A stretch of 64,000 nucleotides of DNA from Chiloscyllium plagiosum (taxonomy: Eukaryota), in assembly GCF_004010195.1 (NCBI RefSeq), contig NC_057719.1, forward strand, positions 42,062,239 through 42,126,238, given 5' to 3'. This document shows, one piece after another, positions 1 through 64,000 of this stretch. The notes under the pieces are model-generated. The model was not told where the DNA came from, did not search any database, and saw only the letters and a list, made by a program, of their open reading frames with translations. A program made the translations under genes and the position numbers. Positions within the stretch are counted from its first letter, which is position 1; every line of letters begins with the position of its first letter.

Positions 1-759
1 CGATGATGTGAAGGGCGGAAGTGATGTCATGTGTGATGCATGAGGAATTGTGAGGGGTGGAAGTGGTTGTGGGAGTGGCCATGATGGGGGTGGAAGTGAC
101 AGATTTACCCCCTCAAAATGGAATCATCTATTTTGATGGTGAGGAAAATTAAACTTATTTGCCTTTAGACCAGTTTATTCAGTTTGCAGTTTTCAAGAGA
201 TTATAAATAAAGATATTAAACCTAATGTATTTGATCCCAACTTTAATTATCCTACATTTTAAAAATATAATTACACGCCTAATATTCTGAGACTCTGTGG
301 AGTGTTGCTAACCTATTTTTCAGGTTATATGCTTCAGTCATGGCTCACCTGTCCCCATATTGAGGTGGATCTGATATTTTAAAACTTTTGTTACTGTATC
401 CAGCTGATTCTCATTTAGCTATTCTTTTTAAAAAAACCTTGTTAATAGACATTTCAGCTATTCATCCTGTGAAATATTAAGATTAAAGTTGAAGTTAGGT
501 TTTAATATTAATATGGAGATAGGTTCTGTGAAATTCAGAATCCTTTTATTTGATTCTCACTTTTTGATATATCTCTACATGTATCTATAAAACAACAATT
601 AATCAAAGATTCAACCAGATTTATGTTTTTGTCACTGTTCCATAGAGAATCATGTTTGCTACATCAAATGACTAAAGAATGTTTAATGAGCCCTGTCAAC
701 CTGCCTTAGAGGAGTTACCTTCATTTGTCACTGTAATCTTGATCGTTGACAGTCCTACT

Positions 760-2040
760 ATTTATGGATAATGTCTACTTAACATCACTGGTTTCTGCCA
801 TGGGTCTTCATGTTACTGAATAAGCCACATCTTGACCTGCAGGTCTTTGATGATATGGTCCAGGATGTCCTACAAGGCATTGAGATCCAGACTGACACTA
901 GAGGAAGTTAATTTTTCATGAGGTAAATATGGACTGTTAGGTGGATTATAAATAACACTGGCTTAAAGTTGCTTGAACTCAGTTCATATTTTGCTTCATA
1001 GCTTCCAGATGCAAAGGCAGTAACACCATCATGAAGCAATGGCAGCACTATGGTGAGGTTTCCTGGACATCCAGATCTTTGGACATAATCCACAGAGCCT
1101 CATGATTTTCTGAATCAAAAGACTGGATGAGGTCAATGAATGAAAGGAAGCATTCTTGTGTTGTTCTCGACATCTTTCTCAGATTCATCTAGCATTAAGT
1201 TCCCTCTGAAATTCCTAAAGGCACAATTTCTGACTATGAGAATTTCCTCAACCTTAGAAAATAGGTGAATCAGAATTTTCTCCACTGTGCATGTGAGAAA
1301 AATGCATTAATAGTTTCCACAGTGTGATTTATCTTCTTTCTTGAAGATGGTTACTATTGTTACATGTCTGAAGTCAGAAGGAACTCTTTCCTCTCCCAAA
1401 TCCATAGATGAGTTCATGGAGTCTTAATGTGAGCAAAAGTCCTCAAGATTTGAAGATCTTAGCTGAAACACCATCAGGTGATACGCCTTGTTATCTTTGT
1501 ATCAATTTAGTTGATTGTTGCAGCTTTCTTTTTAGCTGACAGTCATTCACATGGAGTGGTGGAGCTTAGCTTGGAGGGTATCAGCTGCCTCTTTGTGTTC
1601 ACAGTTAAGGAGTTGTCCAAAATGTTCTTACCAACATTGGTAAATGATAATGTCAACCAGAAGAAGAGACACATGATCCTGTCAGTAAAGATGATTTTAC
1701 CCACTTAACCTAACTGAGGATGGCCCTGATGGCCTCAAAAACAATTTGCATGTCATGATGGTTAGCATACTGTTAAATATTTCTGTTTTTCGGTACCACC
1801 ACATTAATTTATCTTTCTAAATTATCTTTGGGCATCAGTGTTGTACTTGTGCAATGCTGCCTTCTTAAAGTAGAACCTAGGGTTGTCCTACCAGTTAATG
1901 AAAACTTCTTGTTTTTGATCCAGGAGGTCACATGTTTCTACATTATGTTTGTGAAAACAGTCCTGGTGATGAGGATTCTCAAACATTGTGGTCTGTACAG
2001 AGGAGCCTGCTGCATTTGACTTCTTTTAATCCCATTGTTC
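760..2040 (-). mobile_element. Decayed RTE-clade LINE (endonuclease, RT and C-terminal zinc-finger remnants, internally deleted)
   Basis: Minus-strand translation near 1250-1350 gives TIFKKEDKSHCGNY*..EKIL (cf. RTE RT TIFKKGDxxxCGNYRGISLL); near 790-850 KTCRSRCGLFSNMKTH (cf. C-terminal CRSRIGLxSHxRTH). Confidence 0.7.
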
Positions 2041-2094
2041 TGGAATTAAGCCAGATGTGTGACAATATTCCACATCGAACATGAGCTGTTGTAG

Positions 2095-2329
2095 AAACGG
2101 AAAGAACTGCAGATGCGGTCAATCAGAAACACAGACAGAATTTGCTGGGAAAACTCAGCAGGTCTGGCAGCATCTGTGGAGAGAAATCAGAGATAATGTC
2201 TCAGGTCCAGTGACTCTTCCTCAGAACCCCTCTGAGGAATGGTCACTGGACTAGAAATGTTAACTTTGATTTCTCTCCACATATGTTGCCAGAACTGCTG
2301 AGCTTTTCCAGCAATTTCTGTTTTTATGT
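2095..2329. mobile_element. Palindromic insertion of two head-to-head PLE termini, each with a hammerhead-like core
   Basis: Arms ~2137-2226 and ~2231-2320 are reverse complements; plus-strand core ctgagga-atggtc-actg-gacta-gaaatgtt at 2232-2261; TSD atgagctgttgtag (2081-2094) / atgagttgctgtag (2330-2343). Confidence 0.75.
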
Positions 2330-5300
2330 ATGAGTTGCTGTAGGGCTGGGTTATGGATTTTCTTCATCATGGATTTTTGGACCTTGCAATGCCTTGGTAT
2401 TAAGTGTATTTTCATTATAATTGAACAAGTTGTTGACCTAAGCTGCATGTAACTGATCCCTGATTGAATCTTGTTTTTCCCAATTATTTCATTTTTAACA
2501 CTGGATTCAAGGGCAAATCTGGAATTAAATTCTCTCAGGAGGAGGGTCTTTTCTTCTTTTGGAATGGCAATGAGGACTTCATCAAGGTCAGAATAGGGTT
2601 AGTCTCTGTAGTACTATCCCCATAATAATCTTTGTCTATTCAAAATAATTGTCCATAAAACATATTGGGCCTAGCTAATAAAAATCAGATGTGTTTCCAG
2701 GACATACTGTACTTTGTAAATGCTTAACAAATCAGGCTTTAATGTAAATTGTAGTGCATGGAACCATGAGTAAGTAGTGCCACAGACCAAAGTTAAAACT
2801 GTGACATGAGCTTTGAACAGAATACACTTAAAAGCTGTTATGAGGCACATGGGCATAGTTAGAATATATTTAATTAAAGACCACGTGAAATGGAACAAAG
2901 TATTTTAACTGGGAAACATTAATCATGCTAAAGATAGATAGAGGATAAAAGCATAAAACTGGAACTTTATGTGATCTTTTTTGCTAATGAAGACTAGTTA
3001 GGAACAGTGCCTACTCCAGAGATATGTCTTTATGCACACTGCAATAAATGCCTGCCTTGCTACCAGTGTCAGAAGTGTTTGAACTAATAAAACAAACTGT
3101 AAACTTTAGCTCATCCAACATACAACAAGTCTCACTGGTCCCATTGGCTCATTGCATCTCAATACTTCCAATTTAAAATTCTTATGTCCTCATGTAAATC
3201 ATTTCCTAACTTATTTCTTCCTCCATTATATCTTGCAGATCTACACGTCCCTTGAACTTTCTGTTTCTCTGACTCTGTGAAATCCTCCCTGAGATTATTA
3301 CAAATTTCACAAAGAAACAATTGATCTAAAATTGATGAACTTGTGTAATAAATATCTTCTAAACTTGACAATACCTGTTCCAGTGAAGTATATTTGTAAT
3401 CATGCAAAGTGTCTAAAAAAACTGCTATTGTTACATTGATAACTAGCTTTTGCTAGTATGAAGTTCCATTCCATCAATGTTTATTTTCTGCTGTAAAACA
3501 TTGTTTTAAAATATTTTGTTAGATTTTCATTTTTCTCTCTTTTATTTCTCACTTTAAATCATTTTGTTTCGTTGTTGAGATTCTGCAGTGTGCATCAACA
3601 ATTTTTCAATATGATTAGTTACGGAGATGCATGCTTGTTCAAATAGGTCCCATGTGTGCTGAAATGGCTTCCCTACTACCGTAGCTGCAGTAGAAAATCA
3701 CAAAACATCTGTAGGAAGGTGCAGGCATAATGAATGACTGATGTCATTTGTTTGCCAATCACACCAAATTCTGGCACAGCAAAACATCAGATCTCTACCC
3801 TTGAAGTCATTGTTAAACGTTTGAGTTCTGAAATTTAGGAAAGATGTGAAATGTATTCCTGTCAGAATGATCATCATCCAAATGGTCCACCTTCTCATGT
3901 AATGGGCATTAACTTGACATCACAGACTCTGGAGCTTGCATAGATTTATTTATGTGTTTCAAGCCCTAAAAGAAAAGGTCCTCAGTAGCATGACACATTA
4001 CAGAAATCCTTAACGTGGATGAAATGGATGAAAAAACGCAGGAATGTTGCATCTACCTGAAAAAGGAATAGAATTTTTAGGTAGGATCCACAGCACTGAT
4101 GATGTTCAGATACAATATCCAATGGGCCAATTAATTTTCAAAACAATCAAATTGACCTTTGCATTCTTATCTGAGTCCTAATGTGGGGTTTATCTCATTG
4201 TTACATCCTAGGAAAGCATTGTATTGAATTCCATTGTCAAATAGAATCATGGTGTCTTTAAAGAATGGAAACATAAAAGCCAAGGCAAGTTCACTAATGA
4301 TGTATAGACATTCGGAAGCACTTAAGGATGCAGTGAAGACATCATTGTTCAATGCACAAATGACTAGTGAAGAAATATATATTGAATGCTGGATGATATT
4401 TTATCAAAATAAAGTGCTACATGTAACCTCTGTTATTTCAAAGAAAGTCACAATGTCACGAAAATAAACCATACCAAGCATACTGCTTCCCAGTGAATGA
4501 TTAAGCTATACTGAATGGACTGCCTATTTTTTTGTCCAGAGAAAGCTTTTATGAATAACATCAAATATGTCTACATCATCAATCTTTTTCTTCTCAAAGC
4601 ACAGAGTCTAAATAGTAAAATACGGATGGTCTTTCAGCGTGTTGTTTAATCTATGAGATATAAATATGTAATGCCTTACTCAAATCTGAATACAGTAATG
4701 TCCCTATTTCATAACTGTATTACCTCATAACTTTGTCAACACGTCAATGTTGTGCTCATCTGCCACAGATTTCAGTGATAATAATTTTATGTTCAATTTA
4801 TTGTTTTATTTAATAAATATGGAAGGCCATGAACAAAACTGATGTATAGCTTACGGCACTGCATTCAAATCTGTAATATTGTTCACCAGTCACTTGTGTA
4901 GAATCCCTGATCTATGCATAAAATATTCTGAGTGATTTATGTTTTCAGTGTTCAGCAATGCTTAGTATTGTCAGTCCAGCACATGTCAGACTGGTTTTGG
5001 TCATTAACAAGCTCTTGCAATAGATTTTAATTTGCATTAATTATTTTGTGTTTGGCTCATTTATAACAGGAGCAAATAAATGAGTAAAATGGTTAGGTTT
5101 TCAATTAGTAATCTGTGAAATCCCCAATTTATCAGTTAAGTTGTACACATAAGTACGGTACAAAGATGGAGAAATTCATTCTAATGGACAGCACAGACCT
5201 AATCTGATTTTCTTAGGGCCATTGTTGTGTGCTATTCAAGTAGAAGGCAAAGAGCTTTCTGAAACCTCGCCCAGGGAACTGAGGCAAGTCTGCAAAATGC

Positions 5301-7196
5301 CATTAGAATTGGTACCACACAAATTGTCCCCCTAACACCCTAACACTTTAGTCTTTTGTCCAATATTTCACATGGAGCATAGAATTTATCTTAGTGAACA
5401 AGGTTTTCTTTCTACCAACCACTGCTCAATGTCAAACAAAGTCAGATGGACAGCAAAGTTCACATCTTTAACATTCCAGTTAAATCCAGCCAGGCTTTTG
5501 AGGGTTGAACATCTGGCTCAAGTGAAAGGAAAATAATCAGACTGACATGAATGCATTTTCAGTTTTATCGTTTAGATGAAAGCGTGTAGCCACTGCCTCC
5601 GAGTCAATGACAGTGATCCTTATGATACCATCTTGACCAGGATATTAGGTTGAGCAGTATGAGACTCCACCTGTTTCAGGAACAGGAAGCTACCTGTAAT
5701 AATGTAAATGTAAAATCTGTTTCATATATAGGATCATGATTCCAATTGTGAAGAAAAATTCATTAAGTTTGCACTGCACACATTTAGCACCAAGTTGCCC
5801 TTAAAGGGAACTCGGAAGGTCACTTAGAAAATGGACAAACTTTGCTTTTAATTAAAAATTTTGAAATGGCCATGCTGAGCAGGAAATATCTCCTGAATCC
5901 ACAAAAATGCTGCAGTCACCTGCTTGCCATTGCGATATCCTTGCTCTGGTTACCACTTCCCTCATCCTCCCCATTGTCTGACTGCAAATGGATCATAAGC
6001 TTTAGAACTGATTGATTCCCACACTCTCAAACCATCAAGGAGCTTTATTAATGAATAATTAGCCAGAAGCATGTGCCTCAAAGTGCTTGAGGCCTCGGCA
6101 CAATAATGAATGTTTGGTGGATGTGTCCCACTCAACATTTTCTGACTTGTATTCTTCAATGTTTAAAATGTTTTCTTTAATGAACAGTCTTTTATCTTGT
6201 TTTTGATCACCATGTATAATGGTATTACCATGACAACCTTCTGTAATCTGGAGGAGCATTGTAGAATCTCACATGCATTACTATGCCAAAATTCCTGGAA
6301 ATGGAAAGTTGCAAGAATTCATGTGCAAAGCACCTGATCTGAAATTAAATGCAAGTAACCTTTAACAGACACATTAGAGAGGGCAAATATGGAGCTGATT
6401 GAGGGTAACAGCTGCCACCACTTGATGTAAATGTTGTATATAGCATTTGAGTTTTTTTAAATCGAAAATATATTCTAACAAATTTAATGAAGTATTCTTT
6501 GCAATGTATTGAATTGGTAAAAACAATTGTGTTAAAAACAACCCTGATGAGACGATGGGGTTGCCGTTCTCAGCAAGCTATGCAATTTCTATTGCGTTTC
6601 CCACATGATTTAGAATAAGGATGCACCTTTCAAAGTGAAGCTGCAATCAATGTCGGAGACTTTATTAAAGAACTTGGAAGGTCTATCTGACAGCAAACAG
6701 GAGGTGAAGGACTGCAGCCCTACGTAACCAATAGAAATGGGGGTATGAATACCAATCTCATTTCAAAATGCTGGCAGGAGCATTTTCAGGGGCATTGTCA
6801 AGCAGGCTTGGGCTAAAAGGGTTTGTGCCAACTGTTTGAAGAAATGTCAGTGCTCCTAAATGTCCTGCCCTCCTCTCAATGACAAGCTCCCAGTGAGCAG
6901 GGATACATGGATTGCAATTCACCTGATAAATTTCAACAAGGTGTGATGACAATGAGCAATACCTGACAAAAGCTCCAAACCAAAACCAGAGCCATAGCTA
7001 AAAGGCCATAATCACTAAAATCCACAGAATAAACCAATGTCTCCTCTGCTGATATAATTCACATAGATAGCCTCAATTATTCATCAAAACTACAAGTCCA
7101 GTGTGATCATTATCACTTAACAAAACATTTTTTAAAAATTAACAGAATAAATGTAAAAGGATGTCATAAAAATTACAATTATTTGTAGCTGGTTTT

Positions 7197-7513
7197 AGAT
7201 TATATTAGATTACTTACAGTGTGGAAACAGGCCCTTCAGCCCAACAAGTCCACACCTACACTCCGAAGACCAACCCACCCAGACCCATTCCCCTACATTT
7301 ATCGCTTCACCTACGGGCAATTTAGCATGGCCAATTCACCTAACCTGCACATTTTTGGGCTGTGGGAGGAAACCAGAGCACCTGTAGGAAACCCACGCAG
7401 ACACGGGGAGAAAGTGCAAACTCCACACAGACAGTTGCCTGAGGCGCGAATTGAACCCAGGTGTCTGGCGCTGTGAGGCAGCAGTGCTAACCACTGTGCC
7501 ACCGTGCTGCCCA
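7197..7513 (-). mobile_element. HE1-like tRNA-derived SINE
   Basis: Minus strand begins gggcagcacggtggcacagtggttagc (A box) ... gggttcaattc (B box), then the core tgtgtggagtttgcac, a LINE-like 3' end and an (aatct)n-type tail. Confidence 0.85.
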
Positions 7514-8561
7514 TAATAATAAATACTAATTAAAGATCATTTATTGATGTGTAGAAACTCCAAATGGACTCTTAGAAAAGTAGCTGATGGAGGTTTGGTG
7601 TTGACCCCCACAGAGTGATGTAAATCTCTTTGGAGGTGCACCTCTAGATCTAAGTCAAAGGACAAAATAAAGGTGGAAAGAGTGACAAAAGGAACAATAG
7701 AAAAAGTATATTTTATATGTAGTCTTTGACATAACAAGGATACAACCAGACTTTGTGCTGTTCCATCATGGTTTTGTGGGTAAGGTGAATGGTACAGCAT
7801 AACTACATCAAAAATTATGCACATAATGGAACACATTAAGGGAACTTCTGAAATTTACATGCCATTTATTACAGTTCAGTCAAATTCACAACTTACAAGC
7901 AATTTCATCCATTTATCAAGCAAAGTACCCAGAATGCAATTGATGAAATGGGAATGCTCCTGATCCATTAAGAAAGAGGGGGGCACTATGGATTCAAAAT
8001 TACAGCAGATAATGTTATGCAGATTAGAAATCAGCAGCCTTTCTCATGCTGTCTCACAGAAATAATGGTTGCATATAGCAGAATAATGAAGGACTATTAA
8101 AGCTTCATTGAAAAGACAGGTAATAAAGCAAAACAAAATTCCATATGTAAGTGCAATTATTTAAAGAACATCACAAAAATATTCCATGAGAGCATTTATT
8201 TATTAAAACCTTTTTTTTTCAGACAAGACCTCCCATGATAATTAAGCCAGCAGGAAACCTAAAGATAATGTGTCATTGGTTAATGGCAAGAGAGCAGTAA
8301 CTACTTTAGCATTGTAATAAATGGCTTTTCATATTTTTACAGGAGGGCTTTTAGCGACTTTATTGGAATTGCTCTGAAAACAAACGTAATCAATGCTGTA
8401 ACTTACTTGATGAATAATATTTGAATAACTGTCTTGCTGCAGGAAACTAAACCTAAGATGGAGCAGAATCAGTGGTCTTTGGCTCAGGAAAAAAATAAAA
8501 CTGAATAGTAGAAATCAAAATTGTGGGTTATCACTTCTTTGAAAAAATATGTTTTATTGTT

Positions 8562-9007
8562 GCCAGGTTTTGAGGATTTGAGCTATATAGAGAGGCTGAA
8601 CACAGGCTAGAGCTGTTTTCCCTGGAGCGTCGGAAGTTGACGTTTACAAAATCATGAGGGGCATGGATAGGATAAATAGACAAAGTCTTTTCCCTGGGGT
8701 TGGGGAGTCCTGAACTAGAGGGCATAGGTTTAGGGTGAAAGGGGAAAGATATAAAAGAGACCTAAGGGGCAACATTTTCACACAGAGGGTGGTACGTTTT
8801 TGGAATGAGCTGCCAGAGGAAGTGGTGGAGGCTGGTACAATTGCAACATTTAAAAGGCATTTGGATGAGTATATGAATAGGAAGGGTTTGGAGGGATATG
8901 GGCCAGGTGCTGGTAGGTGGGACTAGATTGGGTTGGGATATCTGGTCGGCATGGACGGGTTGGACCGAAGGGCCTGTTTCCATGCTGTACATCTCTATGA
9001 CTCTATA
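8562..9007 (+). mobile_element. CR1/HER1-type LINE 3' fragment
   Basis: Encodes RDLRGNIFTQRVVRFWNELPEEVVEAGTIATFKRHLD (CR1 ORF2 C-terminus), followed by 3' UTR and a ctctatga tail. Confidence 0.9.
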
Positions 9008-9239
9008 AGTTAAGGAAAATAAAATCATGATAGTTGCATGCGTGCCTGAAACTGTGTTGGGAGTACAGATCATTCCATTCCTTTATATTAAACAATCTAA
9101 TCTACGAGCTGCGGGCTGCTCAATGGGAAAAATGCAATTATGGAGCGTGATTTACACACTGACCCTTGGCTGAGTTAAGAAATAATAGATATTCTTTACC
9201 AGGAAACTGTTGAGGGTATATATCCTGCGGTGTAAAATG

Positions 9240-9698
9240 AGTGATACGGGTGAACTGTGAGATAAATGGGTTGCTAATGTATGGTCTGACTTGTTTCCTT
9301 ACATCAAGATCAGTGGAAAGGAATATTTATTTTATATATAATTTCAGAATTGTTGATTTTATTCCATTGAAACCCCACAAACATATTTATGCTGACCTAA
9401 TGCAAAATCTATTGTTTTTTTCTTTATAGTTTCTAACAGAATATTTTGGGATTAATGGGATTATATTTTAATTTGTGTTTGAAATTTTGAGTTTATGTTA
9501 TAAATAGAAAATTCTGAATTATTTGATTTTATCTTCATTCCTTTTGTTAATAAACTTCTGTTTAGTTCTTACAGCAAAGCTCACAACATTGCATGCTTAT
9601 GTTTCAGTGGGAGATCACTTCTTACAACATATTCTATCAGACGGATTTCAGACTGAGTTCTGACTTGTGTGATAATAACATTAGCTCGGATCATAACA
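9240..9698 (+). mobile_element. Possible decayed LTR fragment
   Basis: AATAAA at ~9549 and terminus ...ggatcataaca resembling an LTR 3' end; no partner LTR seen. Confidence 0.3.
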
Positions 9699-10519
9699 CT
9701 ATAAGATGAATGGAAGTGTGTTAGTGTGTAGCCTTATGAAGGGTTTTGCTAAATGGGTGAGGCACCTTGGCATAGTGTCCGTGCTGAGAGGAGGAAGGAG
9801 TAATTTTAAGGGAAGTGTTGGTGCATACAACAAGCACATAAGGTTCAAGCAAATGTTGTATCGTGATGGAAGGAGAGGTACGGAAGTAAGTTAACCACTT
9901 CAGGGGTGTTAAAAAAAAAGTGAAAGATTGAAGATTTGAAAGATGGCAATCTTGTGAAGCTTGTTAAATATTGCCTTGCATTACAGTTATGTTCTGTGTG
10001 TGTGATTAAATCTATCCCCATATCACTTCAGTCACTCTATCACAAACATTTCTTGCTATTTCACATTTCGTGACAGCATGTGCTCTCCACCTCTCTCCAT
10101 TGCTGTTGATGAATTTATCTGGAAACCCAACATCAATCAGAAGAGGAATAGAACTTCTGCCTGTTGCTTACTTGCTCAATTAACCCCTTCATGGCACTAT
10201 CAGAATATCTGGGTGTCCCAGCTGAAGTTATTTCATCAGGTGAGAGAACAAGTGAGAGAACGAGAGAGAGAAAGAGAGAGAAGGATAGAATAGGCAGACA
10301 GAGGGATTGTTAATAGTAAGCCAGGAAAGAAAAGAAGCTAAGTTGATGATAATGGAGATGATGAGTAGTTGAAAATTGGCTGGCTGCACTGAAAGCAATC
10401 CACTTCATGGCAGGGAACCCCAGGACAGGACGCTATCTCTCTGAGTTCCCTCTCCTCTCCTTTCTCTGATTTTTCTCTACTGTTGTCATCACCACAAATA
10501 CCAACTTTTTCCTACTTGC

Positions 10520-10615
10520 TTTCAGTTCTGAAGGGTTGTTATTGGACTTGAAATATTAGCTCTGTTTTTCTCTTCAGAGATATTGCCAGACCTGCTGAGT
10601 TTCTCTGTTTTCATT
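10520..10615 (+). mobile_element. Decayed PLE terminal fragment
   Basis: ttctgaagggttgttattggacttgaaatatt...gccagacctgctgagttt matches the right arm of the 2095-2329 element. Confidence 0.55.
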
Positions 10616-12016
10616 TATTTCAGTTCTCCAGCCTGACAGTACTTAGTTTTATTTCAGGCTGTCTTTAAGTAGTGGCAACCTCCATGGATTACCTGCTCTT
10701 CAAACTAAAAGGTCGCCTGTGGGAAGTACAGTTGGTACTGAGATCTCACTGAATATATTTAGCTGTCACCTGACTATTACATGAAGGGGGCATAGCAGCC
10801 AGTCAATGGGAGGAGAGAACAACAGCCTGACTTACACTGACTATTTAACTCTATTCCTATATCACTTCAGTCACTCTATCACAAAACATTTCTTACTGTT
10901 TCTCAAGTTGTATTTCTATTACACTTATGAACACAATGATAAGACAGATGTTGAATGGGATAATACAACTGTTAAAATAATAGTGTAAGGAAGATTGTGA
11001 GAACTTGACTAATGTTAGTTTGCTAATAATAGTTATTTGTTGGCTAGACCTATTAAGGCTGTAATTTAGTGATGGGTTTCTATCTTTTACATGGGCTAGG
11101 ACAATGCTTTGCAGAATTTTCAGCACTTTGACCCCATTTTGGCCATGAAAATTGTCACAACTCCTAATTGAAAACTGTGAAGGGAAGGAAGGAAACCTAT
11201 GTGTACAAAGAATGTCCTTTTATAAGGGGTGGTGGGGGGGGGGAGACTTGTCTGTTTGTGCAGGACACGGTTGCTGTAATTCAGAACTCTGTAATGGCCT
11301 TACTCTTTGGGAGCACACGATCCCAAACCTTAAGCATGTGGCTCCATTTGGGACCTTGGACACCACTTTGGGTAAACATGAGTTATGATACCAACAGATA
11401 AATTACAATTTATGCAATTTATTTGATTGCTGTGAAACTTTCTCCTTCTGCAGAAATAATTTTGATTTTATTTTTCTTTGATCCATGTATTTCCCCCTTA
11501 TTAGACAAAACAGGTGGGAACATTGGCATCATGAAGTCATTGCAGATAGTTTAATTAGCAATTGACGCAAAAGAAGAATTCTAATCGATGTGATCAATTT
11601 GAAATATATTTTTCTCAACTTCAGAATCATTGATCAGAGAGGAAAAATGTTTAATATTGCTTCCAATAATTTCCTGTGTCTCTTGAGAAACAATAATGCA
11701 GTCAGGAATCTTTTATCCAAAAAAAGACATCAGGTCCAACTGTTTAATGGCTAAAGGATATTTTCAGTTTTTGTCTGCACTTGCTGTGAGTGGCTTGAGT
11801 CAGTGTTTTGTGCATTGGAACATCGATGTGTTAAGGAACTCAGAACTGCAGCTTGGTCAGTTGGAAAGGCTCCCTCCATTATAATTGTGCATTTGGTAAT
11901 TCAAAATAGAGATGACTTGTCAGTACCTCTGGTTTGTTCAGGTCCTTTGAATAAAACTTTACCTTTAGGTCTTTTCAGATTTGGACATGTGGTTAAAGGA
12001 TTTCTGACCTGTAATT

Positions 12017-14560
12017 CAGACCCCAGGGAAAAGACTTTGTCTATTTATCCTATCCATGCTCCTCATTATTTTGTAAACCTCTATAAGGTCAACCCTCAGC
12101 CTCCGATGCTCTAAGGAAAACAGCCCCAGCCTCTCCCTATAGCTCAGATCCTCCAACCCTGGCAACATACTTGTAAATCTTTTCGGAACCCGTTCAAGTT
12201 TAACAACATCTTTCCGATAGGAAGGAAACCAGAATTGCACGCAATATTATAACAGTGGCCTAACCAATGTCCTGTACAGCCGCAACTTGACCTCCCAACT
12301 CCTGTACTGAATTCTGTGACCAATAAAAGAAAGCATACCAAACGCCTTCTTCACTATCCTATCTACCTGCGACTCCACTTTCAAAGAGCTATGAACCTGC
12401 ACTCCAAGGTCTCTTTGTTCAGCAACACTCCCTAGGACCTTACCATTAAGTATATAAGTCCTGCTAAGATTTGCTTTCCCAAAATGCAGCACCTCATTTA
12501 TCTGAATTAAATTCCATCTGCCACTTCTCAGCCCATTGGCCCATCTGGTCCAGATCCTGTTGTAATCTCAGGTAACCCTCTTCGCTGTCCACTACATCTC
12601 CAATTTTGGTGTCATCTACAAACTTACTAACTGTACCTCTTATGCTCACATCCAAATCATTTATGTAAATGACAAAAAGTAGAGGGCCCAGCACCAATCC
12701 TTGTGGCACTCCATTGGTCACAGACCTCCAGTCTGAAAAACAACTCTCCACCACCACCCTCTTCTATCTTTGAGCCAGTTCTGTATCCAAATGGCTAGTT
12801 CTCCCTGTGTTCCATGAGATCTAACCTTGCTAATCAGTCTCCCATGGGGAACCTTGTTGAACACCTTACTGAAGTCCATATAGATCACATCTACTGCTCT
12901 TCCCTCATCAATCTTCTTTGTTACTTCTTCAAAAAACTGAATCAAGTTTGTGAGACGTGATTTCCCATGCACAAAGCCATGTTGACTATCCCGAATCAGT
13001 CCTTGCCTTTCCAAATACATGTACATCCTGTCCCTCAGGATTCCCTCCAACAACTTGCTCACCATCGAGGTCAGGCTCACTGGTCTATAGTTCCCTGGCT
13101 TGCCTTTATCGCCCTTCTTAAACAGTGGCATCATGTTTGCCAACCTGCAGTCTTCCGGCACCTCACCTGTGACTATCGATGATACAAATATCTCAGCAAG
13201 AGGCCCAGCAATCACTTCTCTAGCTTCCCACAGAGTTCTCGGGTACACCTGATCAGGTCCTGGGGATTTATCCACTTTTAACCGTTTAAAGACATCCAGC
13301 ACGTCTTCCTCTGTAATCCGGACATTTTGCAAGATGTCACCATCTATTTCCCTACAGTCTATATCTTCCATATCCTTTTCCACAGCAAATACTGATGCAA
13401 AATATTCATTTAGTATCTCCCGCATTTTCTGTGGCTCCACACAAAGGCCGCCTTGCTGATCTTTGAGGGGCCCTATTCTCTCCCTAGTTACCCTTTTGTC
13501 CTTAATATATTTGTAAAAACCCTTTGGATTCTCCTTAATTCTATTTGCCAAAGCTATCTCATGTCTCAGTTTTTCCCTCCTGATTTCCCTCTTAAGTATA
13601 CTCCTACTTTCTTTACACTCTTCTAAGGATTCACTCGATTTATCCTGTCTATACCTGACATATGCTTCCTTCTTTTTCTTTACCAAACCCTCAGTTTTTT
13701 TAGTCATCCAGCCTTCCCTTTCACCCTGACAGGAATATACTTTCTCTGGATTCTTGTTATCTCATTTCTAAAGGCTTCCCATTTTCCAGCCATCCCTTTA
13801 CCTGCGAACATCTGCCTCCGATCAGCTTTCGAAAGTTTTTGCCTAATACCGTCAAAATTGGCCTTTCTCCAATTTAGAACTTCAACTTTTAGATCTGATC
13901 ATTCCTTTTCCATCACTATTTTAAAACAAATAGAATTATGGTCGCTGGCCCCAAAGTGCTCCCCCACTGACACCTCAGTCACCTGCCCTGCCTTATTTCC
14001 CAAGAGTAGGTCAAGTTTTGCACCTTCTCTAGTAGGTAAGTCCACATACTGAATCAGAAAATTGGCTTGTACACACTTAAGAAATTCCTCTCCATCTAAA
14101 CCTTTAACACTATGGCAGTCCCAGTTGATGTTTGGTAAGTTAAAATCCCCTACCATAACTACCCTATTATTCTTACAGGTAGCTGAGATCTCCTTATAAG
14201 TTTGTTTCTCAACTTCCCTCTGACTACTGGGGGGTCTATAATAGAATCCCAAAAAGTTGATCATCCCTTTCTTATTTCTCAGTTCCACCCAAATAACTTC
14301 CCTGGATGTATTTCTGGGAATATCCTCCCTCAGCACAGCTGTAATGCTACCCCTTATCAAAACTGCCACTCCCCCTCCTCTCTTGCCTCCCTTTCTATCC
14401 TTCCTGTAGCATTTGTATCCTGGAACATTAAGCTGCCAGTCCTGCCCATCCTTGAGCCATGTTTCCGTAATTGCTATGATACCTCAGTCCCATGTTCCTA
14501 ACCATGCCCTGAGTTCATCTGCCTTCCCTGTTAGGCCCCTTGCATTGAAATAAAGGCAGT
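12017..14560 (-). pseudogene. CR1 ORF2 (endonuclease-RT), frameshifted
   Basis: ORF-track pieces 14484-14690, 13899-14369, 12718-13707, 12494-12757, 12247-12492 and 12016-12240 form consecutive parts of one ORF2. Confidence 0.9.
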
Positions 14561-14699
14561 TTAATTTATTAGTCCTACCTTGTCCCTGCCTGTCCTGACT
14601 CTTTGACTCACTTCTGTTCTCAGCTGTACCTGTCTCAGATCGATCTCTTTCCTCACTATCTCTCTGGGTCCCACCCCTCCCCCCCCACACCTTACTAGT

Positions 14700-15470
14700 T
14701 TAAATCCTCCCAAGCAGTTCTAGCAAATTTCCCTGCCAATTTAGGTGCAATCTGTCCTTGATGTACAGGTCACTTCTACCCCAAAAGAGATTCCAATGAT
14801 CCAAAAATGTGAATCCTTCTCCCATACACCAGCTCCTCAGCCATGCATTCATCTGCTCTATCCTCCTATTCCTGCCCTCACTAGCTCGTAGCACTGGTAG
14901 TAATCCAGATATTACTACCCTTGAGGACCTCCTTTTTAAATTTCTGCCTAACTCTCTGTAATCTCCCTTCAGAGTCTCAACCTTTTCCCTTCCAATGTCG
15001 TTGGTTCCAATGTGGACAATGTCCTCCTGCTGGCCCCTCTCCCCCGTGAGAACATTCTGCACCCTCTCTGAGACATCCTTGATCCTGGCACCAGGGAAAC
15101 AACACACCAATCTGCTTTTTCTCTGCTGGCCACAGAAACGTCTGTCTGTACCTCTGACTACGGAATCCACTAACACAATTGATCTCTTAGAAGCCAACAT
15201 ACCCCTCGTTGCATTAGAGCCAGTCTCAATACCAGAAACTTGGCTGTTCGTGCTACATTCCCCTGAGAATCCATCACCCCCTACATTTTCCAAAACAGCA
15301 TACCTGTTTGAAATGGGTATATCCACAAAAGACTCCTGCCCTAGGTGCTGATCTCTCTCGCCCTTCCTGGAGTTAACCCATCTATGTAACAGTATCTGAG
15401 ACTTGCCCCCCTTCCTATAACTGCCATCCATCACATACTGTTGCTGTTCCAAATTCCTCATCGCTTCTAT
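14700..15470 (-). pseudogene. CR1 ORF1, SGNH/GDSL esterase-like domain
   Basis: VLVDSVVRG (block I), CFPGARIKDV, VHIGTNDI (block III), DRLHLN (block V). Confidence 0.85.
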
Positions 15471-16484
15471 GCCGACATTTTCTTCAGACACCTATATTTT
15501 TCTTCAAGTTAAAAATACTACTAAGACACAACTTTATGCACCTCATAATTGTAACAAGGTTTACCAAACATATGATTTTCTAATGCAATTTTACTGTAAT
15601 AGTCTTATTGCCCCATACCCATAATGTCTGCTATTTTTGTTTGCTTTAACCTACACAGTTACAGCAAACCATGCCAGGGAAAATCCTTCTCAAGTTGGCT
15701 GTAATTTTCAACATTGAGACTTCAAGAGGTTTATGCAAACATCTATTTAATGTCAGCAGCCAACGATTGCAATATCCTTCCCATTAATTTGTTTTATGTT
15801 CAAATATTTGATGGTAGACAATGATTAGATTGAATTAGTTACTATAGAGACAGAAGCTTTCAGCTTCCAAAGTGAAATCAAAGCATTCATACCCTCAGCT
15901 CATTCCAATGTAATGCATTCATTTATCAATCCCAAAATCGTCATACATTTTACTCCAAAAATTCATTTTATTTTCCTGTAATAGCTCACTCAATCATAGA
16001 GTCATACAGCAGGAAACAGACCCTTTGGTCCACCTCATCTACACCAACCAGATATCCTAAAGTCCAATTGGTCAGCATTTGGTCCATATCTCTCTAAATC
16101 CTTCCTATTCATGTACCCATCCAGATGCCTTTTAAATGTTGCAATTGTACCAGCCTCCACCATTTCCTCTGGCAGCTCATTCTCTACACACCCCACTCGC
16201 TTGTGAAAACGTTTCCACTCAAGTCCCTTTTAATTCTTTCCCCTCTCATCTTAAACCTATGCCTGGTAGTTGCCCCCAACCTAGGAAAATAACCTTGGCC
16301 ATTCATCCTATCCATGTCCTTCATGATTTTACTAAACTTTATAAAGTCACCCCTCAGCCTCTGATGCTCCATGAAAAATAGCCCCAACCTATTCTGCCTC
16401 TCCCTATAGCTCAAAACCTCCAACTCTGGCAATATCCTTGTAAATCTTTTCTGAACCCTTTCAAGTTTAACAACATCTTTCCTA

Positions 16485-16738
16485 CGGAGAAAGTGAGGAC
16501 TGCAGATGCTGGAGATCAAAATCAAGAGTGTAGTACTGGAAAAGCACAGCAGGTCAGGCAGCATCCGAGGAGCAGGAGAATTGACGTTTCAGGCATAAGC
16601 CCTTCACATTATGCAATAGTGGAAGTGAAGAAGGTTATCTCAGAGAACAACAGGACCTTGCATAATGTGAACTGTCAATTCTCCTGCTCCTCGGATGCTG
16701 CCTGACCTGCTGTGCTTTTCCAGCACTACACTCTTGAC
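16485..16738. mobile_element. Palindromic PLE-terminus insertion with a captured spacer
   Basis: Arms ~16523-16585 and ~16674-16738 are reverse complements; exact TSD caacatctttccta at 16471-16484 and 16739-16752. Confidence 0.85.
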
Positions 16739-17127
16739 CAACATCTTTCCTATGGCAGGGAGACCAGAACTGAAAGAATTATCTTTAAAATTATCTCACC
16801 CATGTCCTGTGTAGCCACAACATGACCTTCTAACTCCTATACTCAATGCTCTGACCAATAACGGCAAGCATGCCAAATGCCTTCTTCACCTCCACGTCTA
16901 CCTGAGATTCTACTTTCAAGGAATTATGCACCTGCATCCCTCGGTCTCTTTGCTCAACAACATTCGCCAGACCTCTACTATTAACTTTATAAGTCCTCAA
17001 AGTTTGCTTTACCAATCTGCAACACCTGATAGTTATATAAATTAAACTCTATCTGCCATGCCTTGGCCCACTAGCTCATCTGATCAAGATCCTGTTGTTC
17101 TCTGAGATAACCTTCTTCACTGTCCAC

Positions 17128-17447
17128 TATAGCATCAATTTCAGTGTCATCTGCAAACTTACTAACAATTCCTCCTATATAGACATCTAAATAATTTATA
17201 CAAATATTGAAAACTGTGGATGTAGCACCGATCTTTACAGTACACTATTGGTCACAGGCCTCCAGTCCAAAAAACAGTCCAAAACAGGCCTCCAGTCCAA
17301 AATAGCATCAATTTCAGTGTCATCTGCAAACTTACTAACAATACCTCCTGTATAGACATCTAAATAATTTATACAAATAATGAAAACTGGTGGATGTAGC
17401 ATCGATCTTTCCAGTACACTATTGGTCAAAGGCCTCCAGTCCAAAAA
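17128..17447. repeat. Tandem duplication of a CR1 segment (~145-bp copies about 170 bp apart)
   Basis: atagcatcaatttcagtgtcatctgcaaacttactaac...ggcctccagtccaaaa at ~17128-17272 and ~17302-17447, with short repeated pieces at the junction. Confidence 0.9.
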
Positions 17448-18145
17448 ACAACCCACCATCATCATCCTCTGTCTCTGAATTTCAGTTCAATTTTGTATCC
17501 AATTAGCTAGCTCCCCATGTGACCTAACCTTGCTAAACAGTCTACCATGCGAAACCTTGTTGAACACTTGCTGAAGTCCATGTAGACAATGCCCTCCACT
17601 CTGCCTTCATCAATGTTCTTTGTCACCTCTTAAAAAAAACTCTATCAAGTTAGTGAGACATGATTTCCCATGGACAAAGCCATGTTGACTATCCCTAACC
17701 ATTTGTTGTCTTTTCAAATCCTGTCCCTCAGAACTGCCTTCAACAACATATCCATCACAGACATCACGCTCACTGATCTTTAGTTCCCTAACTGTTCCTT
17801 ATAGTCTTTCTTAAATAATGGCACTACATCAGCCACCTTCCAGTCTTCAGGCACCTCACCCATGGTTGTTGATAATACAAGTATCTCAGCAAAGGGCAAA
17901 TCTCTTCCTTAGCTTCCCACAAAATTATATGAGACATCTGATCAGGTCCCAGGGATTTTTCTACCTTAATGCATTCTAAGGCTGCCAGCACTTCCTCTTG
18001 TATAATTGGCTACTTTTCAAAATGTCACTATTTGTATGCACCACACCACAAACTAGCTTCTGCTAATCAACCATGAAAGTATTTGTCACTGTTTGAACAT
18101 TCTGGGCCATTCACAATTGTACTGTAGGAAGAATTGCCCCTGTAG

Positions 18146-18655
18146 ATGGCTGACCTAGTGGCAAGTTGACACATGATTTACTGAGAGGGACCTGGAAGTC
18201 CTGGAGCACAGGATGGTAAAGATGATGGCTGTCCTGATAAAAGAAGAAACTACATCATCAGTCCCTGCTAGCCTGGTCTGAAGGTGCTTTCCAGGTCAGT
18301 ACAGTATCCACGGTCTGGAAAGGTGCCCAGCAATGCAGAAAGAAGCTTAATGACTTTCTGCACTTTATGAGGGTAAGTGCCACCATCCTTCCTCAGCTAC
18401 CTCACACTCATTAGCACCGCTACTCCATTCATTTCCCATCTAGGTTCATGCTCTACTAATCTCATTACTGCAAATAACATCTTTTCTCACTTGCTATCAA
18501 CCAGCCAACGCCTCCACAATATGAACCCTGCATGGCCTCAGCGCTGTCCACTTACACAATCAGGACACCACCTTATGTTATCCACAACAGTACTAACAGT
18601 CACTTTCATCTCACTCAAACCCTCCCTTTCTCTCATTCTATGAGAAAACATCCCA
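18146..18655 (+). pseudogene. Relic of an intron-containing Myb/SANT-like DNA-binding gene of PIF/Harbinger type
   Basis: FTERDLEVL...AWSEGAFQVSTVSTVWKGAQQCRKKLNDFL followed by donor ag-g|gtaagt at 18373; intron/acceptor sequence ccctccctttctctcatt is shared with the minus-strand copy near 32975-32995. Confidence 0.65.
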
Positions 18656-18729
18656 CAGACATCCATTTGTATGTTAGCTAGGTTAGAGTCGAGAGCACAT
18701 TCTGGTGAACACATCCCTGGCATCCTTTT

Positions 18730-19040
18730 AGGGCATTTTGGTAGCTCAGTGGTTAGCAATGCTACCTCACAGCACCAGGGACCCTGGTTCAATTCCACCC
18801 TCAGGCAAGTGTGTGGAGTTTGTACACACTTCCTGTGTTTGTGTGGGTTTCCTCTGGGTGCTCCGGCTTCCTCGACAGTCCAGAGATGCACAGGTTAAGT
18901 GGATTAGCCATGGGAAATACAGAGTTATAGGGATAGTGTTGAAAGGATAGGTCTGGATGGAATAGTATTCAGAGGGCTGGTGTGGACTCAATGGGCTGAA
19001 TGGTCTGCTTTCATGCTGTAGGGAATCAATAGATTCTATA
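18730..19040 (+). mobile_element. HE1-like SINE
   Basis: ggtagctcagtggttagc (A box), ggttcaattcc (B box), HE1 core, tail gattcta. Confidence 0.8.
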
Positions 19041-19999
19041 TGCTGGTTATGGAAGAAAAATCACAGGTTGTCAACACTCTGAGGCCTACCAGAGAGCAGA
19101 CACCAGCTCGGTCCCAAGAAGGAGATCACCCCATTGCAATGCGTAAATAGACACAGAAGCAGTAAGCATATTTACCATAGTTACCCTGGGAACTAATTCA
19201 AAAGTTGGGGGAATGCTCAGGCAGTGCTATTTGTACTGTGCTGCCTCAGCATTTAAGGATCTGGCTGCCTCTAAATTGAAAGGTAGGCTGGTAGCATCCA
19301 GGACCAGCAGTCTCAGTGTCTGCCAAACATGTGCAGAAACCTATACTCCATCTCTACAGTCATTGGTGCAAGGCAAGAGAGTAATGAGAGACCTTGACCT
19401 CCCACCAGGTTCACCTTACTCTCAAAGAGACAGGTTGGTGCCAGTATGTACCTAGCCTGTGGAGGAACCATAAACAGCAACTCCCACCCCAAATGTCTCC
19501 TCTCACACCAAACTATAGGTGGCCAGCCCTACGACCTCTACCCTCAATCCCCAACCCTGTGGAAGTTCAAGACAAGGAAGGTGAGCCTGCATCAGAATAT
19601 GTATGAACCTTCAATCCACAGAAGTTCTCAGGGTCACCCTTTCAAAACCACTTGGCCAACAAGCTTCACTTTAGAAAAATCAGAAATTGCTGGACAAACT
19701 CAACAGGTCTAACAGCATCGATGGAGAGAAAGCAGAGTCAACATTTGGGTCCAGTGATGATTCTTCTGAAGGCACCTAAGCCTGGAAGGATAGCAACAGG
19801 AACTGGCCACATCCACTAGAGCTTGATGCTGGTCCTGAGCTTCCAATATGCATGAAGTTATCATTGCTCCCTGTATAACAGCCACAATAAATGTGATCAT
19901 TTAACTGTCGAAACACGCACCAACAACATTTGAACATCATCCTCCAAATATATTGTTCTCAATGTTGAAAGTTTCATTTTTCTGACTTCACAATATTTT

Positions 20000-21305
20000 C
20001 CCACCCGATTTGCCATTGCCCAGTCTGTCAGGTGTTAGAAAAGTTCTGTCCAAAGAGTCCACAAAAGGATATAGATAGATTTAGTCAGTGCCAAACGTTT
20101 GGTACTCGGAGTGTAATGAGGGAAAATGTGAATTCTGGTGGGGGAGAATTGAAAAGGGGAATATCTTTTAAATGTAGAGAGACTACAAAATGTCATGGTA
20201 CAGATGGATTTGGGTGTCACTCTTTTGAATCACAAAATATTAGCATTCTTTTTACAGCAAGTAATTAGGATGTCAGTGGAATTTTTCCATTTGTTGAAAA
20301 AAGATGGATTATAAAAGTAATGAATTGTTGCTACAACTGTGTGTGCATTTTGAGTATTTTATAATTTTTATTTTGTTCTCCTTATTCATCAATGGTTGTA
20401 CTTGCATTGGAAGCAGTTCGAAGATCTTTCATTAGACTGATTCCAGGGATGAGTACTTTGTCTTATGAGAGAGGATTCAGCAAGTTGGGCTAATATTTAG
20501 TAGAGTTAAGAAGAATGAGAGGTGATCTTATGAGAGGCATTTAAGATTATTAAAGGATTGGACACTCTGGAAGCAGGAAGCATGTTTCTGCTGATTGGTG
20601 AGTCCCGAACCAGAAGACACAGTTTAAAATAAGGGGTAGGCCACTTAGAACAGAGTTGAGGAGAAACTTCTTCACTCAGAGAGTGGTGGGTATATGGAAT
20701 GCTCTGCCCCAGAAGGCTGTGGAGGCCAAGTCTCTGGATACTTTCAAGAAAGAGTTGGATAGAGCTCTTAAGGATAGTGGAATCAAAGATTATGGGGATA
20801 AGGCAGGAACAGGATACTGATTGAGGATGATCAGCCATGATCATAATGAATGGTGGTGCTGACTCGAAGGGCAGAATGGCCTACTCCTGCACCTATTGTC
20901 TATTGTCTATTATCTTATTGCAACATCATACTCTGAGCAGGATGGATAGGGTGGATGTTGAAATGATCTTTTGCCTTGTGGTGGAGTCTTGAACCAGGGA
21001 TCACACTTAAGAAACCAGCCTATTAGACCATTTCTCCCATTTAAAATGGAGATGAAGAGGGATTTCTTCCCTCAAAGGGTCATTAAACTTAAAGGAATTC
21101 TCTATCCCAGAGTGCAGGGGAGGCTGGACCATTGAATATGCTTCAGGCCAAGGTAGACCATTTTTTAAATATCTATGAGGGGTTAAACATTATGGGAAAC
21201 AGGCAAGCAAATGGAAGCAAGAACACAATTAAATCAGCCATGATATTATTGAATATTTAAGCAGGCTGGGCAGGTCTGTGTTCCAATTCTGCTATTTCTT
21301 ATGTT
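20000..21305 (+). mobile_element. Old CR1 fragment with a younger CR1 3' end nested at ~20500-20910
   Basis: Younger part: gaaacttcttcactcagagagtggtg...tail attgtctattgtctat; older flanks show diverged CR1 ORF2 and 3' UTR. Confidence 0.75.
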
Positions 21306-21512
21306 CAAATATCCTGAGATTGATTAAGTTGAAGGAATATTCCTAGTTTGACTGACCAGATGTGTTCCTCTTTTACACTAATTTTTAAATACAATCCAAT
21401 TTAGACATGAAACATCGCATATAAATATCCTAAATATTTTGGCACATGACATTTCACAACCTTTTGTTAGAACTCTGGTGGCCTGCTGGTTGTTTTTCAG
21501 TCCTGAACAGAA

Positions 21513-22295
21513 TTCCCTCCCCACCCATTTCCGCTTTCCGCAAAGACCGTACCCTCCATGACTACCTGGTCAGGTCCACACCCCCCAACAACCCACCCTC
21601 CCCTCCTGGCACCCTCCCTGCCACCGCAGGAATTGCAAAACCTGCGCCCACATCCATCAAAGTTTTACCTGCACATCCACCAATGTCATTTATTGTATCC
21701 GTTGCACCCGATGCGATCCCCTCTACATTGGGGAGACTGGACGCCTCCTCACAGAGTGCTTTAGAGAACATCTACAGGACACCTGCACCAATCAACCCCA
21801 CTGCTCTGTGGCCCAACATTTCAACTCCCCCTCCCACTCTGCCAAGGACATGCAGATCCTGGGCCTCCTCCACTGCTGCTCCCTCACCACCCGATGCCTG
21901 GAGGAAGAACGCCTCATCTTCTGACTCAGAACACTTGAACCCCATGGCATCAATATGGATTTCACCAGTTTCCTCATTTCCCCTTCCCCCACCTCACCCC
22001 AGTTCCAACCTTCCAGCTCAGCACTGTCCCCATGACCTGTCCTACCTGCCTATCTTTCTTCCCACCTATCCACTCCACCCTCCTCTCTGACCTATCACCT
22101 CCATCCCCACCCCCACTCATCTATTGTACTCTATGCTACTTTCTCCCCACCCCTACCCCCCTCTCATTTATCTCTTCACTCTGCAGGCACCCTGCCTCTA
22201 TTCCTGATTAACGTTTTTTGCCTGAAACGTCGATTTTCCTGCTCCTCGGATGCTGCCTGACCTGCTGTGCTTTTCCAGCACCACTCTAATCCCGA
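21513..22295 (+). mobile_element. Penelope-like element 3' part (GIY-YIG region plus terminal repeat)
   Basis: VIYCIRCTRCDPLYIGETGRLLTECFREH (GIY-YIG); terminus cctgattaacg...gcctgaaacgtcg...gctcctcggatgctgcctgacctgctgtgc. Confidence 0.85.
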
Positions 22296-22880
22296 ATCTT
22301 TTCTTATTCAGTGCCTATTCTACCAAAATTAACAGCCCTTGATCTGTCTTTAGTGCTATCACATCAGAGACCCATTTCAAGGTCCTATGAAAACATTTTG
22401 TGCTTTTGGATATTTTGGCCAAATCACTTACTACTATCAAACTTGTTACCCGAACTAAAATGAGAAATAATGTAAAACTTCCTCACATCTCAGTATGTAT
22501 TGCAAGGTGATGTGTTTAGCTTTATAAATATAGTGTAATTACTTTGGCAAATACTAAATCAGATGCTACATTTCTATATTGACTAGCAGTGTTTTAAAAG
22601 CATATTCACATAGAATATGATTACTAGACTGCCAAATTGAAGCTTTACAGCCAAGAGGTACAATGTTGTTAAGTAAGTGTTAAGTGATGATGAGTTTGAC
22701 TGAAATCATCCTGTTTTCTCTTTTTGCTTAAACCTGATTGATAACATTCATGTAAATTAGGCGGAATTGCTGTGTGTGCTCTCCCAATCTTCAAATGCAA
22801 TTTCTCTAGGGTTGCAGCAATCTTCCACTTAAGTTATGGAAAGAGATTGAGCACATCTTCAGTTTCATGGCTGCAGCGAT

Positions 22881-23090
22881 TGTAAAGAGGTCAGCCAGGT
22901 AGATCTCGTGGAATATGAGTTCCCTGATCGGGGCTGTTAATTTGCTCCAAACAAGGAGCCCTGCCGGACAGATATAAACAGGAGTGTCAGAGGTTCTGGT
23001 CACTCTGAGGAAGCCAGACCAGTGTCAAGTACTATGCACGTGAAAATAAAGGGTGACTTGGTGACAGGATAGCAGCCACTGTACTTTTCA
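22881..23090 (+). mobile_element. Probable short solo LTR
   Basis: Starts TGTAAAG; TATAAA at ~22973, AATAAA at ~23045; ends ...ttca, abutting a SINE tail. Confidence 0.55.
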
Positions 23091-23387
23091 TAGAATCCCT
23101 GCAGTGTGAAAGCATCAAGTCCATACTGTTCCTCCAAAGAGCACCCCACCCAGATCCACATCATCCCTGCAATTCTGCATTTCCTATGGCTAATCCACCC
23201 AGCCATGCATATCCTGGAAACTATGGGGAATTTACCATTACCAACCCAGCTAACCTGCACATCTTTGGACTGTGGGAGGACATACGAGAAGAATGTGCAA
23301 ACTCCACACAGACAGTTGCCCAAAGGCTGGAATCGAACCTGGGACCCTGGTGCTGTGGGGTAACAGTGCTAACCACTGAGCCACCCA
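23091..23387 (-). mobile_element. HE1-like SINE
   Basis: Minus strand ggtggctcagtggttagcac (A box), ggttcgattcc (B box), HE1 core. Confidence 0.8.
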
Positions 23388-24663
23388 GGTGTTAGGTGAG
23401 TTGTTTTTAGTTACTGTCAGACTTCTTGCATTCTAAAAAATATAGTTTTGTTTATTTATAACTTGTTGACAAACGGAATAAAAAGATCAATTGCTGAAAG
23501 CATAATGTATAGGAAAATCACAAAGTGATGAAGAAAAAATACCAATTAATTCATCAAAATGATTACAGGTTAATTGCATTCAAAGAACCATAATATAATC
23601 TAGATTTATGAAACTTAAAAAATTTTAAAAATGTCTTATTATTTACTTTCATAATTAGCTAAAGTGTATACTTTAAGTAATGAAGGGGTGTTGGAAAGAC
23701 TGTGTTACAGTGTATACATCATACAGTAAATATAGCTCTCAAGTATCAACTTCCAAAATGAATTTTTCTAATCTTACCACGTCATTTGAAGTGCAAATTG
23801 GCAGGCAAGCTTTCATTAAATTCATGTTAACCATAGAACTGCAGATTATCCTTCAGTTCTGAACACAAAGATGCATAACATTTATTTTTGGCAATATTCA
23901 AGAAAAAGCTCAGGAGAAATTAGCATCTTACATTCATCATGGAAATGTGAAATAAACATTAAAGAATAATTAGCATGAGGGTTAAAAGATGATACATTTT
24001 AAAAAGGAATGTCATTGAATACATTAAGTGAAAGAATAGACATATTAAAGACTGATGTTGGTGAGAAATCACTAGGAAATAGGTTTTATAAAGCCATGTC
24101 ATAGTGGAGGAAGAGCTAAATATTATTGGTAAAAGGGAATCCACAAGTACATCTAGAGGTAAAATAAATTAGAGTTAATAAAGAGAAATATAAATAAATT
24201 TCAATATGTAAGGCAGAATTTCATGTCGCTCAACATTGGGGGAGAGCTGTGGGGCTTCATCTTATTTTTGGTGGTGCTCTGGTGGGGTGGGCTCCACACC
24301 ATGTGGGCAGGCAGCTGGATTATACCCTGGAAACCACTCTGCATAGTAAGTTGGAAGCACACCTAATGAGTATTTTTGTACCCTACAGAAGGCACCCAAC
24401 TGCAATAGTAGGGGCTACTTCTATTGGAAGAGCCACTTCCATCTTTCTCACCTCCTCACTTAAGTCTGCCTGACTAGTTCTGGTGAGTTGCCCCAATTCA
24501 TCACCTTCTTAGGGCCTCCATCATTACTGTTGCTCTAGGCGTCTTGCATTTCCAGCAATGGCCATTGTTCTCAGTGGAGCTGTAGAGACTGAAGAAGAAA
24601 TGGTCCTCTTCAGACACTTCATCTTCCAGAGCATAGGGGTTCCGACACCAGGCAGAAAACTAC

Positions 24664-24762
24664 TTGACAAAGGGTCAGTTAGACTCAAAACGTCAGCTCT
24701 TTTCTCTCCTTACAGATGCTGCCAGACCTGCTGAGATTTTCCAGTATTTTCTCTTTTGGTTT
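24664..24762 (+). mobile_element. Solo PLE terminus (~100 bp) starting at a decayed hammerhead core
   Basis: ttgacaa-agggtc-agtta-gactc-aaaacgtc, then gatgctgccagacctgctgag; exact TSD cagaaaactac at 24653-24663 and 24763-24773. Confidence 0.75.
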
Positions 24763-24914
24763 CAGAAAACTACTGGATAGTCATTTAATTCCATTGGTAT
24801 CCTGGAAGTGGACATGACAGAGTTGTCACCAGCTTCCCAATTAGTGAAACGGACCATCATTGCAGTCATTAAATTTAACACAGTGTCTTTCATGACCATT
24901 GGATGTCTGAAATG

Positions 24915-25115
24915 TTTTATGGCCAACTGAGTACTTCTGACATGTAGTTACTGTTGTGATTTAGGAAAGTCAGCAGGTAACTTATGCTCAACAAACAGCT
25001 AAAAACAAAACAGTGAAAGTAACCAGCCAACTGTGTGGTGCTAAACTGGAGATAAATATTGGCCAACTGAAGTTAATTCCTTTGTTCATCTTTGAAATAA
25101 TATCATGGGACACAT
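24915..25115 (-). mobile_element. Possible ancient DeuSINE/SacSINE1-like fragment
   Basis: gtacttctgacatgtagttactgttgtgatttaggaaa...gataaatattggcca resembles the reverse of the Deu-type SINE body (recalled, not searched). Confidence 0.4.
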
Positions 25116-25369
25116 TCTCATTTTTGTCTCTTGGTGGTATCTATGGGCTTTTCTCATTAGTCAAGAGGCCAGTGCTGCAAGACAACTCTGTCTCACCCTT
25201 AAGGAGAGAGCATTGATGCCTCAATGGAAGTATTGATAAATCTGTCTCCTGCAGCCTCCACTAGCTCAGGTACTGACCTTTCAATGGTATTTTAGTTAGA
25301 GCTGCTGGTGAACCCATCAATGCCACATCTCAACAGCTGACTGTGTAAGTAATACCCCAGGTCATTGGC

Positions 25370-25650
25370 ACCCAAAGAACAGCCAGAGATCAGGCACCTT
25401 CCCACACCAGGCAGGAGAGGACCCCATGGTGTCAGCAGTTCATGACTTCATTGACCTGTTCAAACAGATTTGCCAGAGGCACTGGGCGAGTTGACACAAA
25501 GTAACAATGAGGTCTGGACCCTGCTGCCTCAGGCATATAATGTCTCCAGGGACAGATTGGTGGCTGCCATGGAGAGACAGGTCCAAAGTCTCAGAATTTC
25601 AGGGAATGCACACAGACCTATACTCCATCGTTCTGGCCATTGGGGTTCAG
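25370..25650 (+). pseudogene. Downstream exon relic of the same Harbinger-like Myb family
   Basis: gtctccagggacagattggtggctgccatggagagacagg is similar to the minus strand of ~32170-32205 (gtctctgtggacaggttgccatggagagccaag). Confidence 0.45.
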
Positions 25651-25689
25651 CACAAACAAGGTGACAAGGGTACATGTGACTTTGAAAAA

Positions 25690-25965
25690 AAAATAATGAT
25701 AGATTTAAGAAGTGATGTGCAAAAGAAGCAAAGGTGATCTGAAAAATATCTTTTTCACAGAGAGAGCCATTAGGGTATGGAGTACATTGCTTGGAAATGT
25801 AGTGGAAGCATGTTCAATAGAGGCATTCAAGAAGACATTGGATGGTTATTTGGATAGAAATGGTCTGCAGTGATATTGAGAAAAAGCAGGAGATTCACAC
25901 TTGGTAACAGAACCAGTGTAGGCTTGGGCTTGCCTCCTTCTGCATGGTAATAATTCTGTGATTCT
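25690..25965 (+). mobile_element. Old CR1 3' fragment
   Basis: tttttcacagagag...gtagtggaagca...gcctccttctgc...aattctgtgattct tail. Confidence 0.7.
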
Positions 25966-26564
25966 TACATAAATAACCTCACCTTGACTATTACAAGACT
26001 CTCTGCACCCAATGTTCCTCTAGCTTCCCTCCCACTGTAGTGACAATTGATAACCGTCTCAACACCACCAGTCCCAGAGCTGACCATGGCCCACAACTTT
26101 GAGTGATTTATTTGGAGAGCTCTGAACAATGAGTGATCAGACCCCTGAATGCTTTCTGTACATTTCACTCACTGTGTTCCTTTGACTTTTCAGGCTGTTT
26201 ACTCTGGAGCTTGGAGCTAACCATGTCCCGATCTCCTACTATATATGCATGGACCCCTTCCCCCCCCCACCCGCCCCTGACCACTCTGAGCAGACAACTG
26301 ACTGTGTCCAAGTCCTGGACTGATGCCAGAGATTACCCTTGACTTGCTGTGTTGGAACTCCCGAACTGAAGGATGGGGACTTTAATGAAGAGTATTCCCC
26401 TTAGATTTTCAAACATGGCAGCTTGCTTGAAGCACATGCAGTGACTTTAGCACAAACGTAGCTGACAAGGCACAGCTGTAGCACTAACATGGTGCTAGAA
26501 ACATGACTACCTTCTTGATTCAAAAGTGCTGACAACTATGTAAAGCTGCCTGGCTTTTTATCAG

Positions 26565-26785
26565 TGTCGAAAAGTGTGGCACTGGAAAAGTACAGCAGGT
26601 CAGGAGGCATCCAAAGAGCAGGAGAGTTGACATTTCTGGCATAAGCCCTTCATTACGAATGAAGGACTTATGCCTAAAACGTCGAATCTCCAGCTCATCG
26701 GATGCCACCTGACCTGCTGTGCTTTTCCAGCGCCACACTTTTTGACTCTAACTCTCCAGCATCTGCACTCCTCACTCTCTCTCAG
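26565..26785. mobile_element. Palindromic PLE-terminus insertion
   Basis: Symmetry centre cccttcatt-acg-aatgaagg (~26655); TSD tggctttttatcag (26551-26564) / tggctttgtttcag (26786-26799). Confidence 0.8.
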
Positions 26786-29017
26786 TGGCTTTGTTTCAGC
26801 ACTAAAAGGCAAGTGAAGAAAGTCATACTACAAACCTGTAAAGTTCAGCTGAGGGAGCTAAGCATTAAAAGGTAAAACATGGCAGGGATGCTGTGAGCAT
26901 CGAAGTATATACATTGAATGAGTGCTGAAAGGGCAGGATGAGCAGGCTGAGTCCAATCCAGGAGCTGACTGCCTGTCTCTGCAATACAACATACCTGTGT
27001 AGCAGCATTGCAATGATGTCCATTCACTCCATAGTGCAATGATGTGGAGAGGCTGTTATGCGCTAGATGTAAATGTCCATGGGCATGGGTATTCGTGGCT
27101 GCTGCCCTTAGAATGGTCCTGAGAGGTTGGTGTCAAGATGAGGCCTGTTGGAAAAAATGCTGAGCTGGAGTCACCAGCTAGCCACTTTGACTTTCATGTC
27201 AACAATCCTCATTTCTATCCAGTTTCATTTCTATCCAGTGGATGGGAGAATAGCAATCTGCATATCATAAGAGTGATAATGAGTGATGATCCATTGTAAT
27301 AAACCTGTCAATGTTCACTAGGAAGAATCATGTCTCGATGCTCAAGGCATGACTGAAACTGTGCCAGTTTGGCCTCAAATTTGCAAAGGACCTCATTGAC
27401 ATCTCCCCCAAGTTTCTCAAATTTCTCATCATAGCCCATATTGTTCCACTCAGAATGATTATTCCATAATTAGTGGAATGTAACAAGTTATGTCTACTAG
27501 GGTTAGGCTCCAGTTCCAAGTGACCTAGCATTACTGTAAGAACTCCTTTTGCACATACTCAGTAGGCATACCCAGAGTAAAGGTACAGTTCCCTTTATGC
27601 CAAATTTCCTCTTAGTTCTTTGTACCCCTTTTTACCACTAACATTTAACCATAAGTACTTAATACATTTATTCCACCTCCCACCAGGCTTTTGTGCCTGA
27701 GGGATTAACCTCCAATAGCATTCTCAGTTTTTAGAGGACATGGAGGATTTATGAGCTCTTGTGCTGTCCCCTGGGAGGGCAAACAAATTGATGGACTGGA
27801 AAGAAAGTCTCAGACAATGGATGATCTTTGGACTGTGATGCTCACAAAGACTGGAATGTAGCAGCAGTGAAAATCAACCGAGGAAGAATTAATCTGAAGG
27901 AGGAGCCTTCAGGTCTCGCATGATCATAGTCTCTTCAAATGGAAGGGTAAAGGAAGTAAATTCTCAGTCAGCTTTCTACTTGCTTTGCGCTCTGATCTAA
28001 GAAGGAAGAATGAGTGACATTCTAAAGACAACGTTGAAGGCAAAGAGAGAAGAATTTGCCACTTTTACAAGGACAGGACTTTCTCTTTCTGTAAGTAGTA
28101 GCATCACCCAGACACTTACTGTGATGTAAGGCTGCTGAGGAGCACACTATGGTAACTCTGGGTCTCCATGAAAAAGTAGGACTGAACCATGTCAGCCAAC
28201 AAAATCAACTGCTGAAGAACTGCTGATAGGAAACTTTTGTATGGTGCTCTGAATTACAAAGCTTTTTGAAAGTATTGTGTTCATCCATAGGCAATATCTG
28301 TCATTAAGGAAGAATTAAAGATTTTCTTTACCTATGTTTCTTTTTGAAACATTAGTTTATTGGTCTTTAACTGTAGCAGAGAGCTTTTCTCAGCTAATCA
28401 ATCACCATAATCCTGAAGTTCTGAATTCTTCAGTAAAAACAGGGTTTTTTTAAAATTGAGAATTGAGTGAAAACATTAGTTATCTGAGTTTTGGTGTGGT
28501 GGTACTGAACTTGAATATTGTGAGAAAAAGAAAAGGTTTTATTGAAGTTTTCCATCAAGAAAGTTCAACAGGAATACCAATGTAAAGGGAAAACAGCCTT
28601 TTATACTGTCTCCGAAGAAAGTGATGATCTATTGGTAAGTTGAGTGACAGATGAGCTAAGCTTCATTGAAATGACAGAACTGGCTCAAGGGCTGAATAGC
28701 TTATTCCTGTTTCAATGTGCATGTATACCTTATTGTTGGACAGTGATGGATGAAATATTTAAAGACAACCTAATGCTATAAAATATTGATGTATCAAGTT
28801 AGCTGTGCTTCACTGTATTTAATGAGTAATTATTAAAATCATAGAACAAGAGGACATCTTTGCAGCTTTAAGTACCATTTAGCCTCCTATTTGAATTTTT
28901 TTCTCAACAATCAACAATATAGTTAATCCTTTAAGCTCCAACAAAGACAAATTGCATGAACGTGGCTTGAGTTTGATTGAGGTTAGAAGTTGGAGGGGTT
29001 TTGGAGGAATATCAGAA

Positions 29018-29272
29018 TTCAAAGTTTATGAGAAGATTTGTAGCTTGGGTGCTCGTTGTTGTGGTTCTGTTCACCGAGCTGGGAATCTGTGTTGCAGACG
29101 TTTCATCCTCTGTCTAGGGGACATTCTCAGTGCTTGGGTGCCTCCTGTGAGGAGCTTCTGTGATGTTTAATCTGGCATTTATAGTGGTTTGTCTCTGTCA
29201 CTTCCGGTTGTCAGTTCCAGCTGTCCGCTGCAGTAGCCAGTATACTGGGTCCAGGTCGATGTGTTTGTTGAT
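29018..29272 (-). mobile_element. 3' end of a second PLE family
   Basis: Minus strand encodes INKHIDLDPVY (typical end of a PLE ORF), followed by a terminal repeat containing a hammerhead core. Confidence 0.7.
29093..29133 (-). ncRNA. Minimal type I hammerhead ribozyme motif (decayed)
   Basis: Minus strand gca-ctgagaa-tgtcccc-tagaca-gaggat-gaaacgtc-tgc: stem I gca/tgc, CUGANGA-like box, stem II, GAAA, palindromic ACGT stem III, GUC cleavage triplet. Confidence 0.6.
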
Positions 29273-32200
29273 ATATATAATGGATAGTGTAAATCTGGAA
29301 CTTTAACCCCAAAATGCCATAATTGCTGGACCAATTGAAAGTTACAAGAGAGAGATAAATAAGTTTCTGTCAGGGAATTAAAGGCTATGGAGAAAAGGGG
29401 GGGACTAGGGCAAAGTGTACATATCAGCCATTTTCTGACTGAATTACAGAGTAGGCTCAAAGGGATGATTTGCAATTCCTCTTCCTGTGTAACCAACATT
29501 GAGTGCTTTAATACAGGAGACACCCAAGGCTACAAATTTCATTTGCAAAAGGATCCTGAAATATAACTTTATGCCATTCTGAAAGAAATGTTGATGCCTA
29601 GAGCAATTAATTGTTATTTGATCTTACCTAGTTTAGGAAGCTGATGGCTCTTGATACCTTAGGTATACTGAAGTTATACAAAGAAACCAACTGTGTTCTT
29701 TATAACTGGAAGTCAAACAGCAGAGAGCAATGTCTGTCTGACATGAACTCTACCATCTGACTGAAGCATTGTCCCAAAAGACACAGTAGGACATCCACTT
29801 TCTAGGTACAGAGCTGATCCAACTCCATTCCAGATCCAAGAAACAACCAGCCTAACCAGGGAACCACTGTGGCATTGGAGATTTACTGAACTAAAAGGGA
29901 AATTACATTACACTATCCAGATGATTTGAAAATCTGGAGAAGTACAAATTGCAACTCTTTAACTGAGAACATTTTAAAAGTTTTCCTTTACATGATGAAT
30001 GGTGTTTCTGTACTGGAACACAATGTTTCTGGTGAAAATGGCTGCCATTTGCTGTATTTGGAGGTGGGCAGCATCTTCTGACTGAACAGAAAAAGTAACT
30101 GGAAGGTAAAGTTCTGAGGCCATCACTTTATCAAAAATTCTCTGGTCTCATGAACCAACTGAATGCAATTGTAGAATCTCATCAATGTGACTGTTGTTCA
30201 TATATGAGTCTACAGCATCAGCAAACTATTTAACCCTAGTCAGTGAATCACAGTCAGGAATCGAACACCAGCAGATTTTTCCACTCTGCATGGTAGTTGT
30301 CCTCTCTGAGATTAATTAACCCAACAAACATAAAGTGTAAAAAAATTTAAACACCACATCATTCTCAGTATCGACCAAATCGACCAAATATTTAATAAAA
30401 ACATCCCTGGACAAAAGTGAAGGATTTCCAAAGGATTGTTTACCCTGATGTCAACATTGTTGTTATTCCACAGATAAAATTATTCAATTTAATGTTACAT
30501 TTAAATTCATTTTCTACAATGAAACTAGACATCATGGGCCACTAAACCAATGAATGGCATCAACTGCAGAAAAATTAGCTATTTTGCTGAAGTAATGTAC
30601 AGTTCTAATGCAGTTCTTATGCATTGGGAGAATGTTGTTTATCTATTTTATATGCAATGCTTTACACTTAAACTTTTATGTCAAGATATTACTATGAATG
30701 ATGTTATATGAACACACAAACGCATTTGTCTAAAATTTCTCTCCACTATCTGACAGACATGAGAATTGAGCAAAGTCGAAAAGAGGCCTGTGATTCGTTA
30801 TGGCCCGATGTGCACTGCTACCCAAGAATCATTAACCATTTACAATAAACCGATTGATGCCTCCATTAAAACAACAGAGAAGCTAACATCTGTCACAGTG
30901 ACTTACAGACTACGCTTTCCTTTCATCTCATGCTGGATTTCTGCTGATGTTAGCAAACACAGCTATTTTTTACACAATAGAACTTGTAAGTTCATAACGG
31001 GAATAAGATTACAACAATATCTAAGGAAAACTCTTCTTTAAAACTTTAACATCCCATATTTTCACCACATTTCAATACTAAAGAGTCATCTAAATATTAA
31101 ATATTGCACTACCCGTGATGCATTATTAGGTTTATTTCCTTCACAAGAAAGAATTCATGCCAGCACTCATAAATCATTAACTTTTCACAGCTCTGAATTA
31201 AATATGCCAGTGCGTGGTTTATTACATCCTGCCTAACATCCTCCTTTACATACTGGGTAATGTGGGCAACAAAATTTATTGCGGTCATGAATAATAGGAT
31301 CATCCTCATGGAATACATTTTGCGTTCCTTTATTCTCAAAGAAGGAGGAAGGAAGTGCCTTAGAATTGCCTCAGAGTTTCTTCTGTAACTTGGGTGCTGT
31401 GCAATAGATACCCTCACTTACACCATATTGGATTGGGGGATTGAATGTAAGGGTTTTAGAATTAGGACATTGCACATCCTGAGAATGTTGCAATGCACTT
31501 CTCAGACAGTGAATCACAGGTGGAGTATTTGTCAATTTTGATTTTTGCGGCAACCATGACAACAAAACTACATATGGCAGAGACTCACAACAACAACACA
31601 AGTACATGTCTAATTCATCCATCTGCTGCTGTTGACAGAGGGCTATGGGCTATGGGGAAGGACAGGGCACTATGATAACTTTTGAAATGTTCAAACAAAT
31701 GATCTCCCACAAACACAAGTTGCCAAAGGGGTATCTTTTTGTGCTCCAAGAAGTTATGGCAGGAATCTTACTAGAATCTGAGGAACATGGACGAGAGCAA
31801 AATTTGTGGCAGGATCGGATGGATAGTCCAGCGAGACTCATGTTGATGTCAGGAGCATCTCGCTCTGCCTTCGATGCCTTTTTTTAAGTGAAAAGTCATT
31901 TTCTTTCTGGGCAGCAGAGAGTTTCCAAAAAAGTAAGATGAAAGCATGGTAAACATTTAATTAATTAATGTAACATGCACAGAGAGTAAACCAGAATTAA
32001 ATGATTCGAGTCCAGTGACCCTTCAGCCCCATTAATGTTCAGCTTCCTATCTCAACAAACGTGCTTAGCACCTAACTCTTATGAAGAAGAGTTGCCATGC
32101 CTACAGTCCTGGAGACCAATAGCTGGGAGTTCAGGTATGCGTGCCTCTCCAACCCCTGAGGGTATGAGGCTTGGCTCTCCATGGCAACCTGTCCACAGAG

Positions 32201-33286
32201 ACAAGCAGAAAATTGCACCACCCTCTGCATCATTTCGGCTTCTAAGCGGTAAAAGTCATGGCCTCCCACATCTGTCTGCCTTTCCTATTCCTCTCTGTGC
32301 ATTTGGATCAAACCCTTGTTTGCCGATACACAGGGTCTTCTCCTGGCTGAGCCTGACGAAGGAGAAAGCTTGTGATTTCAAACAAACCTGTTGGACTGTA
32401 AGCTGGTGCTGTATGATTTGCCTGAGTGTGAGCACGGGCCTGGCCTTGGGCAGTCCTCCGAGTGCCAGCGACTAGGAGCATTTTCTCCTCAGCCAGCTGC
32501 AGAGCTGTCACCATGAGGTCCAACCAGGTTGTGGTCTCACACTTTCTAAAACCATTCTCACTGTGATGTCAGTGTCCGAGCTGATGAAGGCTGAAGGAGG
32601 AAGCCTTGCTGATTCTTCTTCTGAGGCCTCAGTTCTCTCACCCTCAGAGGTCAATATGGCTGCTTCTAGGGGAGAGACCTATTGCTGTGTGGAAGGGGTT
32701 GACATCCTGCTGGCAGCTGCAGGACAGAAGAGAGAGAATCAGTATCACAGCCAGTGATTAGGAGGGGTATACAATGAATTACATTGACAGCAGGGTTAAG
32801 GTGAGAGTTACAGTGGAAAACCTGCCCATTCGGTGGGACATAAATGTCTCAGTATCCCCACAGGAGACCAACCCAATCTTCTCCTGTGAAGGCTTAGGGT
32901 TTCTAAGCTTGTTGGGGCCAAAGAGTCCATCATCAGGCACCTCTGCACCAAATCTGGTGAGTTGTCTTCTCCTGGCAATGAGAGAAAGGGAGGGGGTGAG
33001 CGAGGTGAAGGTGAGTAGAACAGCTATCCATCCCAGAGCAGGTTCTGGCGGGGTGAAGGGGGAAGATGGTGTGCTGTCCTGAGTGAGTGAATAGGAAGCT
33101 CACTGGCCATGCAGAATTAGTGGTGGGGAGGTTGGGATGGGGAATGAGAATAGGTGAGAAAAGATGTTTCTGAGAGTGACAGAGCATGAAGCTTGATGGC
33201 AGTAGGTGCAGCAGCAGAGAGGAGAGTGGGGCACTTACCCTGACAGAGAGGAGAGGAGAGTGTCTTTCCTTTACAACCTGGAGATG

Positions 33287-33512
33287 ATAGGCGAAAGTGA
33301 GGACTGCAGATGCTGGAGATCAGAGTCAAGATTAGAGCGGTGCTGGAAAAGCACGGCAGGTCAGGCAGCATCCGAGGAGCAGGAAAATTGACAGGCAGGG
33401 ACCAGATTAGTACAGAGGTGCCTGATGAAGGACTTTTGCCTGAAACGTTAACTTTCCTGCTCCTCGGATGCTGCCTGACCTGCTGTGCTTTTCAAGCACC
33501 ACTCTAATCTTG
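33287..33512. mobile_element. Palindromic PLE-terminus insertion
   Basis: Arms ~33326-33391 and ~33448-33513; exact TSD aacctggagatg at 33275-33286 and 33513-33524. Confidence 0.85.
33421..33452 (+). ncRNA. Minimal hammerhead ribozyme core
   Basis: ctgatga-aggac-tttt-gcct-gaaacgtt: CUGAUGA and GAAAC boxes intact; the cleavage triplet reads GTT instead of GTC. Confidence 0.6.
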
Positions 33513-34061
33513 AACCTGGAGATGGTACTAATGCTCAGAGCTAGCAGGCAGGGTCTAATAGTGCAACATTTGGGAAGGTGACTCCTTCCCTTTTCACCAC
33601 GCCATCCACCATGTCCCTGTCAGTGAAGCATGGTGCCATCATTCCCTTCTCTACTGTGTTCTAATTCTGTCCATCATTGAGTGGATAATTTTGGTCAGCC
33701 AGTGCTCATCCAGGTACACAGTGCTGTTTCAAAGGCAGCAGGTCTGCAAGAGATGCCAGTCTTTGAGCAGATATCCTTGAGTTGTGAGTTATTCCAGGAA
33801 TGGGATGTTGTAAGATGAGGCATAGGTCAAATGTGAGAGATGCTAAAGGGAAGTTGATAGGAATTAATGAGGTGGGTTTAGCAAAATAGAATGAGAAAAC
33901 TCACCAGGCCTCTTGGTGAAAAACACTCCAAAACAGTAAGATTTAGCATTATGTTTTTCTCCCATTAAAGCCAGACTGACTTTCAATTTTTTAAGAAGTG
34001 TGTGTAAAAATATGGCTTTATTAATAAGGCAAAATTTTAGTCCTTAACAATTTCTCTTTAA

Positions 34062-35208
34062 CATAGAGTCATAGAGATGTACAGCATGGAAACAGACCTT
34101 TCGGTGCAACCTGTCCATGCCGACCAAATATCCCAACCCAATCTAGTCCCACCTGCCAGCACCCAGCCAATATCCCTCCAAACCCTTCCTATTCATATAC
34201 CCATCCAAATGCCTCTTAAATGTTGCAATTGTACCAGTCTCCACCACTTCCTCTGGCAGCTCATTCCATACATGTACCACCCTCTGTGTGAAAAAGTTGC
34301 CCCTTAGGTCTCTTTTATATCTTTCCCCTCTCACCCTAAACCTATGCCCTCTAGTTCTGGATTCCCTCGCCCCAGGGAAAAGACTTTGCCTATCCATGCC
34401 CCTCATCATTTTGTAAACCTCTATAAGGTCACCCCTCAGCCTTCGACGCTCCAGGGAAACAGCCCCAGCCTGTTCAGCCTCTCCCTGTAGCTCAGATCCT
34501 CCAATCCTGGCAACGTCCTTGTGAATCTTTTCTGAACCCTTTCAAGTTTCACAACATCTTTTCGATAGGAAGGAGACCAGAATTGCATGCAATNNNNNNN
34601 NNNNNNNNNNNNNNNNNNNNNNNNNNNNNNNNNNNNNNNNNNNNNNNNNNNNNNNNNNNNNNNNNNNNNNNNNNNNNNNNNNNNNNNNNNNNNNNNNNNN
34701 NNNNNNNNNNNNNNNNNNNNNNNNNNNNNNNNNNNNNNNNNNNNNNNNNNNNNNNNNNNNNNNNNNNNNNNNNNNNNNNNNNNNNNNNNNNNNNNNNNNN
34801 NNNNNNNNNNNNNNNNNNNNNNNNNNNNNNNNNNNNNNNNNNNNNNNNNNNNNNNNNNNNNNNNNNNNNNNNNNNNNNNNNNNNNNNNNNNNNNNNNNNN
34901 NNNNNNNNNNNNNNNNNNNNNNNNNNNNNNNNNNNNNNNNNNNNNNNNNNNNNNNNNNNNNNNNNNNNNNNNNNNNNNNNNNNNNNNNNNNNNNNNNNNN
35001 NNNNNNNNNNNNNNNNNNNNNNNNNNNNNNNNNNNNNNNNNNNNNNNNNACCAAACGCCTTCTTCACTAACCTATCTACCTGCGACTCCACTTTCAAGGA
35101 GCTATGAACCTGCACTCCAAGGTCTCTTTGTTCAGTAACACTCCCTAGGACCTTACCATTAAGTGTATAAGTCCTGCTAAGATTTGCTTTCCCAAAATGC
35201 AGCACCTT
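34062..35208 (-). mobile_element. 5'-truncated CR1 LINE spanning an assembly gap
   Basis: MLHFGKANLSRTYTLNG... and RDLRGNFFTQRVV...; tail catagagtcatagag; near-identical to the 8562-9007 and 12017-12490 copies. Confidence 0.92.
34594..35049. other. Assembly gap (N run)
   Basis: 456 N bases. Confidence 1.
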
Positions 35209-35976
35209 GCGTTAAAGGTTGCATCAATTTCTATTTTTTAGATGAAATTCAAGGAATGGCTGATAGCGCTCCTCACATTTATTTTTATTCACCAATAAGA
35301 TCCTGGATCTAAATTAAGTCATTTGGATATTCATCATTAGTGGAATTCACCGAATGATAATGAGCAAATATCCATAACAGAATTATGTTAGCTAACTTGT
35401 GTTTTGCCCTTTCTCCATAATCAAACTAGACTCGGTTTCAATTCAGAACTAATATGACAGACAACACTTTGCTAATGTAATTTTCCAAATGGAATAGAAC
35501 AGAATAGCAGTTTATTGTCACTTGTATTTATGAAAAAGTCGCCACAATTCGATGCCATTTTAGTTTCAGAAATTATGAAAAGTAATAATTGAGATAAAGT
35601 TAGGACAAAGTTAATTTTTGTTTCCTCCACAGCTCCTGGGATTATGGAGGGACTACGGGAAGCTGCCATTAAAGCAGTCTCTGAGGCAGCCAAAGCAAGG
35701 TTTGCCGGACCAGACCGACCACGCTGTTACCACCGAAGCCAAGGCTGAAGTCAAAGCCTTGGAAGGAGGGACAGACCTGATCAGACTACCATGTCGTCAA
35801 TGCTGAAGCTGTTGCCCCTTCATGGCCGCCCAAAGTCACCGTATTGCCACAGTAGCCAAGAGAAATGAACCAGAACCACCATCCAGCCACTACTGTAGCC
35901 ACCAATGAAACCACTGCCCGGAGCAATGGACCAGACTCACCGACAATGAAGCCTTTGGTAAAGTTGTGGCCACTAT

Positions 35977-36253
35977 GGGGTGGCACGGTGGCTCAGTGGC
36001 TCGCACTGCTGCCTCACAGCACCAGGGTCCCAGGTTCGATTCCAGCATTGGGTGACTGTATGGAGTTTACACATTCACCCTGTGTCTGCATGGGTTTCCT
36101 CCTACAGTCCAAAGATGTGCAGGCCAGGTGAATTGGCCATGCTAAATTACCCATAGTGCTCGGTGCATTAGTCAGAGGGAAATGGGTTTGGGTGGGTTAC
36201 TCTTCGGAGGGTCGGTGTGGACTGGTTGGGCCACACTGTAGGGAATCTAATCT
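35977..36253 (+). mobile_element. HE1-like SINE
   Basis: ggtggctcagtggctcgc (A box), ggttcgattcc (B box), tail aatctaatct. Confidence 0.85.
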
Positions 36254-36558
36254 ACCACACTGCTGCCACAGCAGGAGACTCTCGCAGTCACAGAAAAGTA
36301 GAAAAAGTGAATTTTGATACAAAAGAGAAATGAAGAACTGAAGAAACTAAACAAAAAAAAACCAAAGAAGAATGTGGCCAGCCAGGTGAGCATTCGCGTA
36401 CAAGCACAGAGCCCAAACACTTCCAACCCTGTCGCCACCACCATCTTGAGAAAAAGGAGGGTTAATCCTTCATTTTGATGTTCTTTGAGGATAGATTCAT
36501 TACATGGTTGTAGATATGAATGAACAACTCCGAGGTTTTGGTTGGGTGGTTTACTTCT

Positions 36559-38783
36559 CAGAGAAAGTGATGAGTGCAGATGCTGAAGATCAGAATTGAA
36601 AAGTGTGGTGCTGGAAAAGCACAGCTGGTCAGGCAGCATCCGAGGAGCAGGAGAGTCAACGTTTTGAGCATAAGCTCTTCATCAGGAATGTGGGATGGCC
36701 CAAAGGGGGCTGAGAGATAAATAAGAGGGTGGGGGGAGCTGGGCAGACAGGTAGCTGGGAATGTGAAAGGAAGATGGAGGTAGGGGTGATGGTGATAGGT
36801 TGGAGAGGAGGATGGAGCGGATAGGTGGGAAGGAAGGTGGACAGGTCAACAGGGCAATGCTGAGTTAGAGGGTTGGTTCTGGGATAAGGTAGGGGAGGGG
36901 AAGTGAGGAAACTGGTGAAATCTAAGTTGATCCCATGTGGTTGGAGGTCCCAAAGTGGAAAATGAGGTGTTCTTCCTCCAGGTATTGGGTGGCTAGAGTT
37001 TGGCGGTGGAAGAAGCCAAGCACTTGCATGTCCTTGGCAGAGTGGGAGAGGGAGCTGAAATGTTCGGCCACAGAGCAGTGGGGTTGATTGGTTTGTGTGC
37101 CTCAGAGATGTTCTCTGAAACATTCTGCAAGTTGGCATCCTGTCTCTCCAATGTAGAGGAGACCATATCGAGAGCAATGGACACAGTAGATGATGTGTAT
37201 GGAAGTACAGGTATATCTCTGTTGGATGTGGAAGAATCCTTTAGGGCCTTGGATGGAGGTGAGGGGGAGGTGTGAGCACAGGTTTTGCACTCCTTGTGGT
37301 GGCAAGGGAAGGTGCCAGGAGTGTAAGGTGGGTTGGTGGGGAATGTGGACCTAACAAGGGAGTCAGGGAGGGAATGGTCTCTGCAGAACGCAGATAGGGC
37401 GGGGAGGGAAATATATCCCTGGTGGTGGGGTCTGTTTGTCGATGGCGGAAGTGGCAGTGGATGACGCGATGTATCCGGAGGTTGGTCAAGTGGAAGGTGA
37501 AGACCAGGGGGCTCTGTCCTTGTTGCAGTTGGAGGGGTGGGGTTCAAAGCCGGAGGTGCAGGAAGTGGAGGAGATGCACTGGAGGGCATCATTGACCACG
37601 TGGGAGGGGAAATTGCGATGTTCTATGGTGGAATTGGTCCTCCTGGGAGCAGATGCAGTAGAGGCCGAGGAATTGGGAGTAAGGGATAGCATTTTTACAG
37701 GAGGTAGGGTGGGAGGAGGTGTAGTCCAGGTAGCTGTGGGAGTCGGTGGGTTTGTAGTAGATGTCTGTGTTGAATTGGTCTCCGCAAATGGAGATGTCAG
37801 GTGCAGGAAAGGGAAGGAGGTGTCCAAGATGGTCGAGGTGAACTTGAGGTCAGGATGGAAGGTGTTGATGAAGTTGATGAACTGTTCAACTCCTAATGTG
37901 AGCACACAGTGGCGCTGATACAGTAGTTGATGTAGAGGAGGTAATGGTGGGGAATGGTGCCAGTGTAGCTGCAGAAGGTGGATCGTTCCACGTACCTGAA
38001 GAGGCATGCAAAGCTGGGGCCCATGTGGAAGCCCAAGGCTACCCCTTTGGTCTGGGAAAAGTGGGAGAATTCGAAGCACAACTTGTTGAGGATGAGGACC
38101 AGTTCAGCCAATCGAATGAGTGCATCAGTGAAAGGGTACTGGCTGGATCAATGGGAGAGGAAGGTACGGAGGGCTTGGAGACCTTTGTCATGGTGGATGG
38201 ACGTGTATAGAGACTGAATGTCCATGGTGAAGATGCGGAACATTTCAGAGAACTTCTCTGGGACACGCGCACCAATCAACTCCACTGCCCTGTGGCCGAA
38301 CACTTTAACTCCCCCTCCCAGTCCGCCAAGGACATGCAGGTCCTGGGCCTCCTCCACCTCCAAACTCTAGCCACCTGACGCCTGGAGGAAGAATGCTTCA
38401 TCTTCCGCCTTGGGACATTCCAACCGCACAGGATCAATGTTCATTTCACCAGTTTCCTCATTTCCCCTCCCCCACCCTATCCCAGATCCAACCCACTAAC
38501 TTGGCACCACCTTCTTGAACTGTCCTACCTGTCCATCTCCCTTCCCATCTATCCGCTCCATCCTCCTCTCCAACGATCACCATCTCCCCCCACCTTCATC
38601 GACCTATTCCATTCCCAGCTACCTTCCCCACAGCTCCACCCATCTCCCATTTATCTCTCAGCCAACCTTGGGCTCCCTTCATTCCTGATGAAGAGCTTAT
38701 GCTCAAAACGTCAACTCTCCTGTTTCTCAGGGATGGATGCTGCCTGACTGGCTGTGCTTTCCCAGCTCCACATTTTTTGACTC
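36559..38783 (-). mobile_element. Penelope-like element: minus-strand RT-GIY-YIG body (36559-~38232) plus an inverted terminal repeat (~38233-38783)
   Basis: FTMDIQSLYTSIHH, QTKGVALG..MGPSFACLF, HIIYCVHCSRYGLLYIGETG...FREHL; both ends carry cctgatgaagagcttatgctcaaaacgt; TSD tggtttactt at 36547-36556 and 38784-38793. Confidence 0.9.
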
Positions 38784-40095
38784 TGGTTTACTTTTAAGTA
38801 GAGCATGGATCATACAATAGCATATAGTCATCAACATTCACACAAAACGTTAGTTCTCATCAGTTGAGTCAACTAATGTATAATTGCTACTTTCCTCTTG
38901 TGCAACATCTGTTTATTGTGACAACATATTTCTTCAAGCTTCTAATTTTAAAAATCTGCTTTGCATGCTTGAGATGAATACCTGTTTGATGACAAATGTA
39001 CTATTTAAGGCCAGGTGGGGTGATCTAACAAGACTGCTGTACAAACTGACTCAGTGTAATTCATTAGGTCAACAAATGGGACTCGCATAAGAGTAAAGGT
39101 GTGTCACCTAACAGATTCATTAGAAGTTACAGAGTCAATTTCCTTGTCCTGTGCTGTACATGACTGCCCCCAGGTGGCTATACATTAGTATGAAATCAGT
39201 CAGTGGTCCCAACTGAAGGGTGACAACAAACTTTACTAAAACAGCTGTGTTGCAAATTAAGGGAAGGAAACCAAAGGATATACCATGTACAGAAACAAGC
39301 GAAACACCAGAAATATCAGACTAGCAAAGTGAACACCTAGAGATTGATATAATGTCAGGAAAAAATTATTGTTATTGAATATTTTAGACAAGTAATTGGG
39401 AACAGCTTTAAGGAAGTGGAAAGGCTTGATTGAAAGTGTGAAAGGGTTCACATAAGCAGAGTTTTGTTAATTTGTTCTTATAAAGAGGACATCACATTAA
39501 TTATTATGGAGGTCTGGCTAGATGACTTCCGACAGCACTTTTCAAGTATTCTTAAATTCTATGCATCAATAAATGAACTGTTTTCATTATGACTGAAATT
39601 TTATTTCCTGACAAAGGCAGCAATATACACCATAAAATATTTCACAACCTCTGACCACAACTTGGAGATATATTAGTTCCATATTTAACATAAAGACATT
39701 TAGTGTTACCAAGCCACAAATATGAAAGATTGTGGTTTAGAAATATTGGTGAGTATTCTTCTGATCTTTTCATACAACTTTGGCCAAATCAGCAGATATT
39801 TGTGAGCAACCATGAAACTAGCATCTTTTATCAGTTCTGTGGCAGTTCTATCAAAGTTGTAGGCAAGGATCGGAGATTCCTCTACTGAATAAAACTATCC
39901 CTCTGCATTCTTAATGTTTACTTTCCATCAGAAGAAAGTTTCACCAACAGATCATTACTTCAGTGTTATTCCTCTATTCAATAATCTTAGGTTACTATAG
40001 ATTGTCTTGTAAGTGTGGTGCAAGGAACACGGATTCAGAACGGTGAACTTAAAATTGATGTCAGGAAGGTATATGGTGGACTAACTCCATATAGT

Positions 40096-40220
40096 AGAAA
40101 GTGAGGACTGCAGATGCTGGAGATCAGAGTCGAGACTGTGGTGCTGGAAAAGCACAGCAGGTCAGACAGCATCCGAGGAGCAGGAGAATTGACATTTCAG
40201 GCATAAGCCCTTCATCAGGA
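40096..40220 (-). mobile_element. Solo PLE terminus beginning at the hammerhead core
   Basis: Minus strand cctgatgaagggcttatgcctgaaatgtc...; TSD aactccatata (40083-40093) / aactccgtata (40221-40231). Confidence 0.8.
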
Positions 40221-40299
40221 AACTCCGTATACTTGCCTTTGGCCAATATCCCTTATCATCTTAGCTTAACAAAAACATATCAATCTCAGATTTAAAATT

Positions 40300-41035
40300 A
40301 ACAATCGATGTAGCATCATCTGCCATTTGTGAAAGAGAGTTCCAAACATCCTCCACCCTTCACATATTGGAGTACTGCCTAATGTCTCTCCTGAAGAGGT
40401 TAGCCCTAATTTTATCTACTCCTCCTAGTTCTAGAATCTCCAACCAGTGGAAATACTTTATCCATGTCTACCCTATCTTTTTCTGTTACTATCTTGAAGA
40501 CTTCAATCAGATGACCTCTTAATCTTCTAAATTCACATGAAAACAGGCCTAATTTGTGTAATATCTCATCATAACATCACCTCTGAAGTCCAGATATCAT
40601 TCTTGTAAAACTAGATTGTACTCCCTCCTGGGTCAGTATATCCTTCCTAAGGTGTGGTGTCCACATCTGCTCAAAGTGAGGTCTAACTTGGATTTTGCAT
40701 AACTTTTGCATGACCTCTGCATCCCTGTACTCCACTCCTTTAGATATGACAGCCAGCATCCTATGAGCCACCTTGATTACTTTCTGCATCCATTTGTGAC
40801 ATTTTGAAGATCTGCGCACCCGGAAACCCATCCCACACCTACAATTGTCTTTGAACAATCATTGTACTTAACTTCATACCATCTAGAAAGTAATCTCACA
40901 CTTGCTTACATTGAACTCCATCTACCTCAATTTTTCCACTCAGTCTATCAATTTCCCTTTCTAACTTTATGCTCTCATGTACACTGTCTACAATGCTGCC
41001 TAACTTTGTGTCATCAGCAAATTTGGATGTATGAC
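40300..41035 (-). mobile_element. Old CR1 LINE fragment
   Basis: ISKGVEYR..VRPHFEQMWTPHLRKDI...FTRMISGL; SKFADD near 41010-41025. Confidence 0.8.
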
Positions 41036-43809
41036 TTTGCGTTGTTCTCCTTATTTTCATTGCTTGTCGTAAGAATTACGGAAATGTATATGAATGTTGT
41101 TATTATTGCACAGGTAAGAAAATGATGAGAAAAGGAAAGCCTCACAGGAGATTATAGAGACAATTTCTACGTCCTATAGGGTTCACGATAGAATGGTAAT
41201 GTTACAAAAATAACGTGATTGTTTCTAGACCGATCAGTTTTGGAGAAACAGTTACCACCAGAAACAGGCAAGAATCTTTGAATATATGAGAAATACTTTA
41301 AATGTTATCTGCAGCACAAAATTGATGCTTCCTTTTACTCCCAGTGCTTCACACCTCCTTTTGAAAGGTTTCTGCAAGTTCTTCATATTTGGTCACTGTT
41401 CTGATGCAACCAGATCCAGATAGGTCACCTTTCGAGAGTCGCTGAGTTAATGTAGATTAGGTGAATTCATTTAAAAAGTCCAGTGCTATTTTCATGAGAT
41501 TGCTGCAGGATAGAGTCCACTCATCAACTTGCTGGTGTGTGCTCAAAATGAATATCACCTCTATCCCCATATTTCACCAAAACTAATTTGTTGTTTTCGC
41601 AAGGCAGTGCAACAAATTCAAAGTGCATTCCGAGGACAAAAGAAGCTACCCCTTTCAGAGAGAGTCTTCTCATTCCGATAAATGATGCAAATATATTATT
41701 TGTTTACCAAACTAACATAGAAGCATTGTACTTTACAACACAGAATGAAGCTTTTAGGCAAGTCACACTACCAGCTCTTTACCAGAGTCCTCAGTCCTTC
41801 CAATAGTTCGACTTTTACAAATTCCCTATTAAAGTTATAATGGTTTCTGCCTGTAGCAAAGTAGTCTGTAGTCTAACGAAACTCAGTGTATAAAACCTGA
41901 TAACTAAAACACATTGACAAAATCTTCCAAAATCAGTTTGCTAATAATATTGAATGGTCTACACGTTCTAAAGGATGCAGCTATGTCTTTGATCTCTAAT
42001 TGTGTTTGAAAAAGTAGTAAATGAATGATTGATTCCCTCTCTTTGAAGCAGTCTAAATGTAAGATCTTATAATTAATAAATAGACCAAAGTCAATCAAAT
42101 GAATTGTTCTTTCAAGTCCATAGAACACCCTAATTCCATAATATGTGGTTGGCTATCAATGTCCTCTAAGGTGGCCTAGATTTTAGTTTGAAAATAGTTA
42201 TAGTAGAACACAACCATAAGAGAGATAAAAAGCAAACTAACAGACAAAAAAAAGATATCATAATATGACAAAACTTAAGTTCATCTCAGACCAATTGATT
42301 GCAAAGTCCTTAAATTAGAAATATTGTACAGGCCAGTCAAACCATAGCATGACACTCTTCATCATGTGATATGGGACCATTGTTGTGCTAGGTGTAACAA
42401 GCTAAAAATTCATCTAAGAGCTCAAATTTGGATATCCAGGAGTTCCTGTGGGTCATGAATGGCAATCGCATTGTATACAGTCACAATCTGTAACCTTATG
42501 GTTTACTGCAGCTATGACAAAGAGTTGCCTTAGTTCCAAAATGGGAGGCAATAGGTTGGATAAAACAATCCCACAATTAACAGATCGGAGAACCAAAACA
42601 GAACCTTATGCAACCAGTTGTGAGTGGTGTGAAAACAATCAGATAGAAAGGGCAGGAGGCTCAAAGAACCTCTTTGTAATGATGAAAGTTAGTAAAGGAG
42701 TATGGCAGACAGGTTGTTTGACCCTATATCCTAAATAAATCCAATGGGCTGCTTATATTTATCATCGTTATAATGCCTGAATTTCTTAAATTGAAAGCTT
42801 ACTATATTGACGATTAGTGCATTTTTAAATGTTGCAAAGGTTTGAATGAGATCAAGTGTACCCTCTTAATTAAAGATAATATAAAAATATTCCCTTACAG
42901 GAATAAATGAGAAAATTATTGGCTATAGTTTAAAAATAGAATAAAGGAAATATCTTTAAGCTTTAATTTGTACATACATCTTTTTAATAACAGTATGTGT
43001 GGACTAAAAGATGGTTTTACAAATAATTTGATGAAACTATTACCATATAATTTCCTTATCCTGAAGCATGTTTCAACAAAATAATTATGGTAAATATGAT
43101 GACTGGTGATTTAAAGCATGAGTGCAGAAAAAGGATTCTAAATTTGGTTCATTGTCTTAAATCATATTGCTTGTACATTGATAAATGATGGCACTATTTC
43201 AAAGCCCTTCTGTATGCCCATGTTGCTGTGTTACATATAACAGCACTTACAATTAAACCGCAAAAGCATCACTGTTGAACCCATAAAATGATACTACCTT
43301 CTAGGTTGTTTTTTTTATAGGTTATAAATCAGCATTGTATTTTTATAACCAAATCTTTTATGGCTTACAGATCTGCTGTAAACAAAAGAAAACTACAAAC
43401 CGTGTTGTTTTTGAATCTTTAGTCGCATTCTTACAGTCATATTCCCAAATATCTATGGTTTGTTTATTGCTCCGAGCACCATTAAACAGGATTTAAAACG
43501 TACATAATACATGGTGAAACAACAAGCAAAGTAAGATTGTGCTTACTATAATAGAAAATATGTAAAGCCTTGGAGTTAAATATACTCATTAAATATGCAC
43601 ATTTTACATAGTTGTTTTGTTTCTCAGGAGCATTTTTCTACTACATGATTTACTCATACTATGCCAGTTATCTCCCATACATTTAAAGATGGCTTTGCTA
43701 AACAGACTTTAAAATGTTTGAGCTTGTACCTCAACCAGTCATTACTGAGAAAATCTATTTTTAAATCCATGTAATCCAGTAATCTTAAAACCATGAACTC
43801 TCATTGGCC

Positions 43810-45942
43810 AGGTGGTTGTTTTTTGGACTGGAGGCCTGTGACCAGCAGTACTCCACAGGGATGAGTACTGTGTCCACTCTTATTTGTCATTTATGTAAAT
43901 GATTTGGATGAGGATATACGAGGCATGGTTTGTAAGTTTGCAGATGACACCAAAGTTGGTGATAAAGTGGACAGTGAAGAAGATTACAAAGAGATTTTGA
44001 TCAATTGGGTCAATGGGCTGAGAAGCAGCAGATGGAGTTTAATTTGGATAAAGGTGAGGTGTTGTATTTTGGTCAAACAAACAAGGACGGGGCTTATACA
44101 ATTAATGGTAGGGTGCACGGTAGTGTTGTAGAACAGAGGCAGCTAAGGGCTCAGGTACATAATTCTTTAAAGCTTACATCACATGTAGAGTGGGCAGTTA
44201 AGAAAGCTTTTAGCATGCTTGCCTTCATTGCTCAGATCTTTGAATTTCGGAGTTGTGGTGTCATGTTAGTTGGCGCACCATAATTTTAGTAAGGCTTTCA
44301 ACAAGATCCCTCATGATAGACTCATCCAGAAAATTAAGATGCATGGGACCCATGGTGACTTGGCTGCATGAATTCAGAATTGGTTTGCTCATAGAAGGCA
44401 GAGGGTAGTGTTGGAAAAGTGCTTTTCAGGCTGGAGGTCCATGACTGGTGGTGTTTCGCAGGGATCCATACTGGGATATCTGCTGTTTGTGGTATATATA
44501 AATGGCTTGGATGAAAATATGGATAGGTGGGTTAGTAAGTTTGCAGACAATGCAAAGATCAGTAGAGTTGTGTATAGTGTAGAAGGTTGTCAAAAGATAC
44601 AGCGGGATGCAGACCAGTTGCAGGTATGGGTGGAGAAATGGCAAATGGAGCTTAATCCGGGTAAGTGTGAGGTGCTGCACTCTGGGAGATCAAATGTTAG
44701 GGAAACTTCCTGAAAGTGGACATGCAAGTAAATAGGATGGTCAAGAAGGTGTATGGCATGCTTGCCTTTGTTGTTGGGGGAATTGAGTACAAGTGTCATG
44801 TTGCAGTTTTATAAAACTTTGGTTAGGCCACACTGTCAGTATTGCCACATTAAAGGAAGGATGTGGAGGCTTTGGAGAGGGTGCAGAAGAGGTTTTACGA
44901 GGATGTTGCCTGGATCAAAGGGAATGAACTATAGGGAGAAGCTAGAAAAACTCCGATTGTTTTCTCTGGAGTGGCGGAGGCTGAGGGGAGATTTGATAGA
45001 AGTCTATTAAATTATGAGATGCCTAGATAGGGTTAACCGTCGGAATCTTTTTTCCAAGAGTTGAAATGTCTTAAACTAGGGGGCATGCCTTTAAGGTGGG
45101 AGGAGGAAGGTTCAAAGGAGATGTGAGGGGCAAGTTATTTTTCCCACATATTGATAGGAGTGTGGAATGCGCTGGCAAGGGTGATGCTGGTGGCAGATAT
45201 AATAGGAGGTTTTTGGGGACTTTTAGACAAGCACATGAATATGCAAGGAATGGAGGGATATGGACCAAAGACAGGCAGAAGAAACTAGCTTCATTTGGCA
45301 TCATTTTTAGCATAACATCGTGGGCCGAAAGACCTGATCCTTTGCTGTACTGTTCCATGTTCCATGTTCTATGTTCTATGTTGAGGTTGTAAAGGACATT
45401 GGTGAGGCCTCTTCTGCAGTAGTGTGCACAATTCTGATCACCCTGTTATAGGAAGGATATTGTTAAATTGGAGAGGATTCAAAAAAGATTTACCAGGAAT
45501 GGAATGGAAGGTTTCAGATATAAAAATAGACTGGAAAGACTGGGACTTTTTTCACTGGAGCATAGGAGATCAAGGGATGACCTTTATTGAGGTTTATATA
45601 ATCATGAAGGGGCAGAGATAAGGTGAATGACAAGAGTCTTTTCCTTAGGGTGGGGGAGTCAAAACCAACTTTTATATTTTAAGGTGAGAGGAGAAAGATT
45701 TAAAAAGGATATTGGGCAACATTTTTTACACAGCAAGTGATTCATGTATGGAATGAACTGCCAGAGAAAGTGGTGGACACAGGGACAGCTACAACATTTA
45801 GAAGACATTTGGATAAATTCATGAATAGGAAAGGTTTGCAGAGATATGGGCCAAACACAGTTTGGTTTAGTTGGGGAACAAGATCAGAGTGGATTGGTTG
45901 GACTGAAGGGTCTGTTTCCATCCTGTATGACTGTATGACTCT
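43810..45942 (+). mobile_element. Two nested CR1 copies (outer 43810-~44248 and ~45380-45942; inner ~44260-45380)
   Basis: Two KFADD/KFADN motifs and two 3' tails (ttctatgttctatg at ~45370; tatgactgtatgactct at ~45930); the outer copy resumes in register after the inner tail. Confidence 0.85.
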
Positions 45943-46624
45943 GGGTATGCCTGGGGTTCTGCTTTCTCAAAACAGCAAGGTAAATACAGTCTAATCTGTA
46001 CTGCAGATTATTTCAGGTCAAGTTTTGTTGAAATACCACAAAATAAGAATGATAATGCTTAATTAATAAGTTGTTCAAAAACAAAATTTTTCTGCACCGA
46101 TTTCTATAATTTGAACCTCAAAATAAAATTTTATATGCAGTAAAATGCCACCTGATTCAATCTTTTAATGTGTGTATAAAAAATAAAATAAGCTGGTCTG
46201 GTACATGCTGCCATTACAGCGTTATATTTCTAAAAGTGGATGGATTACTGTCATGCTTCCCCTCTGCTGAATTTATTACCAAGAAACTATCTGTTTAGTA
46301 AATTATTGCGATCTTGGAATCTTCCCAAATGGTTCAGTAAAAGTAAAATCCACCCAAAAGCCCGAAGCATTTCGTGGGAATTCAGGAGGTGCAACAAATA
46401 CTGACCATGCCAGGAATACCGCATCTGGAAAAGAATTACATAAAGATTGAGACTTCATTTCAATGCAAGTGGTATCCTGCAGGCAGTTCCAAGGAAACAA
46501 AATCTGGCAGACTCTGTACCAAGTCAGCAAAAACTGGGCCTGATGGAAAACATATAGAAGCAGTACCACATGTATGCAAGTACAGGCCAGTATTAAACCA
46601 CAGCATTTTTGTCAAGTGGGGATT

Positions 46625-48030
46625 TAGATTTGGCTTGATTTATTACTGTCACATGCACCAAGGTGAATTGTAAAGTGTTGGCTTATGTACTTTGTAGGCA
46701 GATCATACTGTAATAGTGCATCAGTGTAACAGAATAGGGAGGAGTTAAAGCTGCCAGGAAGATGATCAACAATAACATAGAATCCATACAGTGTAAAAGC
46801 TGGCCATTCAGCTCAACAAGTCCACACCAACTCTCCAAAGAGCATCCCACCCAGTCTCACCCTATCCCTGCATCCTCCATGGCTAATCGCTTAACCTACA
46901 CATCCCCAGACACTATGGATTATCTAGCATGACCAATCCGCCTGTACATCTTTGGACTGTGGGAAACAAACTGGAGCACCTGGAGGAAACACACACAGAT
47001 ATGGCTTAACCTACACATCCCCAGACACTATGGATTATCTAGCATGACCAATCCACCTAACCTGTACATCTTTGGACTGTGGGAATCCAACTGGAGCACC
47101 TGGAGGAAACACACACAGATATGGGGAGAACATGAAGTGCTACGCAACCCAAGGCTGGAATTGAACCTGGATCCCTGGCACTGTGAGGCAGCAGTACTAA
47201 CCACTGAGCCGCTGCAAAGAGATTATTTCAAAAGTCTAATACAGTGGGGAAGTAGCTGTTCTTCAATCTATTCACACCTGTATACAAACGTTTATTTCTT
47301 CTGTCCAATGGAAGACAGTAAAAGAGTATAACTGGTATAGGAGGGTTTTTTTTATACTGTTGGTTGCTTTCCCGATGCAGCAGGAAATATAGATGGAGTC
47401 AACAGATGGAAGGTTACTTTGTATGATGGACTGGGCTCAACTCTCTGTAGTTTCTTTTGGTTTTGCTAAGAGCAGTTGCTATTCCACACTGTGATGCATC
47501 TAGAAAGGATGCTGTCTATGGTGCATCTATAAACATTTCTGTACATGCAAATTTCCTTAGCCTCCTGAGGAAGGAGAGGCATTGCTGTGCTTTTGTAACT
47601 GTAGTGTCAACGTGGGTGAACCAGGACAGGTGATCATCATTCCCAGGAATTTGATGCTCTCAACCAACTCTATCTCAGCACCATTGATGCAGACAGGGGA
47701 GTGCCCTCCACTCTGCTTCCTGAAGTCATTAACCAGCTCTTTCATTTTGCTGATGTTGGTGGAGAGATTGTTGTCTTTACACCATGTCATTTAGTATTCT
47801 CTATCTTTCCTGTACTCGATCTCGTTGTTATTTCAGATCTGACTTACAATGATGGTTGGTCAGCAAACTTGCCTATGGAGTTGGAGTGGAATTTGGCCAC
47901 ACAGTCGTGGATGTATAAGGAGTGTAACAGGAGGTTGAGTACTCAGAATTGTGGTGCACCAGTGTTGAAGATTATCATGGAGGAGGTGTTACTGACTGTG
48001 ATCTGTGGTCAGGAAGTTGAGAATTAGGTT
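46625..48030 (-). mobile_element. Rex1/Babar-clade LINE relic with a nested SINE
   Basis: WCKDNNLSTNISKMKELVNDFRKQ..PVCINGAEIELVESIKFLG (Rex1 post-RT signature); GAPQFCVLN near 47940-47960. Left boundary uncertain. Confidence 0.75.
46777..47212 (-). mobile_element. HE1-like SINE with an internal ~118-bp tandem duplication
   Basis: gcttaacctacacatccccagacactatgg...acacacagatatgg at ~46889-47004 and ~47004-47125; A and B boxes at ~47160-47210 on the minus strand. Confidence 0.8.
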
Positions 48031-50224
48031 TCTTCCTGACTCCAAAACCATAAATACAAAACAATTTGGAGCCCTTTTCCACAGCAGCTATCAAAAGTTA
48101 CATTAAGGATTGCTAACGAGGCATTCTCTAGTAAAATGTAGTAACGTTATGCTCCATAATGACACCCTCTAGTTGTCCTTCAAAATTGCAAATAGAGCCA
48201 ATGGTGGTCATTGGTGCTCCCCTAATCCCATTCACTCCATTCACCTCGCCCCATTACCCACGTTTCCTGTGGCAACCACCCCATTGCCAAATAAAAAATG
48301 ACCAAGAGCAATGTTGAAAATGATGCCCATCTCTAAAATTATATCTGGGCGAAACTGAAGCTGGGTGATAAGAGTAACCCTTGAAACAACTATCTGTTAC
48401 AAAATATGCTTTACACAATCTTGGGCTGGATTGACGATTGAAGATACATGATACCAGTGTTTGCATTAATTAAATAGTATCTGAAAGCGTAAAAATGGAT
48501 GTTGAAGTAATTCCTCAACATTAAAGGCCAGAGTGGTTTTGAATCCACAGATTGGAGGAAAATTTGACAATGTTTGCAAGCTGTACCAAAGGAAATGCAT
48601 AGACATTCACGTGGCCAAGGTAATCACCGATCCATTCTATTTTGTGCTAATTAGGTGACATCTAATAAATGCCCAGTCAGCATTGGTAAAGCGTCAATGT
48701 AAAATGCTTCAAGGATACACCCATTGAAAATGAACTGATAAATTCATCATATATAGAGAGGGTTTTTGCTTTGTGATCAGACTCCGGGCATGTTCCCCAA
48801 GTTATAACAGTTCCAGACAGGATTCCAGAAATGATCAAATTCCCAAGTGAGAAGGGATGAACCGGCTTCCCATCTTTATTCTCCCGCTTGGTTAATCACA
48901 ATTAAATTATTTTATCCACTTTTCCTGTGCCAGCCACCCCATTATAGCTCCCTCATTGCTAACTTTCCCCCAAATCAAATGAATTAATGTTTTAAAAGGA
49001 GGCAATTTAACCAGGCTCTGTCAAATTAACAATGAGTGAGTTTATTAGTTAATAAATGTAGGCAGAAATAAGAGTGCAACTTACATGCACACAAATTACA
49101 TGAGTCCACGTAAACATTAAAAGATATACATGTGCGTCAGTCTCTGGGTCATTTGCAAAGAGTAGATAGTGGAACATTGATTGTCAAGTAGTTGATTTTG
49201 AGATTCTTGAATTTGCAAATTAATTGACATTCTTTTGTGTTGTTTCATTTTGAACGTTATTAGTGATAGTGACTGTAGATCAAAGACTTCTGTTCAGATT
49301 AAAAAACACAGCAATGACACCATTGTATCTTGCATAACAAATATCATATATCTATACATATCCATATAATACATCTAATACTATATATAAAATTTACAAT
49401 ACACTCAATGGTGGAGTAACAGTGCAGCATGGAAGCAACAAACTATTGAGCAGATTCATTAAAAAAACATATTATCCACTAATTCGTTCACAGATACACA
49501 CTTTTGCAAATTTAGCCTAATCTTGTGATGTGCCTTGTCACCAGAGGGAGATTTTCATAGAGTTTGTGAGGTGATTTCAGAAACTCTATGTTAGGCCCAA
49601 CAGATTTTGATAACCAGCGTTAATTGATGGCTCATTGTTGTTCTGCTCATGTGCTGCAAGGAATGATTGGGCAATCAGGATTTCTGCTCAAAAGGTGAGA
49701 CCCTTTGTTGGAGGGTTGGTGGGATTAGCTCAACCCAGATTCAAAACTGTCGAGATAAAATTTAATTCATGTTCATATGACCTCCAAGGTATGCAACCTC
49801 AGTCGTCAAATGAGATAGACTTTGGTAGAATGTTGCTATCATACACAGGTCTAAAATTAGAAATAGGTCTAAAAGGTCTGAAAGGTCAATGTTTGATTGG
49901 GCACAGTAGACATATCCAAGTCAGAAGGACTTAGAGTGAAGAAGAACCTAGTGTGCTGTTTCTGAAGAAATGTAGGTCTACTCTGCATTAGGAATATTTC
50001 TGTGTGTGATAATGCTATGTGATGTGATTGAAAGAGAAGCTCTCTCAGTTACATGAGCTTGCAAGAAAGTTTCAGACTAAATATCCAACTAAAGGTCTGA
50101 ATTGAAAGGGATTGGAAACCTTCAATTTCACTACCGGTAAGAAGAAATCCAAAAGAATGCTTCCAAGAATACAAAGATTTCAACTTTGCATGATAAGGAT
50201 TAATTGCAATACAGAGTACATTCA

Positions 50225-50547
50225 GAGTCAGAGTTGCACAGCATGGAAACAGACTCTTCAGTCCAACCCACCCATGCTGACCAGATATCGTAAATTAATC
50301 TAGTCCAATTGGCCGATATCTGTTGAACCCTTTCTATTCATGTATCCATCCAGATGCCTTTTAAAATGTTGTTATTGTACAAGCCTTCAACACTTCCTTT
50401 GGCAGCTCATTCCATCCACCTTCTGCATGAAAGAATTGCCCCTGAGGTCCCTTTTATACCTTTCCCCTCTCACCATAAATCTATGCTCTTAAGTTTTGGA
50501 CTCCCCTACCCTGGAGGAAAAACAAATTGGCTATTCACCCTATCCAT
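50225..50547 (-). mobile_element. CR1 3' fragment cut by the ERV-A LTR
   Basis: CR1 3' UTR and ORF end, stopping abruptly at ctattcaccctatccat|TG. Confidence 0.85.
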
Positions 50548-51288
50548 TGTGGTGGGGAAAATCACCAGCCTTGGAGTCAGAGTCGGGGTTCAGTGATAGA
50601 GTTTATTGTACAAGAAAATACCAGAGCTCCGGGGAGAGAAAGATACCAACAGCACAGTGGTCAGATGCGATTCTTCTCTCAACCTGGAGCACATGTCAAG
50701 ATACTTTTATACATTTTGTGATACAATAGGTCAGTGATGAGGTTATTGGCTTTGTAACATGGCTTGTTTATTGTAAACATTGCAGAATTGTTGATAATTT
50801 TGATGCAATCATTGTCAGTTCCAGCGCAGTCTTTATTAATTTCAGTGCGGTCATTGTCAGTTTCAGCGCAGACATTGTCAGTTTCAATATCTGCGTGGAT
50901 GTCCATTGCTGTAGTAATGAGCGCTAATCGATCTTCCTGAGAAGGACGATTACTGCAGCCCTGGCTATTATCACTCTGCATTGAGTCTGTATCAAACTGT
51001 TAACATTTCTATCAAAGGTGTTGGCTGGACCTAGACACTTTGACAGGCCGTGTACGTAACTCATGTGTATTCTCTCCCCAACCCGCCTTAAACCAATCAA
51101 CTAGATTGTGAGTGCATTGTGCTGGCATTCTGGTGGCCCCAGGCAGTATCTGCATTTACCTTGCTGCCTCTCTCCATACTGTGATCAGGTGGCCATTTTG
51201 TGTGTCAAGTGGCCAGCTTATGGCTCAGTGGCCATCTTGTGTGTCCACGCGCCTTGTGTCACCCTGACCTGTGCCATCTTCCACTTCA
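50548..51288 (-). repeat. ERV-A 3' LTR
   Basis: TG...CA termini; TATAAAA (minus) at ~50705-50711, AATAAA (minus) at 50602-50607; colinear with 57342-58074. Confidence 0.92.
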
Positions 51289-51300
51289 CTCCCCCCTTTG
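51289..51300 (-). promoter_or_regulatory. ERV-A polypurine tract
   Basis: Minus strand caaaggggggag directly before the LTR start tgaagtgg. Confidence 0.85.
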
Positions 51301-51329
51301 TGGTCAAGGAGACAACTTCGGAGATCTCC

Positions 51330-52700
51330 CGCAGACTACCCAATTCACATGTAGAGGCAGGTCATCTCTAGGAGCTCCTCCTCCCGAGGGGTATCATGGA
51401 GTCCAATTTTGTTGGGGGCCCTTCTGTGGTGACACTCGCTGCTGGTGCAGTTCTCATCAGTAGCACCTTACAGCAGAGCTTTAAACCCGAGGCCCACACA
51501 GAGTACCAGCAGGAGTGCAATGAGGAGAATTATCTCGTGTGCCAAATAGGGTCCCCAAGATTTACCTAGCAACCAATTTAACCAGCTGTCTGTAATTATG
51601 GCTCCCTTTCGAAAATTGTCGAGCTGGTCTCAAATATTCTTGATGGCTTCTGTAATATTATAAGAGGCATCAATAACGTGGGTAATATAATTGTCACCAA
51701 TAATTGTACAAACTCCTCCTTGCTGTGCTAATTGATAATCCATCGTGTAACATGCCTGCTGTATGTAGCGTCTGAGTTCAGCCAACTCTGTATTAATTGC
51801 TTCCAGAGCTTTTGAAGTATTATTGCCTCAGATAGTCAGGCCAAATACAAGGTAATTTTGGTTTTGAGCGCTGATGACTTCTGCTGCGTTTCCCCCCGCC
51901 CCCAAAAGATAGCGATCCCAAGAATCCATATCCCAATGATGACCCCAAAGTGGTGGGGACCTGCCAGTCAGCACAGAACTCCTGACTGATGGCGCAGGTC
52001 ACTATCCTTCTCCAAATATGCCCCCCGCTAGGGCATGGTACAGTAAGGGGTGCAATTGTCCCTACTACGAACAGGTTTGGGAGGTCTGGGGTGTCTGTCG
52101 CATAAGTCCCCTTAAATAGAAAAACAAATCCCTTTGCCGCTCGGTAACATACATTGTCCTGTCCTTCCAGCTGTCTGTCCACCCATGTCGCCCCTGATCC
52201 CCCAATTGCCCCTCCACCAGCTGGTAAGTATTGAACGGGTATGTCCATGTGGCACAGCTGACATGGGTGCCATTGCACTGATCACATATGAACTGTCTGC
52301 CCGCAGTGACATTCAAGCATGCCTGCTCGCTGCAGGTGCAGGTAAACCATCCCCTAGTGACTGTACAGCGCTGATAAGTGCACTGAGTCTGGACGCATGA
52401 GTCGTTTTTGGGAACCAGGGTATAAACACATGCCCATCCCTGCCCTGTGAAACAGAATGGGTAATTACTGGGTTTTAAATGGGTTTCCCTTCCCTAGGCT
52501 GGGGGACCCAGCCCCATTGGCCAGTGGTCCTGCCCAGCTGCACACATCTGCCCTGGAGTCCCCATTTGTATTTCCCTATCTGTCCCTTACACGGCACTCC
52601 CAAGGTGTCTACTGTATATGGGTCGCGAGGGGTCCACACTGGGATAGCCACAAATAGTGATTCCACTGATCACACCAGTGGGTAGCAGACAGTTCGGTTC
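51330..52700 (-). pseudogene. env: ERV-A env (SU and TM), disrupted
   Basis: TM: GNNTSKALEAINTELAELRRYIQQACYTMDYQLAQQGGVCTIIGDN (heptad repeat, immunosuppressive-like domain, degenerate Cys loop), then WLNWLLG and the membrane anchor IILLIALLLVLCVGL. Confidence 0.88.
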
Positions 52701-52899
52701 CCATGTAAGCTTAGGTGGGTTTTACTGAAGAAGCTATCTTCAAATCTTGACATGCTCCCGACAGTCGTGACATTTAAACACAGTGAAACACATACAGATA
52801 TATACAGTTTGCAGTTAAAATAAAGTTATCAGTCAAAGTCTTTGTTTTCGTCAGGAGGTGCAGTCATGCTTCTGTGTGGTTTGTTCTGTTATGTTTTTG

Positions 52900-55800
52900 G
52901 TGCTCCCCCCGGGATGACTGTCTTGTCTGCCTTTGCTGCTTGCATCTGGGGAGTGGTCAATGACATGAGTTTGACAGGAGTCTTGAAACAGTTTTAGTTG
53001 GGTCCAGTGCTTCCATGTGCCTTTTCCTTTAATATCGATGCAGGCTGGCAGCACTTCAGCCCATGTCCTGCCTGAGGCCTGCATAGCCTTAGCTAAAGTA
53101 TTTGTGAGCGTTCTATTCATTCTCTCTACCATCCTTGAGCTCTGGGAGTGATAGGGGATGTGGAATTTTTGTCTAATGCTGAGTAATTGGCAGACAGTTT
53201 TCATGACCACGGCTGTAAAATGTGTCAGAGTCGATCTAGAGGGTCACCCCCACCTTGAGTTTATCTCCTCCGCTAATATTCTGGCCAGAATGGTAGCAGT
53301 GCAGCTTTTGGTTGGGAATGTTTCTACCCACTGGGTGAATTGGTCTATGATGACCAGGCAGTACGTTTTCCCATGGGAAGGTGGTAGTGGCCCTGTAAAA
53401 TCTATCTGAAGGTGTTCCCAGGGTCCCCTAGGTCTGGGCTGGTGTCCCATCCTAACTTTTATTGGTCTCCCTGGGTTATGTTGTGCACAAACCATGCATT
53501 TGCAGCAGGACTTGGCCACATCTCTTCCCATTCCCTTCCACCTACCACTCTCTCCCTAGGCTTGCTATCATGGCCTCTCTATCTGTATGGGAGAGCCCAT
53601 GGTGCAGTTCAAGCAATGTGTTCTGTATACATGTTAATGCTACCACCTTGTCTGCTCGCCTCCAGACACCATCCTTCCCTTTGAATGCCCCCCACAGTTT
53701 CCGTTGTTCTTTCTCTTCCTGCGGAGTGTCCTCCAGCAGCTGCTGAATTTGGATAGCGTCTTTTGCTAATTCATTAGTGGCAATTGCAGTCTCGTAAATA
53801 GCTTCTTGTTCTAGGGTTTCTTTGAATTTTAGCCAACCTGGGCTCTCTTTTGCTGGCTCCTTTTGATGGGCTTTTATTTTTATTACTGCAGCTTTTTTAG
53901 GCTTTTCACTGGCACGCAATAGTGCCTGACTTCTTAATTGTTGTCTGATAGGGGTTCCCCCCGTGGTGGTGAACCCTCTTCCTCCCATGCCACCATGAAG
54001 TCATGGACTACACTGAAGGCATATTGACTGTCCATACATGTATTCACGGTTTTTCCTTTTGCTAGTTCCAGTGCTTTGGTGAGTGCTACCAATTCTGCTA
54101 CCTTTGCGGACTGACTTTAATCAATCCTCCCGGACATAACCGTTTCTAACTTATCATCTACCACAGCCCATCCTGTTTGGAGTGACCCTGCTACTTATTT
54201 TCATAACCCGTCCATGAAGAAGGTCTCCTCAGCTGTGTCTAGAGGTATCTTTTACTCACCCACTATCCTCATCCCCATCCATATCCCCACAACTGCGCAG
54301 TTCCCCTGTGTCTAGAATTCCCTCAGCTTGGTTTTCTCCTGCATCCTTAACTATTACCACGTACTGACTTGGGGGCAAAGGAACTGCCTCCCACTTTGCC
54401 CTTCTCGTATTGGAAATGGCCCTCAGTTTCTCTCTACTATGGTTGAGTGCAGAGGATAACAGTCCCTGTCATTACTACAGGCTCGCTAACCCTAATGGCC
54501 CGAGCAGCACAGTCTAAGGCTGCTATACACCTGGGCAACCCGGTGACTACTGGCCCTTCTGTGGTTGAGTAGTACCCTACACACCTTCTCCTGTTAACGT
54601 GGTCTTCGGGTGACCACTGCAGAGTAAAATCCTCCCTCATTATTACAGTGGATGTGAAAATCCTTGCGGGGATCTGGAAACCCTAACCCCGGGGGTCAAT
54701 ATGAGCTGAGTTTTAAGCTGACTGTATGCCTCCTCCTGTTCTGGTCCCCAGGTTACAGGTTCCAAGGTGGGCTTGCCTCCTTTAATTAATCTCTGGATCA
54801 GTGCAGCCAATTTTGTGAACTCGGGTATAAAGCTCTAACTGTAGTTGAATAGCCCCATGACCTTTCTGACCCCCTGACAGTGGCAGTCGTAGCATCTGTT
54901 GGATTGCCTTTTTACAGTCAATGGGCATTTCTTTGAGTCCCTGGGATATAAGGTAAGGTATAAGATTGGGGTTATGCCAATCTGTGCCTTTGTGGGCCTC
55001 TGCGGTTGCCAATTCCTGCAATACCAGCCCTAAAGCTTCCTGGTGTCCTGACTCTGAGGCAATTAGGATATTACCTACATTTGGAGGGCAGTGCTGCCCT
55101 CTGGTAAATCTATTCTCTTTAGGATGTCTCTCATCACCCTGTGAAAAGTAGTGGGGCTGTTGTGGAACCCTTGTGGCAGGTGAGTCCATGTGTACTGCCT
55201 GTTCCTTACTGTAAAAGTGAATTTGTTCTGGGACGCAGGGTGTAACGGGATAGACAAGAACCTGTTGGCTATGTCTAAAACAGTAAACCTCTTGTGCTCA
55301 GGGGCCAAGCTGTTTAAAATGGTGGAGGGGTCTGCTATAATGGGATGCAATTTGGGGGTGACCTTATTTAGTCCCGTATAATCAATGGTGAGCCTATAGC
55401 TCATTACAAGCTTTATTACTGGCCATGCTGGGGAATTAGTTGTACTTGTGGTTTCTTTCAGGATTCCCTGTTTCACTAGTCCTTGTACTACCTTCACAAC
55501 TGCTTGTTCTGCTTCAGGTTTTATTGGGTATTGCTGGTGGGGCTTATGCTCCAGCCTGGGAACCTTATTGGGCCTATCCTAACTAGGCCTGTATCTAACT
55601 TTGTTTCTGCCCAGGTTCCAGGCATGGAGGTGCAGATGGCTCCAACTCCCCCCTTTTTGAGGTTCCAGTCCCTACTGGTGGCTGGAACCACTTTAATAGT
55701 TTCAAGGTGACTTGTAAGTTTCCCAACCTAAGTCTCCCGACTGTCCTGTCTGGGCCAAATCAAATTTTCCTTTTGCACAATCCATTAGAACATTATATTC

Positions 55801-56112
55801 TCCTATGAGATCATTGTTCATTATAAAGCCCTCGTTATTTTGGCTTACATAGAATCTCATGAGGATACATATAGATATATATATATATATATTGTTTATT
55901 TCTACAAGGGTGGTTTCACTTAGGCAAGCTGGTGTTTTGTCCCCTCCTACCCTAGTTAAGTGAATCATTTTATGCATGTTGTGTAAGGGTAAGTTTGCGA
56001 TAGATACAGCCACTCCTGTATCTACTAGCATTTCACATTTCCTCCCTCCTATTACTGTGGGTACATAGATTCTCCCCTCTCCCTTACCCTCACAAATGGG
56101 GGCAGCTGGTTG
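52900..56112 (-). pseudogene. pol: ERV-A pro-pol (PR, RT, RNaseH, IN) with many frameshifts
   Basis: MLVDTG; YRLTIDY, FTVLDIAN, LPQGFHNSP; KIKAHQ; HHGLSH..CMVC, PWEHLQIDF, ERMNRTL. Confidence 0.93.
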
Positions 56113-56550
56113 TCAGCTCTGCTGATCTCGGGACTCCCGCGGTTCCGCGGTGTTCCGGGTAGTGTTTGGGAGTGCCCCATGCTTTTCCCAGCTCACTGCT
56201 TCTGTGTGTCCTGTCCTGTTGCAGCGGCTGCAGTATTTTACATTGTTACCTGCTCTTACTCTTGTATTCTTTCCTCCAGCTCTTTAACTTGTTCCTGGTC
56301 CTTTCTCGACCTACTCATGGAGGTACTCACTTGTTCACAATTAGGCCTGCTAACTGGTATGCTAACATTATTCCTATCTTTTTAGAATTATTTTGTTTTT
56401 GTTTATCTACCAACTCTTTCTGTTGTGCTCACGCCAGGGATGGATCCCAACCACTTTTCTTCATTTGTTCTGTCAGCCCTTGTCTGTCTGCCTTGTACTT
56501 CTCAATAAGGGAACCTGCAGTATCCCCTTAAAACTTTGGTCTGTCATTTA
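56113..56550 (-). pseudogene. gag: ERV-A gag remnant (N-terminal part; capsid apparently deleted)
   Basis: Only ~440 bp between a plausible ATG (~56548) and the in-frame TGA preceding the protease; no MHR or zinc knuckle seen. Confidence 0.55.
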
Positions 56551-57320
56551 GCAGATTGTATATTCCCGGATATCACCAACAGTAAAGTGTTCCTAATCCA
56601 GTGGGGACTTCTCTACCCCCTGGCCAATAATACTGTCCCAGCACCGTCTGTACGGCTGTAGCAGCCTCCTAGCAAGGGGTGTTCTATACCGGTGGGACTT
56701 CTCTACCCTCCTGGCCACTCTGTCGTTCTAATACGGACTGACAGGGTATCACGGTTACTCACAGTGTCCATGCTCCCCACCTTGGTTATGTGCGCTCCAC
56801 TGAGGTTTGGCTCTTGGTCAGAGTGATCAGCTCCAATTCCTCACCACACTGGAAGTTACAAGTACAAACAGCACCCGACCTTTAACTTAAACTCTAACTG
56901 GACTCTGCATTGTTCGCTCCTACACAATCCAATGTTATCCGACTTTGCCACTTGTGCTTCACAGCTCCCAGTGCCCTTGGCACCTCAATTCCCACTTCAA
57001 ATCCCAACCTCCACGTGGTGGGGGCTACCCTCTTAACAACTGGTTTAGGGCAAGGCTTTTGAGACAGGCACTACCCTGTCCTCTGGCTGTTTCAGCACAA
57101 ACAGCTGGTTCTTACAACAGTTAATACAGTTAAAGACTTATTCTCCTCAGACATGAACTTAAAAATTTTTAACTCAGTACTGTAGCAAATCAGACATTAC
57201 AATCGGTATACCTTTTAAACTGTGTCCTTGACCTGGTCTGACTCTTCTTGTTTGCAGGTACAAATTTGTTCTTACCCTGGTTCCCCGATCGTGGCCTTCG
57301 ACCAGGACACCAGTAATAAG

Positions 57321-57339
57321 AACCCTGCTCGCAGTGCCA
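57321..57339 (-). promoter_or_regulatory. ERV-A primer-binding site, tRNA-Ser
   Basis: Minus strand tggcactgcgagcagggtt 2 nt after the LTR; complementary, with about 2 mismatches, to the vertebrate tRNA-Ser(TGA/CGA) 3' end (..AACCCTGCTCGCTGCGCCA, recalled). Confidence 0.75.
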
Positions 57340-57341
57340 AT

Positions 57342-58074
57342 TGTTGTAGGGAAAATCACCAGCTGCAGAGTCAGAGTCGGGGTTCAAAAACAGTGTTTAT
57401 TGTACAAGGACTGGAGCTCTGGGGAGAGAAAGACAGCAACAGCACAGTGGTCAGCTGCGAGTCTTCTCTCAACCCAGAGCACATGCAAGACACTTTGCCT
57501 CTTGTGATATAATAGGTCAGTGATGAGATTATTGTCATTGTAACATAGTTTGTTTGTTGTAAACATTGCAGAATCATTGGTAGTTTCGATGCAGTCATTG
57601 TCAGTTCCAGTGCAGCCTTTGTTAATTTCAGCACGGTCATTGTTAGTTTCAGTGCAGATGTTGTCAGTTTCAATGTCTGTGTGGAAGTCCATTGCTGTAG
57701 TAATGGGTGCTGATCGCTCTTCTTGAGAAGGACGGTTACTGCAGTCCTGGCTGTTAGCACTCTGTATTGAATTCGTATCAAACTGTTAACATTTCTATCA
57801 AAGGTGTTGGCTGGACCCAGATACTTCGGCGGGCCGTGTACGTAACTCATGTGTATTCTCTCCCCAATCCGCCTTAAACTACTCAACTAGGTTGTGAGTG
57901 CATTGTGCTGGCATTCTGATGGCCCCAGGCAGTGCCTGTATTTGCTCTGCTGTCTTTCCCCATATTGTGGTCTGGTGGCCATCTTGTGTGTCAAGTAGCC
58001 AACTTATGGCTCAGTGGCCATCTTGTGTGTCCATGCGTCTCGTGTCACCCTGTCCCGTGCCATCTCCCACTTCA
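57342..58074 (-). repeat. ERV-A 5' LTR
   Basis: Colinear with 50548-51288; followed on the minus strand by the PBS. Confidence 0.92.
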
Positions 58075-58104
58075 CTCTCCCCTTTGTGGTCAAGGATATG
58101 TGCA

Positions 58105-58260
58105 ACACTGATGTGAGTGTTTCAAACAATGGGCTACAATTTGTGAAATAGTGCTTCTACCACTTTTTCCTGGATTTGAACAGGACACTAGTTTGCCAGG
58201 GTACCCTCAATCTAGCATGGAGGCCAAATATGGGATCAGAACAGTTAAGTCAATCTTGTA
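58105..58260 (+). pseudogene. Ty3/Gypsy integrase fragment
   Basis: VSNNGLQF and, after a frameshift, TSLPGYPQSSMEAKYGIRTVKSIL (cf. VSDNGPQF...TSSPxYPQSNGxAERxVRTVK). Confidence 0.65.
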
Positions 58261-58267
58261 ACTTTTA

Positions 58268-59103
58268 GGAGAAAGTGAGGTCTGCACATGCTGGAGATCA
58301 GAGTCACGAGTGTGTTGCTGAAAAAACACAGTAGACCAGGCAGCATCCGCAGAGCAGGTGTTTGATATTTCAGGCCAGAGCCATTCATCAGGAATGAGGC
58401 TGGAAGCCTCAGGGATGAAGAGATAAATGGGAGGGGGTGGAGCTGGGGAGAAGATAGCTAAGAGTGCAATAGGTGGATGGAGGTGGGGGTAAAGGTGATA
58501 GGTCAGAGGGGAGAGTGGATCGGATAAGTGGGAAACGAAGATTGAGAGGTGGGACAGATCGTGAGGACAGTGCTGAGTGGAAGGTTGGAACTGGGGTAAA
58601 GTGCAGGAGGGGAAATGAGGAAACTGGTGAAGTCCACATTGATGCCCTGGGGTTGAAGGGTCCTGAGGCGAAAAATGAGGTGTTCTTCCTCCAGGCATCA
58701 GGTGGTGAGGGAGTAGCGGTGGAGGAGGCCTTGGACCTGCATGTCCTCAGCAAAGTGGGAGGGGGAGTTGAAATGTTCAAACTCCCACCACTCCAACAGC
58801 AACAAGAAAAGAAGCCCCCTGATCCTCATCTTCCATGCCACCAACCTCCACATAAATCGCATCATCCACTGACATTTCCGCCACCTAAAAATGGACCCCA
58901 TCACCAGGGATATATTTCCCTCCCCACCCCTATCCAATTTCCTCAAAGACCATTCCCTCCGTGACTACCTGGTCAGGTCCACGCCCCCTAACAACCCACC
59001 TTCCCCTCCTGGCACATTCCCCTGCCACCGCAGGAATTGCAAAAACCTGCACCCACACCTCCCCCCTCACCTCCATACAAGGCCCCAAAGGAGCCTTCCA
59101 CAT
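58268..59103. mobile_element. PLE with an inverted terminal repeat (minus, 58268-~58780) and a plus-strand body cut by ERV-B
   Basis: Minus core cctgatgaatggctctggcctgaaat; plus body homologous to 21513-21650 and 37240-37520, ending at gagccttccacat|TG. Confidence 0.85.
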
Positions 59104-59854
59104 TGTTGGGGAGATTTCACTGGGGTGTTTAATGTAGGGCTAGGGAGGGTGACACTAGTTCTGCAGCCCTGAAATGGTTAACAACAGCCAAGCGAGCTGC
59201 TGCTGGCGACTGCATGACTACCTGGCTGGAGCTTGTAAGGGATATGCATAATGTTAATTAAATCTTGGAGCCTGTAAATACCAGCCAGTATCAATTGCCC
59301 CATCGAAACTCGGGATTAATAAAGAAACCGATCGGAATCTGTAACTGTTAGACAAGTGCGAATTGCTCTATCGGAACCTGTAACTGTTAAGTGTGAATGG
59401 CTCTATTTAAGTCTAAAGTTGATAAGTGTAATTGTCAATTTAGTTAAACTGAAACTATTGAAAATGGCTAGCCTGTCAGACGCATAGTAATTCCTTGAAA
59501 CAATGAACTATCGAATACGGGATCGGAACCGCTCCCGGGGATGGCTGAGCCATTGTCAAGCACAGCAGGAGCTGGACAGACACTTCGATGCGGCCAATAG
59601 GAGGACGGATCCCCAGCGCGCGCAGATGAATAGACCAATGGGGAAGGCGAACTGACCGGGGACTCCAGGCAGCGCGAAGTATAATTGTGTCAAGTTTGAA
59701 CGAGAAGGGAGAACGCCTTCTCCAACGAATGCATGCTTGTAGATTCGTTGTACCAGGGAATAAACGGCTGTCTGCGTCTAACCATAGTTGCCAGTGTGAG
59801 TCTCTCCTTCCGAAAGAACACGCAAAGACGGGACCCCGTGGGTCCGTCTTAACA
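59104..59854 (+). repeat. ERV-B 5' LTR
   Basis: TGTTGGGG...TTAACA; CCAAT at ~59594 and ~59635, TATAA at ~59680, AATAAA at 59759; ~38-bp tandem repeat in U3 at ~59331-59406. Confidence 0.85.
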
Positions 59855-59856
59855 TT

Positions 59857-59874
59857 TGGTGACCCCGACGCGGG
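59857..59874 (+). promoter_or_regulatory. ERV-B primer-binding site, tRNA-Trp
   Basis: tggtgaccccgacg matches the first 14 nt of the canonical tRNA-Trp PBS TGGTGACCCCGACGTGAT. Confidence 0.88.
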
Positions 59875-60137
59875 AAGGAAAAGAGACAACGGCAAGTTGG
59901 CAACGTTGGCGGATCAGGGAGCAGACAACCTTCGGCCGAAGTTTTCTAAAGGTGAGGAAGCACCTGTTAAATCTAAGGCTTCCAGTAGTTAGATTTTCTC
60001 TCAGTTAGTTTCTTGTCTGCTCTCCGACCCTCTCCAACCCAAAAAACCTGATCAATTTGACAGCAGCATCGCAGAGTCCTGACTGGTAAGCTTTTACTAA
60101 CCTTTTAACTTACCTAGAGTGTTTATTTCACTAACGC

Positions 60138-60298
60138 CTATCTGTTTTTGCCTGAGTCCCTTGCGCAGCTTTCGGAGCCGGAGCGCATATCTGTTTTTGC
60201 CTGAGTTCCTTGCGCAGATTTTGGAACCGGAGCGCCTAACTGTGTTTGCCTGAGTCCCTTGCGTGGCTTTCGGAGCTGGAGCGCATATCTGTTTTGCC
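60138..60298 (+). repeat. Three-plus copies of a ~49-bp tandem repeat in the ERV-B leader
   Basis: Unit tatctgtttttgcctgagtcccttgcgcagctttcggagccggagcgca. Confidence 0.9.
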
Positions 60299-60593
60299 CG
60301 ATTTTGCAGATTGTTCTGCCTGACACTTACCTGACGTTACCTACCTGAGCGCTGACCATATTCGACTTCCTGGATCCATGTTACTGAGCACTTAAAACTG
60401 ATTAATTTTTTGTTTGCATATTCGTTGTGACCACCGAACATACCCGGGGTGACAGAGGTCGGAACTCTTCTCCTAAAGAGGGTTTAACCGTACAGACGTC
60501 TGCCGGTTGTTAAGAGCAGAGATCTGCCACGCGAAGGTCAGGCTTTGAAAGACGTACTGTTCTTGAAGCGGTTCCCTTCAGGGGAGATCCGAC

Positions 60594-61550
60594 ATGGGGG
60601 ACCTGAATTTCGGACCACCTCAGTTGACTCACCTCAGGACAGCACGTCCCGGAGTGCCCTGGTGGCACTGCAGGGACGGTGGGGACATGCCTATTCACAG
60701 TCAGTTACTGCTGGATAGCGTAGCCCTGCATAAGGAAAAGTTGGACCTGGTGATTGCCCAAGCACCAGAACAAAAAGGAATTATCCTGACAAGATTGAGG
60801 GAAACATTTAAAAATCCCACATTAATGATCAAGATTCTGGACGGTCTCTACAGGTCACCACATTATTCGGCTCTCCAAACAATTGCGCTAGGCAAGCCCC
60901 CCGCTGGGTGGGCACCCCCGAGCACTGATAGCTCCCGGGAATGGAAAACAAAAATGGTTGTGACTTTTACCCCGCAGTGGCGATACAGACCGGTTTGTTC
61001 CCCTAATGGCCCAACTGTTTCGGACGGTCTTACCCGGGAGCTAGACTATTTAGCCACGACTGTTACTTTACCCACTGATGCATACACTAACGAGTCCACC
61101 GCAGTCCCAAAAACCCCCGACTCGCGGCCACCAACAGGGGAGATATTGGGGGAGATCAGGACCCAGTTAAGGGAGAATAATACTGCTATGGAAGCTAAAA
61201 GAAAGATCCGTAACCTAGATAATAGTCTCAAGCTGTGGCGGGTTAAGAACTGGATGACCAACCCTTCTTTACGACAAGCGAATTTGATGCCTTCCAAGCT
61301 AAAATCCTAACCTGCCTGCGGGAGAGGAAAGGGGATACCAAGAAAGGGTTTTTTAATTTAGCCAAATCTTCCACTAGAAGGGAGGATGAAGACGTTTACT
61401 TGCAGGAGCTTCTGATACGCTTCCAAAGCCACTTACCGATTTCACCAATTCACACACCAGTATTGGATGAGCAGGGTCCTGTCCTGGAATGTGAGCCTGA
61501 GTGGTCTCTGAGCCAAACTCCAATTTACCCCCCCACCCCCTACACTTCTC
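60594..61550 (+). pseudogene. ERV-B leader/gag N-terminal ORF, probable frameshift at ~61245, truncated by deletion
   Basis: 238-aa ORF starting MG in the gag position; an overlapping frame continues to a Pro-rich stretch (PIYPPTPY) and then jumps into RT. Confidence 0.6.
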
Positions 61551-61554
61551 CTGT

Positions 61555-64000
61555 GGTGGTGAGTGTCAGGAGTGGTTTGCCTTCACCTTCGAGGGAGAGC
61601 GGTACACATACAATCGCCTCCCACAGGGATACAAAGTCTCCCCAGGCCTGTTTAGTGCGGCTTTGACCCCTATACTTAAACAGATATCGCTTCCCACCAG
61701 CACCACAATCATACAGTATGTCGATGATTTGTTGATTGCCAGTGAAACTGACACCCAAAATTTGGAGGCGGTCCGCACCTTGGTGGACACCCTTGTGGCA
61801 GCCGGTTTTAAAGTAAAACGGGAAAAGTGCCAGATAGCCCGAAAATCAGTATCCTTTATGGGACGAATAGTAGGAAAAGGGGGCACCACACTTTCAAGAG
61901 CGCACAGGGAAGCGATCCGCTCCTATGGCACCCCTATAACAGTACAGGACATGATGGCCTTCCTGGGGTTATGTGGGTATTCTCGCACCTACGTCCCTGA
62001 CTTTGTGACTATGACATCCCCACTCAGGGAAATGATCACGGAGGTTGGGGCAAAGAGGCTCAAGAGTCAGTTGCGATGGAACGCGGAGAGAGAGAAATCA
62101 TTCAAGGAGGTGAAGCAAGCTTTGGGAGCAGCGGCCACGCTAGCGCACCCAGACTATAAGAAAGGTTTCCACCTGGACGTGGCAGAGACTGAGGGGGTAG
62201 TAAACGCCGTCCTGTACCAAAAGGACCGAGGCTGCAGGAGAGTGCTGGGGTATTACAGCTGCCGTTTAGAGCCCATTGAGAAAGGGCAGCCAGGCTGTGC
62301 CAGATTTGTGGCAGCTGTAACGAAAGCGGTCAACACTGACCATCTAGTACTCTGCCATCCCTTGACTATTCACACAGATCACAGCATCGGAGCCTTTCTG
62401 GCCTCCAACTCATTCAGCTTTTCAGCTGGGCGGCAGGTTAGAATTGAGAATGCCCTTCTATCACCGCACATTACGTTTGCATCCGATAGGGGGAGTACTA
62501 GGAATATGATGGTGGGAGTGAATGGGGGATCCTTGAAGCCCCACGACTGTGTGCCAGAGTGGCTGAGGAGAGGAGGATACGTAAGGGGTTGCACACAGAA
62601 CCCCTGGCCGAGGCAGACTGGGACCTGTACACCGATGGCAGCAGCCGTCGGGAAGCAGGCGGCGTACGAGCCTCGTATGCCGTGGTCAGAGATTCAGGGG
62701 GGGTATACGACACCATTGAGTCTGGGGAAATCCCACAGCCTGCATCTGCACAGCTAGCAGAGATTACAGCCCTGACAAGGGCATTAGAACTGAGTGAGGG
62801 ACACCGAGTTAACATCTTCACTGACTCCAATTATGCATGGACCGCAGTCCACGTAGAGGGCACAGCATGGGTTAGACGTGGTTTTAAAACCAGCACGGGG
62901 AGGCCGGTAAAACACGACCAGCGTTTGCGATGGTTGCTCCAGGCAGTGCATCGTCCAAGGGAAGTGGCAGTAGTGAAAGTGCAAGGACACTCTGCCTTAC
63001 GTACCAGGGAAGCGCTGGGAAATGATGCAGCTGAGAGGGCAGCCAAGCTCGCAGTGCAGATGGTCACCCTGAGGTCATGGACAGACACCCAACAGAGTCC
63101 GGGGCTGGGGGAGGGTAGCAGTGATTCCCCTGGGGAGGCAGCTAGGGTTGATGCCATTAGGCATCTGTGTGAGCTGCAGGGACGGGCGAGCAGTGCTGAG
63201 GTCAGGGAATGGGAGAATAAAGGCGCAGTCCGACAGTATGTGGAGGTCGAAGGGTCTCAACAGCCCCTTTGGCGATCCCCGGGAGGAGAGGTAGTGGCCC
63301 CGAGGGCTCTCCTCCTAACACTTTTCTCTGAAATACATGGGCCAACACACGTGGGAGTTGCCCAAGTTGTAAGAACCGTCCAGAACCACTGGTGTGCACC
63401 CCGGCTGCGGGAACATATAGAGAACCTGAGGGCTGAGTGCAGGGTGTGTAATGAGTACAACACCAGGAGAGTTCTCCCACACCCGATGTTAAAGTTCCCA
63501 ACCCCGACAGGGCCGTGGCAGGAGATCTGCATGGACTTTACGGACATGGGAGTCAAATGGAGGACCCCAGATAACTACAGATACATGCTAGTCGTAGTGG
63601 ACAGATTCTCCCGTTGGGTAGAGGCAACTCCTACAAAGACGGAGGATGGGGAAGTTGTTGTGAAGTGGCTCACAAAGGAATTGATTCCCCGCTATGGCGT
63701 CCTCCGAAAAATCTGCACAGACAATGGGACACATTTTAAAAACGAACATCTTGCCCGGGTGGAGGCTACTCTAGAGATACTTCACCGCTACGGCAGTGTC
63801 TACCACCCTGAGAGTCAGGGGTTAGTAGAGAGGGCCAATCGCACGCTTAAAGACAAGATTGCCAAGGTCATGGCAGGGACTGCATTGACGTGGGTGCAGG
63901 CACTCCCCCCTAGCCTTGCTGTCAATGAGGCAGGAAAGGAGTGGCGATACCTTCCTGACACCCCATGAAATCCTGACAGGTCGCTCCATGCCTGGCCCCC
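61555..64000 (+). pseudogene. pol: ERV-B pol (RT core, RNaseH, integrase); N-terminus deleted, frameshifts at ~62560 and ~63905
   Basis: [78 protein letters not shown]. Confidence 0.95.

Follow-up and report, generated by a model that had tools for sequence, protein, structure and literature searches.

EN+ Penelope-like elements (PLEs), in the accessible portions of two descriptions, carry a pLTR, an adjacent inverted pLTR, a 30–40 bp tail at one end and a target-site duplication (TSD), and leave solo pLTRs and palindromes at inverted junctions (PMC3846280; PMC8557442). The minimal hammerheads of metazoan PLEs combine a type I core with an extra nucleotide after A9 and a palindromic 15.2-16.2 (Cervera and de la Pena 2014, PMC4209133); in the part of that paper available to us they are mostly single, dispersed and ascribed to truncated PLEs, with some close opposite-strand pairs 100–700 bp apart, and that part names no shark and maps no insertion boundaries. 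In the Anolis Poseidon element PAc, two 3′ ends lie ~35 nt apart, about 65–105 nt downstream of the hammerhead, and the RNA template is uncleaved (PMC11167929). Animal non-LTR retrozymes are described in the available excerpts as short, non-coding units with a type I hammerhead, kinship to PLE terminal repeats and long TSDs, arranged as head-to-tail tandems with one hammerhead per unit and a circular RNA; monomers occur, and one chondrichthyan genome is reported (PMC7229834; bioRxiv 10.64898/2026.07.22.740005).

The 64-kb window, by which we mean the whole stretch of shark DNA analysed here, holds short insertions that share with EN+ PLEs their head-to-head arms, single-arm tail, TSDs of 10–14 bp, junction microhomology or palindromes and solo terminal repeats, but that differ from the accessible EN+ descriptions (PMC3846280; PMC8557442) in that most copies are without ORF sequence and stop at one fixed position. 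Their hammerheads are of the metazoan PLE kind and are likewise mostly single and dispersed, with some opposite-strand pairs, although here the paired cut sites lie 65–95 bp or less apart. As in PAc, the 3′ ends of the arms fall at two sites ~35 nt apart, about 65–105 nt downstream of the hammerhead, giving tailed and tail-less arms, and the template was uncleaved RNA. Compared with the retrozymes so far as these are described, the shark stubs are similarly short and non-coding, with a type I hammerhead, kinship to PLE terminal repeats and long TSDs, but are solo or head-to-head, carry a PLE tail and have minimal, mostly decayed cores; with head-to-tail tandems absent (0 of 11 insertions in the window) and unit ends lying away from the cleavage site, they are not retrozymes. 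A literature search (subscription papers and supplements lay outside it) brought up no paper dealing with a clustering of PLE stub 5′ ends or with PLE stubs in sharks.

Six short insertions of 98–254 bp, which a prior sequence-only reading had described as TSD-flanked PLE terminal repeats bounded at a hammerhead motif, were recovered at the same places with TSDs of 11–14 bp; four are head-to-head palindromes and two are solos. They are the last 90–135 bases of an ordinary Penelope-like element, alone or in mirror-image pairs, and fall into two families ~60–66% alike, with 2095 and 24664 in family B and the rest in family A. In the list, 5′ positions are relative to the predicted hammerhead cut site.

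2095..2329, palindrome, family B: tailed arm minus 2095-2226, tail-less arm plus 2231-2329; predicted cut sites after 2195 (minus) and after 2261 (plus); TSD 2081-94/2330-43, 12/14 identical
16485..16738, palindrome, family A: tailed arm minus 16486-16606, filler 16607-16667, tail-less arm plus 16668-16738; TSD 16471-84/16739-52, 14/14 identical
24665..24762, plus strand, solo stub (24664), family B: tail-less, 5′ start ~-27; TSD 24653-64/24763-74, 12/12 identical
26565..26785, palindrome, family A: tail-less arm minus, tailed arm plus; TSD 26551-64/26786-99, 12/14 identical
33287..33512, palindrome, family A: tailed arm minus ending at -3, filler, tail-less arm plus starting at -29; TSD 33275-86/33513-24, 12/12 identical
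40094..40220, minus strand, solo stub (40096), family A: tailed, start ~-30, both catalytic boxes present; TSD 40083-93/40221-31, 10/11 identical

When random flank pairs (n=3000) were scored for at least 10/11 matches within ±6 nt, 8/3000 reached this cut as compared to 4/6 insertions; the TSDs of 2095 and 26565 score 9/11 on it. The host site of the 16485 palindrome is a CR1 LINE, and the tail-less right arm of this insertion is without stem II. Five further copies are present in the window:

10526..10640, plus strand, family B end (10542): upstream extent uncertain, with a pyrimidine tract ending CAG directly before the motif
19670..19770, minus strand, family B stub (19681): tail-less, start ~-31
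21513..22297, plus strand, 5′-truncated long PLE copy: linker, GIY-YIG and end; tail-less
36557..38783, long inverted PLE insertion: 1.7-kb tailed arm minus with RT and GIY-YIG remnants, 550-bp tail-less arm plus
58266..59103, long PLE copy: tailed 3′ arm minus, reaching 58778, and joined to it a piece from farther upstream in inverted orientation, 58784-59103

No TSD was found for the 10542, 19681, 21513 and 58266 copies, and no full-length PLE copy lies in the window. The 2.2-kb insertion at 36557-38783 has a 10-bp TSD (36547-56/38784-93); by tblastn (E 3e-91), proteins P0001 and P0096 cover 38225-36946 in order, RT then GIY-YIG upstream of the terminal repeat, as in an EN+ PLE. These two proteins match RVT_1 and GIY-YIG weakly, with only the P0096 GIY-YIG passing the curated cut-off; a Pfam search of the window's own broken frames gave 0 matches in 6 proteins, and the ORF remnants are 63–70% identical to Chiloscyllium RT/GIY-YIG proteins. 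A C-x4-C-x2-C linker occurs in the ORFs 21562-21924 and 36993-37622 and also in P0001, and a CX2-5CxxC linker between RT and EN is given as the Neptune-clade hallmark in the accessible text of PMC8557442. The inserts derive from the ends of Neptune-type Penelope-like elements, and RT and GIY-YIG remnants of such elements lie in the window; because this linker is present, the label 'Poseidon' was dropped. PAc is a Poseidon, and its ORF starts in stem II; a search for proteins starting with the shark terminal reading frame found none, which is weak evidence, and a terminal segment serving as ORF start is unsupported in this element. A MITE or DNA transposon was rejected, since the arms are unequal in length and asymmetric by tail.

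The motif at the insert ends reads as a minimal hammerhead of the PLE terminal repeat, as had been proposed. The family-majority alignment has CUGANGA and GAAA boxes, an extra nucleotide after A9 and an NUH site, fitting a minimal type I hammerhead, and CG stands at the palindromic 15.2-16.2 in 7/14 arms; both catalytic boxes are intact in only 3/10 arms of the six insertions (4/16 in the window). Across 14 arms, 79% of stem I–III cells are paired as compared to 16–37% when the alignment is slid; kinship among the sequences inflates the shuffle test, and the structure was derived from the very sequences tested; stem II has two-sided changes in 3/4 pairs, and stem I is weak (61%). The suggested check against Rfam hammerhead models came back empty, the window giving no hammerhead family at E≤1 and just a chance mir-722 match at E 0.2. 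Whole-stub folding of 6 segments was not unusually stable (z -2.4 to +0.2).

Where the arms stop is the central observation. Of 16 arms in the window, 10 stop 24–31 nt upstream of the predicted cut site, and among the arms of the six insertions 9/10 do so, the exception being 33287 left at -3; 16485 right is counted at -24 on the assumption of an internal stem II deletion, and would be a second -3 if read literally. The 5′ positions were read by eye from alignments, those of long copies from BLAST. With three smooth length models, all fitted to these 16 arm lengths, a clustering of 10/16 arms in one 10-nt window arose in 0/20000 simulations; counted per insertion under a median-matched model it has a probability of 0.0001–0.0002. 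Tailed short arms have a median length of 124 nt and tail-less ones of 96 nt, whereas their median 5′ positions nearly agree (-25 vs -29.5), so the stop is fixed by element position and not by length. These data bear out the idea that the truncations are not random, and place the breakpoints near the core; they move most of them, however, to its front rather than to the core itself. Post-insertion deletion of long copies was discarded, as the TSDs abut the stubs and the boundaries coincide across families. The 5′ junctions have no shared leader and no consistent extra G; a cap-derived G was dropped as an explanation, the only short C run being at 2095.

The build of the inserts is that of the long element. 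In 5/5 head-to-head insertions (4 short, 1 long) one arm bears the ~35-nt PLE tail and the other is tail-less, and since the 36557-38783 copy shares the build of the short palindromes, their architecture is the one already known from PLEs. No two palindrome centres are alike. The filler at 16611..16660 (+) matches the opposite strand of the local flank at 17085-17135 with 48/51 identical, including a 32-nt exact match that none of 279 random 2-kb regions equals; the junction piece at 33413..33428 (+) matches the opposite strand of the flank at ~32930-32945 over 16 exact nt (0/272 random regions as good) and overlaps the first catalytic box as microhomology. The inserts are therefore mostly, but at 16485 and 33287 not solely, the PLE terminal repeat of the original description. 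At 26565 the centre is collinear with a natural inverted repeat over the CUGANGA box, 23/26 identical to 38676-38701, and no local-flank template was found for the centres of 2095 and 26565. Separately, a private 10-nt stretch precedes the core in both 16485 arms.

Public reads and contigs contain far more terminal segment than ORF sequence. In raw reads, depth falls sharply at the core front (1081, 77 and 14 per 30-nt bin, then flat at ~37), a cliff inflated by reference bias, with window copies alone predicting a ratio of 6–7 as compared to 59 observed. Loose ends at 36664 number 640, 642, 196 and 86 records in four sequencing runs; for the three that consist of contigs, the listed consensus continues through the whole core (agreement about 0.5), and no pile of molecule ends is among those listed. 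Many loose ends at 36690 continue as the upstream sequence of another subfamily. Among 15 of 927 joints, one connects the two strands, near +4 on one side and near -33 on the other, and is present in both DNA runs. No pile of read starts marking an RNA 5′ end is listed in the sole raw-read run (polyA single-cell). A 32-nt pattern gave 0 matches in metagenome contigs, and the viral contigs search gave 0 matches; the 17 metagenome matches of a 20-nt pattern, none extending beyond 21–27 nt, were set aside as chance.

We consider it most probable, at roughly 70%, that the stubs are by-products of ordinary PLE retrotransposition, in which reverse transcription would continue to the 5′ end of an uncleaved template RNA and run off there; that the stop is such a run-off is a narrower proposition, to which we give slightly less than even odds, and the remainder leaves the cause of the stop open. 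The sequence-only reading had instead proposed that the ribozyme fixes the 5′ boundary, and that the inserts may be a retrozyme-like, non-autonomous family mobilised by the shark PLE. In favor of cleavage, the motif fits a minimal hammerhead with covariation, a single arm stops at -3, and one of the opposite-strand joints is close to +4. Yet 10/11 short arms keep an uncut site with 24–31 upstream nt, so that the template RNA was uncleaved, and 0/16 arms start at +1; head-to-head motifs lie on opposite strands, so one transcript would hold one ribozyme and its antisense; short copies form no head-to-tail tandems; and cleavage is dispensable for insertion in Anolis Poseidon, where ribozyme mutants leave insertion in vitro unaltered and read ends are absent from the cut site (PMC11167929). 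Self-cleavage as the boundary setter is thus largely refuted within the window and, as a general account, very improbable, although some cleaved templates may contribute, given the arm at -3 (with 16485 right as a second one on a literal reading) and the +4/-33 joint. That the stubs form a family of their own is not supported either: they belong to two families, share the TSD, tail and inversion build of the 2.2-kb copy, and differ in their centres. In the family-A tree (11 rows by 128 columns; no starred branch) they interleave with long copies, if weakly, needing 3 label changes, with 219/500 shuffles as low; one clade has 0% bootstrap. Family B has no sure long copy for comparison.

Two other accounts were weighed. 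A long template on which the RT stalls or jumps at RNA structure by the hammerhead front (the inverted repeat over CUGANGA or a hairpin just upstream), with cDNA joined there, is unlikely but the main rival: the 26565 centre follows a natural inverted repeat, the front hairpin folds at -5.5 (38785) and -4.4 (10542) kcal/mol, a hairpin sits just upstream of the stop in 4/4 long family-A copies (-4.3 to -9.8 kcal/mol, taken without a shuffle control), and palindromes at inverted PLE junctions are described in the accessible text of PMC3846280. Against this, of the 5 longer copies folded, 3 have a weak front hairpin or none (-1.4, -1.7, 0), the RT passes stronger predicted downstream hairpins (-8.8 to -14.6) and stem II without stops, and the stop position is no different in solo stubs and filler-bridged pairs, which have no arm-to-arm annealing. 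A SINE-like family, in which short master loci are transcribed alone and mobilised in trans, is doubtful. It would suit the excess of terminal segment over ORF sequence, the private stretch in both 16485 arms (as if from one altered template), a one-clade tree that is not rejected (p-AU 0.062) and the ability of a pLTR alone to mobilise cargo in trans, as the available part of PMC3846280 has it; but the same stub arises in two unrelated families and in at least three lineages within family A, each nearest a long copy in diagnostic features (33287 groups with 22200, and 26565 right with 36553/38785, supports 87–88), every palindrome centre is different with two patched from the landing site, and the stubs have no promoter or leader in common. 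Similarly improbable is a version in which a distinct short uncleaved RNA begins at the hammerhead front edge, by a start site or 3′ splice site, and is copied whole, with some stub loci as masters of a SINE-like layer, one that emerged more than once, in each PLE family, and that now far outnumbers coding copies; if true, stub ends would map the PLE RNA 5′ end genome-wide, and the 5′ edge of the hammerhead, not the cut, would bound the unit.

Returning to by-products of ordinary retrotransposition, the RT-endonuclease would cut the two target strands 10–14 nt apart and start internal priming on the RNA from one of two sites that lie ~35 nt apart, as PLE biochemistry suggests (PMC11167929). 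The cDNA would pass the cut site and halt at a fixed element position whatever its length, as seen in the arms, and this position may be the RNA 5′ end, set either by a start site or by splicing. The D. virilis start site, for comparison, is 46 nt upstream of a 75-nt intron (PMC2377424), and the end of this intron falls at helix I according to the accessible text of PMC4209133. Priming on the 5′-proximal copy of the terminal repeat would yield a product of ~95–135 nt, and priming on the 3′ copy the long, variably truncated copies. One cDNA would give a solo stub and two a head-to-head pair, its centre closed anew at each landing, probably by microhomology at 26565 (the CUGANGA inverted repeat) and by a nearby-flank patch at 16485 and 33287, where the match is observed and the patching is the presumed mechanism.

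On the question of what PLE hammerheads do, the stubs give a useful mechanistic clue within a known system rather than a new system. They are a natural record of PLE reverse transcription in this shark-like genome, in which the copied RNA usually has its hammerhead uncut and copying stops at the front edge. Should this edge prove to be where the RNA begins, the internal priming seen in vitro for Anolis Poseidon predicts just such products of ~100–130 nt, and run-off, if true, would explain the thousands of lone minimal hammerheads in animal genomes.

All six insertions that the sequence-only reading had reported as short stubs of Penelope-like element (PLE) termini were located, starting at 2095, 16485, 24664, 26565, 33287 and 40096. 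As described there, they are solo copies (two) or head-to-head palindromes (four), and the 11–14 bp target duplications (TSDs) were recovered as 14, 14, 12, 14, 12 and 11 bp with 0–2 mismatches. At least 10/11 matches were reached by 8 of 3000 random flank pairs, a cut passed by four of the six insertions; the TSDs of 2095 and 26565 (12/14 alike) fall one match short of it. Searches with BLAST and an nhmmer profile revealed 16 arms (an arm being one copy of the PLE end) in 11 insertions within the window, and no further arm there above E 0.6. The arms split into two families, ~60–66% alike:

Family A: palindromes at 16485, 26565 and 33287, the solo copy at 40096, and the long copies (21513–22297, 36557–38783 and 58266–59103)
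Family B: the palindrome at 2095, the solo copy at 24664, and the copies at 19681 and 10542

Read in the sense direction, the terminal repeat has CUGANGA with one additional A, then a stem II of 4–5 bp and GAAAC-GUH, and after these a further 65–105 nt. Pair counts over 14 arms (two core-less arms left out) gave 79% hammerhead pairing versus 16–37% in slid controls, and stem II has pairs in which both sides changed. The motif matches the PLE-type minimal hammerhead that the sequence-only reading proposed and PMC4209133 describes, including the extra nucleotide and the palindromic positions 15.2–16.2. The Rfam search suggested with that proposal did not detect the predicted hammerhead. Both catalytic boxes are kept in only 4/16 arms, and much of the loss seems to resemble CpG decay. 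The right arm of 16485 (16668–16676) has lost stem II, with a direct TGAA repeat precisely at each end of the gap, as slippage across the hairpin would leave it.

Counting from the predicted scissile bond, 10 of the 16 arms begin between -24 and -31 and one begins at -3; five reach further out, to about -95 (10542, extent uncertain) and -415 to -1575; none in the window begins at +1. Smooth length models, fitted to the same data, gave no simulation in 20,000 as clustered as the observed 5′ ends, which were read by eye and include the 16485 right arm at -24, assuming that stem II was deleted between the TGAA repeats. Counted per insertion against a median-matched model, p was 0.0001–0.0002. The clustering of the stubs is real and non-random, and the earlier view that these are not random truncations holds. 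Short arms with a ~35-nt 3′ extension (tailed) and without it differ by ~28 nt in median length (124 and 96 nt) yet stop near the same place (medians -25 and -29.5), indicating that position fixes the stop. The inserts contain the cut site and the entire core, so the RNA used as template was uncleaved at that point, which refutes, in its simple form, the claim that the ribozyme fixes the 5′ boundary. This agrees with work in Anolis, where ribozyme mutants insert normally (PMC11167929).

At the other end, arms have two 3′ ends ~35 nt apart, and each of the four short palindromes pairs one tailed with one tail-less arm, as does the 2.2-kb insertion 36557–38783, which has its own 10-bp TSD. PLEs are described with a tail at one end only and an adjacent inverted copy (PMC8557442, PMC3846280), an asymmetry explained by RT starting at either of two internal sites (PMC11167929). 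The palindromes thus represent a known insertion type in its shortest form. In contrast to the overlapping head-to-head arrangement, 58266–59103 joins a 3′ arm to an inverted, non-overlapping upstream piece, resembling twin priming with ~160 nt missing; a small inverted repeat lies at this junction, near 58770–58785. Three longer family-A insertions carry ORF remnants upstream. Among 242 proteins matched by the frame 21565–21921, the best two (70% and 63%), from Chiloscyllium punctatum according to their source, contain RT and GIY-YIG motifs and align by tblastn along 38225–36946. A C-x4-C-x2-C motif sits between RT and EN and fits the linker motif given for the Neptune clade in PMC8557442; by this motif, the parent element would be a Neptune-type PLE. 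In build and in kind, the inserts are EN+ PLE insertions.

No two of the four palindromes have the same centre. The 16485 centre holds 50 nt that match CR1 sequence in the flank, 350 bp away (48/51; controls as good, 0/279); at 33287, 16 nt overlapping the first catalytic box match flank 340 bp away (controls, 0/272); the 26565 centre is collinear with the element's own inverted repeat over CUGANGA (23/26 to 38676–38701); and the 2095 arms are five bases apart. Given these differences, the mirror form was most likely made at each landing rather than passed on from a palindromic master. Against this counts a private 10-nt stretch before the core common to both 16485 arms, which implies one template for both or copying of one from the other. 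The 16485 palindrome sits within a CR1-type copy. Other features noted in the window are:

12000–15500, 16060–17900, 34060–35210 and 43800–45850: what we take to be several LINE copies of CR1 type, including one that is close to full length and has frames for EN and RT
34590–35050: assembly gap (N run) within a CR1 copy
52800–56100 (minus) and 60560–63970 (plus): broken LTR-retroelement-like pol with protease, RT, RNase H and integrase-like frames
50716 and 57502: 300-bp repeat that may be an LTR pair
60135–60295: tandem repeat, 49-bp unit, about three copies

A separate subfamily of short copies, as the sequence-only reading envisaged, was tested with an 11-row tree of family A (the five family-B arms left out). 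The short label needs 3 changes, with 219 of 500 shuffles no higher, and short and long copies group together: 33287 with the long copy 22200 (21513–22297), and the right arm of 26565 with 36553/38785, the arms of 36557–38783 (supports 87–88). No bootstrap tree placed the short copies on one side; a tree forcing them into one clade was nevertheless not rejected by the AU test (p-AU 0.062), and the unforced tree has no starred branch. The tree and the occurrence of the same stub in two families favour repeated by-products over one non-autonomous family, with masters among the stubs a possibility. Non-LTR retrozymes are defined by tandem units and ends at the cut site (PMC7229834, bioRxiv 10.64898/2026.07.22.740005); neither was found in the stubs, which rules against that assignment.

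Public data comprising DNA contigs (two runs, from two organisms), raw single-cell RNA reads (one run) and contigs guessed to be RNA (one run) were mapped to 36538–37437 at 80% likeness. About 95,000 and 94,000 contigs were placed in the two DNA runs, contig depth not being a copy number. Raw-read depth was 2034–2371 downstream of the cut site and 1081 over the core, then fell to 77 and 14 in the two bins that follow (ORF mean, 37). Reads simulated from the window's copies reproduce this cliff at a ratio of only 6–7 versus 59 observed. Upstream of 36690 the mapping reference is unlike the main subfamily, and loose ends there partly run on for ~12 nt as PLE sequence. Alignments breaking off at 36664 continue through the rest of the core in three contig runs (agreement ~0.5); past 36664 the raw-run consensus differs from theirs. 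No pile of molecule ends appeared among the entries listed; of the 3176 loose ends, 24 were listed. One joint among the 15 shown of 927 connects 36654 on one strand with 36690 on the other (~+4 and -33; 4 and 7 contigs), suggesting that arms ending close to the cut site may exist as a minority. These data support abundant terminal-only copies and an intact core, although they are not a measurement.

The inserts thus have TSDs, two 3′ ends, a fixed 5′ stop before an uncut core, and local patches. For PLEs, insertion is described with both DNA strands cut, RT priming internally at two sites close to the unit start, and the template uncleaved (PMC11167929). A PLE transcript may carry two copies of the priming site, one close to its 5′ end and one close to its 3′ end; priming at the 5′ copy would yield a short cDNA that runs off the RNA where it ends, immediately ahead of the hammerhead. 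In D. virilis, a start site lies 46 nt upstream of an intron of 75 nt (PMC2377424), and helix I is where that intron ends (PMC4209133). A pyrimidine tract plus CAG (10506–10531) immediately precedes the family-B hammerhead, at the point where family-B stubs begin, and would fit a 3′ splice boundary in this single copy of uncertain extent (10542). Family-A long copies have an AG 37–57 nt upstream of the cut site. A search for proteins starting with the stub reading frame did not find the stub as an ORF start.

The main rival to run-off, a structural stall of the RT ahead of the hammerhead, appears less likely. All four long family-A copies have a modest predicted hairpin just upstream of the stop (no shuffle control), but the RT passes stronger predicted hairpins downstream. 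The sites (38660–38680, 36690–36712, 58396–58415 and 22180–22196) differ in sequence, and a short hairpin folds in all.

Single minimal hammerheads derived from truncated PLEs are already published, as are solo and inverted pLTRs; in our literature search of open-access main texts, we found no account of a position-fixed 5′ stop. The stop provides one useful mechanistic clue within the known PLE system.

Follow-up and report, generated by a model that had tools for sequence, protein, structure and literature searches.

Insertions of Penelope-like elements (PLEs) carry an inverted, 5'-truncated copy of the pLTR together with a tail of 30-40 bp, an arrangement that the available parts of PMC8557442 and PMC3846280 present as standard, and the arm junctions described in those parts are palindromic or overlapping, with long host captures of untraced origin. 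A PLE protein has been shown to nick both target strands and extend them, the tail corresponding to the interval between two start sites of the RT (PMC11167929). The steps that follow cDNA synthesis have been described as not validated (PMC11167929), and the formation of tandem and inverted PLE structures as still undefined in the accessible portion of PMC8557442.

Locally templated fillers are already known for R2, L1 and break repair. At the snap-back 5' junctions of R2, one cDNA is joined to the target after its 3' end has primed extra synthesis on the cDNA or on nearby genomic DNA (PMC11371274, in the part available). L1 local inverted duplications consist of an inverted copy of nearby DNA with the target duplication kept, for which the accessible text of bioRxiv 10.1101/2024.12.14.628481 models self-annealing of the resected reciprocal end. 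Templated filler combined with a snap-back that creates microhomology, leaving a junction-spanning inverted repeat, is the pattern of SD-MMEJ and of polymerase-theta insertions, as far as the available sections of PMC2943611 describe it. The locus reported here resembles all three, yet its filler lies between two element arms, unlike that of R2, and the self-annealing modelled for L1 differs from the route proposed below; relative to SD-MMEJ, the apparent donor, of 55 nt, lies at a distance of 350-400 bp, and two successive switches would be involved. It differs from the described PLE insertions in that the arm junction holds DNA traceable to the same locus. No report of local fillers between PLE arms was found in the literature covered, which was thin on subscription journals and supplements.

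The window analysed was a stretch of 64,000 nucleotides from Chiloscyllium plagiosum (contig NC_057719.1), to which all positions refer. A 251-bp, non-coding, Penelope-like insertion occupies 16488-16738 within a decayed, minus-strand LINE RT copy, which we take to be of CR1 type on the basis of the first-pass annotation and of recall. The features of the locus were as follows.

16471-16487, plus strand: left target-site duplication of 17 bp, 16/17 identical to 16739-16755, inside the CR1-type LINE RT copy
16488-16606, minus strand: long arm, the 3' end of the Penelope-like element, ending inside the hammerhead-like core
16608-16660, minus strand: filler, an inverted copy of 17085-17139 (51/53 letters)
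16661-16671, plus strand: 11-nt copy of 16603-16613, putatively of snap-back origin, completing a 14-bp inner inverted repeat
16668-16738, plus strand: short inverted arm, with 4 differences in 71 relative to the long arm
16739-16755, plus strand: right target-site duplication
17085-17139, plus strand: filler donor, 347-401 bp to the right of the insertion

The long arm begins with a tail of about 33 nt (16488-16520), is 93% identical to the copy at 40096-40214, with a stem II that folds, and has 13 matches elsewhere in the window. The short arm is without the 33-nt tail and without 15 central nt, and its first 4 nt coincide with the last 4 nt of the snap-back segment. The segments 16521-16591 and 16668-16738 are complementary at 67 of 71 positions, such that the inverted, 5'-truncated pLTR copy is present, and one base between the long arm and the filler belongs to neither. 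On the minus strand, the donor encodes by translation the residues that immediately follow the FADD motif of the host LINE RT, homologues of which made up five of the six candidate proteins, with PF00078 in three. Reads of the CR1 family run uninterrupted across the insertion site (loose ends at 16482), and the copy at 12.2 kb is likewise uninterrupted there. The same CR1 copy contains a tandem duplication of approximately 173 bp (17122-17455) that begins inside the filler donor; the divergence between its two units, about 5%, is similar to that of the arms, and its junction (approximately 17277-17302) repeats short local pieces. The duplication may have arisen in the same repair event as the filler.

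The insertion shares with PLEs, as portrayed in the accessible parts of PMC8557442 and PMC3846280, the head-to-head arms, the one-arm tail and the target duplication; its core is putatively hammerhead-like, and copies of the family lead into a candidate GIY-YIG-like ORF. A tail of approximately 33-35 nt, within the 30-40 bp of PLEs, was found on one arm only in all three same-family palindromes, and the 17-bp duplication, with 16 identical positions, agrees with the variable-length target-site duplications of this group. The 40.1-kb copy displays CUGAUGA, stem II and GAAA, and the 16.6-kb copy is cut inside this core; CUGAUGA and GAAA are presumably the hammerhead ribozyme motif of the pLTR. 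Rfam at the gathering threshold gave no hits in the window, and a Pfam scan of six short window frames likewise gave none. A neighbouring PLE-like frame (37105-37350, minus strand), flanked by longer copies, is 69% identical to its sole homologue, P0006, which is labelled Chiloscyllium punctatum and matches GIY-YIG at an E-value of 0.0046, which falls short of the Pfam cut-off. Decayed family members of greater length, leading into the GIY-YIG-like ORF, were observed at 36562-38765, with inverted ends, and at 58270-59170. The family is very abundant, with an arm depth of approximately 36,000 in one read run versus approximately 0-2 in single-copy bins, and position 16518 is a frequent joint in reads of the family.

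The first-pass annotation had identified the spacer 16616-16655 as the reverse complement of 17090-17130 with one base deleted; this was borne out, the absent base being G17122, and the match was found to extend over 16608-16660 versus 17139-17085, with 51 of 53 letters identical, two substitutions and two donor bases absent. The longest exact run measures 32 nt from 17090. This local alignment scored 86, a value reached by none of 1000 shuffled queries (maximum 36-37) and by none of 1000 simulated flanks (maximum 35), whilst among 30 further 2-kb blocks of the window the highest score was 44, from the CR1 copy at 12.5 kb. A donor in direct orientation was rejected, with scores of 16-21 versus 86. 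The insert is thus very probably templated near the break (51/53 to 17085-17139), as in templated-insertion end joining.

Since CR1 copies are abundant, with hundreds of reads matching the donor at a likeness of at least 90%, the filler might instead derive from another CR1 copy or its transcript, with the local match reflecting family resemblance. Against this, the filler agrees with three other CR1 copies of the window at 41, 40 and 35 of 53 letters, as opposed to 51 locally, and the 32-nt exact run is accompanied by three shared minority letters: family reads carry a non-local letter at 17099 (754/830), 17132 (259/317) and 17135 (211/314), and at each site the filler has the local letter. 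These counts come from one raw-read run at a likeness of at least 90%, with 40 of 129 rows listed, and the three sites are non-independent. The variant gagaacaacag, which had been singled out as local, does carry the minority letter at 17099 but is not private to the locus; its uniqueness was ruled out by the presence of the same REQQ residues in one of five protein homologues (P0004), an occurrence elsewhere that also speaks for a source in another copy. The local D-A-I residues occurred in none of the five. The donor of a second filler, described below, has no other match within the window, which further argues against a non-local source. Taken together, a source in another CR1 copy appears very improbable, and the sequence comparisons make local derivation of the filler highly probable.

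The perfect 14-bp inverted repeat reported at 16603-16616 and 16658-16671 is present; it does not form a separate bracket around the spacer, however, because 16608-16616 and 16658-16660 are themselves derived from the donor. The repeat is mostly captured DNA plus the 11-nt snap-back. Its interpretation as a feature of the element was rejected, since other copies continue differently. The most economical order of assembly is long arm, then donor, then snap-back, as the reverse order gives no source for 7 nt of the repeat. Base 16615 is unlike the donor but perfectly paired, which suggests a copying error or a correction within the hairpin.

An assembly or library chimera, arising from an inverted chimeric read, was also considered, as no read or contig crossed the junction among the matches listed (15 of 1304 joints and 24 of 342,200 pieces). 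Placement of reads from four runs at 90% likeness was dominated by repeat reads and so counts neither for nor against the junction. Part of the window was present in 18 of 23 read runs, and exact contigs of run X15, which may be the source sample, cover 16349-16424, 16864-17105 and 17151-17260. The target duplication speaks against a chimera, as does divergence: the arms (4/71), the target duplication (1/17) and the filler versus its donor (4/55) each differ by about 6% from their partners, whereas a chimera would copy exactly. These alike divergences fit a single event and argue against an artefact, albeit with low power, and a chimera is barely credible. In the runs of organisms B and C, neither an empty nor a filled orthologous site was found, and a single 146-nt piece, matching 16923-17068 with seven differences, may be orthologous. 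A metagenome scan for further copies returned no matches.

With a probability that we place at roughly 0.5, the preferred reading is that both target strands primed cDNA synthesis and that the head-to-head ends were joined during integration via a locally templated, inverted filler. The target duplication, the two arms, the filler-donor match and the inner inverted repeat are directly shown for the 16.6-kb copy, and the steps connecting them would be as follows. The element's enzyme would nick both strands 17 bp apart; one nick would prime cDNA from the end of the RNA tail, yielding the long arm, and the other from a second start approximately 33 nt further in, yielding the short arm. Short arms begin approximately 33-35 nt into the element in all three same-family palindromes, which fits the second RT start site of PLEs (PMC11167929). 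The two cDNA 3' ends would then have the same sequence; lying on opposite strands, they would be unable to anneal, so that end joining would be needed. The end of the long arm would switch to 17139 and copy through to 17085, after which the 11-nt snap-back would make a 4-nt end capable of annealing to the end of the short-arm cDNA. Joining would be of the synthesis-dependent microhomology type, by a polymerase-theta-like enzyme or by the RT itself, between which the sequence cannot tell. The filler is a scar without function.

Two aspects sit less comfortably with twin priming. The switch from cDNA to donor shows no microhomology, and the template would be the strand beyond the break, which resection normally removes, so that unwinding has to be postulated. 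By comparison with L1, whose twin-primed halves represent different portions of the RNA, both arms here derive from one and the same portion.

Full fold-back fits the 16.6-kb copy alone equally well, because all element sequence of its short arm is also present in the long arm. In this model, put forward in the first-pass annotation, one nascent strand would proceed from cDNA to local DNA, snap back and then use its own cDNA as template, jumping over a 15-nt hairpin that lies between two 4-nt repeats and ending at the tail boundary. A single path thereby accounts for the copy, and slippage in a full fold-back would yield the same letters at the resolving junction, that is, the 14-bp inner repeat and the 4-nt short-arm overlap. 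Snap-back onto cDNA or nearby rDNA is documented at R2 insertions in the available text of PMC11371274, and self-priming has been proposed for PLE inverted junctions in that of PMC3846280. Both arms also share minority letters (16532/16727 and 16582/16677), although these are equally expected from a common RNA source. A weakness of the model is that synthesis would have to halt invariably at the tail boundary, whatever the copy.

A further copy bears on this choice, and its features were as follows.

33293-33514, no strand assigned: second palindromic copy of the same family, with a target duplication of approximately 13-16 bp and a filler at 33393-33420
32921-32958, plus strand: region from which the second filler was probably copied in inverted orientation, to the left of the second insertion at a distance of 334-371 bp

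In the 33.3-kb copy, the tail is present in the long arm and 21-26 extra central nt in the short arm. As each arm has element sequence absent from the other, neither is a simple copy of the other, and one fold-back would be insufficient without a later central deletion. This asymmetry, together with the short-arm starts found in 3/3 copies, argues against one long fold-back as the maker of the inverted arm, and we regard the one-strand model as unlikely. Its local origin and short snap-back are supported; the making of the whole inverted arm in this way, and the placing of the event during integration, go further than the locus itself records.

As for the second filler, 33 of 38 letters agree between 33401-33437 and the reverse complement of 32921-32958; 17 letters resemble the element's own core, and these point both to a microhomology role and to an inflated score. 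The filler with core was equalled by none of 1000 shuffles and none of 1000 simulated flanks, and the filler alone by 16/1000 and 9/1000, respectively (p about 0.01-0.02). For the opening 9 nt of this filler, a source in the right flank scored only 18. The similar distances of the two donors (334-371 and 347-401 bp, n = 2) are only a hint. The window holds four palindromes, two with foreign filler and two without (26570-26780, and approximately 2100-2333, of another family), such that only two of four offer a testable filler, the second being weak when judged by its filler only, a point that tells against the twin-primed reading. The palindrome at 26570-26780 is an older copy in the opposite orientation, the centre of which is solely element sequence, and 40096-40221 is a single arm only. 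Among other genomic copies, centres were varied, with short unrelated letters between the arms (12 of 800 rows listed), in keeping with the twin-primed reading.

In a third possibility, a near-perfect palindrome was inserted and later, through a hairpin or cruciform, suffered a central break, the repair of which trimmed the two sides unequally and added a filler templated locally. Later repair would leave the same scar, accounts for the arm asymmetry in both filler-bearing copies, and accords with the absence of foreign filler at 26570-26780; central asymmetric deletions or spacers stabilise palindromes, according to the available part of PMC8701086. Against later repair, the same review describes spacer inclusion as uncommon in transgene palindromes. 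Moreover, filler-donor divergence is not below that between the arms or between the target duplications, and hence gives no sign that the filler postdates the insertion; this comparison of ages has little power. Later repair is accordingly judged quite unlikely.

From fillers whose local donor can be traced, one can read in what order, on which strand and how far the joining step proceeded. One such scar by itself belongs to ordinary repair biology, and its value lies in the test opened by a survey; given the abundance of the family, a simple survey could separate twin priming, fold-back and later palindrome repair. It is conceivable, if rather doubtful, that PLE inverted termini in general arise by twin initiation, in which one RNA end would serve as template for both nicked strands, each from its own start site, with fillers routinely consisting of inverted host DNA, preferably from about 350 bp away on the far side of the break. 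If so, the tens of thousands of palindromic copies in the genome would be a fossil record of the joining step, possibly accompanied by local rearrangements linked with it, for example the duplication at 17122-17455.

Several side observations were recorded. A 456-N assembly gap (34594-35049) lies inside a CR1 copy. The RT P0003 shares 75% identity with the host LINE; its record assigns it to Proteus mirabilis, on a 1687-bp contig, probably through host contamination of the bacterial record. Open frames of 247, 139 and 418 aa are present at 60567-62757, and the 418-aa frame, in which YVDD is presumably an RT-like motif, resembles the pol region of an LTR-retroelement or retrovirus-like element.
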